Source of the DNA: Anolis carolinensis
Taxonomy: Eukaryota
Reading direction: 5' to 3'
DNA length: 64,000 nucleotides
NCBI RefSeq assembly: GCF_035594765.1
Contig: NC_085841.1
Span: 71,223,574 to 71,287,573 of the forward strand
Shown here: positions 1 to 64,000 of the stretch, in pieces
Layout: each line of letters begins with the position of its first letter
How positions within the stretch are numbered: the first letter of the stretch is position 1
Translations under genes and position numbers: made by a program
The notes under the pieces: generated by a model
What the model was told of the DNA's origin: nothing
The model's database searches: none
Seen by the model: the letters and a program-made list of their open reading frames with translations, nothing else

Positions 1-12735: not shown

Positions 12736-13707
12736 ATGATTGAGACAAACTCCTTGCCTACTCAGACTCTCAATGTAACAAAGATGAATGAGACCCAAAA
12801 GTGGAATGAAACTAATAGAGATGCTGATTTCTTTAAAATATTGGTCTATACTATTGCCCCTATCACCATTTTGGGCTTAATCGGCAATGGAACTATTTTC
12901 TGGTTTCTCTGTTGTAGAATCAAAAGAACTAAATATACTGTGTATGTCCTGAATCTTGCAATTGCTGATTTCACGGTACTCTTTTCATTTAATGTATTTT
13001 TTGTCTTCAGCTTTATCATGCAGGACAAATTTGCTTTTAATGACATTTTCTATCTTGTATTAGATATTTTGGGTATCTTTGGCTACAATACCAGTTTCTT
13101 CATTTTGACCGCCATTAGTGTCGAGAGATGCCTTGGTGCTTTTTATCCAATCTGCTACCACTTTAATCGCCCCAAACGCCTCTCAACCATATTATGTGCT
13201 CTTCTATGGGTTCTCTCCTGTGTGGTGACTGGAATGGAATATTTCACCTGCTGGTCATACACAGACATATTTGATGATCCAGCTTACAGAATGTATCTTA
13301 CTACAAGCATATTCCTTACCATAGTTTTCTTGTTATTTAGTCCAACTATGGTCCTTTGCAGTGTCAGCATGTTTATTAAGATACGAAGAAATTCACGGCC
13401 ATCATCTCAAACCCGACTTTATCTCATCATTGTTATCACCGTCATTCTGTTCCTCTTCTTTGCTTTGCCCTTTAGGTTAATGTGTCTGTTTATCTATTGG
13501 TATCCAACAGCAGAGATTGAATGGTTTGTCTTTCATTGTTCTGTGTTCCTCCACTTAATCAACAGCAGTGTTGATCCTTTTGTTTACTTTCTTGTTGGGA
13601 GGCGGAGGCCCCGCGAGACACTCTATAAAGTGCTTTATAGATCCTGCAAGGATCAGGAGGAGGAGCCAGTTCCAAAAAACCTAAGCAATGAGCAGGAAGA
13701 AAGCTGA
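12736..13707 (+). CDS. Mas-related GPCR, copy 1 (most canonical MAS/MRGPR-like), about 323 aa
   Basis: 7 hydrophobic segments; GLIGN, YVLNLAIADF, LTAISVERCL..YP..Y..RPKRLS, RLY, FALP, INSSVDPFVYF. Acceptor TTTTACAG at 12698, first ATG after it at 12736; N-terminal sequons NVT, NET, NET. Confidence 0.95.
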   Translation: MIETNSLPTQTLNVTKMNETQKWNETNRDADFFKILVYTIAPITILGLIGNGTIFWFLCCRIKRTKYTVYVLNLAIADFTVLFSFNVFFVFSFIMQDKFAFNDIFYLVLDILGIFGYNTSFFILTAISVERCLGAFYPICYHFNRPKRLSTILCALLWVLSCVVTGMEYFTCWSYTDIFDDPAYRMYLTTSIFLTIVFLLFSPTMVLCSVSMFIKIRRNSRPSSQTRLYLIIVITVILFLFFALPFRLMCLFIYWYPTAEIEWFVFHCSVFLHLINSSVDPFVYFLVGRRRPRETLYKVLYRSCKDQEEEPVPKNLSNEQEES

Positions 13708-14240
13708 AATCTATCATTTCAATTTAAAAAATCCATATATCTATCTCATGGATAGATATTTAGTGTGGTGTTCTTGTTTGCTTTGTACATCTGTTCTCCA
13801 GCTTGCTATGCTAAGAACCTGATGTTCTCTTCCTAGTTTTCTTCAGTTATCATGACACATTGTTCTTAGATTTTAAAGACAGATTCACCATTATGAAAAC
13901 AAAATATTAAATGCTGCAGTGGACAGTTCTGTACAATAAATATAGTATTGATACTTCATCTTGTACCTGTACAGTGTTTTCCGCAATTAGAACAAGGAAC
14001 CTTGTACACCTTCTAAACCAACACGGCTCTAAATTGGTTCATCTCCCTAGTCAGTGAAGGATGCTCAAATACAGCATAGCATCTCTTTATCTATTTCTGC
14101 AAGAAAAAGTAAAAGTAACTGAAACATTAGGACAGGCTTGAGATAAGAAAATTTCCAAAAGGGTTTTTAGCAATGGTTCTTCTTATCTTTTGTTCAGTGT
14201 GCTATTCTTACAGTTCCTAATGTATAGTTTTTAGCTATCT

Positions 14241-14390
14241 CAGACATGGGCAAACTTGGGCCCTCCAGGTGTTTTGGACTTCAACTCCCGCTTAAGTGGC
14301 TGAGCGGGAAAAGAAAGGGGCCTAAGGCTGTTAGGAATGGTGGGAGTTGAAATCCAAAACACCTGGAGGGCCCAAGTTTGCCCATGCCTG
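14241..14390. mobile_element. hAT MITE (CAGGCATGGGCAAACT family)
   Basis: Long TIRs; related copies at about 45655-45788 and 53914-54123. Confidence 0.85.
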
Positions 14391-14899
14391 AGATAGCTAG
14401 ATATGTTATATATTGTCTTCATATACTTCCTTCTGTGACATTCTAATAACTCATATTAAGATAATGAGGCTGGAGAGTGTGTTGGGAGATTTTGTATTTA
14501 TTTTGTATTCAATTAACCATGCTGTATATTTCACCCTTGTTTAATATATGATAATATTCCACGTATTAATTTGCCATTGCCTCTGTGCTTATCATATTAC
14601 AATTTTAGGTGTTACAGTTTAAACATAATCCTATGATTTCAATATATTCTTCACTGTTTTTATGATTTGCTGTGACTTTTCACCATTTTGTGTTATATTT
14701 CAATAAATGCTATGTAGCTTTTAATTCTGGTTTAGTTGGTTCATAAACGCACTGAAGCAAAACAAATTCATGGGGATCTTTCATTCAACACTATTGTCTA
14801 CCAAATAGGTCTATTTACATCCATCTATTACTGATTCCAGGCACCCATTCATGTAGGGGGCAATCATCCCTAATACGGAAGAGGGAAAATACAGTCTTT

Positions 14900-15032
14900 G
14901 TGTTGTCGAAAGCTTTCATGACTGGGATCACAGAATTGTTGTGTGTTTTCAGGGCAATATGGCCATGTTTCAGAAGTATTCTCTCCTGATGTTTCACCCA
15001 CATCTATGGCAGGCATTCTCAGAGGTTGTGAG
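14900..15032 (-). mobile_element. Penelope-like terminal fragment
   Basis: Homology to the other Penelope fragments; hammerhead core mutated to CTGAGAA. Confidence 0.7.
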
Positions 15033-15404
15033 GCAAACACAGGTGACACAGGATAACCTTATAATTAGTTTAATGGAAGATCACTGGAAGCACAGGCACT
15101 CTAGAACAGAGCAGAAGAAGAAAATGTGGACAAGAAAGAACTGCGTTCTTAGTATAATGTCAGACTAGAATTTCAGTAATAGTGACTCCATCCCATTCAG
15201 GAATTCCAAGAAGAAACTGGAGTTGATGACATTAAAAGCTGCTTAGATAATCAGAACAATCAACAAGAGCACATCTTCCCTTCCTTTTTCCAATACAGGT
15301 CACCAATAAGGCCGATCAAGTCAGCACCCTTTCAAAAATACAGAAGCAAGATAAATTAAAAAGGATTCAGATCAGAGTAATGATAGTGCTTCACTGCACT
15401 ACAA

Positions 15405-15475
15405 ATAATAGTTTATGTGACGTCATTAAAGTCTCATGTTCTGTTTGTTACATAGGACAGTCATCATATTGAGAT
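15405..15475 (+). promoter_or_regulatory. Conserved upstream module of GPCR copy 2 (putative promoter / first exon)
   Basis: TGACGTCA at 15418 and GTTACATAGGAC at 15447; homologous blocks lie upstream of copies 3, 4 and 5. Confidence 0.6.
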
Positions 15476-16135
15476 AGGTCATACCATTGCATCATCAGAC
15501 CTCTTTATGAAGCACAAATGCTTTATCAAAGAAGATTGACAAGAAAACTGGAGAGTGATCATGGTATATTCAGAAGTTTTTTTATCAATTTATTTTTAAA
15601 ATTGATATTCTTATTAATTACATAATTTATCATTTGTTAGAGTTTTGTTTATGGACAGAGTGTTGAACAATCACTCCCATTGGGAGCTAAGTAAAAAATA
15701 GGCCATCATATTTCTATCCATCTGCCACCTGTTTCTGAAGTCTTCTCCCCAAATGTGACTGTGAAGTGTTAGTCTTCCATTTTCCTTCATGTTTCAGGTC
15801 TGCTGGCAAAAGGAGACTAATACCTAAGGAAGTAAATCCCAAGTTTGGCCACAGATTTCTCAAATCAGTTATCCAGATTCTCTTAAAAGTTAAAGTTTCT
15901 TAAGTCAAGAGCAACAGATATTAGGCCCATGTTCCCAACATACAAAATGGTAGATGACTAGTAGAAGATTGTGATAGTAAAAGAGGCCAAGATCCTAGCA
16001 CTCAGGAGGAATGCTGCCTACTGAAAAGGTTTGCCAGTAATAAAACCAGTGATCAAATAGAAAGGCGCAATAGGCTTTAAAGGGGTGTGTGAATAATCTT
16101 TTGGTGTTTACAGGAAAAGAATGGTCCATCTAAAT

Positions 16136-16525
16136 CAGGGGTCCCCAAACTAAGGCCCGGGGGCCGGATGCGGCCCTCCAAGGTCATTTACCTGGCCCCC
16201 ACTCTCAGTTTTAGACTTAGGCTTGCCCAAAGTCTGAAATGACTTGAAGGCATACAACAGTCCTAATTAACTTGACTATCTCATTGGCCAGAAGCAGGCC
16301 CACACTTCCCATTGAAATACTGATAGATTTATGTTGGTTAAAATTGTTTTTATTTTTAAATATTGTATTGTTCTTTTATTGTTGCTGTTTTTTTGCACTA
16401 CAAATAAGACATGTGCAGTGTGCATAGGAATTTATTTGTATTTTTTTTTCAAATGATAATTCGGCCCCTCAAAAGTCTGAGGGACCATGAACCGGCCCTC
16501 CACTTAAAAAGTTTGAGGACCCCTG
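16136..16525. mobile_element. OposCharlie/OC1-like hAT MITE
   Basis: TIR CAGGGGTCC(C/T)CAAACT; perfect TSD ATCTAAAT. Confidence 0.85.
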
Positions 16526-16533
16526 ATCTAAAT

Positions 16534-17152
16534 CATTGTTTCTCAACCTGGGGGTTGGGACCCCTGGGGGAGTCATGAGGGGGGTTCAGAGGGGTTGCCA
16601 AAGATGGGGGTTCTGCGTGGGAAGTTTGGCCCAATTTGATTGTTGGTGGGGTTCAAGGGGCTCTTTGATTGTATTGTGAACTATAAATCCCAGCAACTAC
16701 AACTCCCAAATGTCAAGGTCTATTTTCACCAAACTCCACCAGTGTTCAAATTTGGGCATATTGAGCATGTGGCCAACTCGATGTGGCCCACCAAACCCTT
16801 CCAGTATTTCCTGTTGATCATGGGAGTTCTATGTGCCACGTTTGGTTCAATTCCATTGTTGGTGGAGTTCCGAATGCTCTTTGATTGTAGGTGAACTATA
16901 AATCCCAGCAACTACAACTCCCAAATGACAAAATCATCCCCCCTCCCCCCAACCCTACTAGTATTCAAATTTGGGTGTATCGGGTATTTGTGCCAAATTT
17001 GGTCCAGTGAATAAAAATACATCCTGCATATCAGATATTAACATTACAATTCATAACAGTACCAAGATGACAGTTATGAAGTAGTTGGGGGCCACTACAA
17101 CATGAGGAACTGTATTAAGGGGTCGCGGCATTTGGAAGGTTGAGAACCACTG
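16534..17152. mobile_element. SPIN-like hAT non-autonomous element
   Basis: TIR CAGTGGTTCTCAACCT; URR1/SPIN-type end; inverted relative to the copy at 62162; TSD ATCTAAAT/ATCGAAAG. Confidence 0.85.
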
Positions 17153-17251
17153 ATCGAAAGCATCCAAGAGATAGGAGTTACAGCTAGTAATGAAACTGTG
17201 TTTGATATTGGCAGGTTCAGAAGAATTACTGAACAGCTTGATAGCCTCAAG

Positions 17252-18208
17252 ATGGCAGAGGCATACTCCTTATCATTCCACACTGTTGCGGGTGCCCAAA
17301 ACACTGGGACTCAAATGGAGACTGGCTACCAGTTGCAAAAAACGATTATGATTGTATCAATTCCAATCTGCACATTAGGATTACTTGGTAATGCAGTTGT
17401 CGTCTGGCTTCTGTGGTGCTTCATCCCGAAAACTAATTTCACTGTGTATTTCCTCAATAAGGCAGTTGCTGATCTTGCTGTACTCATCTACTACATAACA
17501 GTTTTCATTTTATTTGTGAAGGAAGTTCCCATGAACCTGTTCAGTTTACATATCATGGAGCTGGCACATGGCTTTGGGTTCAATGCAAGCACTTATATCC
17601 TAACAGCTATCAGTGCTGAGAGGTTCCTCATGGCCTTTTCACCAACATGGTATAAGCTGAATCGGCCCACCCATCTCTCCGAAATCATGTGTGCCCTTTT
17701 ATGGAGCTTGTCCTGCCTGGTGACTGTGACGTTATATTTTGCCTGCTATCTGCAACTTGATCCATTACTCACTGAAGTTAATTCGATTTGTGAGCCTACA
17801 AAAATGGCCCGAGCAATTGTCAACCTCCTGGTGTTTCTCCCTATCATGGTCCTGTCCACATTGCTCCTTTTGGTCAGAATGTTGAATACACCGCAGGGAA
17901 GCGCTCCAGAAAAAATTGACATCACCATTGTGGCCACCGTTTTGCTATTTCTTCTCTTTGCTGCCTCAGTTAGGATCATTGATATTATAGTCCACTGGGT
18001 CCCCCAAATACACATATCTGTGGTCTTCCTAATATTTCATTTTCTCGATGCTATTGACAGCAGTGGGAACCCTTTTATATATTTCTGTGTTGGCTATACA
18101 AAGAATCAGGTTGACAGTGGCAGCCCCACCCAAACATTTCTTCAGAGGGCTTTCTTGGACGATGAAAACAGGTCAAGAAATGCAAGCTATGCCCCAAGAA
18201 GAAGATGA
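17252..18208 (+). CDS. Mas-related GPCR, copy 2, about 318 aa
   Basis: GLLGN, YFLNKAVADL, LTAISAERFL..P.WY..RPTHLS, SSGNPFIYF; acceptor TTGGCAG at 17214; AATAAA near 18276. Confidence 0.93.
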   Translation: MAEAYSLSFHTVAGAQNTGTQMETGYQLQKTIMIVSIPICTLGLLGNAVVVWLLWCFIPKTNFTVYFLNKAVADLAVLIYYITVFILFVKEVPMNLFSLHIMELAHGFGFNASTYILTAISAERFLMAFSPTWYKLNRPTHLSEIMCALLWSLSCLVTVTLYFACYLQLDPLLTEVNSICEPTKMARAIVNLLVFLPIMVLSTLLLLVRMLNTPQGSAPEKIDITIVATVLLFLLFAASVRIIDIIVHWVPQIHISVVFLIFHFLDAIDSSGNPFIYFCVGYTKNQVDSGSPTQTFLQRAFLDDENRSRNASYAPRRR

Positions 18209-18342
18209 AAGAGGATTTATACACAGATGGAAAAAGTACATACATGTGACTGTTAGTTGGCATTCCTGTCTTTTAAATAAACACATTGTAGATACTTTGT
18301 TGCTGTTCATTACTTCTAATTTATCTATCTAAACCACTATAC

Positions 18343-18472
18343 CAGGGGTCCCCAAACTAAGGCCCGGGGGCCGGATGCGGCCCATCGAAGCCATTTATCC
18401 GGCCCCTACAGCACAAGGGCAGAAGGGGGTTGGGCTAAATGGCCCAAGGGGTCTCTTCTTCTCTTACAACAC

Positions 18473-18503
<31 letters not shown>

Positions 18504-18625
18504 CATTATTATTAACATTGAGGCTGGGAGGCCATCTGTCAGGGTTGTTTTGCTTGTGCTTTGGATGCACAAAGGCAGAAGGGGGCTGGACTCAGTGGCC
18601 CAAGGGCTCTCTTCCAACCCTCTTT

Positions 18626-18667
<42 letters not shown>

Positions 18668-18840
18668 ATCAAGGCTGTATTTGTTCCCGTTTTGTTTGTT
18701 TTTTTACTTCAAAATGAGGCATGTGCAGAGTGCATAGGAATTTGTTCATAGTTTTTTAAAAAAAAAAACTCTAGCCCGGCCCTCCAACTGTCTGAGGGAC
18801 CGTGGACTGGCCCCCTGTTTAAAAAGTTTGGGGACCCCTG
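18343..18840. mobile_element. OC1-like hAT MITE with internal (TTA)n and (TTG)n
   Basis: TIR CAGGGGTCCCCAAACT; perfect TSD CACTATAC. Confidence 0.9.
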
Positions 18841-20249
18841 CACTATACCATCGTTTAGGTAGAGTTGTCTATCCAGACAAAGCAAATGTTGTTGGAGGTT
18901 GCAATATTCATAGCTGTCGTTCTTGGATTGTTAAAATATAATCAGACAATATTTTGGATGTCCTGGAATATTCAGTGGCAATTCCTGGCACCAGCAGCAA
19001 CATTTTATTTCTACCCAGAAGGTGTTGGGAGTTTTTTACACACACAGGACCATCGACGGGCGGGTGGCGGGCGAAGCAAGGGAGAGCAGGAGGGCGGCCG
19101 TGCGGACAGGTGGCTGGGCCTTCCGCCGCCGCTGCCTTGACAGCGCCCACACATGGTCTGCGCCACAAGCGACAGCTTAATTGGCCTTAATGTTGGACCG
19201 CCTCTGCTTCCTTTTTACTATGGATGGAAGGGTCAAAGAGGGAGCAATTGTTAGCAGAGAAGTGTCATTGCATTTATATATTTGGGTTTAAGATTACTGG
19301 TCCTTTAAAAAGAAGGCATGCCCATACTGGATCTGACAACATACAGAGACAATAGGTCTGGAAGGTATCAAATGTACTGAACAGATCTGAATGAAGACTG
19401 GCCATGTTTCCTACAATTATGGCTTCCTTCAGTCCCAACCCCCCCCCCCCAACCCCACCCCCAGCCATCAGCTTTTATAAGGATTTTTAAAAGTTATTAT
19501 TGTTTTTTTAATTGCTATTATTTATATCCCTCTTTTTCTCTCTAAAAAGAGACCTAAAGTGATGCTGTGAAAGAGCTTAGAGAGGGGAGGTGGGCAAAGA
19601 AAACAACTGACAGCCTCCAAAAGTAGTTAAAGGGGCTTTATGCTCACTTTGGGGGCAAGGAGGGAAGGGTGGCATGGCCATCCCACCTCCCTGGCCTGCC
19701 TAAGCCCCAGGAGCATAAGATGGTTGTGGGGACACCAATCTGGGATCACAGGTAGTGTGTCTGCTTGCACAGCCTAACATGAGGTAAATTGCATTAAAAA
19801 GGTGTACCATGTGTTATTTCACATTAGCCTGGGTTTGGACACCCCATGCTAATGTGATACCTACACTGCATTTTCTTACGGTGCAGATGGGCCTGGAATC
19901 TCAACAGCTTTGTGATAAGGAAGAACAAGAAAACAATGCTAATCATCATCAAGGAAAGTTCCAATTTGGGGGGGGGGGGGAGAGAGAAGTAGGGCAGCAG
20001 CAGCACCATGTGGAATCTCCATGGCGGGTCAGGAATCATCACTCCTCTCAGCACTCCCATTTTATGCAGACATTCCAGAAGGATACTATGGCTGTTGCTG
20101 AACAGGAAATGCTCAGAGAACCAAGAATCTTAACACTATCACACATAGAGATGATCTGTCTACTAGGCAGATCATGCCTGGTCCCACCCAGGGAGCCAGA
20201 GAGAAAACAGATCAATATTACTTTAAACTCATGCTGTGCATTCCCAAAC

Positions 20250-20330
20250 TGCCAATAACAGTGGCTGGGTGGTCAGAAGATTCTCATATTCCATTTGTTA
20301 CCTAGGAACACACGATCATTGTGAAGTCAA
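20250..20330 (+). promoter_or_regulatory. Conserved upstream module of GPCR copy 3
   Basis: GGTCA ending at 20275 and GTTACCTAGGAAC at 20297, same spacing as for copies 2 and 4. Confidence 0.6.
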
Positions 20331-21457
20331 GTGGTTCATACCTTTCTGATATGAAGGACAGCAGAATGACCAGATCCACTTGAAATGCAACTGAAGAGGA
20401 ATCATGACGGTTGTATTTAATCTTATACTGGATCTTAGTTTTATTCGCTTAAAGCTCATATTTAAGATTATATAATTTTGTTAACAAAAAACAAAGAAAA
20501 CACTTAAAGTAACCAGATACCATATGACTACATGTCTAATGAAGAAACAGGTTGGCACTTGCCAGAGTGATAACACAGTAGGCCCTTGGTGTCTACCAGG
20601 GCTGACCCCAGGGCCCCATGGATAGCAAATTCTGTGGATGTTCAAGGTCCATTTATACTATGGTATAGTGAAATGATATCGCTTATATAAAATGGCAAAA
20701 TCAAAATTTGCTTTGTCTACTTTGTTTGGAATATTTTAAGCCATGAAGGATTAAATCTGTGGACATAGAATCTGTAGAAAATAGTGGGAAGGAGACTTTT
20801 TCCCTTCCAAAGAAACATTTTCTCCAACTACTGAGTAGACCATTGCCTCTTCTGATGATTGGTGGCTGTGCAATTGAACGGCAGTGGAAGGAATAGAGAG
20901 AAATTACAGAAGATACGAACAGACCAGAACTCTGAATTAACTAGAGTCAAGTCTAGTGATTTATTTATTATTTATTTATTTACATCATTTCTATCCCGTC
21001 TTTCTCACCCGTAGGGACTCAAGGCGGCTTACTAGTCTGGCAAAAATTCAATGCCAATACAAACAACAATACAATAAAACATAAAACAGTTGAGTTGACT
21101 TGAGTGTTAGTTAGACTATGACTGTGAAAAATGATTCCCGAGTTCACAATCTTTTGTGGAGCCATGCGTCATTTTAATCCTCTTTTGAAAGAGGAAATGA
21201 ATAGAAGATAACAGCCTGTTTTAAAAGGTGGGGCTTCTCTTGGGTTTTTAAATGGCTTAAAATAACTCAAAGGGGGATAACTTTGGAAAGTTGTGCCCTT
21301 GCCTTCTACAAAGTATTTGTGGTCATTTTGCGGATATTTTTTTAAAGGAGAGCATACATGGATATAAGTGTGTAACCCTCAGTCTCCCAAGGGACCAATA
21401 TGGCACCCTCGCCTTCCCATTCCTGTTCTAAAACCCTAAAACACATATGTTCTAGAG

Positions 21458-21588
21458 CAGTGGTTCTCAAACTGTGGGTCCCCAGATGTTTTGGTCAACT
21501 CCCAGAAATCCTATCAGCTGGTAAACTGACTGGGATTTCTGGGAGTTGTAGGCCAAAACACCTGGGACCCGCAAGTTAAGAACCACTG
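21458..21588. mobile_element. hAT MITE
   Basis: TIR CAGTGGTTCT; TSD TTCTAGAG/ATCTAGAG. Confidence 0.85.
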
Positions 21589-21779
21589 ATCTAGAGAGAC
21601 AATTAATTCCAAGTCATTTTTTCCTAAGCAGCAGCTATGAGAGTGGGATGTTACAGCACAAATGTCTTTGCCTGACAGGTGGTCTTGGATTTTCTGTCTC
21701 TATTCCACAATACGATGTTATAATAGTAACACATTATGTTTGATTTTTGGCAGATTGAGAAGAACAATTGGACATTGTC

Positions 21780-22799
21780 ATGATGACAGACTCACCTGCT
21801 TTGTTTTCTGAGACTGCTGCTCTGATTAAAAAAAATTTCACACAACTCGAAACTTGGCCAAAGAAAGGCTATTTCCTGGGATCAAAGAAAAGCTATTTCC
21901 TAGAAACAATTGTCTTTGTATCTATCCCAATCTGCATTTGGGGATTCCTTGGGAATGGAATTACCCTCTGGATTCTCTGCACCAAGACAAAGAAAACTAG
22001 GTTCACAATTTATGTCATCAATTTGGTCATTGCGGATCTTATTGTGATCATCTACTACCTTACTGTTTTCATTTTATTTTTGGTATCAACTAATGTGGAT
22101 TTGTATTTTTCACGTGTAATGGAGAATTTTTATTTAATAAGCTACAATGCTAGTATCTATTTTTTTACTGCTATGAGTACTGAAAGGTTCCTCATGGTCT
22201 TTATGCCAGTCTGTTACTATCATCATCGACCAAAGCATATGTCAGTAATTGTGTCCGTCATTTTGTGGGCCTTGTCCTGCATAGTGTCACTTGTGGTATA
22301 TATTTCATGCCTCCCGAGATTCCTTGTATCTCATCATCAAAGTGGCCCCTCTTGTGATGGTGCAATTATTTTTAAAATTTTTGTCAATATCTTGATTTTC
22401 TTTCCCATCATGATATTTTGTACTCTGTCGCTTTTTATACGAATGCAGAGAAAAGCAAAGTTGAGAGATTCTGAGAAACTTGATGTCACCATCACAGCCA
22501 TCACCATTCTGTACCTTTCATTTGTTGTTTCAGTTAGAATTGTTGATGCCATAGCCCACTGGGAGCCAAGACTTGATGCACCAGTCCCATTTCTATTTAC
22601 TTTGTTATTCGATTCCATCAAGAGCACTGTCACCCCTCTTGTGTATGTCTGTGTTGGATGCTGTCATCAGTTTACGACTGTAGCACCTATTCATCAGTTC
22701 CTTGCGAGAGCTCTGGAATATAAAATAAAAGGGAGCAAAGATCAGGCAGCTAGCAAAAAACCTAGTTCCAGAGTAACTTGGGCCCCAGAAGTAAGATGA
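21780..22799 (+). CDS. Mas-related GPCR, copy 3, about 339 aa
   Basis: GFLGN, YVINLVIADL, TAMSTERFL..P..Y..RPKHMS, TPLVY; acceptor at 21753; AATAAA near 22846. Confidence 0.93.
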   Translation: MMTDSPALFSETAALIKKNFTQLETWPKKGYFLGSKKSYFLETIVFVSIPICIWGFLGNGITLWILCTKTKKTRFTIYVINLVIADLIVIIYYLTVFILFLVSTNVDLYFSRVMENFYLISYNASIYFFTAMSTERFLMVFMPVCYYHHRPKHMSVIVSVILWALSCIVSLVVYISCLPRFLVSHHQSGPSCDGAIIFKIFVNILIFFPIMIFCTLSLFIRMQRKAKLRDSEKLDVTITAITILYLSFVVSVRIVDAIAHWEPRLDAPVPFLFTLLFDSIKSTVTPLVYVCVGCCHQFTTVAPIHQFLARALEYKIKGSKDQAASKKPSSRVTWAPEVR

Positions 22800-24209
22800 A
22801 AAACACTCTGAACTACAAATACTGGCTAGCATTTTCCATTTCCAGAATAAAAAGTATTGCAGTTCATGTTATTAATCATTATTTCTAGGCTGCTTCATTC
22901 ACCTAAGCTCCTACATAAGATCAATTATAAATCCTTTTCAGGGCAATCATTATAGTAGAATGAGGTACTACTTTACAAATCTTGCAAATTTACTTTTAAG
23001 AAGAATAAATATAATAATATGCCAAAATTATATATAACTGAGCAAGGATAAGACCACAATTTTTTGGGAATGACAATGAAGTGACTTCCACAGCCAGTGC
23101 GTTCATTGCTGCTAAATTCTAAGAGATGTAATCTAAAAAGTAACGTTTCCAGATTTTGGGTAGGATGATGCTCTAGGTGCCAAAGTATTATTCTGCCACT
23201 GATCAGTTATGAATAGTTTATTACAAGTTTGTAGTCATTCTTTCTAAAATTAACTGCATAAACTCTATAGTTTTGTAAGATTAAATACAGATGAAAGGTG
23301 TGAGCATACTCAAAGGATAAAGGACAACTAGAAAGCAACCACAATAAGAATGACTACTTTGACATTGCTCATATTGCTTTGCTAACAATAAAAACGGACT
23401 TCAATCTGGCTATCTTTAAGTGTCTGCCTCCGTTGCAGATTTTATTTATTTTCTAAAATCTAATCAGGGACTAGCTCTCTCAGTAGATGGGCATAACTGT
23501 TATCCCTAGACTGTTTGTAATGTTGCAAGGCCTGAGAGAGAGAATGACAGAGGAAAGAAAGGAACAGAGAAGAAAAACCAGTTGCCTTGTGTCTCTGGCT
23601 GGATCTGCACTGCCATATAGTGCAGTTTCAGAATACAGATTAACTGCATTGAACTGGATTTTATGACAGTTTATATTTATATAATCAAGTTCAATACAAT
23701 TTAATCTGCATTACGTGAGTCTACACTGAACATAGTTAAAACTGCATTATATGGCAGTTTAGATGGGGCCTCTGATATCTTATCTGGATAGGTTTGGGTT
23801 TCTTTCAAAAGACCAGGCCTGCAGCTTGATGGTGCTCTTGGACCTAGCAATGGTTCTTGAAGGTTAGACGACTGGTGTGGCCAGGAGTGTTTTCATGGGA
23901 TTTCAGCTGCTGTTTTAAATGTACTACTTCCAAAGAAGATAGATTTGGCCATAGTGATCCACGCATTAATTGCCTTCCATCTTTCAAAAGAAGCATTCAC
24001 CTTCAGATGCATCCGACAGCCCTTTCGCACAACACAATGGCAGCAACATGATTTCATTTTAATGGCCATGGCTGTTTCGTTTGGAATCCTGTGATTGCTA
24101 GTTTCATGAAATTTTAGAATCCTCTTCCAGAAAGCCCCTATGCATCACTAAACTACAAATCCCTAGATCCACTGGATGAAGCCATGACAGTTGAAGTAGC
24201 ATCAAAGTG

Positions 24210-24355
24210 TTGTCGAAAGCTTTCATGGTCAGAATCACTGAGTTGCTGTGAGTTTTCCGGGCTGTATGGCTATGCTCCAGAGGCATTCTCTCCTGAATGT
24301 CAGGAGAGAATGCTTCTGAAACATGGCTATACAGTCCAGAAAACTCACAGGAACC
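24210..24355. mobile_element. Fold-back Penelope terminal fragment
   Basis: Inverted arms around about 24298; 13-bp flanking duplication TAGC(A/G)TCAAAGTG. Confidence 0.8.
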
Positions 24356-24787
24356 TAGCGTCAAAGTGCATTAATTGAATACTGTGAGAACTATACTGTG
24401 GACTAGGATTTTCATGGGATTTCCTGGGTCACACTGGCCCCTTCTACATTGCCATATAATCCAAATTATCAAAGCAGATAACCCACATCTGCTTTGAACT
24501 GGATTATATGGGTCAACACTGCCATATAATCCAGTTCAAGCGGATAATCTGGATCATTTTTTGTATTAATGGGGGTGGGAGGAATTCGTTGCTACATAAA
24601 GAATGCATAAAACGTGACAAGAAGCACCACAGATCATGTATTACATAGAGAAATGCATCAGTACAGAATTTATTTATATTAAATTGGCCTGGAGATGGGA
24701 GACATGGCAAGCAGACTCTCACGCCTTAGAAGACATTAGGGCATGAAAGAAAAGCGATATGCCTGTTCCAGAAGTTGACAAGGTTGC

Positions 24788-24818
<31 letters not shown>

Positions 24819-25714
24819 AGAAATCCCAGATTCTCCTAGCTAGTCCCTAGCTAGGGAAATTAGGGAGATAAAGTCCAAAAAAGTACCTTTTCCTAGCTCT
24901 GCAGCGGTCAGAAATGCTGGGGAGAAATTCTAGTCAACCGAATTATTTTGCATTTCTCCTAGCAGGAAAACCATCCCTTCTGATCTGATCCTGACTTCTG
25001 CTTTGAGTCTGGAGCAGTTTCCACATTACAGAATTATAGCAGTTTAACACCACATTAACTGCTATGGGTCAATGCAATAAAACGTTTGGATTTGTAGTTC
25101 TGTGAGATATTTATCCTTCTCTGGATATATCTGTATATCCTACTCTGGATATACAAGTCTCTGGAATCCATAGGATGGAGCCATAGGAGTTAAAAGCATG
25201 TCAAACTGCTATGAATTTACAATGTGGGTGGCCTGAACTACATCTTGCTTGGACCTTCCATTTACTCGCTGCATTTGCTCTTCACACTTGGCCTTCCTTG
25301 GATGCTAATTTGATCTTTGACATCATGCACAGACCAATATAGCATTTAAATGGAAATGAACCCTGGAAGGCGGGACTGTGAATTTGTTTATCTATTTACT
25401 GTATTTATATACTGCTTTTCTCGCCCCTGAGGGGACTCAAAGTGGTTTCCAACATACTAATGGCAAAATTCAATGCCGACATACATTTGAAAAACCAAAA
25501 CATAATATCAAGACAATAACATATAGCTATAAATTAAAACCATTAACCATATTAAAACATGAGGAATAAACAAACATTTAAAAATTAAGAAAAAAATTAA
25601 AACATCCAAGTATAAAATATTAAAATCACATAGTCCAAAATCGTAATCTGAAGCCATTGAAATTGTCAATTGCACTTATTCCCTATTCATTTCTTACACA
25701 ATGAATCTCATCAT

Positions 25715-25852
25715 AATCCAGCTAACAATTGCTGTGAGGTCATGAAGTTCTCAGATTCCCTTTGTTACATAGGAAACACACTATCATAGTGAAGGAACAC
25801 ATATCTTCAAAGAAGATAGTCCTGAGTGTAGAATACAGTTAACAAGGTAAGA
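25715..25852 (+). promoter_or_regulatory. Conserved upstream module and probable non-coding first exon of GPCR copy 4
   Basis: TGAGGTCA at 25735, GTTACATAGGAAAC at 25764, consensus donor AAG|GTAAGA at 25846. Confidence 0.65.
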
Positions 25853-28522
25853 TTTATATATGTGTTCCTTGTTCACTTGTACATGTGTGTCCAGTTTGTT
25901 AAGTTTGGCAAGGAAAGCTCCCACAAAACATCAGAGGGTACAATTCATTACATATCTTCCCTAGATATCCAGTTGAACCAAACAGATGATGGATGGGATC
26001 CTGCACCAGATGTAGCTTTCTGCCTTTCCTTTCCCTGAACAGCCAAGCTCTGTTGGGCAGCAGCAACTGCTGCTTTTGCATCTGCAGAGAAGGGAAGATT
26101 AGTCACCAAATTGTGAAAACTGCTTCTCCGTCCCCTGATGTTTGCTACACAGAGAGGCAAAGAAATGGTAACCTTGTTATTCCTGTGCTTCTCTTGTGCC
26201 CAAACTACAACAGAACAGAGACAGCGTTCATTGTTCAGTCAACTTCCTTTCTTCCCTCCCCCTAGAAAGGCAGCCTTATGGATCTTGGCAACTGAGGGGC
26301 AGAGATGCAGGAGGGGAATGCAATATACCAGAGCAGAGATTCCAAACCTTTGGACCTCCAGGACCAGGGGTTTTGGATTTCATCTCCCAGAACTAGTTAG
26401 CATGGCCAACAGTCAGGAATTCTGCGAGTTGAAGTCTAAAACACCTGGAGGACCAAAATTTGGGAACCATTCGGCTAGATAACAATTTATTGCAGATGTG
26501 CATTTTACACAAGAAGTAGATCCCTAAATACTCTAAAGACACCAGGTTCCATCTGATCCAGGAAACCCATCAGGGTCAGGCCTGGAAGAGAGACTGTCAG
26601 GGGATAGCAGATTCTAGACATTATATCTAGAAGCAGGCAATGGCCTCTGGATAAATCTTGCCTTGAAAATTCTGTGATAGGCTCACTAAATGGTGCTCTT
26701 ACAAAGAAACTATAATCAGTCTGAAGCCAGCTCAAGCGCAGGCATCCACAAAATGCAACCCCAATGCACACTACAGAATCAAGCCCAAACAACACATTAA
26801 ACAACTCACCAGAAAATCAAGTCAAAGAATGCATTGCTGCCAATCAGAACATATCCCATGCAGGGCTCAGATCTGAGACCTGCAGCTCTCTTGTTGGGAC
26901 AACCTTCGTGCTGAAGCACTTTAAAGAATGCCAAAACACACATGGCCAAAAGGTAAATAATTACTCTTCTGGCAAAAGAAACCACGCTATTCCCACGGGA
27001 GCTTTCACTTTCCACTCTTTCATTTACATTTCCTGTGCCCTGCCACAGTCCAGCACTGATTCCAAATGGACATGAAAATCCACATCAGCACAACTCAGTG
27101 GTTAGGATAAGAAAAAAAACTACATTTTCCAGAGGTTGTCTAGCCACAGATACTGCAGTTCCTGGTTTGGTTCCAATTTGTAATCAGTAGATATTGGTTT
27201 CTGGGGTGTTTCTGTTGGTGCTGTACAGCGAGGCCAGTTTGTTTAAATCCATTTCCAAATACATTGTAGTGTTTGCATAGAAGTAATCTAGGTCGGAATC
27301 AACTTGAGTGCACATAACCACAAATATGATGCTCTGACTAGAGTCCAGCCATCGTTGATACTTTATGGCTGACAATTTTTATTGCCTAGATGACTCCCTA
27401 GACCAGAGTTCTCACAGCTCACTGGTCATAGGTGTGATCTAGCAGACACGTCACACCCCAGAGAGAATCAAGGCTTCTGGAGAAAATGAATATGTGTAAT
27501 GGTGGATTGTTTGGATTGGACCAGCACTGTAGTAAAAGCACGACTCACAGGATTGAAGCACCATCACTTTTTTAAAAAATCCTGACTAATGAAATCACTG
27601 TTGTCCTTTCATGAAGGCTTTTCTATTCCCTCAGAGGTTAACTTCTGCTTTCATAAGTAGTTGAGGGAGTGGAATAGATTTTCTTAGCAATAATATATAG
27701 TTGTGAGGTAGTCGTGCTGTGACGGCAGAGGTAAGAGAGGTAGGTTTCCCCCAAAAAAATCTGATTCCCAAAAACAGTGAAAAGTTGTAAAAATGGTTTG
27801 TTGACTGACGTATTTGAGTCCTCCCTCATACTCTGCTTGCTACCCTGCTTTAAAATGTTAGTGAAAGTGCATTAGGGCTGCCTCTCGACAATGTCCACAA
27901 GCAGATTTTTCTAGCCATTAACTTATTTGATTCAAATGTGATTGACTATGGCAGAGAGAAGCCATCTAAACAAAACAGAAATACATGATTGTGTTTTTGT
28001 TTGTTTGTTTGCTTGCTTGCTGCTTTAATTGAAGATGTTAGCAGACAGATCACCTTTTAGGATCATGACCTTATATTCTCCATTGAATAGTGCTACTCAA
28101 AGTGGTGGTCTATGGACTAATACTGGTGTAGAGACTATTAGTTGCCAGTCCACAATAAGTGTCTAGAAACAATTAAAAGAAACAGATTTCAACCATTAAA
28201 GATTAAAGGTCAAATATAACATGGGATATATTCATAGTTACCCATTGTCAAATATTTCTTTTCTAGCATATCATCCAAGTTATTCCATGTAATTATTTGA
28301 CCAGGAAAACTGGCACAATCTTGTTTTGAGAAGCCATCAAGAGGTTAACAAATTCACTGAAGAAGCTACACTTCACTTCTACAAGTCACAACAATACCCA
28401 AAAAGATCTTAAAATCCTATTTGAAACAAATAATTCATTGGCATACCAGTAAAAAATATATACATACACCCAGATACCCATCAAAGAAACATAATATTTT
28501 TTCTTGTTATGGGTTGGATGTA

Positions 28523-28864
28523 CAGTGTTCCCTCACTTATTGCTGGGGTTAGGTTCCAGGACCACCCGCAATAAGTGAAAATCCGCGAAGTAGGGACACT
28601 ATATTTATTTTAATATTTATACATTATTTAAGTAGTTATACACTATTTTAAGTCTTTATCAATCAATTGTGTGTTGATAAATCGCCTCCTTCTCCTCCCG
28701 TTGCCTCTTGGACTCCTTTTCTCTCCCTTTGGCTTCTCCTTCCTCCCTTCCTTAGGCTGTAAATTGTAATTTTTTATGATTTATAATAGTCTTTTAGAGT
28801 GATTGAAAAACCGCAAAACAGCGAATCTGCGAAAAGTGAACTGCGAAGTAGTGAGGGAACACTG
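28523..28864. mobile_element. Tc1/mariner-pogo MITE
   Basis: TIR CAGTGTTCCCTCACT; TA on both flanks. Confidence 0.85.
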
Positions 28865-29507
28865 TAAACCTAATTATAATTAGGATATATCTGTTATAAT
28901 AGTTGGGATGTAAGTTAGTCATGATTCACTTAGCTACACTGATTTAAAATGATCTCCCCTATATATGACTAAATCTGCATCCAAACCAATGTCTCATTCA
29001 TAAGGTAATCATGAGGAATTTTGAATTCAGTATATACTAATCACATTCATCTACACCCCTCCCCAATACAATTTACAAGTTAGATAAAGTAAAAAAAATA
29101 ACACCTGGAATTATTTACCTAAGATGGTATGCCTTTCTTAGATGAGACACTTCCAGAAGTAGAGTTATCTTTTTACTAAAAAAAAAAAAAAAGTATTGGG
29201 GGAGTAGTCTTAAGTGTGCCTTGGGGGCTTTAACCATAGGATGTCCACTTCTGCTTTAAATGGAAGTTGAAAGAATGTTCCGGTAGTGGTCATTCTGGCC
29301 CATCCAGCCAACAGAATATATGAATGCTAGGTTAGCCTTTCTTGCTCAAATGTTTGAGTTTAATGTTACTAAAGGACAGTCCCCACCTGATGGGTATCTG
29401 TTTTGAATATTTCTAATTTTTATTCCAACAGCTAAATGCCATAATAATGACAGATTATGTCTGTTTTTTACAGTTGGAGAATTACTGAACCCGTTGCTCG
29501 TGGCAAG

Positions 29508-30434
29508 ATGGTAAAGGCTGCTTTGTCTTTTCCGGTTCCTGATATGTTTAGACAATCTCAATATGACCTCTCTTGGCAAGAGAAAATCATGATTTCATGG
29601 ATGCCATTTGCAATCTTGGGATTTATAGGAAATGGAATTGTTACCTATTTTTTCTGGCACAGGCAAAAACGTTCTAGGTTTTTTCTGTATTTCCAGAATA
29701 TCACTATAGCTAATTTTTCAGTACTCATCTATGTATTTGTATATTTTCATAGGCTTTTTTTACGGTTAAGAATCAAGAACTTTTTTGAACACATTGTGCA
29801 GACACTGCAGTTATTGGGAAACAACACCAGATTCTATCTCTTAGCAGCCACTTGTGTTGAAAGATGGTTTCTTGTCTATCGCCCAGTGTGGGTTAAACAT
29901 CGGAGGCCACAGTACACATCAGCCGTGGTGGTTAGCATTTTATGGATTGTGGCCAGCATTACATCCATGGTGGATCATTTGGCCTGCTCTCCAGCATTCT
30001 TCATAACCACTTTTGAATATGAACTCTACTGCATGTCTTTTACTGTCATCAGGATAATTCTTGAGTTAGGACTTCTCATCGCCATTGTCTTTTGCTCTGC
30101 AGCCATTTTGAAGAGAAGTCTAACACAGTCAATGCCACCAGAAAGGCTTGATGTCACCATTTTAGCCACAGTCCTTCTGTATCTTACAACTGACACACCT
30201 GATAGAATTGCTTATGAGATTTCTATTTGGTTTGATGACATGGATATATTTGCGTTAATTTTATTTACTCAGTTATTTGACACCATCAACTGTGCTGTTA
30301 TTCCATTTATATTTTTCATTGTTGGATGTTGGAAGAAGCCCTCGGATGAGCCAGTCAGCCTGTTTCTTGAAAGAGCTCTGATGTTTGAAGAAAACAGGGT
30401 AGAAGGAACACCAGTACAAGAAGAGCAGGCCTGA
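29508..30434 (+). CDS. Mas-related GPCR, copy 4 (atypical motifs), about 308 aa
   Basis: GFIGN, YFQNITIANF, CVERWF..RP.W..RRPQY, IPFIFF; acceptor TTTTACAG at 29473; ORF intact. Confidence 0.9.
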   Translation: MVKAALSFPVPDMFRQSQYDLSWQEKIMISWMPFAILGFIGNGIVTYFFWHRQKRSRFFLYFQNITIANFSVLIYVFVYFHRLFLRLRIKNFFEHIVQTLQLLGNNTRFYLLAATCVERWFLVYRPVWVKHRRPQYTSAVVVSILWIVASITSMVDHLACSPAFFITTFEYELYCMSFTVIRIILELGLLIAIVFCSAAILKRSLTQSMPPERLDVTILATVLLYLTTDTPDRIAYEISIWFDDMDIFALILFTQLFDTINCAVIPFIFFIVGCWKKPSDEPVSLFLERALMFEENRVEGTPVQEEQA

Positions 30435-32563
30435 AAGCATTTAGAATTTTAGAAGCCAAATTCTTTTTACACTAAAAAATACCTTAGTTAGCTATTAATG
30501 CCCTAAAGACATGGTTCATGATGCATATCAATTAAACATTCCTTTTTCTGTATTTTCTGTCATTACTCTCAATATTGTATAATACTAGCACAATTTTTAA
30601 TCAACTATGCTTTTATTCTGCATACTTTGAATTCTGTCCTATGTGAAATGCATTTCCTTTTATATTGCAGTTCTGAAATTCTGAAGTTCTGAAATTCAGT
30701 TAAATTCTTCAAGGTATTTGTGCTAATCACAAGGAAGGTGGTCGCATGTGCATTGGAAGAGAGGACAAACTTTGTGTCAAACAGAGGACACATTTACATT
30801 AAACATTCATGTGTTCATTTACATAGTTAGATGTCAATTTAGTAACAAAATTTAAATGGGAAATGTATCTCACCAAATGAAAGATATCATCATCACATAC
30901 CCTATGCACCTAATGAGTCTGCTAAGTGCTGGGGAACCACTTCAAGGATCCTGCTCTCCTTTTTGATTCTTGATCTTTAAGCCTGAAGAAAGAAGAGGTC
31001 AGAATTTTGCCACTTCCAGCAGGCTCAGGCAAAAATAAATTATATACATGGTTTGGATGTTCTTCTTCATTAATAATATTTACCATCTTGAACACATTCT
31101 GATTTTACCTGGCTACGAGTGTCCCAGTTTTTATCTGTGAAATGTTGTAGACAGGCCTGTAGCCAAGGGGGGGGGGGGAGGGATTCAACCCCCCCCCCCA
31201 AATATTTTCAGGTTTAAAAAAAACTGGTTTACTCATTAATTTTAACTGGTTAACCAAATCCCCATGCTAAATGTATGAGAAGCAAAAATTAAACAAGTCC
31301 TTTCAGAACTGCAAGCACTGTCTCAACCAAATTTTGATAATTTATTCACACTTTCTTTACTTGCAGCAATAGCCGATATAGTGGAAGCAACCAAGTTGGC
31401 CCACCCATAACTGGCAGGCAAAGCCTAAGGCATGGGGGATTGGGCACATTTGAAGGCCCTCATGAAGGAGACCAGGCATGGTGGGGCCGGTTGACAGGGA
31501 CAGAGCTGCAGGCTCTTTTAGGCTGCTCCGCTCCCCTGCTGTGTTCTTTGCTTCCGTGTGAGGTGAGGGGCAGGTTCCTAATGGGGCATTAGGCCTTTCC
31601 CTCCTTGCTCCCGCCCCTCACCCTTTCCAGAGGATAGTAGGGTTTCTATTGCTATGCCTTTGCTCCAGGGATTTGCCCTACAATTTGGACAGTTTCTGCC
31701 CTTGGCATTTACTGGCAGGGATTTCCCAGCAGAGCATAAGGGCTGGGCTGGAGGTTTGGATGGCTGCACTAAGCAGAGTTCCCTTCCTGGGCTACCTCAA
31801 GGAAGGCACATCCTGCAGCAGAGGTTTGCCCTCCCTCCTCCCTTTAGAATAAACTCTTAATAAGTTGTTGTCTGGGTGTGTCATATTCTCTCGACCTCAA
31901 GTCAGGACCTACTTATCTCCGTGATCGCCTCCTCCCCTATGAACCCACGCGGGCCTTAAGATCTTCCGGGGAGGCCCTTCTCTTGCTCCCACCTCACTCC
32001 CAAGTGCGGTTGGTGGGGGAAGAGGGAGAGGCCTTCTTGGTTGTGGCCCCTCGACTCTGGAACTCTCTCCCCAGGGAGATCAGACTGGCACCTTTGTTGT
32101 CCACCTTCCGGAAGGATTTAAAAACATGGATGTTCAGGTCACATTTCAGTGAATAGTCCCACCAGTTAGGCAGCTTGTCTATAAATTCTCATTGCACTTT
32201 ATATCCACTCCTCACCATTTTAGATTTCCAGTGTCTTGATGAGATTGTTCCTCTTGTCCCTATTCTTGACCGTCCCTGTACTTCCCACAAATCCTACTTA
32301 AGAGTCCTGCACAAGTCACCCTCCACATATGCTGTACCTGCAGCCAGGTTTTAAAGTACTGTATATACTCGAGTATAAGCCTAGTTTTTCAGCCCTTTTT
32401 TAAAGACTGAACCCCCCCCCCTCGGCTTGTACTTGGGTGAGGGTCCTGGTTGGCTTATATTTGGGTCAGCTTATACTCAAGAATATATGGTACATTTATT
32501 ATTTTTCTCTATTATTATTGGTATTATTACATTTATTATTTTTCTCTATTATTGTTGCTACTA

Positions 32564-32886
32564 CAGTAGAGTCTCACTTATCCAAGCTAAACGGGCCGGC
32601 AGAAGCTTGGATAAGCAAATATCTTGGATAATAAGGAGGGATTAAGGAAAAGCCTATTAAACATCAAATTAGGTTATGATTTTACAAATTAAGCACCAAA
32701 ACATCATGTTATACAACAAATTTGACAGAAAAAGTAGTTCAATATGCAGTAATGTTATGTTGTAATTACTGTATTTACGAATTTAGCACCAAAATATCAT
32801 GATATATTTAAAACATTGTCTACAAAAATGGCCTGGATAATCCAGAAGCTTGGATAAGCGAGGCTTGGATAAGTGAGACTCTACTG
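32564..32886. mobile_element. pogo/Tigger-like MITE (nested)
   Basis: TIR CAGTAGAGTCTCACTTATCCAA; TA TSD. Confidence 0.9.
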
Positions 32887-33152
32887 TATTACATTTATTT
32901 TACTCTATTTTTATTATCATTATTAATACATTTATTATTTCACTCTGATCTTATTATTATTATTATTATTATTGCATTTATTATTTTGCTCTATTTATTA
33001 TTGTATTATTTTCCTGTATTTATTATTACATGTATTATTTTACTCTATTATTATTAAAAGGATACATAAGCACATTTACATTGAAGAAGATGAGAATAAT
33101 GATTTGATCAGAGTTGGACAGTCTTATCTTAAATTTGAGCTTTATGTAAATA

Positions 33153-33460
33153 CAGTAGAGTCTCACTTATCCAACGTAAACGGGCCGGCAGAACGTTGGA
33201 TAACCGAATATGTTGGATAATAAGGAGGGATTAAGGGAAAGCCTTTTAAACATCAAATTAGGTTATGATTTTACAAATTAAGCACCAAAACATCATGTTA
33301 TACAACAAATTTGACAGAAAAGGTAGTTCAATACGCAGTAATGCTATGTAGTAATTACTGTATTTATGAATTTAGCACCAAAATATCACGATGTATTGAA
33401 AACATTGACTACAAAAATGCGTTGGATAATCCAGAACGTTGGATAAGTGAGACTCTACTG
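33153..33460. mobile_element. pogo/Tigger-like MITE (nested, second copy)
   Basis: Same TIR; TA TSD. Confidence 0.9.
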
Positions 33461-34624
33461 TATTCTAAAACATTTAACCTACTGATGCCTCAATTAATGT
33501 AATTTTTTTGGTAACTATTTTTATTTCTGAAATTTACCCACCCTCGGCTTATACTGGAGTCAATGTTTTCCCAGTTTTTTTGTGGTAAAATTAGGTGCCT
33601 CGGCTTATATTCGGGTTGGCTTATACGCGAGTATATACGGTAATTGCTGTGTTTTGTGTGATTTATGCTGTTTATATTTATTTTGTTGATATTGTTTTAA
33701 TTCATATACTGTGTTTTTAACCTATGTTTTGCTGGGCTCGTCCCCATGTGAGCCTCCCCGAATCCCTTCGGGGAGATGGTGGCGGGATATAAGAATAACG
33801 TTATATTATTATTATTATTATTATTAAGTCATAATTGCTGGGCCACATAGGAAGGTTGCAGAAAACTCCTTCCTTTAAAATAATGCTTAATGAATTATTT
33901 TCTGGGGGGGAGACACTCTCTCTCAGCCCTAGGAAGGCACAGGCAATTCCACTCATTAACTGTGTCATCACATACTGAGGCCTACATTTTATTGCATGCC
34001 TCAGGTTAGGAGTTAAGCTTTAGCCTCATGTTAGGCTTTAAACTCTTGCAATTATATTAGGGGGCTCTCTTGTGTTTCAGGCCCCATATTAGGCTTTAAA
34101 CCTTGTCATTACATTTAGAGCAATCTTGTTCTAGGCTTCGCGTTCGGCTTTACAGCATTTGCCAGTATATTAAGAAGCCATCATTTGGAGGTCTCCTTTT
34201 TGTTCAGACCTCATGTTGGGCTTCATGCCTTTGGGCTGTTGCTTCCTCAGGCTGGGGCCATTCTGGAGGAAGCCATGTGGTCTTCACCTGTATCTGAGAG
34301 GCTGTCCAGGTTCTGCCTGGTCAGGCTCATGGCATAACAAACTCAAAGGCACCACATCTGGTCTGTCCTGGAAGCTGTGCATTCATACTCTCTTGGCCTG
34401 AGAACAAAGCACAGACACACTATTGGAGGTATAAATCTGCATTATGTGGCCAACCGTCTGGTTCAGGGTGGGTATCCTGGCTGTGGCCTTCAGGCCTGTA
34501 TTTTCACCTCATGCTAGGCTGAACGTTGGGTCCTTCCTGGAAGAGGCTGCTTGCTTTGCTGCCACTGGGAGTGACATTTTCTACAGTCTTTGAGAGGAGT
34601 TGCTAAGTCCTGCTTGCTCAGGCT

Positions 34625-35288
34625 CATAGTCTCATTGGGCAGAAGCAGGCCCACACTTCCCATTGAAATCCTGATAGGTTTATGTTGGTTAAAATTGTTT
34701 TTATTTTTAAATATTGTATTGTTCTTTCATTTACTAATATTGTGCTATGGTAATAGTATAATACATTGTGTATACATATAATCTTGATAATAATATTATA
34801 ATATAATATAATATAGTACACTTATTTATTTATTTATTACAGTATTTCTTCCCCGCCCTTCTCACCCAGTAGGGGACTCAGGGCAGCTAATAATAATACT
34901 GTAATAGTGTATAATATAATAATATTAATTATATATTATATATTAAATATAATATTACTAATAATAATATGGTATAGTGGTATAGTACAATATAGTAATA
35001 TACAATGCTAATATTGTGCTATGCTAATAATATAATATATTGTATGTACATACAACTTGTAAGCCGCTCTGAGTCCCCTTCGGGTTGAGAGAAGGTGGAG
35101 TATACATGTAGCAAATAAATAAATAAATAAATAAATGATTGTTGTTGGGGGGTTTTTTGCACTACAAATAAGACATGTGCAGTGTGCATAGGAATTTGCT
35201 CGTTTTTTCCCCCAAATGATAATTTGGCCCCTCAACAATCTGAGGGACCATGAACCGGCCCTCCACTTTAAAAGTTTGAGGACCCCTG
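34625..35288. mobile_element. OC1-like MITE, left end missing, with internal L2 tails
   Basis: Homology to 16270-16525; right TIR AGTTTGAGGACCCCTG. Confidence 0.75.
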
Positions 35289-35885
35289 GTCTAACTCCTG
35301 AAAGGCACAGAAGTTAAACGCTGAGATTAAATATAAATTTTAATTATATTACTTATATTAATTATGGTGAATATCCTGGCAGTGTCTTTCAGAGCTGTGC
35401 TTTTGTCTTATGCCAAGCCTCATCCATTTGGGGGATTGTAATCCAAAAAAAAAAAAACTCCATAAGAAAAACTTAAGTTTAAATACAATTTATGATGTTT
35501 TCAGGTATATAACAACTATGATAATTTGTGCTTGCTTTAAAAGTTTATACTTTAATTTCTCCTAAACTATCATAAAGTAATTTTTGAATATTTAGGTACC
35601 AGATTTAAGATATTTTATGTAGTTTCTAAAAATTTGATAATATGTATGGATCATTTATCTTGATTTTTAGATATGCCAATTTAAAGTGAATATAGATACA
35701 TACACATATATAAATGATATTTCAAAATGCTGTATCTCTTATTCTAATCAACATTTTTTGTAAAATCTGAACACAGTTATAGATTTTATTATGTAATTGC
35801 ATTTATTTTTACCCATTTACTTATCTTTACTAGTTTTTGAAATATAATTTAAAATATATTTTGAAATATATTTTGAAATGTATTT

Positions 35886-36366
35886 TGTGGCACAGCTGGT
35901 TAGTAGCCAGCTGTAATAAATCACTACTGACCGAGAGATCATGACACTGAAGCCTGGGTCGAACTGAGCTCCCGACAATTAATAGTCTTAGCTCGCTGAC
36001 CCAAGCAGCTCGAAAGACAGTTGCATCTGTCAAGTAGAAAATTTAGGTACCACTTTATGCAGGGAGGCTAATTTAACTAATTTACAACACCATAAAACTG
36101 CCAGCAGCATGCAGAAAGGAATGAAGAAGTTACCATCAAGGACTCGGTGTCACAAGTGGACGATGAAGTGGCAGCTTCCCCTGTGGCCAGAATTGAGCAT
36201 ACCCTCATGAAGCCAGAAGCTGGAAAATGTTAAATTGCCTCTGTGTCTGTTTATATGTTGTATATCTAATGGCATTGAATGTTTGCCATGTATATGTGCA
36301 TTGTAATCCACCCCGAGTGCCCTTCGAGGTGAGAAGGGCGGAGTATAAATACTGTAAATAAATAAT
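35886..36366 (+). mobile_element. tRNA-derived SINE with L2-type 3' tail
   Basis: A-box-like GTGGCACAGCTGG; tail GTAATCCACCCCGAGTGCCCTTCGAGGTGAGAAGGGCGG followed by (TAAA)n. Confidence 0.6.
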
Positions 36367-36556
36367 ATAATAATATTATTTTAAAAAAAAAACACATGAA
36401 ACTAGTCATGTCACTGCTCCCTTGCTCTTCCCCTTTTCAGAGCTCTCTTATGTCTACTTTTTTCAAAGCAGCTGTGGGTCATTCCTTACTGTACGATTTG
36501 TCTGCTAGTTTGAGTTGCTGTTCTGAGACTTAAAGCCCTGTTAGCTGCTATTAGTG

Positions 36557-38985
36557 CAGTGATGGACAACCTTTTGCGCTTGGTGTGTCAAAATTCACCA
36601 GAAAACCTAGCATGACTTGGGTGGTGTGTCACTTCGAGAGAGAAAAAACATAATTTCGCAATATGTATAGTTTAAATAACAAAAATGTATAATATATAAC
36701 TGTATTTAATAAACCAAAAACTATTTAACTTATCTGCTTAGTGACTTCTTTGTTCATCCATCAGTCCATTTCTTTTGTTGGTCTTGATATGATTTAACTT
36801 GTGTGGGGTGCCGTGAAGTAAGATAAGTGAGGGGGAGGCAGAATTCTTTAACTAACCTGCCTATTAATGACTTTTTTGTTATTGAATTTCATTGGCTAAA
36901 TCTTCAATTGAAGGCTGGTATTTTGTATACTTCAAGCCTAAGCAAGCGCTACTAACTTCATCTGTCAATCTGTTTCTTTTGTTGGTTTTGATATTATTTA
37001 AGGCTGAGAATAAGGTCTCACAAAAGTACGTAGAGGGAAAAATTGTGAGTAAAGCCATTGCTATATTTTTCAGGGTGCTAAAAGTGTCTTGTAATCGGTT
37101 CCAGGCACTCCAAATTTCCTGTTCGTAGTGGTACTCCTCTTGATTCTCCAAGCGGCACCTTTCCAAATTCTCAAGCTTTGACCTCAAGCCGACAAACACC
37201 TAAGCCCAGATGCTGCCTTGAAATTTTGCAAGTTGCATCTCCAAATCATCAATTTGCATCTATTTCTAATGGCGGGAAACAGCAGCCATAGCACAGGCCC
37301 TCGCCTCTCCCAGTCTCCCCATCACTTATCTCACGAATGATGGTCAATTAGAAATCCACGACACCCCAGAACAGTAGATTGGATTATTGTTGCTGTGGTT
37401 ATGTGGTTGCTAATAATGGTGATCACAGGGCCCTCAGAGATGTGTCCCCCGTGGTATTCCACTGCTTCCTGCTCTGCCGACTGGAAGTGAGGTCAAAGAT
37501 CCCCATACGGCCTAACTAGCCATAAGTCCCAGAAGTAGACACTTTGTGCTGGAGTTCTGTTGTTTTGACCTACAGACCTTTGGCACAGAGTGTCTACACT
37601 ACACTACAGCAAATGTTTCATCCTCAGCTACTGCACCTGGCCGTGCAAGAGTCAAGGATGAAACGTCCTTCTTGGCATGCGGCCCTACCCTGTTTCCCCA
37701 AAAATAAGACAGTGTCTTATATTAATTTGTTGCTCCCAAATATGTGTTAGGTCTTATTTTCAGGGGATGTCTTATTTTTTCATGAAGAAGAATTTACATT
37801 CATTGTTGAACAAAAAATGAACATTTATTATATATTGTAATGAGTTGTCATCACAAACCAGCATAACCAATCCAAACTGTATGCACACTACTAGAGAAAA
37901 TGTGGTATTTGTGTCCCAAACATTGCACTGGGTCTCAGAATTTCTCTGTGAACATCTGCGCAGCCACTACAGATCTTTATGTCACTGAGTTTGGCAGCAG
38001 TGATGTTCAAATCAATGATAGGTAAAGGTTCCTTCCCAAGCTGTTGTAGATAGTGGGATCAGTGGATGCTCCACCCGTGGATACAGGATGTTGTACTTGT
38101 ACACATTTTAAAAAAACTGCTGTGAGGAAGTAAAAGAGTTGGCTGTGTTTCCTAATCCCTATTACTGTACTCCTTTTTAAAAGTCAAACTTAAAAATAAA
38201 GAGGGTGAAAAGAGAGAAGGGGAGTGTTGGAGAGTCTGATAGAAGAGAGTTGCTCCCAAAGCAAAATGACTTTCCAGCCCGGGAGAGCATATCAAATCAA
38301 ACTTTGGGAGGTGGTTTTTTCCCCATTGTCTCCACGAGGGAGCTTTCTCTCTCCCTCTCTCTCTCAGAGACGCCCTCCTTCTGCCTCTTCTTGGCACCCA
38401 AAAGTTTAGCGAAGGGAAAAAGCACTCCTTCTCCAGCCTTGTCTTCCTTCCTTCCCTTTACCTGTGTCTCAAGGGCACCCTCAGGGCTTAGACCAGGAGC
38501 AGGATGGCCTACAGGTAGGGCCACAAGTAGGTGACGGAGGCCTTGAGTTGCTCCAGCAAGCCAGGCCCCGCTTCAGCCATGGTCCGGGGAGGGAGGGAGA
38601 GGGAGGAGGTGGAAGCTGGGGTGATTCATGGCTCCTGAAGGAATGCGCCCCCTACCCCCCCTCCCCTTCCGTGAAGTCATTGGCTTCGGCCTCCTGGGCA
38701 AACACACAGAGTGGGTGCTGAAGGGAAAAGGACTCCCACCTGGTGATTTCTCCTGCGCATGTGACCTTGAGCAGAGGCATCTCTTTCAACTGAAGAAGTG
38801 TACATTGATTGTGAGTGAACTACGACTCCTACACATGCACCTTTCCCTCCTTTACATGATATGCGCCTTCCTTGAGTCATCTTACTTTATAGCTAGCCCC
38901 ATATGCGGACACATGCGGCCACGTGTCAGCAAAAATGGCTAGGCGTGTCAGTGCTGAAACACGTGTCATAGGTTCCCCATCACTG
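36557..38985 (-). mobile_element. hAT1-like Charlie-group element, internally deleted, with transposase remnant and cargo
   Basis: TIR CAGTGATGG..AACCT; perfect TSD TATTAGTG; ORF 36879..37199 has the hAT dimerization motif STYFCETLFSALNNIKTNKRNRLTD. Confidence 0.9.
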
Positions 38986-39021
38986 TATTAGTGTTTCCTG
39001 TCATTCACCTGACGCAAGAAG

Positions 39022-42000
39022 ATGCCTAAATGTCTAACAAAGCAACTGAACGTTTGAGTTCATGACAAAAAAAGGATAAGCCAACTATTAAAGACCAAGA
39101 CAACAGCAAGTTCAGAACCATTGCAGCAGCTGGTACTGATGAGGACCCCAGAATATGCACACCTGAACTGCAGGTGAAAACTGAGGAAACTGCAGTGTCT
39201 ACCACTAGTTCATCTAATCCAAGCCCTGCCAAAGAATCCATGGAACAGAAGCAAAGACAAGAAGCTGTGTCATTGTTAGACCTTGGACTTTATATGAACA
39301 AGACTTTCTGATGACCAATTGAAAACTCAGTTAGTGCAAACAGACTCTATTGCCAGGATATGTATTTCCTGTGGATAAGAAGAGGCATCTAAGTTTTCAA
39401 CTGAAATGGTTCAGCAGATTTCCCTGGTTAGCCTATTCATTTAATGTACAAGGTGCACTCCGCAAGTCCTGTGTGGTGTCTGGTGGAGAAGTTGGGGATA
39501 AAGGTGGTTATCAGCAGCTTGGTGTATTGCTTGCTAGACCATTTGTCTATGGAAAGATGCAATAGTAGTCAATGACACCAAATGGAAACCAAAAATAATG
39601 GACACCAAAAAACAGAATACCATCGGAACAACTTTTGCTTTGCTGAAAACGTCTTGCTAATTCACAGTGGAAAACATCCTTATGTAATCCATCATCACAA
39701 TAAAGGAAATAAGAAGAAAGCAGAAGAAAACAAAAATAAACTTCTGCCAATTGTGGAAACCATTGTCCTTTGTGGCCGACTAGACCTGGCTTTAAGAGGG
39801 AACAAAGATTCAGGACCTATTACTTGTGAAGAACCTTTGCACAATAATGGTAATTTCAGGGCCTTGTTGAGATCTCATGCCAGATCAGGAGACAGTGACT
39901 TGAAAAGTCATCTCGAAACTGCAGCTATGAATGCCCAATACACTAGTCCTCAAATACAAAATGAACTAATAAACATTTGTGGTGACAAGATAATCCAAAA
40001 CAATGTTGAAATATGCAATGCATCACAGTGTTTCTGTTTTGGCAGATGAAACTGAATGTGAGTACCTCAGAACAGTTACTGCTCTCAGTAAGGTATGTTG
40101 ATGTTGAAGTTGCAGGAATAAGAGAAGACTTTATAGACTTTGTGAAGATAAGTGATATGACAGGTGGAGGACTTGCAGACATTATTTTGAAAATATGGGA
40201 AAAATTGTGCTGAACTTGCAAAATTTGTGTGGACAGGGTTATGATGAAGCTGTAATATGAGTGATTGTATCAGTGGAGCACAAGCAATTATATCGCAGAA
40301 GTATCCAATGGCTGTCTTCATCTACTGCAGTGCTCTCTCAATAAATCTATCCTTAACAAAGACTTGCAGCATTCCACCTGTCAGAAACTGCTAAGGAACA
40401 ATATCATCTGTGTGCAATTTCTTCAGAGCCTCATTCATCAGACTGGAACTGTTGAATTAAAATATAAAGGACTGTTTTCCTGAATCAAGAGCAAACAGCC
40501 TGTTGCTGCTTTGTGAAACTTGTTGGATTGAGCAACATGATGCAGTTTTACATTTTGTTGAACTGTACAGTATGGTGGTAAGAACACTTGAACTAAAAGA
40601 GAGTGCTCTATACAACAGTGAGACTTCTTCCCAAGCTGAACATTTCTTTTAGCTGTTCTGAATGATGAATTTGTAGTAACCATACACATTCTAAGAAAGC
40701 TTTTGTCATCATCCTTTCAGCTTAGCAAAACATTACGAAGAGTAGATATGGACATTTTTGTGGTCTGCAACATGTTAACCTTCTCTTAGAAAAAGCCAGG
40801 GAGATGCGCTCAGACTCTATAAAAGAATTTCAGGAGATATTTGACACAGCAAGATCAGTGGTGGAGTCTATGGGTGAAGAAGTGAAGTTTCCTCACATCT
40901 GTTCAAGGTAGACTTGTAAAAGCAACATCCAGGCAACTTCACTAATATCAATAGAATATTATAGGCTAAATATGTACATCCAATTTTTGGACTTTTTCTG
41001 CCATTAGCTTCAAGAAAGGTTTACAAGGTACAGGAATATAATTCAGAAACTGCAAATGTTCCTCCCTATTAATTGTGTGGTCATTTAAAATCCAACTTGA
41101 ACAAGTGCACAGAACTTCACAATGAATGTCTTCAAGATACTGACACACTGTGGTGTAGAAAATTGAAAAATGTTGCACTTGCAGAAAAACTGTCAAATGC
41201 ACTGGAAACATATCTTGTCTGTGATAGTCAGTATTTTCCAAATGTGAAGAAACTTCTTCAGATTTCGGCAACATTACCAGTGTCAAGAGCTGTTGAGGCT
41301 GTTGAAGCATCTGCCTTTGAGGATGAGGTCAAAGATGTTTTTTGTTTGAGCATGTTACTTCTGTGAAAGTGGTTTTCGAGATGTTTTGGATGGATCTGTT
41401 GTCAGGGAAACAGATCGTGTTTCTCATGAGAATCTCCCAAGGATTGACTGTGAAAGCAATGTGGGGAGATTGGAGGGTAATAACCCAGTATTTAATGCTC
41501 AGGCGAGAGGGTGTGAAGCAAAGACAGATTTGTTGTTATCAGAGACTGAAAGATAAACAAAAGGAGCCTAGGAGAAGGAGAAAATATGTTTAGGTAAGAG
41601 GGAGATTTCTTAAGGAATCTGAGTCTGTTCAGTGTGGAGATCAACGTTGGAATTTCATGAATCAAGATGCCTGTCTTTGAAACTCTGAGTCAGGAGTTCT
41701 GTTCTTGGTTTTTGGAGCTTGTTTTCCTGTTTAAGTTTAATGTCTCCTGTCTGGATTACAAATCTTGTTTCAAGTTTTCAAGCCTTTGAGATTATAGTCA
41801 AGTTGAAGTTTTCAAGCCTTGGGAATTTTAGTCATGTTTTGAGTGCCATACCTCGGGATTACCATTTCTTGTTTTACCTTCAGTGATTTTTGGATTCATG
41901 TACAGAGTTGCTCTTTGCCTTTTGTCAAGGTCTTGATATCTAGCTCATGGATGTAACTTGGATATTGCTTTTACAATCTGGCCTTGGATTGTACTTACCT

Positions 42001-42360
42001 GCATGCTTAGTTTGCTTATATTAAATGACTTTTAGAGAATTGATTGCACTATTTTGCAGCATTTACTTTTTATATACTTTTTTTCTTAATAAACTATTAT
42101 TGTTGAACTGTGTGGTGTCTGGGTGAAACACGAATAAACAGGTGGCAACAACAGCTACAAATGAGAGGTCATTTTCAATTCTTAAACGTTGGAAAACATA
42201 CATAAGAAGCACAATGGGGCAACAAAGACTGACCGGACTTGCACTCTTGAGTGACCACCGAAGTTTATCGATGGAGCCTGATTTCTGTCAAAGTGTATTG
42301 ACACAGTTATCAAGTGTTACCAACAGACGTTGTGGTATTCTTTCCGTTTTCAAGACTTGA
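39022..42360 (+). pseudogene. Tip100/PRKRIR-ZMYM1-like hAT transposase, decayed and interrupted by a solo LTR
   Basis: TTF-type finger FQLKWFSRFPWLAYS; LALRG..NGNFRALL..YTSPQIQNELI; ADET..EQL..VRYV; GQGYD; FPNV..LPV / TATNERSFSILKRWKTYIRSTMGQQRLTGLALL. Confidence 0.9.
41291..42150 (+). mobile_element. Solo LTR (860 bp)
   Basis: TGTTG...CAACA termini; 5-bp TSD AGAGC/ACAGC; AATAAA near 42088; removal restores the transposase frame. Confidence 0.85.
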
Positions 42361-42500
42361 AACTTTGTAACTATTGTTTATTTTGTGTCAAAAGCATTGC
42401 ATAAAATGTTAAAAGTTTAGAAGCAATGCTTTTGGGTTGGAAAGATTAGCCGTTTACAAGAAACGTTGCCCAGGGGACGCCCAACTGGATTCACTCAGTC

Positions 42501-42556
<56 letters not shown>

Positions 42557-43321
42557 TTTATTATTCTTTGAGGAGGCTCTTTCTATGTCCCCCACTTTGT
42601 AACTAAAATAGAAATTTGATTTAATTAACTCTATATAAAATATAGAATGAATCATATAATTTAAATTGTTGTGTGTTATGGACCTAACTCTTCATGAATA
42701 GCTTAAAAAATGTTTCAACCTCTCCCCCCATTTTTTTCTGGCTGTGGCCCTGGTTGTGGGGGTATGTATTCCTGCTATAAACTGGTAGTCTTGTTTTCTC
42801 TGTGATTAATTCTTCATTGTCCAATAATGATGCAGCGGGGTGAGGAGGATTCCTGGCCAATACTTTTCCGCTCCAAAATTACTGATCATGTCTGAGCATT
42901 CATTAGGGATCACCATTATTCCTTCTATCTGGAGGAGGAAAGAAGAAATAGGGTGTATGGTGACGTCTATATATTGATGGCATCATGGTGCAAATTTCTA
43001 GGATGACCTTGCCCATTTCAAGAAGCTGTCTGAAACAATTAGAGAAAAGATAGAAGCTGCCAAAATCATGAACAAATGTCCCCACATATAAAAGGTGTAG
43101 TACCTGATAACTTTCTGGCAATTCCCTACCAAAAAAAAGTGGAACTCCATTGCTCATAGTATGGAATTTTGCCTTCCAGTCATTCCATTCAAGTTGTCCA
43201 AAAAGTTACTATGACTGACATCAAAATGTACCAAAAGAACTAAAGCAAGCATACACTATATATCTCTATAGGAACAGAACTTGAGTTGATCCAAAGCAAT
43301 TCCATTGAGAACTTAACCAGG

Positions 43322-43390
43322 CAACAGCTAACAATTGCCATGAGGTCATAAGATTCCACTTGTTACATAGGAATCATATTAGTGAAGTTG
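43322..43390 (+). promoter_or_regulatory. Conserved upstream module of GPCR copy 5
   Basis: CAGCTAACAATTGC, TGAGGTCA at 43341, GTTACATAGGAATC at 43362. Confidence 0.6.
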
Positions 43391-43697
43391 CTTGCATCTT
43401 TATAGAACTGTATTCCAATGAAGAGCAAAGTGTGATCACAGGATACTAAAAATTAGACTGTGACAATGTTAGTATTGACTTTTCTATATTGCAGTTTGAT
43501 TTCTAAAAAAGAAAACAACTCCAATTTTGTTAATCACATCATAATGTTTCTGTTTTAGGGACTTCTTGGTGACCTGACAGATAATTTTAGTACTAGAAGC
43601 AAAAACAGACTCCAAGTACAAACAGAATTAATTTCAAATTCTTTTGTTAATAACTATATCTTAACTGCACATATTGAAGCATTTACTGGAGTCCAGG

Positions 43698-44000
43698 GAA
43701 TTTTCGGTACTGTTATCTGGGCGGAGGCCAAAAGGGGCCCTAGACAGAGAAGGATAGTTCATTTTATGAGGAGCTGGGGTGGGGGTTAAGGAGTTAAATC
43801 ATTTCCTTGTTTTCCTGTTATTCCCCCAACTCATGTAGCTGTATTCAAAACAACCGTTGTTTATGACAGGTGAAGGGGCGGGGGGAGAGAGAACGATTTT
43901 CCTCCTTTGACCCCCCCTTTCTCTAAAATCCTTCTCTATCCTTTTCTGTCTAGGCCCCCTTTTGGAGTCTGCCCAAATAATGGAACAGTACTGAATTTTC
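43698..44000. repeat. Inverted-repeat element (MITE-like)
   Basis: About 60-bp imperfect arms at 43698-43758 and 43936-44000. Confidence 0.6.
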
Positions 44001-44399
44001 TTTTTGTCTAGAGAAAGAGATAGAGAGATAGGTAGGTAGGTAGGTAGGTAGGTAGGTAGGTAGAGCCTGCATATCATCAGATGTTTTATAGAGGAAAATA
44101 AATATGGTTTCTTTTACATATAAGTTATAACTCTCTAGACCATCCTGAAACATTAAGAAATATATTACCAAGTTAGCATTTTGTAGCATGTATGTGTGTG
44201 ATTTACATGACTTTTCAGTCCTCTTTTCTAAAACCCATGCCTCTAATGTGAAAGAGATTTGGTTTACTACCCAATTTTTTAACACTTGGTTTTAATAAGA
44301 TTTTTGTAAGCATAATTCTCAGCATAGATGTCTCAGTATAAAAAATGAAGAGGTGAAGCCAGTACCTGTTTGGGGGGGCATAGTCATTAAAGGAGTATC

Positions 44400-44915
44400 T
44401 GGGAGCACTGAATAAGACATGGGTCATACAACTGTGAAAATATTATATGCTCAAAGATGGAGAGACCCAACTTTACTAACAAAAACGATTGCTTGGTGAA
44501 ATTGTAGGAACTGGCTCAAATGGATAGATTGACATTGTGGTCAAGGAGAAATACTTGGTTGATAGAAAGAAGTATTGGGACATGCTTATTACTTTTGTGA
44601 AGACAAGATGGGGGTATATCACAACTTTGGATATATGATAGATGGATGTGCGGGTAGATGGATGGACGGACAAACAGACAGATAATCGAAATATGTGGTT
44701 AGTAGAAGTGCAACCAAAAATAAAATATAATGGGAGTTCAAATATATATCAATTGTAATTTGTGATGAAAGGAGAGAAAGACATATGATCTATCCCAGCA
44801 GTGTGTAGTGTTGTGTTGTGTGTAGTGTTCTTTGTGAAGTGTTTATGTATGTAGTTTTCCCTTAGGGTTGTTTTATATACAATAAACTTTTTGTATGTTA
44901 ATATCATGTTAAAAA
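44400..44915 (+). mobile_element. L1-like 3' fragment, decayed
   Basis: Similar to the 48050 fragment (YAQRW, ELAQMDRLT, KYWD); T-rich UTR. Confidence 0.45.
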
Positions 44916-44959
44916 GGTGAGACAAGTGTCCTGGGTGAAAATTAAAGAGTAATAAATTT

Positions 44960-45400
44960 AAAGAACTGTAGAGTTGTCAAATATCACAAGGGTCATCTAG
45001 TCTAATCCTCTGAGGATGAAGGGATCCACACTTAAAGAATCGTTAGCTGAAGATTTTCCAGTTGTATTTTAGAACTCCCCTCCATTTCAGCCCATTTCAA
45101 TATTAAATGGTGCTAACTACAAGAAAAGCGATTCTACGTAAACATTAGGAAGAACTACCTAACAGTAAAAGCTGTTTATGCTGCCTGGAGGTGTGGTGGA
45201 GTCTCATTCTATGGAGATTTTTAAACCAGAGGCTGAATGGCCATCTGTCAAGAATTCTATTTTCCAGCATGGCAGGGAGTTGGGCGGGATGGCCCTTGTG
45301 ATCTCTTCCAACTCTATGATATTATGAACCATCAGGTGTCTTCATCATATTGAGCCAGAATCTTCTTTCTTGTAATTTGAATCTATTGGTTTGGATTATA
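44960..45400. mobile_element. CR1 3' fragments in both orientations
   Basis: GGAGTCTC..GGAGATTTTTAAACCAGAGGCTG..TTCCAACTCTATGAT. Confidence 0.65.
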
Positions 45401-46129
45401 TGTGCAAATTTGAAATATTGTACACATAAATGGTGATACATCAGAGAAAGTAATTGGCAGCAGAAAGAGAAAGAAAGACAAAGTGATACAGAAGCAGAGA
45501 AGTTCATTCACCACCAGCCCTAATTCTGTCCATCTGAATGATTTTTCTTCTCAGCCAACGGCACTTCATAGGGAAAAGAGGGCACCAAATTTGAAGGAAT
45601 ACTGAACAAAACACCAAATAATTCAGGGTTTATTATCAGTTTCACAGTCTAGCATAGGCATGGGCAAACTTAGGCTCTCCAGGTGTTTTGGACTTCAACT
45701 CCCACAATTCCTAACAGCTGACTGGCTGTTTGGAATGGTGAGAGTTGAAGTACAAAACACTTGGTGGGCCGAAGTTTGCTGATGCCTGGTCTAGCAGTTG
45801 TTACCAGTTGAAATTTCGGACCATCAATGATTCCAATTCTATCCAAGAATCTAGTTAATGTGGCACTTTCCAAGAAGTTCCACTTTTTGTAATTGTGCTG
45901 CTGTTGCATTTATATCTCTCTGTTTCTAAAGTCTGGAACTTAAGATGACGGAAGTTAAAACACATATAACTAATATAATGTACAAAAATTAAAAACAGAC
46001 TCTTTCCCATCTTTGTGAATATTATACCACAAAACACATGCTCCTCTAGAAAGTTTCAACCTCCTCTTAAAACATGTTAATATCACAATAACAAAAAGTA
46101 TGTTTGATTTTGGCAGGTTGACAAAGATT

Positions 46130-47062
46130 ATGGAACATATGAACAGCACCATAGCGACAGAAGTTTCTTCTCTTCAGGATGAAAGGAAACCAGGCAAACC
46201 TGTTGATGTTCCACGTAGCTTACAAACAAGGATACTGTTCACATCTTCTCCAGTCTGCCTCTTCGGGCTGTTACTAAATTTACTCATTATATGGCTTTAC
46301 TGCTGTAAAATCAAAAAGACTAAATTAACTCTATATTTTCTTAATATGGCCATTGCTGATCTTATCATAATCTTCTTAAATGTTACCATTATTATTGCAT
46401 ATTTTACACCCCTAAATCCCAGCTTAAAGGTTCGACGGATATTGCAAATTCTGCATGTATGTGCATTTGATACCACCTTCTTTTTTAAGGCAACGATCTC
46501 TGTAGAACGGTACATCTTTCTTAAGTGGCCATTTTGGTATAATCACTACCGGCCCAACAATTTCTCTGTCATTATAAGTATTAGTTTATGGGGTTTGTCC
46601 TGTGTAGTATCATTTGTGACCTATTACGGCTGTTATCCAAGATTCGATGTCAGCGTCAACACACTTCTTAACAACTGCAGAGCTGCCAATGCAATTGAAA
46701 TAATCATTGAGTTGATCATTTTCCTTCCCAGCATGATCATCTGCACTTTTGCCCTTTGGATCAGAATGCAAACTCCTGTATCAAGACTGGATGTTTCCAT
46801 TGTGGGTTTGGTTCTTATATGTCTTATCATTAATGCCCCAGTTAGAATTACTCAAATCACTTCCTCTTGGGATTATAATGTAGATAGGTATGTGCTAGGC
46901 AAGATTTCTCTCTTACTAGACTCTGTCGACAGTGCTAGCAACCCTATCGTGTTCCTTATTGTTGGTTGTAAAAAGAACCAGAAGGCAATCCTGTTTCTTG
47001 AGACTGCTCTGGATGAAGGAAACACAACAGAGAAAACACAATCCAGCGAAGTATATGCCTGA
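46130..47062 (+). CDS. Mas-related GPCR, copy 5, about 310 aa
   Basis: YFLNMAIADL, TISVERYI..WPFWY..RPNNFS, NAPVR, SASNPIVF; acceptor at 46116; AATAAA near 47134. Confidence 0.93.
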   Translation: MEHMNSTIATEVSSLQDERKPGKPVDVPRSLQTRILFTSSPVCLFGLLLNLLIIWLYCCKIKKTKLTLYFLNMAIADLIIIFLNVTIIIAYFTPLNPSLKVRRILQILHVCAFDTTFFFKATISVERYIFLKWPFWYNHYRPNNFSVIISISLWGLSCVVSFVTYYGCYPRFDVSVNTLLNNCRAANAIEIIIELIIFLPSMIICTFALWIRMQTPVSRLDVSIVGLVLICLIINAPVRITQITSSWDYNVDRYVLGKISLLLDSVDSASNPIVFLIVGCKKNQKAILFLETALDEGNTTEKTQSSEVYA

Positions 47063-48039
47063 AAATATCCTGCCCAGAGCTAGACACGAATCCTTACACA
47101 CAGAGAAATGCTGTTTAATATTCTGAATTTCAGAATAAAAATGTAAACACTTGCATATGTTGTGGATTACTTTGAATATACCTACACAGTTCAGAATACA
47201 TGCCAGGACCCATTTTAAATAGTTGTGTGTGCAAAGCATGTTGGTAGGATGAGAGAGGTTGAAACAAGAGCGGTACTATTTAAACTGGTAGTCTATTGGT
47301 GTTGCTCCATGAATTATTGGATGCTTGAGTGCAACAGATTTCCAAGAAGAAAGAAATGTTTTCACTCTGTATACACAGAGATACTACTGGTCCCTGGAAC
47401 ATTCAAAAGAAAACTCTGCTGATCCCCCATTCAAGATATCTTAAGAAGCACTGGTCTAAAGTACAGTAGCCAGAGCCAGAGTTCAAAGAAGAGGTAACTG
47501 AACCATAAATGACCATATATCTTGTTTTACAGAAGATAGTCCTCTATTTGAAGGTTTCCTCTTTTGACATGCCATCCAATATCTGATTGAAAGAGTGAGA
47601 CCAGGCACCAACAGCATGTGGTTCCACATTGCATTGTACTACTATTTCTATTTTGTTGTATAAATAAAATATAAAAGTATTTTAGCTTATATGTATAAGA
47701 TGTATACAGTACAGTACATAGTCTGTCCCAAAAGAAATTAGAATTATTTAATTGCACAGCACAGAAGAACCTGGAAAGCAAAGTGGAGCAGATGGGGGGG
47801 GGGGGGGGGACCCAGGCATACAGTTTTGACTTTATTCAGTTGAGTCTGTGCCTCTGTAGTGGTATGTAAGCAAAGGGTGTTGAAGTTTTTATGTCTTTTC
47901 AAGGATGAAAAAGCAGAGGGGTCTGAAGCAGCATCCTTCAACAACACTAACTGAGAACAATGTCTTATGTGTCTCCTGCCATATAGCCCTGACTTGACTC
48001 AGTGTGATTCCATTCCCCAAATTCAAAACCCACCCCAAA

Positions 48040-48630
48040 GTTATAAAATGTTTTATCAACACCTGTAAAAATAGCCAAAATGTAGCCACAATGGAAAATA
48101 CCTGTTGGACTTGTAAACAAGCAACAGGATCATTTTTGCATATGTGGTAGTCCTCCAAGAAGGCAAAAAAATTGGATTGAGATTCATAAAACTATAGAAA
48201 AAGTATTGAAATGAAAAATATCATTTAATCCAGAGGCATTTTTACTAGGCATAACAGATAGATCACTTTTGAAGACATGTCAGACTTTTTATTCTGATGA
48301 CAACCGAAGAAAGAATTGTCTATGCGCAGATGTGGTAACTAGAAGAAACACCAAAAATCCAGTAACATTAGCTAAAATAGCAGAAATGGACATTTTGACA
48401 AGATATCTTCAGAGGAAAGACCCTTCAATATTTAAGAAAGATTGGGAACCATTCAAAAATTTCCTGGAAGAAGAAAGAGTTCCAATATGGGGATTTCATA
48501 TTTAAAATGTTAATCTATTATATTATATTGTATACAATCAACTAGATAATATGAAAACAACAAAATTATTATGTATATGAAAGAAGGATATGTAAAATTT
48601 GATGATATATTTCAAGTTTTTAAAAAAACC
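48040..48630 (+). mobile_element. L1-like LINE 3' fragment
   Basis: CWTC..GSFLHMW Cys-rich domain; AEMDILT..FKKDWEPF. Confidence 0.65.
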
Positions 48631-48749
48631 TTTTTAAAGTCTACTTGGAGGCCTGAGCTGGCTTTGCATTTTAATCACATAAAATAGCAATAATAATTTT
48701 GTGCGATTAATGTGAACTTGGCCCAGACTTTTAGGTACTGTAGACATAG

Positions 48750-48785
<36 letters not shown>

Positions 48786-49266
48786 CAACAATAAAAATAA
48801 TAGTTGTTGTTATTATCATTATAAAAACAGACAGGTAAATTCTCTGGTGAGATATAAAGGTTGAAACAGAAATCCACCAGCATGAAAACTAACATTTTGA
48901 ACACGCATAACTTTTACTCTCAAATTTGTAATTCTCTCTCTCAAGATAGATTTTGCCCTTCTTAAACAGAAATGATGCAAGGATTCTCGTAACTTAGATC
49001 AATCATGGTATAACTACGCCTCGGGTTTTGAAATGTAACCATCTCTGCTTTCAATAATTGTAATGCTTACCATAGCTAATACCTTCTAGTGTTTTTTTTG
49101 AGCAGTGAAGACAATATATATATTGACAGGTTTACAGTGGGTTTAATTTATCTGTTAATTGTGCTATGTTTTGTTTGGTTCTATGATCTCATTTTTCTTT
49201 CTTGTATTTGTTATAAACCACCTTGAAGACACTTATGGAAGAGGCACTTAAAGGCAGTATGCATAA

Positions 49267-49593
49267 AAAGGTAAAGGTTTCCCTGACGTTAAGTCCAGTC
49301 ATGTCTGACTCTGGGGGTTGGTGCTCATCTCCATTTCTAAGCCGAAGAGCCGGCGTTGTCCGTAGACACCTCCAAGGTCATGTGGCCGGCATGACTGCAT
49401 GAAGCGCCGTTACCTTCCTGCTGGAGCGGTACCTATTGATCTACTCACATTGGCATGTTTTCGAACTGCTAGGTTGGCAGAAGCTGGAGCAACAGCGGGC
49501 GCTCACTGCACTCACTCCGCTCCCGGGATTTGAACCTGGGACCTTTCGGTCTGCAAGTTCAGCAGATCAGTGCTTCAGCACACTTCGCCACCG
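49267..49593 (-). mobile_element. Sauria SINE
   Basis: ACCTTTACCTT tail, GCAGTTCGAAAACATG core, tRNA-like head; near-identical to the copy at 54378. Confidence 0.9.
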
Positions 49594-49647
49594 CATATGC
49601 CTTTATAAATAAACACTTAGATTAAAAAAACTCACCTCAAAGGACAT

Positions 49648-49795
49648 GGAATCATAGAATTGGAAGAGACCTTGTGAGTCACCCAATCCAACCCACTGCC
49701 AAGAAGCAGGAAAATTGCATTCAAAGCATCCCTGACAGATGGCCATCCAGCATTTGTTTAAAAGCCTCCAAAGAAGGAGACTCCACCACACTCCA
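49648..49795 (-). mobile_element. CR1 3' fragment
   Basis: GGAATCATAGAATTGGAAGAGACC is the reverse complement of the CR1 terminus. Confidence 0.75.
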
Positions 49796-49982
49796 TTATT
49801 TGAAAACAGTTTAAAACTTCCAGGCAGCTGCAATGAGGGCTTTGAAGACTTCCTCCATGGCTATGAAGAGTGGCAGCAACTTGGAGCTGCTATATTCGAT
49901 CCCAAGGAGCCTGTTTCCTACTGGCTGTTAGGAACTGTAGGTGTTGAAGTCCAAAACACCTGGAGGACCAAAATTTGCCGCC

Positions 49983-50028
<46 letters not shown>

Positions 50029-50091
50029 GACAAGACATAGTATGACACAGCAAACTAGACATATACGCTGGATTTCATATTATTATTATTA

Positions 50092-51500
50092 TTTGAAACA
50101 CAATAAGATGAGTCCACAGCAGACACTCTGCTGGCTGTTGTATTGGATCACACATCGGACACTTCCCAAGTATCTAGGACTGTGTGATGTATCGGCGAAT
50201 AATGCGTGCAGATCCCAGTAAGGTGGCCTTCTGCAGCTGGCAGGTGGTAATTTTGTCAGCGCCAATTGTGTTTAAGTGCAGGCCAAGGTCTTTAGGCACT
50301 GCACCCAGTGTGCCAATCACCACTGGGACCATCTTGACTGGCTTGTGCCAGAGTCTTTGCAATTCGATCTTTAAGTCCTCATATCGTTTCAGCTTTTCCA
50401 GTTGTTTCTCTTCAATCCTGCTGTCCCCTGGGATTGCAACATCGACAATCCATACTTTGTTTTTTAACACAATCGTGAGGTCAGGAGTATTGTGCTCCTG
50501 TCTGTCTGAATTAGAAGTCCCAGAGTAGCTTGACATGTTCATTCTCTGTAAATTTTTCCGGCTTGTGATTCCACCAGTTCTTTCTTGCAGGCAGATGGTA
50601 TTTGTGGCACAAGTTCCAATGAATCATTTGAGCAACAGTGTTATGCCTCTGCTTGTAGTCTGTGTGTGCGATCTTCTTGCAGCAGCTGAGGAAGTGATCT
50701 ATTGTTTCATCTGCTTCCTTGCAGAGTCTACATTTAGGATCTGTCGTTGACTTTTAAATTTTGGTTTTGATGGCATTGGTTCTAACGGCTTGTTCTTGGG
50801 CTGCCAGAATCAGGCCCTCCATCTCCTTTTTCAAAGTTCCATTTGTGAGCCACAGCCATGTTTTTTCTTTGTCAATTTGGCTCTCGGTTTTTCCCAGGAA
50901 CTGCCCATGGAGAGCCGCCTTTTGCCAGTTTTTTCTTCTGCTCTGTATTGTGTTTTTACGGTATTCACTCTTTGTCTTTTGCACTTGAAGCAGTTTACTA
51001 CTGTTGACTTTCCTCAATGTTGGTTCTTGACTGCCTTTCACATAATCTGCCAGGGCATGTTTCTCTTCCTCTACCATTTGTTTCACTTGCAGCAGCCCCC
51101 TGCCTCCTGATTTTCTGGGCAGGTAAAGTTTGTCGACATCACTATGTGAGTGTAATGAGTAGTGGATTGTCATCACTTTTCTTGTTTTTCTGTCCAGATA
51201 ATCTAGCTCTGCTTATGTCCAGTTCACAATTCCAGCAGTGTATCTAATGACAGGGATGGCCCAGGTGTTGATCGTATTTCCACCATTTAATTTGCTCTTC
51301 AAAATCTTTCTGACTCTTTGGATATATTCTTTGCTGACCACATTTTTCACATGCCCATGCTTGATATTGTCCAACTGTAGTATGCCCAGATATTTACAGG
51401 CTTCAGGCTGATTGCATTTTATGGTTTGTCCATTTGGCATCTCTATGCCCTCGCTGTGAGTAATTTTCCCTTTCTTTAATGCCACTGTGGCACAATTGTC

Positions 51501-51501
<1 letters not shown>
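50092..51501 (-). mobile_element. R4/Dong-clade non-LTR retrotransposon, 5'-truncated, in (TAA)n
   Basis: KYLG, LYLPRKSGGRGL, LHGQF, LILAAQEQA, CRLC..ETIDH..C zinc knuckle, PDL..IVDVAIP REL endonuclease; (TAT)n on both sides. Confidence 0.9.
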
Positions 51502-51543
<42 letters not shown>

Positions 51544-51751
51544 TCATTTATATCCCACTTTTCTCCTGTGGGTAGGATTCAAAGCAGCATAAAAAGTTTA
51601 AATCAATACAAATACATCGACACACAATACATAATCAACTAAACCTCATATACAAATATAAACATAACCCAATTTAACACATCATATAAAACAGTTAAAA
51701 CTTACAGCAGGTACTCATGCCTGGTATAAACTGTAATGGAATGTATGTTCA

Positions 51752-52383
51752 ATGTTGTGGACTCCACTTTGTAGCCCCATTTCTTAAGGTTGGCTCGTGG
51801 TGCCAGAGTGCAGTCTGTTCAGCTCCTTCCAAGTCACCCCGTCTTCTGTGTGCCCAGGAGGGACTTTCTAAGAACCTCAGTCAGTGGCTGAGTGGATGAG
51901 AAACTCCCCTCCTAAGCACACAGAAGACTGAACGAATGTTTTTAGGTTGAATGTTTTTATGTTGAATGTTTTTATATTGTGGAATGATATTTTAAATTGT
52001 AAGTCGCTCGGAGCACTCTGGTGAAAAGCGACTAATTAAGAAATAAAGTGAAGTGAAGTGAAGTGAACGATTTGGAAGGCGCTGAACAGATTGTGCTCTG
52101 GCACCACAAGATACAGAGCCAGCCTTAAGAAATGGGGCTACAAAGTGGAGTTCACGACATGCGAGTGCGGAAAAGAGCAAACCAAAGGCCACTGACTACA
52201 ATGCGGTCTGAACCTTGTCACATGCACAATGGAGGACCTTCTTACAGCGACACCAGAAGCATTCCAAGTGGCCAGCTTCTGGTCAAAGGAAATCTAGTAT
52301 AATGCCAAGTTTTTAACGATGTGTTCTTTTTAATACATTATAACTATACCCTCAATTTGCTGCTGACATGATAAATAAATAAA
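51752..52383 (+). mobile_element. Vingi-like LINE 3' fragment with inverted 5' duplication and nested tail insertion
   Basis: LKKWGYKVEFTTCECGKEQT; 3' end CTGACATGATAAATAAATAAA. Confidence 0.75.
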
Positions 52384-52904
52384 ATCAGCCACTGATTGAG
52401 GTTCCGGGTTTTATTCTGTCACTCTTGGACTCTCACTTGCTGGGATGTTCCTGCGATTATCTCTGTAGATCTTAGGAAACTGTTTCTTGATTTTAGTCAT
52501 TGGCATGCTGGCTGATATCCGAACAGACGGGTTGGAGATGTCAATGCCTTGGTCCTTTCACCGGAGAATCAAAGGCAGTTTTTTTCCCTCACATAATGGT
52601 CGCACCCCACCTTTTTTCATGGAAAAAAGGAGGAGAGTGTAACCATTATGCAACTATTATGGAAGTTTGTGGGTTTGCACGGGGTTATGAAGTGGCATCT
52701 CCTTAATGCTCCTGGGCATCCTCAAGTCCTTAAATCAGGACATATGGAACTTATGGCTATTGGAAACATCCCGGCTGTTAGAAATTGTAGGAATTAAAGT
52801 TCAAAGTACCTGGAGGGCTGAAGCTTGCCCATACCTGGTTTTTATACTTTTCAAAACAGGCTCCTTGGGATCAAAACTATGTCTCCCTCACCACAACAAA
52901 TTGT

Positions 52905-53405
52905 TTTTCTGGGTTGCTGTGAGGTTTCCAGGCTGTATGGCCATGTTCCAGAAGCATTATCTCCTGATGTTTCGCCCACATCTATGGCAGGCATCCTCAG
53001 AGGCTGTGAGGTCTGTTGGAAACTAGGCAAGTTGGGTTTATATATCTATGGAAAGTCCAGGGTGGGAGAAAGAACTCTTCTCTGTTTGAGGCAAGTGTGA
53101 ATGTTGCAATTGATCACCTTGATTAGCATTTAATGGCCTTGCAGATTTAAAGCCTGGCCGATTCCCTGCCTGCGGGAATCCTTTGTTGGGAGGTGTTAAC
53201 TGGCCCTGATTGTTTCCTGTCTGGAATCCCCCTGTTTTCTGAGTGTTGTTCTTTATTTACTGTCCTGATTTTAGAACTTTTTAAATACGGGTAGCCAGAT
53301 TTTGTTCATTTCATTGTTTCCTCTTTTCTGTTGAAGTTGTCATGCTTGTGGATTTCAGTGGCTTCCCTGTGTAGTCTGACATGGTGGTTGTGAGAGTGGT
53401 CCAAA
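52905..53405 (-). mobile_element. Penelope-like element 3' part (GIY-YIG C-terminus plus pLTR)
   Basis: Minus-strand LDHSHNHHVRLHREATEIHKH..NFNRKEE; hammerhead core at 52962-53003. Confidence 0.85.
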
Positions 53406-53913
53406 CTGTTTTTTGTTTCCTGAAATGAGCACCAATAGGGCCTGCCCCACGATGGAGCGTATCTATGGCGCGTGTTGGCCAGGTTTCCCGAGGCCTTCTA
53501 GGCATGAGAACTCAGAGAGCCGGCCCTTTAAGGCTGTCTCCTCAGAGAAGATCCAGCCAGCCGCCCTGAGAGGGAAGCTGGTCCTGGCCTGGAGAGAGAA
53601 GGACCACTTAGGCCTCTCATAAAAGGTGATGGGGAAAAGGGGGGCAAGGAAGGTCCCAGGCACCGCAGAATGGCTCCTGGCACTCCCACAGAGGCTGAGG
53701 GGTTGTTTGGGGAGGAAGAAAGTATTTTGAGTCCCGCCATATTGGTAGGAAGTGAGTTGGTGAGATGGGAAGTAGGCCACCTTGCCTTTGCTCAGCCTGG
53801 CTCGGGCAGCCAGGCCTTACAAGTTAAGTCCAGGCCTAGCTGAACCAAAACAGTGGCCCACAACATCAGGGTTCTGCCCTTTGATATGGTTGTTTAATTT
53901 TTTTCTGCTAGCC

Positions 53914-54123
53914 CAGGCATGGGCCAACTTGGGCCCTCCCTCCAGGTGTTGTGGACTTCAACTCCCACCATTCCTCACAGCCTCAGGCCCTTTCCTTTCC
54001 CCCCTCAGCCGCTTAAGCTTAAGCGGCTGAGGGGGGAAAGGAAAGGGCCTGAGGCTGTGAGGAATGGTGGGAGTTGAAGTCCACAACACCTGGGTGGGAA
54101 AAACCCAAGTTGGCCCATGCCTG
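53914..54123. mobile_element. Palindromic hAT MITE
   Basis: TIR CAGGCATGGGCCAACTTGGG; TSD (T/G)GCTAGCC; perfect palindrome 53942-54093. Confidence 0.9.
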
Positions 54124-54377
54124 GGCTAGCCCATAAGAAATCATGATAACCATAGCTTAAGAAACTAGAGCTGATGCAGTGTTATCCCTATGAATCAGCG
54201 CTCCAAATAACCACAGGAACAAGCCTAAAAGCCAAGACACCAATAATTGGTTATTTTTGTTGGGCTGTGTCCTTTAACATTTGTCATTCCCAGTTTTGTT
54301 TATTGCTGTTTTTATCTCTGATTTTCTAATCTTCTGGATTGCCTTTAGTTTGAGTTCTGAGAGGGAAAAAAAATACT

Positions 54378-54700
54378 GTAAAGGTAAAGGTTTCCCCTGA
54401 CATTAAGTCTAGTCATGTCTGACTTTGGGGATTGGTGCTCATCTCTATTTCTAAGCCGAAGAACCAGCGATGTCCATAGACACCTCCAAGGTCATGTGGC
54501 CGGCATGACTGCATGGAGCGCCGTTACCTTCCCGCCGGAGCGGTACCTATTGATCTACTCACATTTGCATGCTTTTGAACTGCTAGGTTGGCAGAAGCTG
54601 GGCTAAAAGCAGGCGCTCACCCCGCTCCCCGGATTCGAATCTGCCAACCTTTTGGTCAGCAAGTTCAACAGCTCAGTGGTTTAACTCACTGTGCCACTGG
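54378..54700 (-). mobile_element. Sauria SINE
   Basis: Same structure as 49267-49593. Confidence 0.9.
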
Positions 54701-54991
54701 GTTAAACACCAGATTAACAGACAAGATTCAATCAAATAATTAATACAATAGACCGGGCATCCTCAAACTGCGGCCCTCCAGCTGTTTGGACCTTCAACTC
54801 CCAGAAGCCCTCGCCAGCTTGTTCAGTGGTCAGAAATCTGGGAGTTGGAGGCCCAAACAGCTGGAGGGCCGCAGTTTGGGGGTGGCTCTCAGTTAAAGCA
54901 GCACTCATGGCAATTGGTAGATACTACAGTTGATGTAATATCTGTTTGCTTGAGTTATTATTAAAAATAGGTCTAATATTCAATTCCATGC

Positions 54992-55372
54992 TTTTTTTCG
55001 TGTCAGGAGCAACTTGAGAAACTGCAAGTCGCTTCTGGTGTGAGAGAATTGGCCATCTGCAAGGACGTTGCCCACAGGACACCTGGATGTTTTACTATCC
55101 TGTGACAGGCTTCTCTCATGTCCCCGCATGAGAAGCTGGAGTTGACAGACGGGAGCTCACCCTGCTCCCCGGATTCAAACCGCCTACCTTTCAGGCTGCA
55201 GTCCTGCTGGCATAAGAGTTTAACTCAGTGGTTCTCAACCTGTAGATCTCCAGGTGTTTTGGCCTACAACTCCCAGAAATTCCAGCCAGTATACCATCTG
55301 TTAGGATTTCTGGGAGTTGAAGTCCAAAACATCTGGAGACCCACAGGTTGAGAACCACTGGTTTAACCCATA
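54992..55372 (-). mobile_element. SINE with Vingi-type tail (AnolisSINE2-like), interrupted by a hAT MITE at 55226-55360
   Basis: Tail TCCTGACACGAAAAAAA on the minus strand; nested MITE TIR CAGTGGTTCTCAACCTGT with TSD GTTTAAC(T/C). Confidence 0.75.
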
Positions 55373-57046
55373 CCATAAACCAACTTCAGCTGAGACTCCT
55401 TTTCCCCATGATCATTTTTTTGAATTTCCCTTCTGAGGAGTAGATTTCTCTCACTTTCTGTTTTCTCACCCCCGTTTGTAACCATGAGTTGTTTGTAAAT
55501 TGGATGTTTGTAACTTGGGGACTGCCTGTATAAGTCTTATTTCAGGACTTAGTCACAGAAATTTCTTGATAGATGACCAGTACCAATTTTTGTTGCACAA
55601 AATGATACAGGCTTCATAATTACAAAAGCTTATTGGATCTAATTAGTTAAAATAGTAGATCTTGTATATCACTTAGAGTTGGGCAGAGGAAGGCAACATA
55701 ACTTACTTTATGTGAATTAATCAGGTTTTCAATCTTGTAATGTCCACAATAATTTTTACTTTTGCAAAATATGCTTGATCTCAAGATATCTTGAAACATT
55801 AACTAGTAGAAACTGTATTTTAATAGAAACATACAGAGACACTCAGATGTCCCATACAGTGGTGCATATCCAGCTATCTGATATGAGGGAACCAGTTATT
55901 TTTATTTTTATTTTTTTAGCCATGTGCCAAGGACTGGTACGATATTTATGACCACTGCCTACATTTTCTTTCCTTCCTAGAAATCCACCAGGAACTTGCA
56001 GTCAATGGCTCATGGACCAGCACTGGTACTTGGAACATCATTTTGAGTAGTAATGCCATACATATCTGGCAGTCCACATAGCTAAAGGGTACACTAAATG
56101 TTTATTTTAAAAATGTTAGTAGGAAACAGATTATTTGTATCTAACATGATATATCTTCATATTTCTTGGAGGAAATCTAACGCTTGAACTGTTAAGAAAC
56201 TGTGTAAGCATTTTCAGTTCATCTGTAATAATTTTCATTTCAGCAGTTGTGCACAAGCAAGCAATCTGAGACAATAAGTGTGGATCTTTTCAACAAAAGT
56301 ATGAAGCATTTGGTGGACATGCTCTAATGCTCATCCTCATCCTATTCTTCAGAAAAATCCTCGTTCTCATAATAGAAGTTTTTAAGACAGGTAAGATATT
56401 CCCAGTACAACAAATGTCCAGTTGCAACTATCATTTTTTTTCTTTTTTTATTGTTGTTTTGTCATTTTATCCCACTCCCACCCTCCCCTCCTTGTACATA
56501 CACTTTATACTATCATAATACCGGTAATATTTCAAGAAAAAAACCAATAAAAAACTTAACATAAACAAGAATAAAATATATTGTGCATTCTAAGAAATAA
56601 AAGGCTATGTTATACATTAAAAATAATAGCTTAAATGAATGTATCTTAAGCTTCTGGCAAATATGTATGGTACAATCAAATGGATTTGGCAATTTCACAT
56701 TTACTTTATTTATAAGTTTTAACAGGATATGTGTAAGCAAATAAAAGTTTTAAAATGGATCAAAATTTCTTTTATCAGAATGTATATTTGTTTTTGTTAG
56801 GTGATCTTCTAAAAACTGTTCTATGTCAGATACGTTACTTCACTGTAACCATGACCCATTATATCAAGACAAAGAGGAATAAATTTCGTTTTATTGTACA
56901 TATTGGACATTTTTATTTTTCTATTATTAATATATCTGAATATATGTATATATTATTAAAATGTATGGATTTGTAACAAGCAGATAATAGTTTGTAATTT
57001 TGCTACTGAATTCCATATAACCAAAATGTACCTGTCTAGATATGTA

Positions 57047-58250
57047 ATTACTTACTTAGGCAATCCCTCGTTGTCCGAGTATAATGGCCTTCCAAGTGTA
57101 GTGTCCTGGCGGTGGATATATAGGTGACTGTAGTGAGGACATCGGTTTCCAGGTGGAAGGCGGTCCCAATCAGGGTTGGCTTGACATGCTTTCCTCTTGG
57201 CATGCGCAATAACCAGGAGAAATCGTTCATAGGAGTTGGAGAAGGCTGGAGAAGGGTTTGGAAGGGGAAGAGAGAAGAGCACTATAAAAGGTACAATGTA
57301 CATGGGGAAATTAGTAGTGTTATTATATCAGCTTCTGCTGGTAGTTTCTAGAGGTTAACCAGTACTCACAATCCAGGTGAACGTAGCTAGCTTTATTGCT
57401 GCTATACACATGAGAAAGAAAATAACACTATTAATTTTGCCATGTACCTTCAGTCCCTTTTATAGTGCTCTTCTCTCCTCCCCTTCCAGACATTTCCTCA
57501 GCCTTCTCCAACTCCTGGGAACAATTTTGCTTCCTCACAGGAGTGCTCTCCTCCTCCAGGTTCGTTTGTTAACTCTGACCTTGGTTTAGATATGTTGGCT
57601 GGGGCAGGAGTTAAATGCTTATTCTTTCAAACTTTGAATCATGTCCTGGCACTCCCTTTCTCCCTCCATTCCTGCCTCTTCAAATTCCACAGCACTGCTG
57701 GTCACAGCTGACCTCCATCCAGAGCGCTCAAGAGCCAGGGCTTCCCAGTTCTCGGTGTCTATGCCACAGTTTTTAAGGTTAGCTTTAAACCCATCTTTAA
57801 ATCTCTTTTCCTGTCCACCAACATTCCATTTTCAATTCTTGAGTTGGGAATACAGTAACTGTGATCAGACATTTGGACAACGTGGCCAGTCCAGCGGAGT
57901 TGATGGCGTAGGATCATCGCTTTAATGCTAGTGATCTCTGCTTCTTCCAGCACGCTGACATCGGTCCGCCTGTCTTCCCAAGAGATTTGCAGGATTTTTT
58001 GGAATCGTTTCAGTTGAGTGTGACATCTGTAGACAGTCCCTGTTTTGCAGGCATATAACAGGGTTGAGAGGACAATAGCTTTATAAACAAGCCCCTTGGT
58101 ATCTCTCCGGATGTCCCAATCTGCAAACACTCTCTGCTTCATTCGGAGAAATGCTGCATTCACAGAGCTAAGCCGGTGTTGTATTTTCAGTGTCAATGTT
58201 GACTTTTGTGGAGAGGTGGCTGCCAAGGTAGCAGAAATAGTCAACATTTT
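57047..58250 (-). mobile_element. RTE-clade LINE 3' fragment interrupted by an inverted-repeat insert
   Basis: ORF 57759..58247: VYKAIVLSTLLYAC, KILQISWEDR, QLRWTGHV; (AAGT)n tail at 57047. Confidence 0.85.
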
Positions 58251-58300
58251 CTAACATATGTAATGCATAGGTGTGAAAATACATACATACATATTCACAA

Positions 58301-59213
58301 CTAGCGTATATACCCTGGGTTTGCATATGCTTGGTGGCTGTTTCTTACCTTCTTTTCTTTCCCTCATATACTTTGTCCCTCTCTTGTTTCTTACCTTTCC
58401 TCACTTTTGCTCATACACCATCACCTCTCTTCTTTCTTTCCATTCTCTGCTTTCCTTTCTCTTCCCTTGTTTTTCTTCTTCTCTCACTTTTGTCGCATTT
58501 ATTGTTCTTTCCTGCCTTCCTTCCTCTCAAATCTTTTCCCATTTTTTCTCTTTCCTCCTCCTCCCTTCTTTTTATCTTTTCTCCCTCGGATTCTGTTTTC
58601 TTTTCTCTTTCCTTCATTTTCTTTCTTCCTTCACTTCTTTTTACCTTTCCTCCTTCCTTCTTATTTTTTTCTTTCCTATTTTCTAACTTTTCCGATTTTT
58701 CCTTCCTTCCTTCCTCATTCTTTTTCTTTCTCCCCCACCTCTATTTCTTTTCTTGTCTCTTTCTTTCTTCTTTTCTTACTGACTTCCTTTCCCTCATACA
58801 CCTTTCCTACTTTTCTTACTTTCTTCCCCTTCTGTCTCCCTTTTCATGTCTGCCATCTGGCTGTTTTCTCCCTTCTCTACCTTGCTTCCGTGTTTGCTTG
58901 GCCCTTTGAAAAGGCCTCCCTCACAATGTCTCCATGGTAATGCTCTGGCCCTCCAAGTGGCTCGTAGTGTGTCCTTACTGACTCTCTAGCACACTTTCTT
59001 TTCTTACTTCTCTCTCTAAGGTAGCCTATCTATACATTGTATTAGTTTTGGTGGCCCTGGCCCCAAAAGGGGCAAATTTTTTATTATCTTAGGTTGGAAA
59101 ATCAAGGCTATATGTACCAAGTTTGGTCCAGATCCATCAAGCCATGTGGGAACCTTTGTGGTGCAAACCAACAAATATACATACGTACACATTTTTATTT
59201 ATATTTATGTAGA
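58301..59213 (-). mobile_element. Helitron-like element carrying a roughly 650-bp polypyrimidine tract
   Basis: CTAG at 58301, TC-TACATAAATATAAA 5' end on the minus strand, CCAAGTTTGG block as in the 11 kb Helitrons; hairpin unclear. Confidence 0.5.
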
Positions 59214-59375
59214 ACTTAGTAATGCCTTGTTGTGTTTGATTTTGGCAGGTTCAGAAGATTTACTGGGCACATGAACAATCTCATGCTGGCACAGATAAGA
59301 TACATATTTCCCATCATTTGTTGATGCTGTGAACAAAAATGACGCAGATGTGGGGCATCCTGCATTTCTAAAGCA

Positions 59376-60269
59376 ATGATAATTGTAGCTATTCCAATCT
59401 GCATTGTGGGATTAGTTGGGAATGCATTAGTTTTCTACTTTCTTTCCTTTAAGATCAAGAAGACAAAGTTCACTATGTATATACTGAATATTACTGTCGG
59501 TGATACTCTTGTTCTGGTCTATCAATATATATATTTCATGCTATTTTTGCAACCAATTCAACTTAGTGGACCCATCTCACATTTTCTAGAGTTAATGTAT
59601 GTTTTTGGAGACAACTCTAGCTTCTTTGCATTAACAATTGTTTGTCTTGAAAGGTGTTTCTCAGTCTTTCCCCCTATCATCCGTCGATTTAAACGTCCAA
59701 AGCATCTTGCAGTTTATATTTCTATTGCATTGTGGATCTTCTCTGGCCTGGTATCCATAATTGAATATTATGCATGCAGACCAAGATTCTATGCATATCT
59801 GGAGGAAGATAGTCACCACTGCTATGTTCAAACGATAGTCAAAATTGTCATTGGGTACGCAATTTTCATTCCCCTCATGGTCTTTTCCACTCTGGCCATT
59901 TTTATCAGAATGCTACAAAAAAGACTAGAAAGCATTCCTGCGGTGTTCGATTTTACCATCATAGCTGTAGTTATTCTTTTTCTTGTATTTCAAGCTTCAA
60001 TTAGAATTTTCAGTACTCTAGAATACTGGTATGATTCAATAGGCCTACCTCTCTTTACAATATCTGTCTTATTTGATACTATATCAAGCAGCATCAACCC
60101 TTTTTTATATTTTTTCATGGGATATTTCACTTACGGAAAACGTTATCCACTCGAAGTTCTTCTTCGGACTGCTTTGCAGGAGGAAAGCAATACGATAAAT
60201 AGCACGGTAAATAACACGGTAAATAACACGGAAAATAGCATGGAAAATAGCACAGAAAATAGCACGTAA
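59376..60269 (+). CDS. Mas-related GPCR, copy 6 (297 aa; N-terminus disrupted, possible incipient pseudogene)
   Basis: GLVGN, YILNITVGD, CLERCF..PP..RPKHLA, SSSINPFLYF; acceptor at 59248; upstream in-frame ATG 59271 is separated by two TGA codons. Confidence 0.85.
   Translation: MIIVAIPICIVGLVGNALVFYFLSFKIKKTKFTMYILNITVGDTLVLVYQYIYFMLFLQPIQLSGPISHFLELMYVFGDNSSFFALTIVCLERCFSVFPPIIRRFKRPKHLAVYISIALWIFSGLVSIIEYYACRPRFYAYLEEDSHHCYVQTIVKIVIGYAIFIPLMVFSTLAIFIRMLQKRLESIPAVFDFTIIAVVILFLVFQASIRIFSTLEYWYDSIGLPLFTISVLFDTISSSINPFLYFFMGYFTYGKRYPLEVLLRTALQEESNTINSTVNNTVNNTENSMENSTENST
60198..60269 (+). repeat. Coding 12-bp tandem repeat, 6 units
   Basis: Consensus AATAGCACGGAA encodes NSTV NNTV NNTE NSME NSTE NST*. 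Confidence 0.95.
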
Positions 60270-61806
60270 TGACACCAAAGCAGACTAAAACAAAAACTGA
60301 TGGACTTCAGAAATCAAATGAAAATAGACAGATTTATTCAATTCCAAGCTGAAAAATAAATATATTAACAGATCATTTATTTTACTGTTCATTACTCAAA
60401 TACATATATATGAATCCTTTTCAGAATCAGCTGCATATTTTATTTGAGCCACAGATCCCTTGTCAGTTTTTGCCACATCAAGGTCAAGAAGAAAGATACT
60501 GGAAGAAGGGATGGGAAAGCATTTGGTTGGCAAGAGAACATTACGTTTGAACGGTATTGAAACCAGGAATGATAGAACCACTTACAAACCAAGGACTTTT
60601 TCACATGAGGTAGAAAAACCAGCATTGCAGCTGGACTGTCATTTTAGGTGATCATAGGACGCCATGTACATCTGTGCCAAGATGGATCCCTTCCATTGCT
60701 GTGTTGCATTTCGGCAATAATGTGATATTGCATGTGTGAACGGGGATTCTCCTTTCTCCACGCTCCCTTGCTATTCCCAACTTGGCGGATTCTCTTTTAT
60801 TTTGTATTTATATTTCCCTTTTGTTGGTTTTTAATGCTGGAATTGCATAATTGCACCAATACTAATAATAATACCAGTAATTTAAGGAACTATGGTGGTA
60901 CATGAATGCAGGGTTAAAGGGGTATGATCACAAACTATGGAATGGTAAACTGGTGCAATTATGCAATATTGAAGATATTGAAAGCAGTATTATCCACTAC
61001 ATAAGCCAGGGGTATCAAACTCATTTTCATGGAGAGACGCATTACACTTATGGTTGCCTTCAAAGGGCCAATGAATCCATGGACAGAATCGATGGATACA
61101 GAGCGCCAACTATAATTTTTTAATATAGTGGTTGGTACTCTTTAGTTTTTATCCAATTTGGGTCCCCAGATGTTACTGAATGACAACTACCACTGTTGAT
61201 TATCCCCCATGAGGGCTGAAGATAATGGGAATTGCAACCCTACAACGCTTGTGACTCTGCGGTTGGGGAAAGGTTAAAGGACATTTTAAAGTTTTGTTTG
61301 TTGTATTTGTTGTATAATGCGGCATTGAATTTTGCCATAATCTGTAAGCCGCTCTGAGTCCCCTTTGGGATTGCGAAGAGCGGGGTATAAATATAGTAAA
61401 TAAAGTCACAAGCCTTGTATCTAAATTCAGGACCCACTCTCCTGACTAAGCAGAATAAACTGCAGCCTTCCAGATGTTACTGTATCACAACTTCCATCAG
61501 TTCTAGTCATGATGCCTATTGGTGAGGAATAAAGTTGTAGTCCAACATTTGGAGAGCCATATAAATGATATGGAGGGTGCATTTGACCCCCAGGCGTTGA
61601 ATTTGACAGTTAACACGCACAGCAGGTTGGTATGATAAAATCCCAAGACTTCACAAAGCACAGCATTAATAAAAGCTGACAAGTTAAAATTCATAAGCAA
61701 AAAAGAAAAAAGTAAAGGTCACAGACTTGCATAAAATTTATCTATATTATTTTAAGCATTTATATTGTTTTTCTTTCATATAGGACCTAAATCACCTTGC
61801 AAGGTA

Positions 61807-62136
61807 CAGTAGAGTCTCACTTATCCAACATAAATGGGCCAACAGAACATTGGATAAGTGAAAATGTTGGATAATAAGGAGGGATAAAGGAAAAGCCTAT
61901 TAAAAGTAAAATTACATTATGATTTTACAAATTAAGAACCAAAAACATGTTTTACAACAAATCAAGAGAAAAAGTAGTTCAATACATGGTAACATTATGA
62001 AGTAATTACTGTATTTATGAATTTACACCAAAACATCGTGCCTAGAGAAACAGCTGTGGATCGGGGCAGGAGGCAAACTGCATTGGATAATCCAGAACAT
62101 TGGATAAGCAAATGTTGGATAAGTGAGACTCTACTG
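61807..62136. mobile_element. pogo/Tigger-like MITE (third copy)
   Basis: TIR CAGTAGAGTCTCACTTATCCAACAT; TA TSD. Confidence 0.9.
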
Positions 62137-62161
62137 TACATTGAAACAAAATAGCTTAAAC

Positions 62162-63012
62162 CAGTAGATCTCAACCTTCCTAATGCCGCAACCCTTTAAT
62201 ACAGTTCCTTATGTTGTGGTGACCCCCAATCATAAAATTATTTTTGTTGCTACTTCATAATTGTAATTTTGCTACTGTTATAAATCGTAATGTAAATATC
62301 TAATATACAGGATGTATTTTCATTCACTGGACCAAATTTGGCACAAATACCCGATACACAAATATTTGAATACTGGTGCGGTTGGGAGGGGGGGAATTGA
62401 TTTTATCATTTTGGGAGTTGTAGTTGCTGGGATTTATAGTTAACCTACAATCAAAGAGCATTCCGAACTCCACCAATGATGGAATTGGACCAACTTGGCA
62501 CACAGACCAACTCCCATGACCAACAAAAAATACTGGAAGGTTTTGGTGGGCATTGACCTTGAGTTTTGGAGTTGTAGTTCACCTACATCCAGAGAGCACT
62601 GTGGACTCAAACAATGATGGCTCTGGATTAAACTTGGCATGAATACTCAATATGCCCAAATGTGAACACTGGTCGAATTTGGGGAAAATAGACATTTGGG
62701 AGTTGTAATTGCTGTGACTTAGTTCACTTACAATCAAAGAGCATTCTGAACCCCACCAACAATAGAATTGCGCCATACTTCCCACACAGAACCCTCATGA
62801 CCAACAGAAAATACTGGTGGGATTTGGGAGGAATTGACAGTGATTTAGGTGAGATGTAGTTCACCAACATCTGGAGAGCACTGTGAACCCAAACTGGATC
62901 TGGACCAAATTTGGCACAAATACCTGCGTTTTTTGATGGTCTTTGGTAACCCCACTGAAACTCCTCTCGTGATTCCCCCAGGGGTCCCAACCCCCCAGGT
63001 TAAGAAACGCTG
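62162..63012. mobile_element. SPIN-like hAT non-autonomous element
   Basis: URR1/SPIN-type start ..CTCAACCTTCCTAATGCCGCAACCCTTTAATACAGTTCC; perfect TSD GCTTAAAC. Confidence 0.9.
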
Positions 63013-64000
63013 GCTTAAACAATCTGAACACAACTTTAAAAAATAAAGTAATACACATAAAAACATTTTTATAATAGTTAAAATTAACACGTTCAAATCT
63101 ATTACGTATTGGATGCAGTGCACCCATTTCACTCCCCAACCAGTTAAATCTGAATACTTAAATATTTATCTGTTGACAAATAGAGCAGAAAGGGGTCCAG
63201 CTGAACCTCTCTAGGAAGAGTCCCATTGTCTGTCTGTAATCACTGAAAAGGCTCTTTCCTGGGTCCTTACCAGATGTGTCTGTAATGGTGGTAGTACTGA
63301 GAGAAAGTCCTGCAAGATTTTAAAACTCAGATAGGTCCTTATACTCAAGATAGGTCCCTTATACTCAAAATCAGACCATAAACAGACCGGTAGAGAAGCA
63401 TTTTGAGCAAGGGAGTTAGTAAGACCCTCTGATCTGCCTTGATATTCATGGTTTCACATACCTATATTTCAAAAGGTATTCCCAGAAGTGTTTATCCTCT
63501 TTCCTGGGATTATGCTTTTGTCCCAACTAAAATCAAATATAGGGTTTGCTATTGTCCAGTTTTGGGTAACTATGGGCATTTGTGCCTTGGAACATATTCC
63601 CAAAACTTAGAAATAACTCCTAAAATTTAAGCAACAATGATGACTATACCAGAGAAAACTGACCAGATGATCTATGTGCCAGCTCAGTGTGCTATTGAAA
63701 TGTTGACTACTGATGGAAAACCTCTGCTCTCCCTTACGAGACTTTAGTTCTAAACTGACAATGAACCAGACTACCTTTTGGCCACACCGTCTGGGAAATT
63801 CAGGGACTTAATCCAAGATGTTATTTGGGTGACAAACTCTGGAGCAGGCAGACCTTCAAACTGGCGGAGGAGCATCCTTGTACAGGCCTTCAAACAGAAG
63901 CTTGTCCTTTAGGATAAAAGCCACCTCAGTAGATGGTTACTCTAAAGACAAAAAGATCAGGCAGAAGAAATGTACCCCTAGGGACAGATGGATCTGGAAA

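What the first reader, a model, noticed from the sequence alone, without database searches (positions are those of the whole stretch)
12736..60269. Tandem array of six deeply diverged Mas-related GPCRs in a squamate: candidate lineage-specific sensory or immune receptor family
Seen: six same-strand 7TM ORFs, each behind a homologous acceptor (TGTTTGATTTTGGCAG or TGTCTGTTTTTACAG). They are very diverged from each other, yet the 7TM cores are all open while every neighbouring TE ORF is broken. Known: mammalian MRGPRs form independently expanded clusters for itch, nociception and mast-cell sensing. Inference: old duplicates kept by selection, possibly a reptile radiation with its own ligands.
Basis: partly seen in the sequence, partly recalled or inferred. 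Interest (0 to 1): 0.8.

Follow-up and report, generated by a model that had tools for sequence, protein, structure and literature searches.

The report
Squamate Mas-receptor gene cluster
The window holds the green anole's MAS1 locus, where one Mas gene plus five old, squamate-only Mas-like receptor genes sit in a row; they are real, kept by selection and at least two are transcribed, but most are already annotated, their function is unknown, and the cluster is a new subfamily of a known receptor family, not a new kind of thing.

Summary
There are six intact same-strand 7TM ORFs (R1-R6, 297-339 aa, 26-38% identical to each other). Each follows a homologous splice acceptor, and nearby transposon ORFs are fragments. 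All six belong to the MAS/MRGPR family.

The genome is Anolis carolinensis. The same six-gene order occurs in A. sagrei, followed by a CAF1-domain (PNLDC1-like) gene, so this is the MAS1 locus.

- **Ancestry:** R1 is the squamate Mas gene. R2-R6 fall in a squamate-only clade (support 100/99), and each has orthologues in other squamates. A clade joining them to mammalian MRGPRH is rejected (AU p 0.02).
- **Selection:** Against A. sagrei, coding sequence has 7 indels in 5.3 kb (6 in frame), while non-coding DNA has 311 in 22 kb. dN/dS is nevertheless high (0.3-1.3).
- **Transcription:** RNA-like public contigs confirm splicing at the R3 acceptor (GT..AG intron) and transcription of R2 and R3. 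The tissue is unknown.
- **Oddities:** R6-type receptors start at TM1. The R4/R5 lineage has N at 2.50 and R4 lacks NPxxY. R1 diverges almost only in its extracellular half.

Most of these genes are already annotated as 'Mas-like', and a 2019 GPCR survey noted the reptile cluster. The sensory or immune role is untested. Interest is moderate.

The parts
12684..12698 (+). R1 splice-acceptor motif TGTCTGTTTTTACAG; the coding exon would begin at 12699
   Evidence: It is homologous to the acceptors of the other five genes. It was not tested with RNA.
12736..13707 (+). R1 coding sequence, 323 aa: the squamate Mas (MAS1-type) receptor
   Evidence: Best solved relative is human MAS1, E 3e-58. Orthologues occur in geckos, lacertids, anguimorphs, iguanians and snakes at 46-83% identity. 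The R1 clade has support 100/98. The second Cys of the TM4-TM5 pair is lost. Against A. sagrei, dN/dS is 1.43 in the extracellular half and 0.16 in the intracellular half.
17199..17214 (+). R2 splice-acceptor motif TGTTTGATATTGGCAG
   Evidence: A 1207-nt contig of run X4 lies on 17214-18294 from its letter 127 onward, so 126 nt of other sequence join exactly here.
17252..18208 (+). R2 coding sequence, 318 aa: the best-conserved member of the squamate-only clade
   Evidence: MAS1 E 5e-40. Orthologues are 60-88% identical across Squamata and the clade has support 100/100. dN/dS against A. sagrei is 0.33-0.47. Exon-only contigs occur in runs X4 and X9. The AlphaFold model has pLDDT 85, and its best folds are MRGPRX1, MAS1 and MRGPRD.
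20305..20408 (+). R3 non-coding 5' exon, itself preceded by an acceptor-like TTTGTTACCTAG
   Evidence: An X9 contig of 1121 nt joins 20305-20408 to 21753-22713, skipping 1344 nt with GT..AG ends. The element is conserved upstream of R4 and R5.
21737..21753 (+). R3 splice-acceptor motif TGTTTGATTTTTGGCAG
   Evidence: It is used in the spliced X9 contig. An in-frame TGA at 21756-21758 shows the leader is non-coding.
21780..22799 (+). R3 coding sequence, 339 aa
   Evidence: Orthologue identities: A. sagrei 75%, Sceloporus 67%, Pogona 57%, Rhineura 51%, snakes 40-44%. Clade support is 99/99. dN/dS is 0.86-1.3 against A. sagrei and 0.34-0.5 against Phrynocephalus. It is covered by contigs of X4 and X9.
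25754..25775 (+). Element upstream of R4 that is homologous to the acceptor and start of R3's 5' exon
   Evidence: GATTCCnTTTGTTACnTAGGAA has three matches in the window and none in 100 shuffles. A 47-nt stretch is 87% identical to the R3 exon region. No RNA evidence.
29458..29473 (+). R4 splice-acceptor motif TGTCTGTTTTTTACAG
   Evidence: Not tested with RNA.
29508..30434 (+). R4 coding sequence, 308 aa: an atypical member with N at 2.50 and IPFIF in place of NPxxY
   Evidence: MAS1 E 2e-25. Pfam 7tm_1 scores 19.8 bits, below the cut-off. Orthologues were found only in Iguania: A. sagrei 78%, Pogona twice at 45-47%, Phrynocephalus twice at about 44%. Clade support is 100/100. Motif losses are shared by the clade. 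dN/dS is 0.8-1.2 against A. sagrei and 0.45-0.6 against Phrynocephalus.
43352..43373 (+). Element upstream of R5 that is homologous to the acceptor and start of R3's 5' exon
   Evidence: one mismatch. No RNA evidence.
46101..46116 (+). R5 splice-acceptor motif TGTTTGATTTTGGCAG
   Evidence: Not tested with RNA.
46130..47062 (+). R5 coding sequence, 310 aa; no identical protein record was found for this species
   Evidence: It is not in the 15-billion-protein collection under three possible starts. Exhaustive phmmer gives Varanus komodoensis Mas-like as best hit, 48%, E 2e-74. Its clade with Lacerta, Rhineura, Varanus and Laticauda has support 100/94 and is sister to R4. A. sagrei has a called 321-aa gene at the same position, 81% identical over the 169 aa available. 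dN/dS is 0.64-0.87 on the C-terminal half.
59233..59248 (+). R6 splice-acceptor motif TGTTTGATTTTGGCAG
   Evidence: With its leader it is 35 of 37 nt identical to R2's. Not tested with RNA.
59249..59375 (+). R6 leader: a fossil of the former N-terminal coding region, in the receptor's frame but closed by two TGA codons, with five upstream ATGs
   Evidence: The same stretch is also closed in A. sagrei and Phrynocephalus.
59376..60269 (+). R6 coding sequence, 297 aa: the receptor begins at TM1 (N1.50 is residue 16); the C-tail is an N/S/T-rich repeat
   Evidence: MAS1 E 7e-34. Orthologues in A. sagrei, Pogona, Phrynocephalus, Elgaria, Varanus and vipers all start at the same Met with no N-terminal segment. 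Clade support is 100/96. dN/dS is about 1.0-1.3 against A. sagrei (inflated by the tail) and 0.25-0.37 against Phrynocephalus.

Best explanation
This is the MAS1 locus of the green anole. It holds six functional genes for class A GPCRs of the MAS/MRGPR family. R1 is the squamate Mas gene. R2-R6 are members of a squamate-only subfamily that arose by tandem duplication at this locus. Most of that duplication happened before the main lizard and snake lineages split.

Each gene has non-coding 5' exon(s) spliced to a conserved acceptor a few tens of bases upstream of the start codon, and a single coding exon.

By inference from solved MAS1 and MRGPR structures, the proteins bind ligands in the extracellular half of the helix bundle and signal through G proteins. 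The paralogues have been kept for different, still unknown ligands or roles:
- R2 is conserved throughout.
- R1 keeps its G-protein side but changes its pocket quickly.
- R6 works without an N-terminal segment.
- R4 has lost two activation motifs and may signal atypically or not at all.

Shown here: family membership, orthology pattern, synteny, frame conservation, and splicing and transcription of R2 and R3. Inferred: signalling, ligand diversity, and any sensory or immune role.
For: - **Family:** (Pfam 7tm_1; MAS1 and MRGPRs as best solved relatives). The R2 model has pLDDT 85 and matches MRGPRX1, MAS1, MRGPRD and MRGPRX2 at TM 0.81-0.87. N1.50, ERx, W4.50, the TM4-TM5 Cys pair and the absence of W6.48 are shared with mammalian MAS1/MRGPRs.
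- **Species and orthologues:**
- **Tree:** sauropsid clade 99/99; R1 clade 100/98; squamate-only R2-R6 clade 100/99; each paralogue clade 94-100. The R2-R6 plus MRGPRH clade is rejected (dlnL 40, AU 0.021).
- **Synteny:** A. sagrei has R1-R6 in the same order within 48 kb, then a CAF1-domain gene on the other strand. Phrynocephalus has R3, R4, R4b ... R6, then the CAF1 gene. Crotalus has R2, R3 and an R5-like gene; Eublepharis has R1 and then two paralogues. Mas1, Mrgprh and Pnldc1 are listed together in the mouse Igf2r cluster (PMC4666383). MAS1 lies next to PNLDC1/MRPL18 in goose (PMC12990418).
- **Selection:** 7 indels in 5262 coding nt (6 multiples of three) against 311 in 22043 non-coding nt (248 not multiples of three). 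About 59 frame-breaking indels are expected and 1 is seen. The chance of no stop under neutral substitution is 0.7-10% per full-length gene. Long-term dN/dS is 0.25-0.6.
- **Transcription and splicing:**
Against: - Within Anolis, dN/dS is close to 1 for R3, R4 and R6, and 0.6-0.95 for R1 and R5. Taken alone, that would fit relaxed constraint.
- R4 lacks D2.50 and NPxxY and scores below the Pfam cut-off.
- R6 has five upstream ATGs and no N-terminus.
- R5 has no matching protein record for this species.
- RNA evidence covers only R2 and R3, comes from assembled contigs of runs whose type is guessed, and gives no tissue.
- No tuatara, turtle, crocodilian or chicken sequences were in the tree. 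'Squamate-only' therefore rests on what the searches returned. One unnamed Logan protein (P0129) sits at the base of the clade.
- The AU values (0.021 and 0.034) are only moderately strong.
Confidence: 0.8

Rival explanations
1. R2-R6 are not a squamate novelty. They are co-orthologues of mammalian MRGPRH, which sits at the same Mas1-Pnldc1 locus in mouse. On this reading the duplication of Mas and an MRGPRH-like gene predates the split of mammals and reptiles.
For: Mrgprh is listed with Mas1 and Pnldc1 in the mouse Igf2r cluster (PMC4666383). RefSeq names several R2 and R6 orthologues 'MRGPRH-like'. PMC6504862 left this possibility open. R2-R6 keep the TM4-TM5 Cys pair as MRGPRH does, whereas R1 and kiwi Mas-like have lost the second Cys. 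The alternative grouping of kiwi with R1 is only weakly rejected (AU 0.034).
Against: The tree unites kiwi, R1 and R2-R6 at 99/99, apart from all mammalian and amphibian sequences. Forcing R2-R6 together with MRGPRH costs 40 log-likelihood units, AU p 0.021.
Confidence: 0.12
2. Some copies (R3, R4, R6, perhaps R5) are no longer working receptors in Anolis. They would be open by inertia or kept for a non-signalling role, such as a decoy or scavenger, or a transcript-level function.
For: dN/dS against A. sagrei is 0.8-1.3 for R3, R4 and R6, with no difference between extracellular and intracellular halves in R3 and R4. R4 has N2.50 and IPFIF and scores below the Pfam cut-off. R6 has a closed former N-terminus and five upstream ATGs. 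R5 has no protein record for this species.
Against: Coding indels are ten times rarer than in flanks and nearly all are in frame. Both anoles keep all six frames open, although neutral substitution alone would close most of them. Orthologues remain open in distant squamates. dN/dS against Phrynocephalus is 0.25-0.6. R3 is transcribed and spliced. The R4 motif changes and the R6 truncation are shared by whole clades, so they are old and tolerated.
Confidence: 0.15
3. The array is an artefact: chance ORFs, recent assembly duplicates, or processed pseudogenes scattered among transposons.
For: The region is rich in transposon fragments and very high-copy repeats flank the genes.
Against: The copies are only 26-38% identical. 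The same order is found in an independent A. sagrei assembly. Introns and acceptors are present and used. All copies hit MAS1 at E of 2e-25 or better where tested.
Confidence: 0.01

Closest known systems
MAS1 (proto-oncogene Mas), human and mouse
   Same: MAS1 is the best solved relative of every copy tested. The locus matches, lying next to a PNLDC1-like gene (PMC4666383, PMC12990418). The genes have a single coding exon behind non-coding 5' exons. The proteins share a short N-terminus, ERC-type motif, no W6.48 and NPxxY. R1 is the member closest to it, at 40% identity to a mammalian MAS1.
   Different: Mammals have one MAS1. Squamates have R1 plus four to five further paralogues at the locus. 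R1 has lost the second Cys of the TM4-TM5 pair and evolves fast in its extracellular half. Orthology of R1 to mammalian MAS1 rests on similarity and synteny; the tree does not resolve it.
Mammalian MRGPRX / MrgprA-B-C clusters (primate and rodent itch, nociception and mast-cell receptors)
   Same: These are tandem, lineage-specific expansions of the same family. They have single coding exons and evolve fast with high dN/dS. They share the shallow-pocket architecture implied by the tiny ECL2 and the TM4-TM5 Cys pair.
   Different: They occupy a different branch of the family and, to my knowledge, a different locus (human 11p15). The mammalian expansions are young, whereas the squamate paralogues are old and mostly have single-copy orthologues across lizards and snakes. 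No ligand, cell type or phenotype is known for the squamate genes.
MRGPRH (rodents, marsupials)
   Same: It is a neighbour of Mas1 at the same locus in mouse (PMC4666383). It is an orphan receptor. It is the name RefSeq gives several R2 and R6 orthologues.
   Different: A clade of R2-R6 with MRGPRH is rejected (AU 0.021). Identity is only about 30-33%.
Second A. carolinensis MRGPR cluster noted earlier in this scan (s1-528575)
   Same: Same genome, same family, and a conserved acceptor just upstream of the main exon.
   Different: In that cluster a small upstream exon is reported to supply the start codon. Here the start codons lie in the main exon. R3 has an in-frame stop 2 nt after the acceptor, and the start Mets are conserved in orthologues.

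Membership tests
MAS/MRGPR family of class A GPCRs | Seven-helix rhodopsin-type fold | tested here: met
   Pfam 7tm_1 is above the cut-off for five of the six ORFs; R4 scores 19.8 bits against a 30.5 cut-off. The R2 AlphaFold model shows seven helices plus helix 8, with pLDDT 85 and pTM 0.84.
MAS/MRGPR family of class A GPCRs | Closer in sequence and fold to MAS1/MRGPRs than to any other GPCR group | tested here: met
   For R1, R2, R4 and R6, phmmer against PDB puts MAS1 first and then MRGPRX1/X2/X4/D/E. The next group (C3aR, C5aR) is 10-25 orders of magnitude weaker. Foldseek with the R2 model gives ranks 1-22 all to MRGPR or MAS1 entries. R3 and R5 are placed by the tree.
MAS/MRGPR family of class A GPCRs | Family-typical motif pattern: a Cys pair at the TM4 end and TM5 start, no Trp at 6.48, a very short ECL2, and ERx at 3.49-3.51. 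That these features define the family comes from my knowledge of the MRGPRX2/X4 structures. | tested here: met
   The alignment includes mammalian MAS1, MRGPRH, MRGPRD and MRGPRX2-like sequences. Both Cys are present in R2-R6, but the second is lost in R1. No W is present in the TM6 motif of any copy. ER[CFWY] is present in all six. ECL2 is 5 residues in the R2 model.
MAS/MRGPR family of class A GPCRs | Single coding exon with non-coding 5' exon(s) | tested here: met
   For R3, a spliced RNA-like contig shows GT..AG ends, and an in-frame stop right after the acceptor shows the leader is non-coding. For R2, a contig breaks exactly at the acceptor. For R1, R4, R5 and R6 this is inferred from the homologous acceptors only.
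MAS/MRGPR family of class A GPCRs | Ligand-activated G-protein signalling | not testable with these tools
   This needs expression and assay. R4 lacks D2.50 and NPxxY and R5's relatives lack D2.50, which raises doubt for that lineage.
MAS/MRGPR family of class A GPCRs | Expression in sensory neurons or mast and other immune cells (typical of MRGPRs, though not a defining feature of MAS1) | not testable with these tools
   The runs that hold R2 and R3 transcripts are coded, so tissue is unknown.
MAS1 orthologue (applies to R1) | Position at the IGF2R-MAS1-PNLDC1 locus | tested here: met
   A CAF1-domain gene of 529-530 aa lies on the opposite strand 4-5 kb beyond R6 in A. sagrei and Phrynocephalus. 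Adjacency of MAS1 and PNLDC1 in mouse and goose is taken from PMC4666383 and PMC12990418. That the CAF1 gene is PNLDC1 is inferred from domain and length. The window itself ends before it. IGF2R was not looked for.
MAS1 orthologue (applies to R1) | Groups with mammalian MAS1 in a tree | tested here: inconclusive
   R1 is the copy most similar to MAS1. In the tree, however, mammalian MAS1 sits in an unresolved set with amphibian genes and MRGPRH, outside the sauropsid clade.
MRGPRH orthologues (considered for R2-R6) | Form a clade with mammalian MRGPRH | tested here: not met
   The free tree separates them (99/99). The constrained tree is 40 log-likelihood units worse, AU p 0.021.
Pseudogenes | Frame-breaking mutations, or neutral indel and substitution patterns | tested here: not met
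   All six frames are open in A. carolinensis. In A. sagrei five full frames plus the available 3' part of R5 are open. There is 1 non-triplet indel in 5262 coding nt against 248 in 22043 non-coding nt. The former N-terminal region of R6 is broken, but the truncated frame is conserved. dN/dS near 1 within Anolis for R3, R4 and R6 stays unexplained.

The most novel reading that the evidence does not exclude
R2-R6 are a squamate-specific orphan receptor subfamily with its own ligands and specialised members. R2 would be a conserved-ligand receptor. R6 would be a receptor that has worked without any extracellular N-terminus since the common ancestor of iguanians, anguimorphs and snakes. The R4/R5 lineage has given up the sodium-site Asp, and R4 also NPxxY, so it may act as an atypical or decoy receptor. 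The Mas gene proper (R1) would be tracking fast-changing ligands through adaptive change confined to its pocket. If so, squamates built their itch, nociception or innate-sensing MRGPR repertoire from the MAS1 locus, independently of mammals.
Probability: 0.3. Interest if true: 0.6.

Novelty: new member of a known kind. Interest (0 to 1): 0.4.

Why it matters
MRGPRs are the textbook case of lineage-specific receptor expansions for itch, pain and mast-cell activation, and almost all that is known comes from primates and rodents. This locus shows that lizards and snakes made a separate, much older expansion from the Mas locus itself, and kept the copies in order for a very long time. That gives a second, independent case for asking how such receptor families diversify.

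It also offers concrete oddities to test:
- a receptor with no N-terminus (R6);
- a lineage without D2.50 and, in R4, without NPxxY;
- a Mas orthologue (R1) whose pocket evolves fast while its G-protein face is frozen.

It does not change any general view. Most of the genes are already annotated, and no function is shown.

Tried and rejected
- **A. sagrei R4 and R6 look-ups.** The nr versions (P0081, P0100) were not on record. Cluster members P0259 and P0260 were, and these were used instead.
- **Varanus R5-type gene (P0120).** Not on record, so there is no synteny check for it.
- **Full A. sagrei R5.** Only its last 514 nt lie in a fetched locus, so dN/dS covers the C-terminal half only.
- **Coding upstream start exon**, as reported for another anole MRGPR cluster. 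Rejected here. R3 and R6 have in-frame stops between acceptor and start. The start Mets are conserved in orthologues. The one longer A. sagrei R2 model simply reads through the unspliced acceptor.
- **One leader exon shared by the whole cluster.** Not supported. R3 has its own 5' exon between R2 and R3, with homologous elements upstream of R4 and R5.
- **Recent gene conversion as the cause of the conserved acceptor and leader.** Unlikely, because the element is also conserved in Phrynocephalus R6.
- **Literature.** Searches for functional work on squamate Mas-like genes found only the 2019 survey. Bird and crocodile 'MRGPRH' expression notes concern genes whose relation to this clade I did not establish, so they were not used as evidence.
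- **RNA runs.** No run is on record as RNA. X1 and X11 cover intergenic DNA and were treated as DNA.
- **Spliced model.** Exons were handled by reference, and frames across the junction were reasoned from the in-frame stop.
- **Earlier scan notes.** No note lay near this place.

Full report
**What is there.**

The window contains eight ORFs of 200 aa or more. Six are on the + strand and encode 7TM proteins. I call them R1-R6. With the first ATG after the acceptor as start, the coding sequences are:

| Gene | Coding sequence | Length |
|---|---|---|
| R1 | 12736-13707 | 323 aa |
| R2 | 17252-18208 | 318 aa |
| R3 | 21780-22799 | 339 aa |
| R4 | 29508-30434 | 308 aa |
| R5 | 46130-47062 | 310 aa |
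| R6 | 59376-60269 | 297 aa |

The starts of R2, R3, R4 and R6 match the proteins on record for this contig.

All six hit Pfam 7tm_1, with R4 below the curated cut-off. R1, R2, R4 and R6 were searched against solved structures. For each the best match is human MAS1 (E 3e-58, 5e-40, 2e-25 and 7e-34), followed by MRGPRX1, X2, X4, D and E. The anaphylatoxin and formyl-peptide receptors come far behind.

The six proteins are 26-38% identical to each other. tblastn finds no further fragments of the family in the window, and there are no N runs.

An AlphaFold model of R2 (pLDDT 85, pTM 0.84) has seven helices, helix 8 and a five-residue ECL2. Its 22 best Foldseek matches are all MRGPR or MAS1 structures.

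**Acceptors and gene structure.**

Aligned, the acceptor and the first 25 nt or so of the exon are clearly homologous in all six. R2 and R6 share 35 of 37 nt there, although their proteins are 37% identical. The element is also present before Phrynocephalus R6. It is therefore conserved, and not the product of recent gene conversion.

Public runs were laid on 17050-22850.
- Two runs (X1, X11) cover intergenic DNA and behave as DNA.
- Two small runs from different studies (X4, X9) cover only the exons and behave as RNA, though their type is not on record.
- In X9, one 1121-nt contig joins 20305-20408 to 21753-22713, skipping 1344 nt with GT..AG ends. This confirms the R3 acceptor and shows a non-coding 5' exon.
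- In X4, a 1207-nt contig lies on 17214-18294 from its letter 127 onward. It therefore changes to other sequence exactly at the R2 acceptor.
- X9 also has a 1042-nt contig over the R2 coding sequence, and X4 has four contigs over R3.

The leader is non-coding. R3 has a TGA in the receptor's frame 2 nt after the acceptor, and R6 has two TGA codons in its leader. The start methionines (MAEAYSLSFHTV in R2, MMTD in R3, MVKAA/MAKAA in R4) are conserved in orthologues. That arrangement does not hold here.

The start of R3's 5' exon sits behind an acceptor-like TTTGTTACCTAG. The element GATTCCnTTTGTTACnTAGGAA recurs 3.7 kb upstream of R4 (25754) and 2.7 kb upstream of R5 (43352), with none expected by chance. 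The duplicated unit therefore included the 5' exons.

**Species, orthologues and synteny.**

R1 is 100% identical to an Anolis carolinensis UniRef entry. Orthologues by paralogue are as follows.

- **R1:** A. sagrei 83%, Sceloporus 70%, Elgaria and Varanus 58%, Pogona 55%, geckos 51-55%, snakes 46-51%. They are named 'proto-oncogene Mas(-like)'.
- **R2:** 60-88% identical across iguanians, anguimorphs, lacertids, an amphisbaenian and snakes.
- **R3:** 75% down to 40% over the same range.
- **R6:** 81% down to 49%.
- **R4:** found only in Iguania. A. sagrei is 78% identical, and Pogona and Phrynocephalus have two copies each at about 45%.
- **R5:** no identical protein record for this species. 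An exhaustive search gave a Varanus Mas-like protein as best hit (48%, E 2e-74), and then Tiliqua, Lacerta and Laticauda proteins.

In A. sagrei the six genes lie in the same order on one chromosome within 48 kb. A CAF1-domain gene of 529 aa follows on the other strand, 4.2 kb beyond R6. Phrynocephalus has R3, R4, a second R4, a 10-kb stretch I did not fetch, R6, and then the same CAF1-domain gene. Crotalus has R2, R3 and an R5-like gene in a row. The gecko Eublepharis has its R1 orthologue followed by two paralogues.

Mas1, Mrgprh and Pnldc1 are listed together in the mouse Igf2r cluster (PMC4666383). In goose a SNP lies between PNLDC1/MRPL18 and MAS1 (PMC12990418). The array is therefore the MAS1 locus. 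That the CAF1-domain gene is PNLDC1 is inferred from its domain, length and position.

**Phylogeny.**

The data set was 95 proteins, analysed with IQ-TREE under LG+C20+F+G4. Six gene models that were redundant or identical to the window were left out. Proteins shorter than 250 aa or longer than 430 aa were excluded. Supports below are ultrafast bootstrap / SH-aLRT.

| Grouping | Support |
|---|---|
| Kiwi Mas-like + R1 clade + R2-R6 clade | 99/99 |
| R1 clade | 100/98 |
| R1 and R2-R6 together, excluding kiwi | 99/96 |
| R2-R6 clade (stem 0.50) | 100/99 |
| R2 clade | 100/100 |
| R3 clade | 99/99 |
| R4+R5 clade | 100/98 |
| R5 group (Lacerta, Rhineura, Varanus, Laticauda) | 100/94 |
| R4 (Iguania) | 100/100 |
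| R4 with a Tiliqua protein as sister | 99/90 |
| R6 (iguanians, anguimorphs, vipers) | 100/96 |

Every named member of the R2-R6 clade is a squamate. Gecko sequences form their own clade of uncertain position inside the R2-R6 group. Mammalian MAS1, MRGPRH, MRGPRD, MRGPRX-like and all amphibian sequences lie outside the sauropsid clade.

Two alternatives were tested with the AU test.
- Kiwi + R1 as a clade, which would put the first duplication before the bird-lizard split: dlnL 11.9, p 0.034.
- R2-R6 + MRGPRH as a clade: dlnL 40.1, p 0.021.

Both alternatives are disfavoured, though not overwhelmingly. One character points the other way. R1 and kiwi both lack the second Cys of the TM4-TM5 pair, which R2-R6, mammals and amphibians keep.

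No tuatara, turtle, crocodilian or chicken sequence was in the set.

**Selection.**

Pairwise dN/dS against A. sagrei is shown below.

| Gene | dN/dS |
|---|---|
| R1 | 0.63-0.95 |
| R2 | 0.33-0.47 |
| R3 | 0.86-1.3 |
| R4 | 0.82-1.2 |
| R5 (C-terminal half only) | 0.64-0.87 |
| R6 | 1.0-1.3 |

dS is 0.09-0.17. Taken alone, this looks nearly neutral for several copies. The frames, however, are clearly protected.
- Aligned coding DNA (5262 nt) has 7 indels, six of them multiples of three.
- Aligned non-coding DNA (22043 nt) has 311 indels, of which 248 are not multiples of three.
- From these counts about 59 frame-breaking indels would be expected in the coding parts, and one is seen.
- Random substitution at the observed divergence leaves a full-length frame open in only 0.7-10% of trials.
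- Against Phrynocephalus, dN/dS is 0.34-0.5 (R3), 0.45-0.6 (R4) and 0.25-0.37 (R6), with dS near saturation.

By domain, using helix limits from the R2 model:
- **R1:** 43 of 150 residues differ in the extracellular half and 10 of 173 in the intracellular half (Fisher p 2e-8). dN/dS is 1.43 against 0.16. The same asymmetry holds across squamate R1 orthologues, with mean identity 0.44 against 0.72.
- **R2:** even, at 0.70 in both halves.
- **R3:** even, at 0.54 in both halves.
- **R6:** more conserved outside (0.61) than inside (0.54).

**Peculiar members.**

All R6-type proteins, from Anolis, Pogona, Phrynocephalus, Elgaria, Varanus and vipers, begin at the first residue of TM1 (N1.50 is residue 16). 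Their nearest relatives in Salvator, Tiliqua and Hemicordylus have a 32-35-residue N-terminus. In the window, the 127 nt between the acceptor and the ATG still read as a 35-codon N-terminal region in the receptor's frame. Two TGA codons close it, and it contains five ATGs. A. sagrei and Phrynocephalus are also closed there, in different ways.

The R4+R5 lineage has N instead of D at 2.50, although A. carolinensis R5 itself has D. The R4 clade has IPFIF, VPFIF, NPLIL, TLLIF and SALIL in place of NPxxY. R2, R3 and R6 lack the TM6 proline.

**What is known.**

Most of these genes and their orthologues carry automatic names ('proto-oncogene Mas-like', 'MRGPRH-like'). [quoted passage not shown] I found no functional study in the held library.

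**Verdict.**

The functional reading (sensory or immune) remains a guess. The cluster is a new, uncharacterised subfamily of a well-known receptor family at a known locus, with some unusual members worth testing.

Noticed in passing
window 60195-60266; L005 about 10720-11146: The R6 C-terminal tail is an N/S/T-rich tandem repeat (…STVNNTVNNTENSMENSTENST). In A. sagrei it is expanded to about 100 residues, which makes that protein 381 aa long. Acrodont and snake orthologues (276-279 aa) lack it. It could be a cluster of phosphorylation sites or mere repeat slippage. It inflates the intracellular dN/dS of R6.
   Followed up: partly
window 17215-17240, 21754-21775, 29474-29500, 46117-46135, 59249-59275, 12699-12720: The first 20-25 nt after each acceptor ((G)TT(C/G)AGAAGA(A/T)TTACTG(A/G)AC) are better conserved between paralogues than the coding sequence is. 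They are also conserved in Phrynocephalus R6. This suggests a splicing or translation signal in the leader.
   Followed up: partly
window 18214-18989 and 21318-21705: Very high-copy repeats (summed contig depth in the hundred thousands in the DNA-like runs) flank R2 and precede R3. Many chimeric 'joints' in the reads table come from them.
   Followed up: no
window 6846-9949 (+), 871-2199 (-), 39582-40049 (+): Decayed transposons. A gypsy-like element has its protease (7280-7990), RT (8001-8489) and an integrase piece (9548-9949) in separate ORFs. There is also a LINE-type RT fragment and a hAT-like (DUF4371) fragment.
   Followed up: partly
R1 residue aligned to R2 C180; proteins P0027, P0030: Squamate R1 and kiwi Mas-like both lack the second Cys of the TM4-TM5 pair, which every other group keeps. 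This is either a parallel loss or a hint that kiwi Mas is the orthologue of R1 alone, which the tree only weakly rejects (AU 0.034).
   Followed up: partly
protein P0129 (Logan assembly, species not named): A 308-aa protein on a long branch sits at the base of the R2-R6 clade. If it came from a non-squamate such as tuatara, it would move the age of the expansion.
   Followed up: no
window 21026-21378: A 353-nt contig of the RNA-like run X9 lies inside the R3 intron. It could be unspliced precursor, a repeat transcript or DNA carry-over.
   Followed up: no
L002 20249-20948; proteins P0083, P0085: Acrodont lizards (Phrynocephalus, Pogona) carry two R4-type genes where Anolis has one. No clear R5-type gene was seen in the parts of the Phrynocephalus locus that I fetched, but 10 kb between L002 and L003 was not read.
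   Followed up: partly

Follow-up and report, generated by a model that had tools for sequence, protein, structure and literature searches.

Asp6.34 and Asp7.42 mark a squamate-only subfamily of Mas-like class-A receptors represented by five tandem genes in Anolis carolinensis

Introduction

MAS1 and the MRGPRs, both of them drug targets, are activated in an unusual way: they have no Trp toggle, and their ligands bind shallowly. Their basal activity is high, and MRGPRX2 and MRGPRX1 bind cationic ligands via acidic residues in the pocket. The floor of the MAS1 pocket is formed by positions 6.55, 7.39, 2.57, and 2.60; ligands sit 12–15 Å above position 6.48 in MAS1 and 12–18 Å above it across the MAS1 and MRGPRX structures. 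In the cryo-EM paper on MAS1, M244 is numbered 6.51, F237 is 6.44, and L266 is 7.39, and R245, Y227, S269, and the DRY region are not discussed.

In the classical ionic lock of rhodopsin and the aminergic receptors (E6.30–R3.50), a residue at the cytoplasmic end of TM6 restrains R3.50 in the inactive state; the “3-6 lock” of the opioid receptors (T6.34–R3.50) makes such a contact from position 6.34. In rhodopsin and the mu-opioid receptor, the residue at 6.34 touches R3.50 in the inactive state; this position is also a hot spot of constitutively activating mutations. Literature searches on position 6.34 of the MRGPRX receptors, and on any further published structure of MAS1, returned nothing useful.

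The window studied here (the whole stretch of DNA that was analyzed, 64 kb from Anolis carolinensis) holds a tandem array of related receptor genes. In the literature searched, the sole mention of this cluster was a brief one, as a “cluster of reptile genes” and possibly a new subtype. A preliminary description of the array had proposed that copies 2–6 share a charged signature of D6.34, R6.52, and D7.42.

Results

The window contains six intact single-exon class-A receptor genes, all on the + strand. The GTG and TTG codons that open copies 2–4 in the open-reading-frame list are not real starts, and the likely ATG codons lie downstream. The features were as follows:

Copy 1, + strand, intact 7TM ORF 12658-13707; Y6.34 at 13420-13422, R6.52 at 13474-13476, H7.42 at 13552-13554; P6.50, N7.45
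Copy 2, + strand, intact 7TM ORF 17198-18208, likely ATG 17252; D6.34 at 17918-17920, R6.52 at 17972-17974, D7.42 at 18047-18049; S6.50, D7.45
Copy 3, + strand, intact 7TM ORF 21768-22799, likely ATG 21780; D6.34 at 22482-22484, R6.52 at 22536-22538, D7.42 at 22611-22613; S6.50, K7.45
Copy 4, + strand, intact 7TM ORF 29457-30434, likely ATG 29508; D6.34 at 30150-30152, R6.52 at 30204-30206, D7.42 at 30279-30281; also N2.50, R3.39, D6.48, D6.51, F7.53
Copy 5, + strand, intact 7TM ORF 46100-47062; D6.34 at 46790-46792, R6.52 at 46844-46846, D7.42 at 46919-46921; P6.50, D7.45, F7.53
Copy 6, + strand, intact 7TM ORF 59376-60269; D6.34 at 59949-59951, R6.52 at 60003-60005, D7.42 at 60075-60077; S6.50

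No further copies or pseudogene fragments were found in the window by tblastn (E < 1e-3). Copies 2–6 are 26–34% identical to copy 1. The two Anolis species compared, A. carolinensis and A. sagrei, both have intact reading frames for these genes, arranged in an identical order. The ORF of copy 6 begins right at TM1, and a remnant of the ancestral N-terminus with two in-frame stops lies upstream (59232-59375). Orthologues in Elgaria, Crotalus, and Protobothrops likewise begin at TM1; the notion that copy 6 is a recent pseudogene was rejected on the strength of the Elgaria and viper sequences.

All of the motifs in the preliminary description were reproduced. In copies 2–6, the residue eight positions ahead of the TM7 Pro is Asp (FLDAI, LFDSI, LFDTI, LLDSV, LFDTI), with His in copy 1; Arg is present in TM6 of all six copies (PFR, SVR, SVR, PDR, PVR, SIR); where copy 1 has RLY, copies 2–6 have KID, KLD, RLD, RLD, and VFD; and Ser occupies 6.50 in copies 2, 3, and 6. 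The generic numbers, which had been counted by eye, agree with the published numbering of human MAS1. From the published assignments of M244, F237, and L266, it follows that R245 is 6.52, Y227 is 6.34, and S269 is 7.42 in MAS1, and these residues align with the corresponding residues of the anole proteins. The spacing in MAS1, as in each of the six copies, is 18 residues from 6.34 to 6.52 and eight from 7.42 to P7.50.

All six copies are class-A GPCRs of the MAS/MRGPR family. Pfam 7tm_1 matched every copy, with copy 4 (19.8 bits) below the gathering threshold of 30.5 bits; NCBIfam held no model for these proteins. In a profile search of the PDB, the best match was human MAS1 (E = 1e-70), followed by MRGPRX1 (2e-55), MRGPRX4 (1e-50), MRGPRD (5e-49), and MRGPRX2 (2e-48). 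MRGPRE was also among the solved relatives, with the MRGPRs spanning 1e-40 to 1e-55, and the first family outside MAS/MRGPR was represented by C3aR (7e-29). The AF2 model of copy 3 (pLDDT 86.6, pTM 0.84) has seven helices and H8, with TM6 at 233–261 and TM7 at 268–294. The best Foldseek matches of this model were MAS1 (9jlc) and MRGPRX1/X2/D, and their order agreed with that of the profile search.

Several hallmarks are shared with MAS1 of humans and other tetrapods: a single coding exon, an ERx motif in TM3, a small residue instead of W6.48, Arg at 6.52 (R245 in human), and a C4.64/C5.33 pair without Cys3.25. In copies 1–6, the Cys3.25 of the canonical TM3–ECL2 disulfide is replaced by Y, L, S, E, R, and S, respectively. 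C4.64 is found in all six and C5.33 in copies 2–6, with Tyr at 5.33 in copy 1; both cysteines are invariant in the 41-member clade aligned below and form a putative pair between the end of TM4 and the start of TM5. Position 6.48 is L in copy 1 and A, V, D, N, and Q in copies 2–6; Trp is found there in one of the 45 subfamily members defined below.

Copy 1, which belongs to the squamate MAS group, serves as the comparator for the other five. It is 100% identical to an A. carolinensis UniRef protein and 83% identical to a “proto-oncogene Mas-like” protein of A. sagrei, and it groups with squamate MAS/MAS1 proteins (support 100/99). It shows every feature of the MAS1 orthologue group that was tested, namely Y6.34, P6.50, R/K6.52, an uncharged 7.42, N7.45, and the tree placement. 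Copies 2–6 fall outside that group, having D6.34, D7.42, and a separate clade supported at 100/99. Where MAS1 proteins have Y6.34, S/N/H7.42, N7.45, and P6.50, these copies have D6.34, D7.42, K/D/N/S7.45 (Asn in copy 4 only), and often S6.50.

Because the claim of a squamate-only distribution depends on absence elsewhere, an exhaustive HMM search of representative sequences and a column survey were used; word-index protein searches with queries from single clades had reached 15–18 subfamily members. D6.34 was found in 45 non-redundant proteins, and all of those with a named source organism, which leaves aside a few entries from sequence-read assemblies, are from lizards or snakes. Asp or Glu occupies 7.42 in 40 of the 45 (89%). 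An acid is absent from both positions in all 234 other relatives (MAS1, MRGPRH, and other MRGPRs). A maximum-likelihood tree, built with the three trait columns removed, placed the D6.34 proteins in one clade (100/99) that is sister to the squamate MAS group, including copy 1 (99/91). Copies 2–6 are thus five members of a squamate-only, Mas-like class-A GPCR subfamily marked by D6.34 and D7.42. This part of the proposed signature stood; the inclusion of R6.52 did not, as described below.

Within the clade, copies 2–6 belong to separate orthology groups, with copies 4 and 5 sharing one broader group. The copy 2 orthologues (A. sagrei, Phrynosoma, Pogona, Vipera, Pseudonaja) all have the D/R/D residues and D7.45. 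The copy 3 group has 13 members from lizards and snakes, all with K7.45. Copy 4 has an orthologue in A. sagrei (P0022; 77% identity), and the closest relatives of copy 5 in the tree are from Varanus and Laticauda. The subfamily probably arose by tandem duplication beside the MAS-type gene (copy 1), and at least five orthology groups had probably separated by the time the lizards and snakes diversified. Several members carry the automatic annotation “MRGPRH-like”. MRGPRH itself (rodent, marsupial) and the sauropsid proteins of that name are of the same family and have K/R6.52, Y6.34, S7.42, and N7.45, as in MAS1; however, MRGPRH sequences lie outside the clade of squamate MAS and D6.34 proteins, and acids are absent from their positions 6.34 and 7.42. 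MRGPRX1/X2/X4, MRGPRD, and MRGPRE share the fold (TM-scores of 0.77–0.85, normalized by target length) and the family hallmarks, but they have Gly/Ser/Asn6.52, Y6.34, and Ser/Ala7.42 and are more distant than MAS1 in sequence and tree position.

In an alignment of 41 subfamily members (mean pairwise identity 36%), D6.34 is one of nine invariant columns out of 278. R3.50 is likewise invariant, so both residues needed for a TM3–TM6 ionic lock are fixed, and D6.34 is conserved more strongly than P7.50 or E3.49. The conservation of D6.34 exceeds what shared descent gives. N7.45 and P6.50 have been lost in 89% and 67% of the subfamily, respectively. The change of Y6.34 to Asp is accompanied by a change of K5.62 to Arg (34 of 40 subfamily sequences vs. 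0 of 26 MAS/MRGPRH rows).

Arg or Lys at 6.52 was found in 135 of the 234 relatives outside the subfamily, including human MAS1 (PMR, R245), MRGPRH (PMK), and Mas-like proteins of amphibians, birds, and crocodiles. This residue is common in characterized family members, and the column survey led to its rejection as a derived signature residue; to judge from its distribution, Arg6.52 is inherited from a common ancestor with MAS1 and MRGPRH. The preliminary description had also paired it with D7.42. Five subfamily members have Gln, Asn, or Glu at 6.52, of which four keep D7.42 and one has E7.42; the snake orthologues of copy 3, with Gln at 6.52 and D7.42 retained, illustrate this pattern. Conversely, of the five members in which 7.42 is not acidic, four retain a basic residue (Arg or Lys) at 6.52. 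The two residues are not an obligate pair, because each is kept when the other is lost, and R6.52 appears to be a plausible but dispensable partner of D7.42.

Discussion

On balance, these observations are probably best explained by a squamate-only, Mas-like subfamily in which D6.34 would lock R3.50, D7.42 would belong to a buried charged network, and R6.52 is ancestral. Given the known contact between 6.34 and R3.50 and the mutational hot spot at 6.34, an acidic lock at this position is a reasonable inference by analogy. In the AF2 model of copy 3, D235 is two residues into the TM6 helix. D6.34, which takes the place of an ancestral Tyr at the cytoplasmic tip of TM6, could offer an acidic partner to R3.50 and possibly to the co-derived R5.62. 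Such a lock, which is absent from MAS1 and the MRGPRs, would be expected to hold TM6 closed and to reduce ligand-independent signaling. Unlike the classical lock, it would place the acid at 6.34 instead of 6.30, in a family with no other lock residue.

The cytoplasmic end of TM6 (6.32–6.37) lines the G-protein cavity in class-A complexes. Instead of being an inactive-state lock, D6.34 might be a determinant of transducer coupling that contacts the C-terminal helix of G-alpha, a GRK, or arrestin when the receptor is active. An invariance matching that of R3.50 would suit any essential cytoplasmic role, and the helix-8 consensus of the subfamily is also unlike that of MAS1; however, published mutagenesis and structures identify 6.34 as an inactive-state contact of R3.50, and we regard the coupling role as unlikely. 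Mere inheritance from the common ancestor of the paralogues, with no special role for the shared residues, is very improbable. Both Asp residues did arise once, on a single stem branch of the tree, and their co-occurrence, being one evolutionary event, is not statistical evidence of coupling. The family also evolves fast: dN/dS between the two Anolis species is high (copy 3, 0.85; copy 2, 0.33), and the function of individual copies is not guaranteed. Nevertheless, D6.34 is retained in 45 of 45 proteins from geckos, skinks, lacertids, anguimorphs, iguanians, and snakes at pairwise identities of 20–50%, and it stays fixed where P7.50, E3.49, and D2.50 vary. Moreover, two of the five proteins without an acid at 7.42 look like decaying genes, since their NPxxY motif is destroyed.

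For D7.42, the favored reading places the residue one helical turn below the floor of a MAS1-type pocket, at the depth of R6.52. There it may form part of a buried charged network that differs among the paralogues (K7.45 or D7.45, D6.48, R3.39 with N2.50) and that would stand in for the usual arrangement of N7.45, Na pocket, and Pro kink. Alternatively, D7.42 and other acids of the core and pocket could provide a counter-ion site for a cationic ligand or ion (an amine, a basic peptide side chain, Na+, or H+) instead of a salt bridge to R6.52. The persistence of an acid at 7.42 in the five sequences without a basic 6.52 accords with this, as do the copy-2 and copy-5 types, in which D2.50, D7.42, and D7.45 are pitted against one Arg, and the pocket acids (Glu/Asp3.29 in the copy-2, -3, and -6 groups; Asp/Glu at 6.55 or 4.60). 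Yet the ligands in the MAS1 and MRGPRX structures are too shallow to reach the depth of 7.42, and in the copy-3 group, K7.45, one turn below on the same helix face, could neutralize D7.42 internally. A counter-ion site is possible, but we consider it rather doubtful.

A more far-reaching proposal, to which we assign a low probability, is that the class-A activation core has been rewired. A buried salt-bridge ladder (R6.52–D7.42; K7.45–D2.50 or D7.45; R3.39/N2.50/D6.48 in the copy-4 type) would replace the Na+ pocket, N7.45, the P6.50 kink, and the missing toggle, and D6.34 would lock R3.50 and/or R5.62. The receptors would then switch when ion pairs break, and the trigger may be cations, protons, or amine-type cues peculiar to lizards and snakes.

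This natural subfamily of 45 proteins has kept an acid that would lie opposite R3.50 throughout lizard and snake history, and it has also remodeled 7.42, 7.45, and 6.50. It therefore offers a ready comparative test of how MAS/MRGPR receptors are held off and switched on. The fast-evolving receptor cluster, confined to squamates, could be sensory or immune.

Gene array

Six tandem Mas-like class-A GPCR genes (copies 1-6, with copy 1 as the MAS-type comparator) were located at the following window positions:

12658-13707, + strand, copy 1, intact intronless 7TM ORF
17198-18208, + strand, copy 2, intact intronless 7TM ORF
21768-22799, + strand, copy 3, intact intronless 7TM ORF
29457-30434, + strand, copy 4, intact intronless 7TM ORF
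46100-47062, + strand, copy 5, intact intronless 7TM ORF
59376-60269, + strand, copy 6, intact intronless 7TM ORF

The window has no N runs, and tblastn across it returned no further copies or fragments. Pfam 7tm_1 was matched by all six copies, copy 4 falling under the gathering threshold. Copies 2-6 share only 26-34% identity with copy 1. A UniRef entry from Anolis carolinensis is 100% identical to copy 1, and the closest orthologues of copies 2-6 are from Anolis sagrei. The automatic names of these genes are “proto-oncogene Mas-like” or “MRGPRH-like”; a literature search found no published description of the subfamily with Asp at 6.34, which contains copies 2-6, or of its signature. Transposon debris lies upstream of the array at 871-2199 (- strand) and 7280-7990 (+ strand). 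One of these ORFs has a weak reverse-transcriptase match (RVT_1 below threshold) and is probably a retroelement fragment; the other encodes an aspartyl protease of retroviral type and, after it, the beginning of a reverse transcriptase, i.e. it is an LTR-retrotransposon fragment.

Residue numbering and signature survey

The preliminary description had assigned to copies 2-6 a signature of D6.34, R6.52, and D7.42, with generic numbering counted by eye. All of the motifs it quoted were found in the copies, and its numbering agrees with that of human MAS1, which was the best PDB match of a six-copy profile (E 1e-70), followed by MRGPRX1, X4, D, X2, and E. In the MAS1 cryo-EM study, M244 is 6.51, F237 is 6.44, and L266 is 7.39 (PMC13187490); human Y227, P243, R245, and S269 are therefore 6.34, 6.50, 6.52, and 7.42, respectively. 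The alignment to the anole residues is gap-free, and the spacing in every copy is 18 residues from 6.34 to 6.52 and eight from 7.42 to 7.50.

The signature was surveyed in 282 proteins, all aligned to one HMM. They comprised the matches of two word-index searches and the best 150 of 4266 representatives from an exhaustive HMM search of the subfamily profile against 1.84 billion proteins. D6.34 occurred in 45 non-redundant proteins of this set (which is limited to the best 150 of the 4266 exhaustive-search matches); 37 of them had D7.42, three had E7.42, and 39 had Arg or Lys at 6.52. Neither Asp nor Glu was present at 6.34 or at 7.42 in any of the 234 surveyed proteins outside the group, a set drawn with the same limit. 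Tyr, found at 6.34 in 174 of those 234, is the ancestral state. Thus, the two acidic positions of the proposed signature were upheld, but R6.52 was not: 6.52 is Arg or Lys in 135/234 outside proteins, including mammalian MAS1 (PMR), rodent MRGPRH (PMK), and Mas-like proteins of amphibians, crocodiles, and birds. Because a basic residue is this widespread and is present in a characterised receptor, R6.52 is ancestral.

Two more microswitch positions, not stressed in the preliminary description, set the group apart. N7.45 was retained in 5/45 D6.34 proteins versus 217/234 elsewhere, and P6.50 in 15/45 versus 224/234. Within the group, D6.48 was found in 11/45 and N2.50 in 8/40.

Taxonomic range and phylogeny

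All D6.34 proteins with a named source organism are squamate. Besides snakes (Python, vipers, colubrids, and elapids among them), the sources are geckos (Eublepharis, Paroedura, Heteronotia), Tiliqua, Hemicordylus, Salvator, lacertids, Rhineura, Varanus, Elgaria, and iguanians. Among the next-best representatives, which do not have D6.34, are caecilian and salamander Mas-like proteins, a gecko MRGPRD-like protein, and shrew MAS1.

A maximum-likelihood tree was calculated from 93 sequences after removal of the three trait columns, with CWxP-type receptors as the outgroup. The 41 D6.34 rows formed a single clade (support 100/99) even with these columns absent, which bears out the proposal that D6.34 and D7.42 define a subfamily. 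Its sister is a 12-member squamate MAS group containing copy 1 (99/91), and the branch next outside both is a kiwi Mas-like protein (100/99). Copies 2, 3, and 6 each belong to a separate orthology group, and copies 4 and 5 share a broader one; lizards and snakes are both represented in every group, which makes the paralogues old. D6.34 and D7.42 arose on one branch, and their co-occurrence is therefore not independent evidence of coupling.

Sequence constraint

Conservation was assessed over 278 well-filled columns of the 41 clade rows, whose pairwise identity averages 36% and falls as low as 20%. Only nine columns were invariant: G1.46, N1.50, a TM2 Tyr, R3.50, W4.50, C4.64, C5.33, D6.34, and a Gly following TM7. 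Conservation of D6.34 thus exceeds that of P7.50 (95%) and E3.49 (93%). In two of the five subfamily members lacking an acidic 7.42, the NPxxY motif is destroyed as well, and these two look like decaying genes.

Gene order for copies 1-3 is conserved in A. sagrei, and the ORFs there are intact. The dN/dS values between the two anoles were 0.63 for copy 1, 0.33 for copy 2, and 0.85 for copy 3, at a dS of ~0.15-0.17; in copy 3, positions D235, R253, D278, and K281 were spared by substitutions. The receptor family evolves fast, a known trait of MRGPRs.

Upstream block and copy-specific features

A DNA block of ~45 nt, with a consensus close to TGTTTGATTTTGGCAGGTTGAGAA, immediately precedes the probable start codon in each of copies 2-6 and is absent before copy 1:

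17199-17222, upstream block before copy 2
21738-21761, upstream block before copy 3
29458-29481, upstream block before copy 4
46101-46124, upstream block before copy 5
59233-59256, upstream block before copy 6

It also precedes the A. sagrei orthologues of copies 2 and 3 (L001 4839 and 9959) and is conserved far better than the coding bodies. The block is not consistently coding, with GTG for ATG in copies 2 and 6, a frameshift in copy 3, and stops after the block in copy 6. A T-rich tract precedes CAG|G within the block, which may therefore comprise a splice acceptor and 5'UTR; shared leader exons might feed into it.

Copy 1 has Tyr at 5.33, where the other copies and MAS1 carry the second Cys of the TM4-TM5 pair, and His at 7.42, which is Asn in other squamate MAS proteins and Ser in mammalian MAS1. 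In the extracellular N-terminus of copy 3 (21780-21900), a KKN-x-TQLETWPKKGYF-like stretch has been kept across the range from geckos to snakes; this N-terminus has three differences in 35 residues from that of A. sagrei, versus 25% in the rest of the protein, and may have a function, perhaps as a tethered element. Copy 6 no longer has its extracellular N-terminus (59142-59420; ORF 59376-60269): two in-frame stops interrupt the homologous upstream stretch, and the ORF begins at TM1. The same start is annotated for the orthologues of Elgaria, Crotalus, and Protobothrops (MI-I/L-IA-I/L-P), so the truncation looks like an old, tolerated one, which disfavours copy 6 as a recent pseudogene.

Cytoplasmic end of TM6

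An AF2 model of copy 3 (pLDDT 86.6, pTM 0.84), whose best structural matches were MAS1 and MRGPRs, placed D6.34 two residues into the TM6 helix on the cytoplasmic side. R3.50 is invariant in the subfamily, and on the cytoplasmic side just one further change follows the clade, K5.62 to R5.62 (34/40 rows versus no MAS/MRGPRH rows). In inactive rhodopsin, R3.50 touches E6.30 and T6.34; the mu-opioid receptor has no E6.30, and a bond between R3.50 and T6.34 forms its TM3-TM6 lock (PMC3343417). Constitutively activating mutations recur at 6.34 (PMC4372616). As the preliminary description suggested, D6.34 would supply an ionic lock on R3.50, possibly also engaging R5.62, and should thereby lower basal activity. 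MAS1, in contrast, has S6.30 and Y6.34 and hence lacks the lock proposed here.

Charged residues of the receptor core

The preliminary description had also envisaged a buried Arg-Asp pair or a charged-ligand site. Ligands in the MAS1 structures lie 12-15 Å above 6.48, with 6.55, 7.39, 2.57, and 2.60 forming the pocket floor. Positions 6.52 and 7.42 are at equal depth, each three residues (about one turn) below that floor, and an R6.52-D7.42 contact is plausible on geometry. Natural variation argues against an obligate pair: four snake copy-3 orthologues, all with K7.45, combine Q6.52 with D7.42, a Laticauda protein has N6.52 and E7.42, an Erythrolamprus protein has R6.52 and G7.42, and MAS1 retains R6.52 with Ser, Asn, or His at 7.42. 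Given this variation, D7.42 is read as one member of a variable network of buried charges, which would differ between paralogues. Position 7.45 is Lys in the copy-3 group and Asp in the copy-2 group and in copy 5 itself. The copy-4 type (copy 4 and its orthology group) has N2.50 rather than D2.50, D6.48, D6.51, and F7.53, as well as R3.39, which falls within the usual sodium pocket; its core is unusually charged even for the subfamily.

The main rival to the network is that D7.42 serves as the counter-ion for a cationic ligand or ion. Acids are seen in the outer pocket at 3.29, 4.60, and 6.55, and these would fit cationic ligands whether D7.42 belongs to a network or acts as a counter-ion.

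The signature is better stated as D6.34 together with an acidic residue at 7.42, N7.45 being lost and P6.50 often lost, on an ancestral R6.52 background. Copies 2-6 belong to a genuine subfamily, a lineage-specific variant within the MAS/MRGPR family that is under strong constraint.
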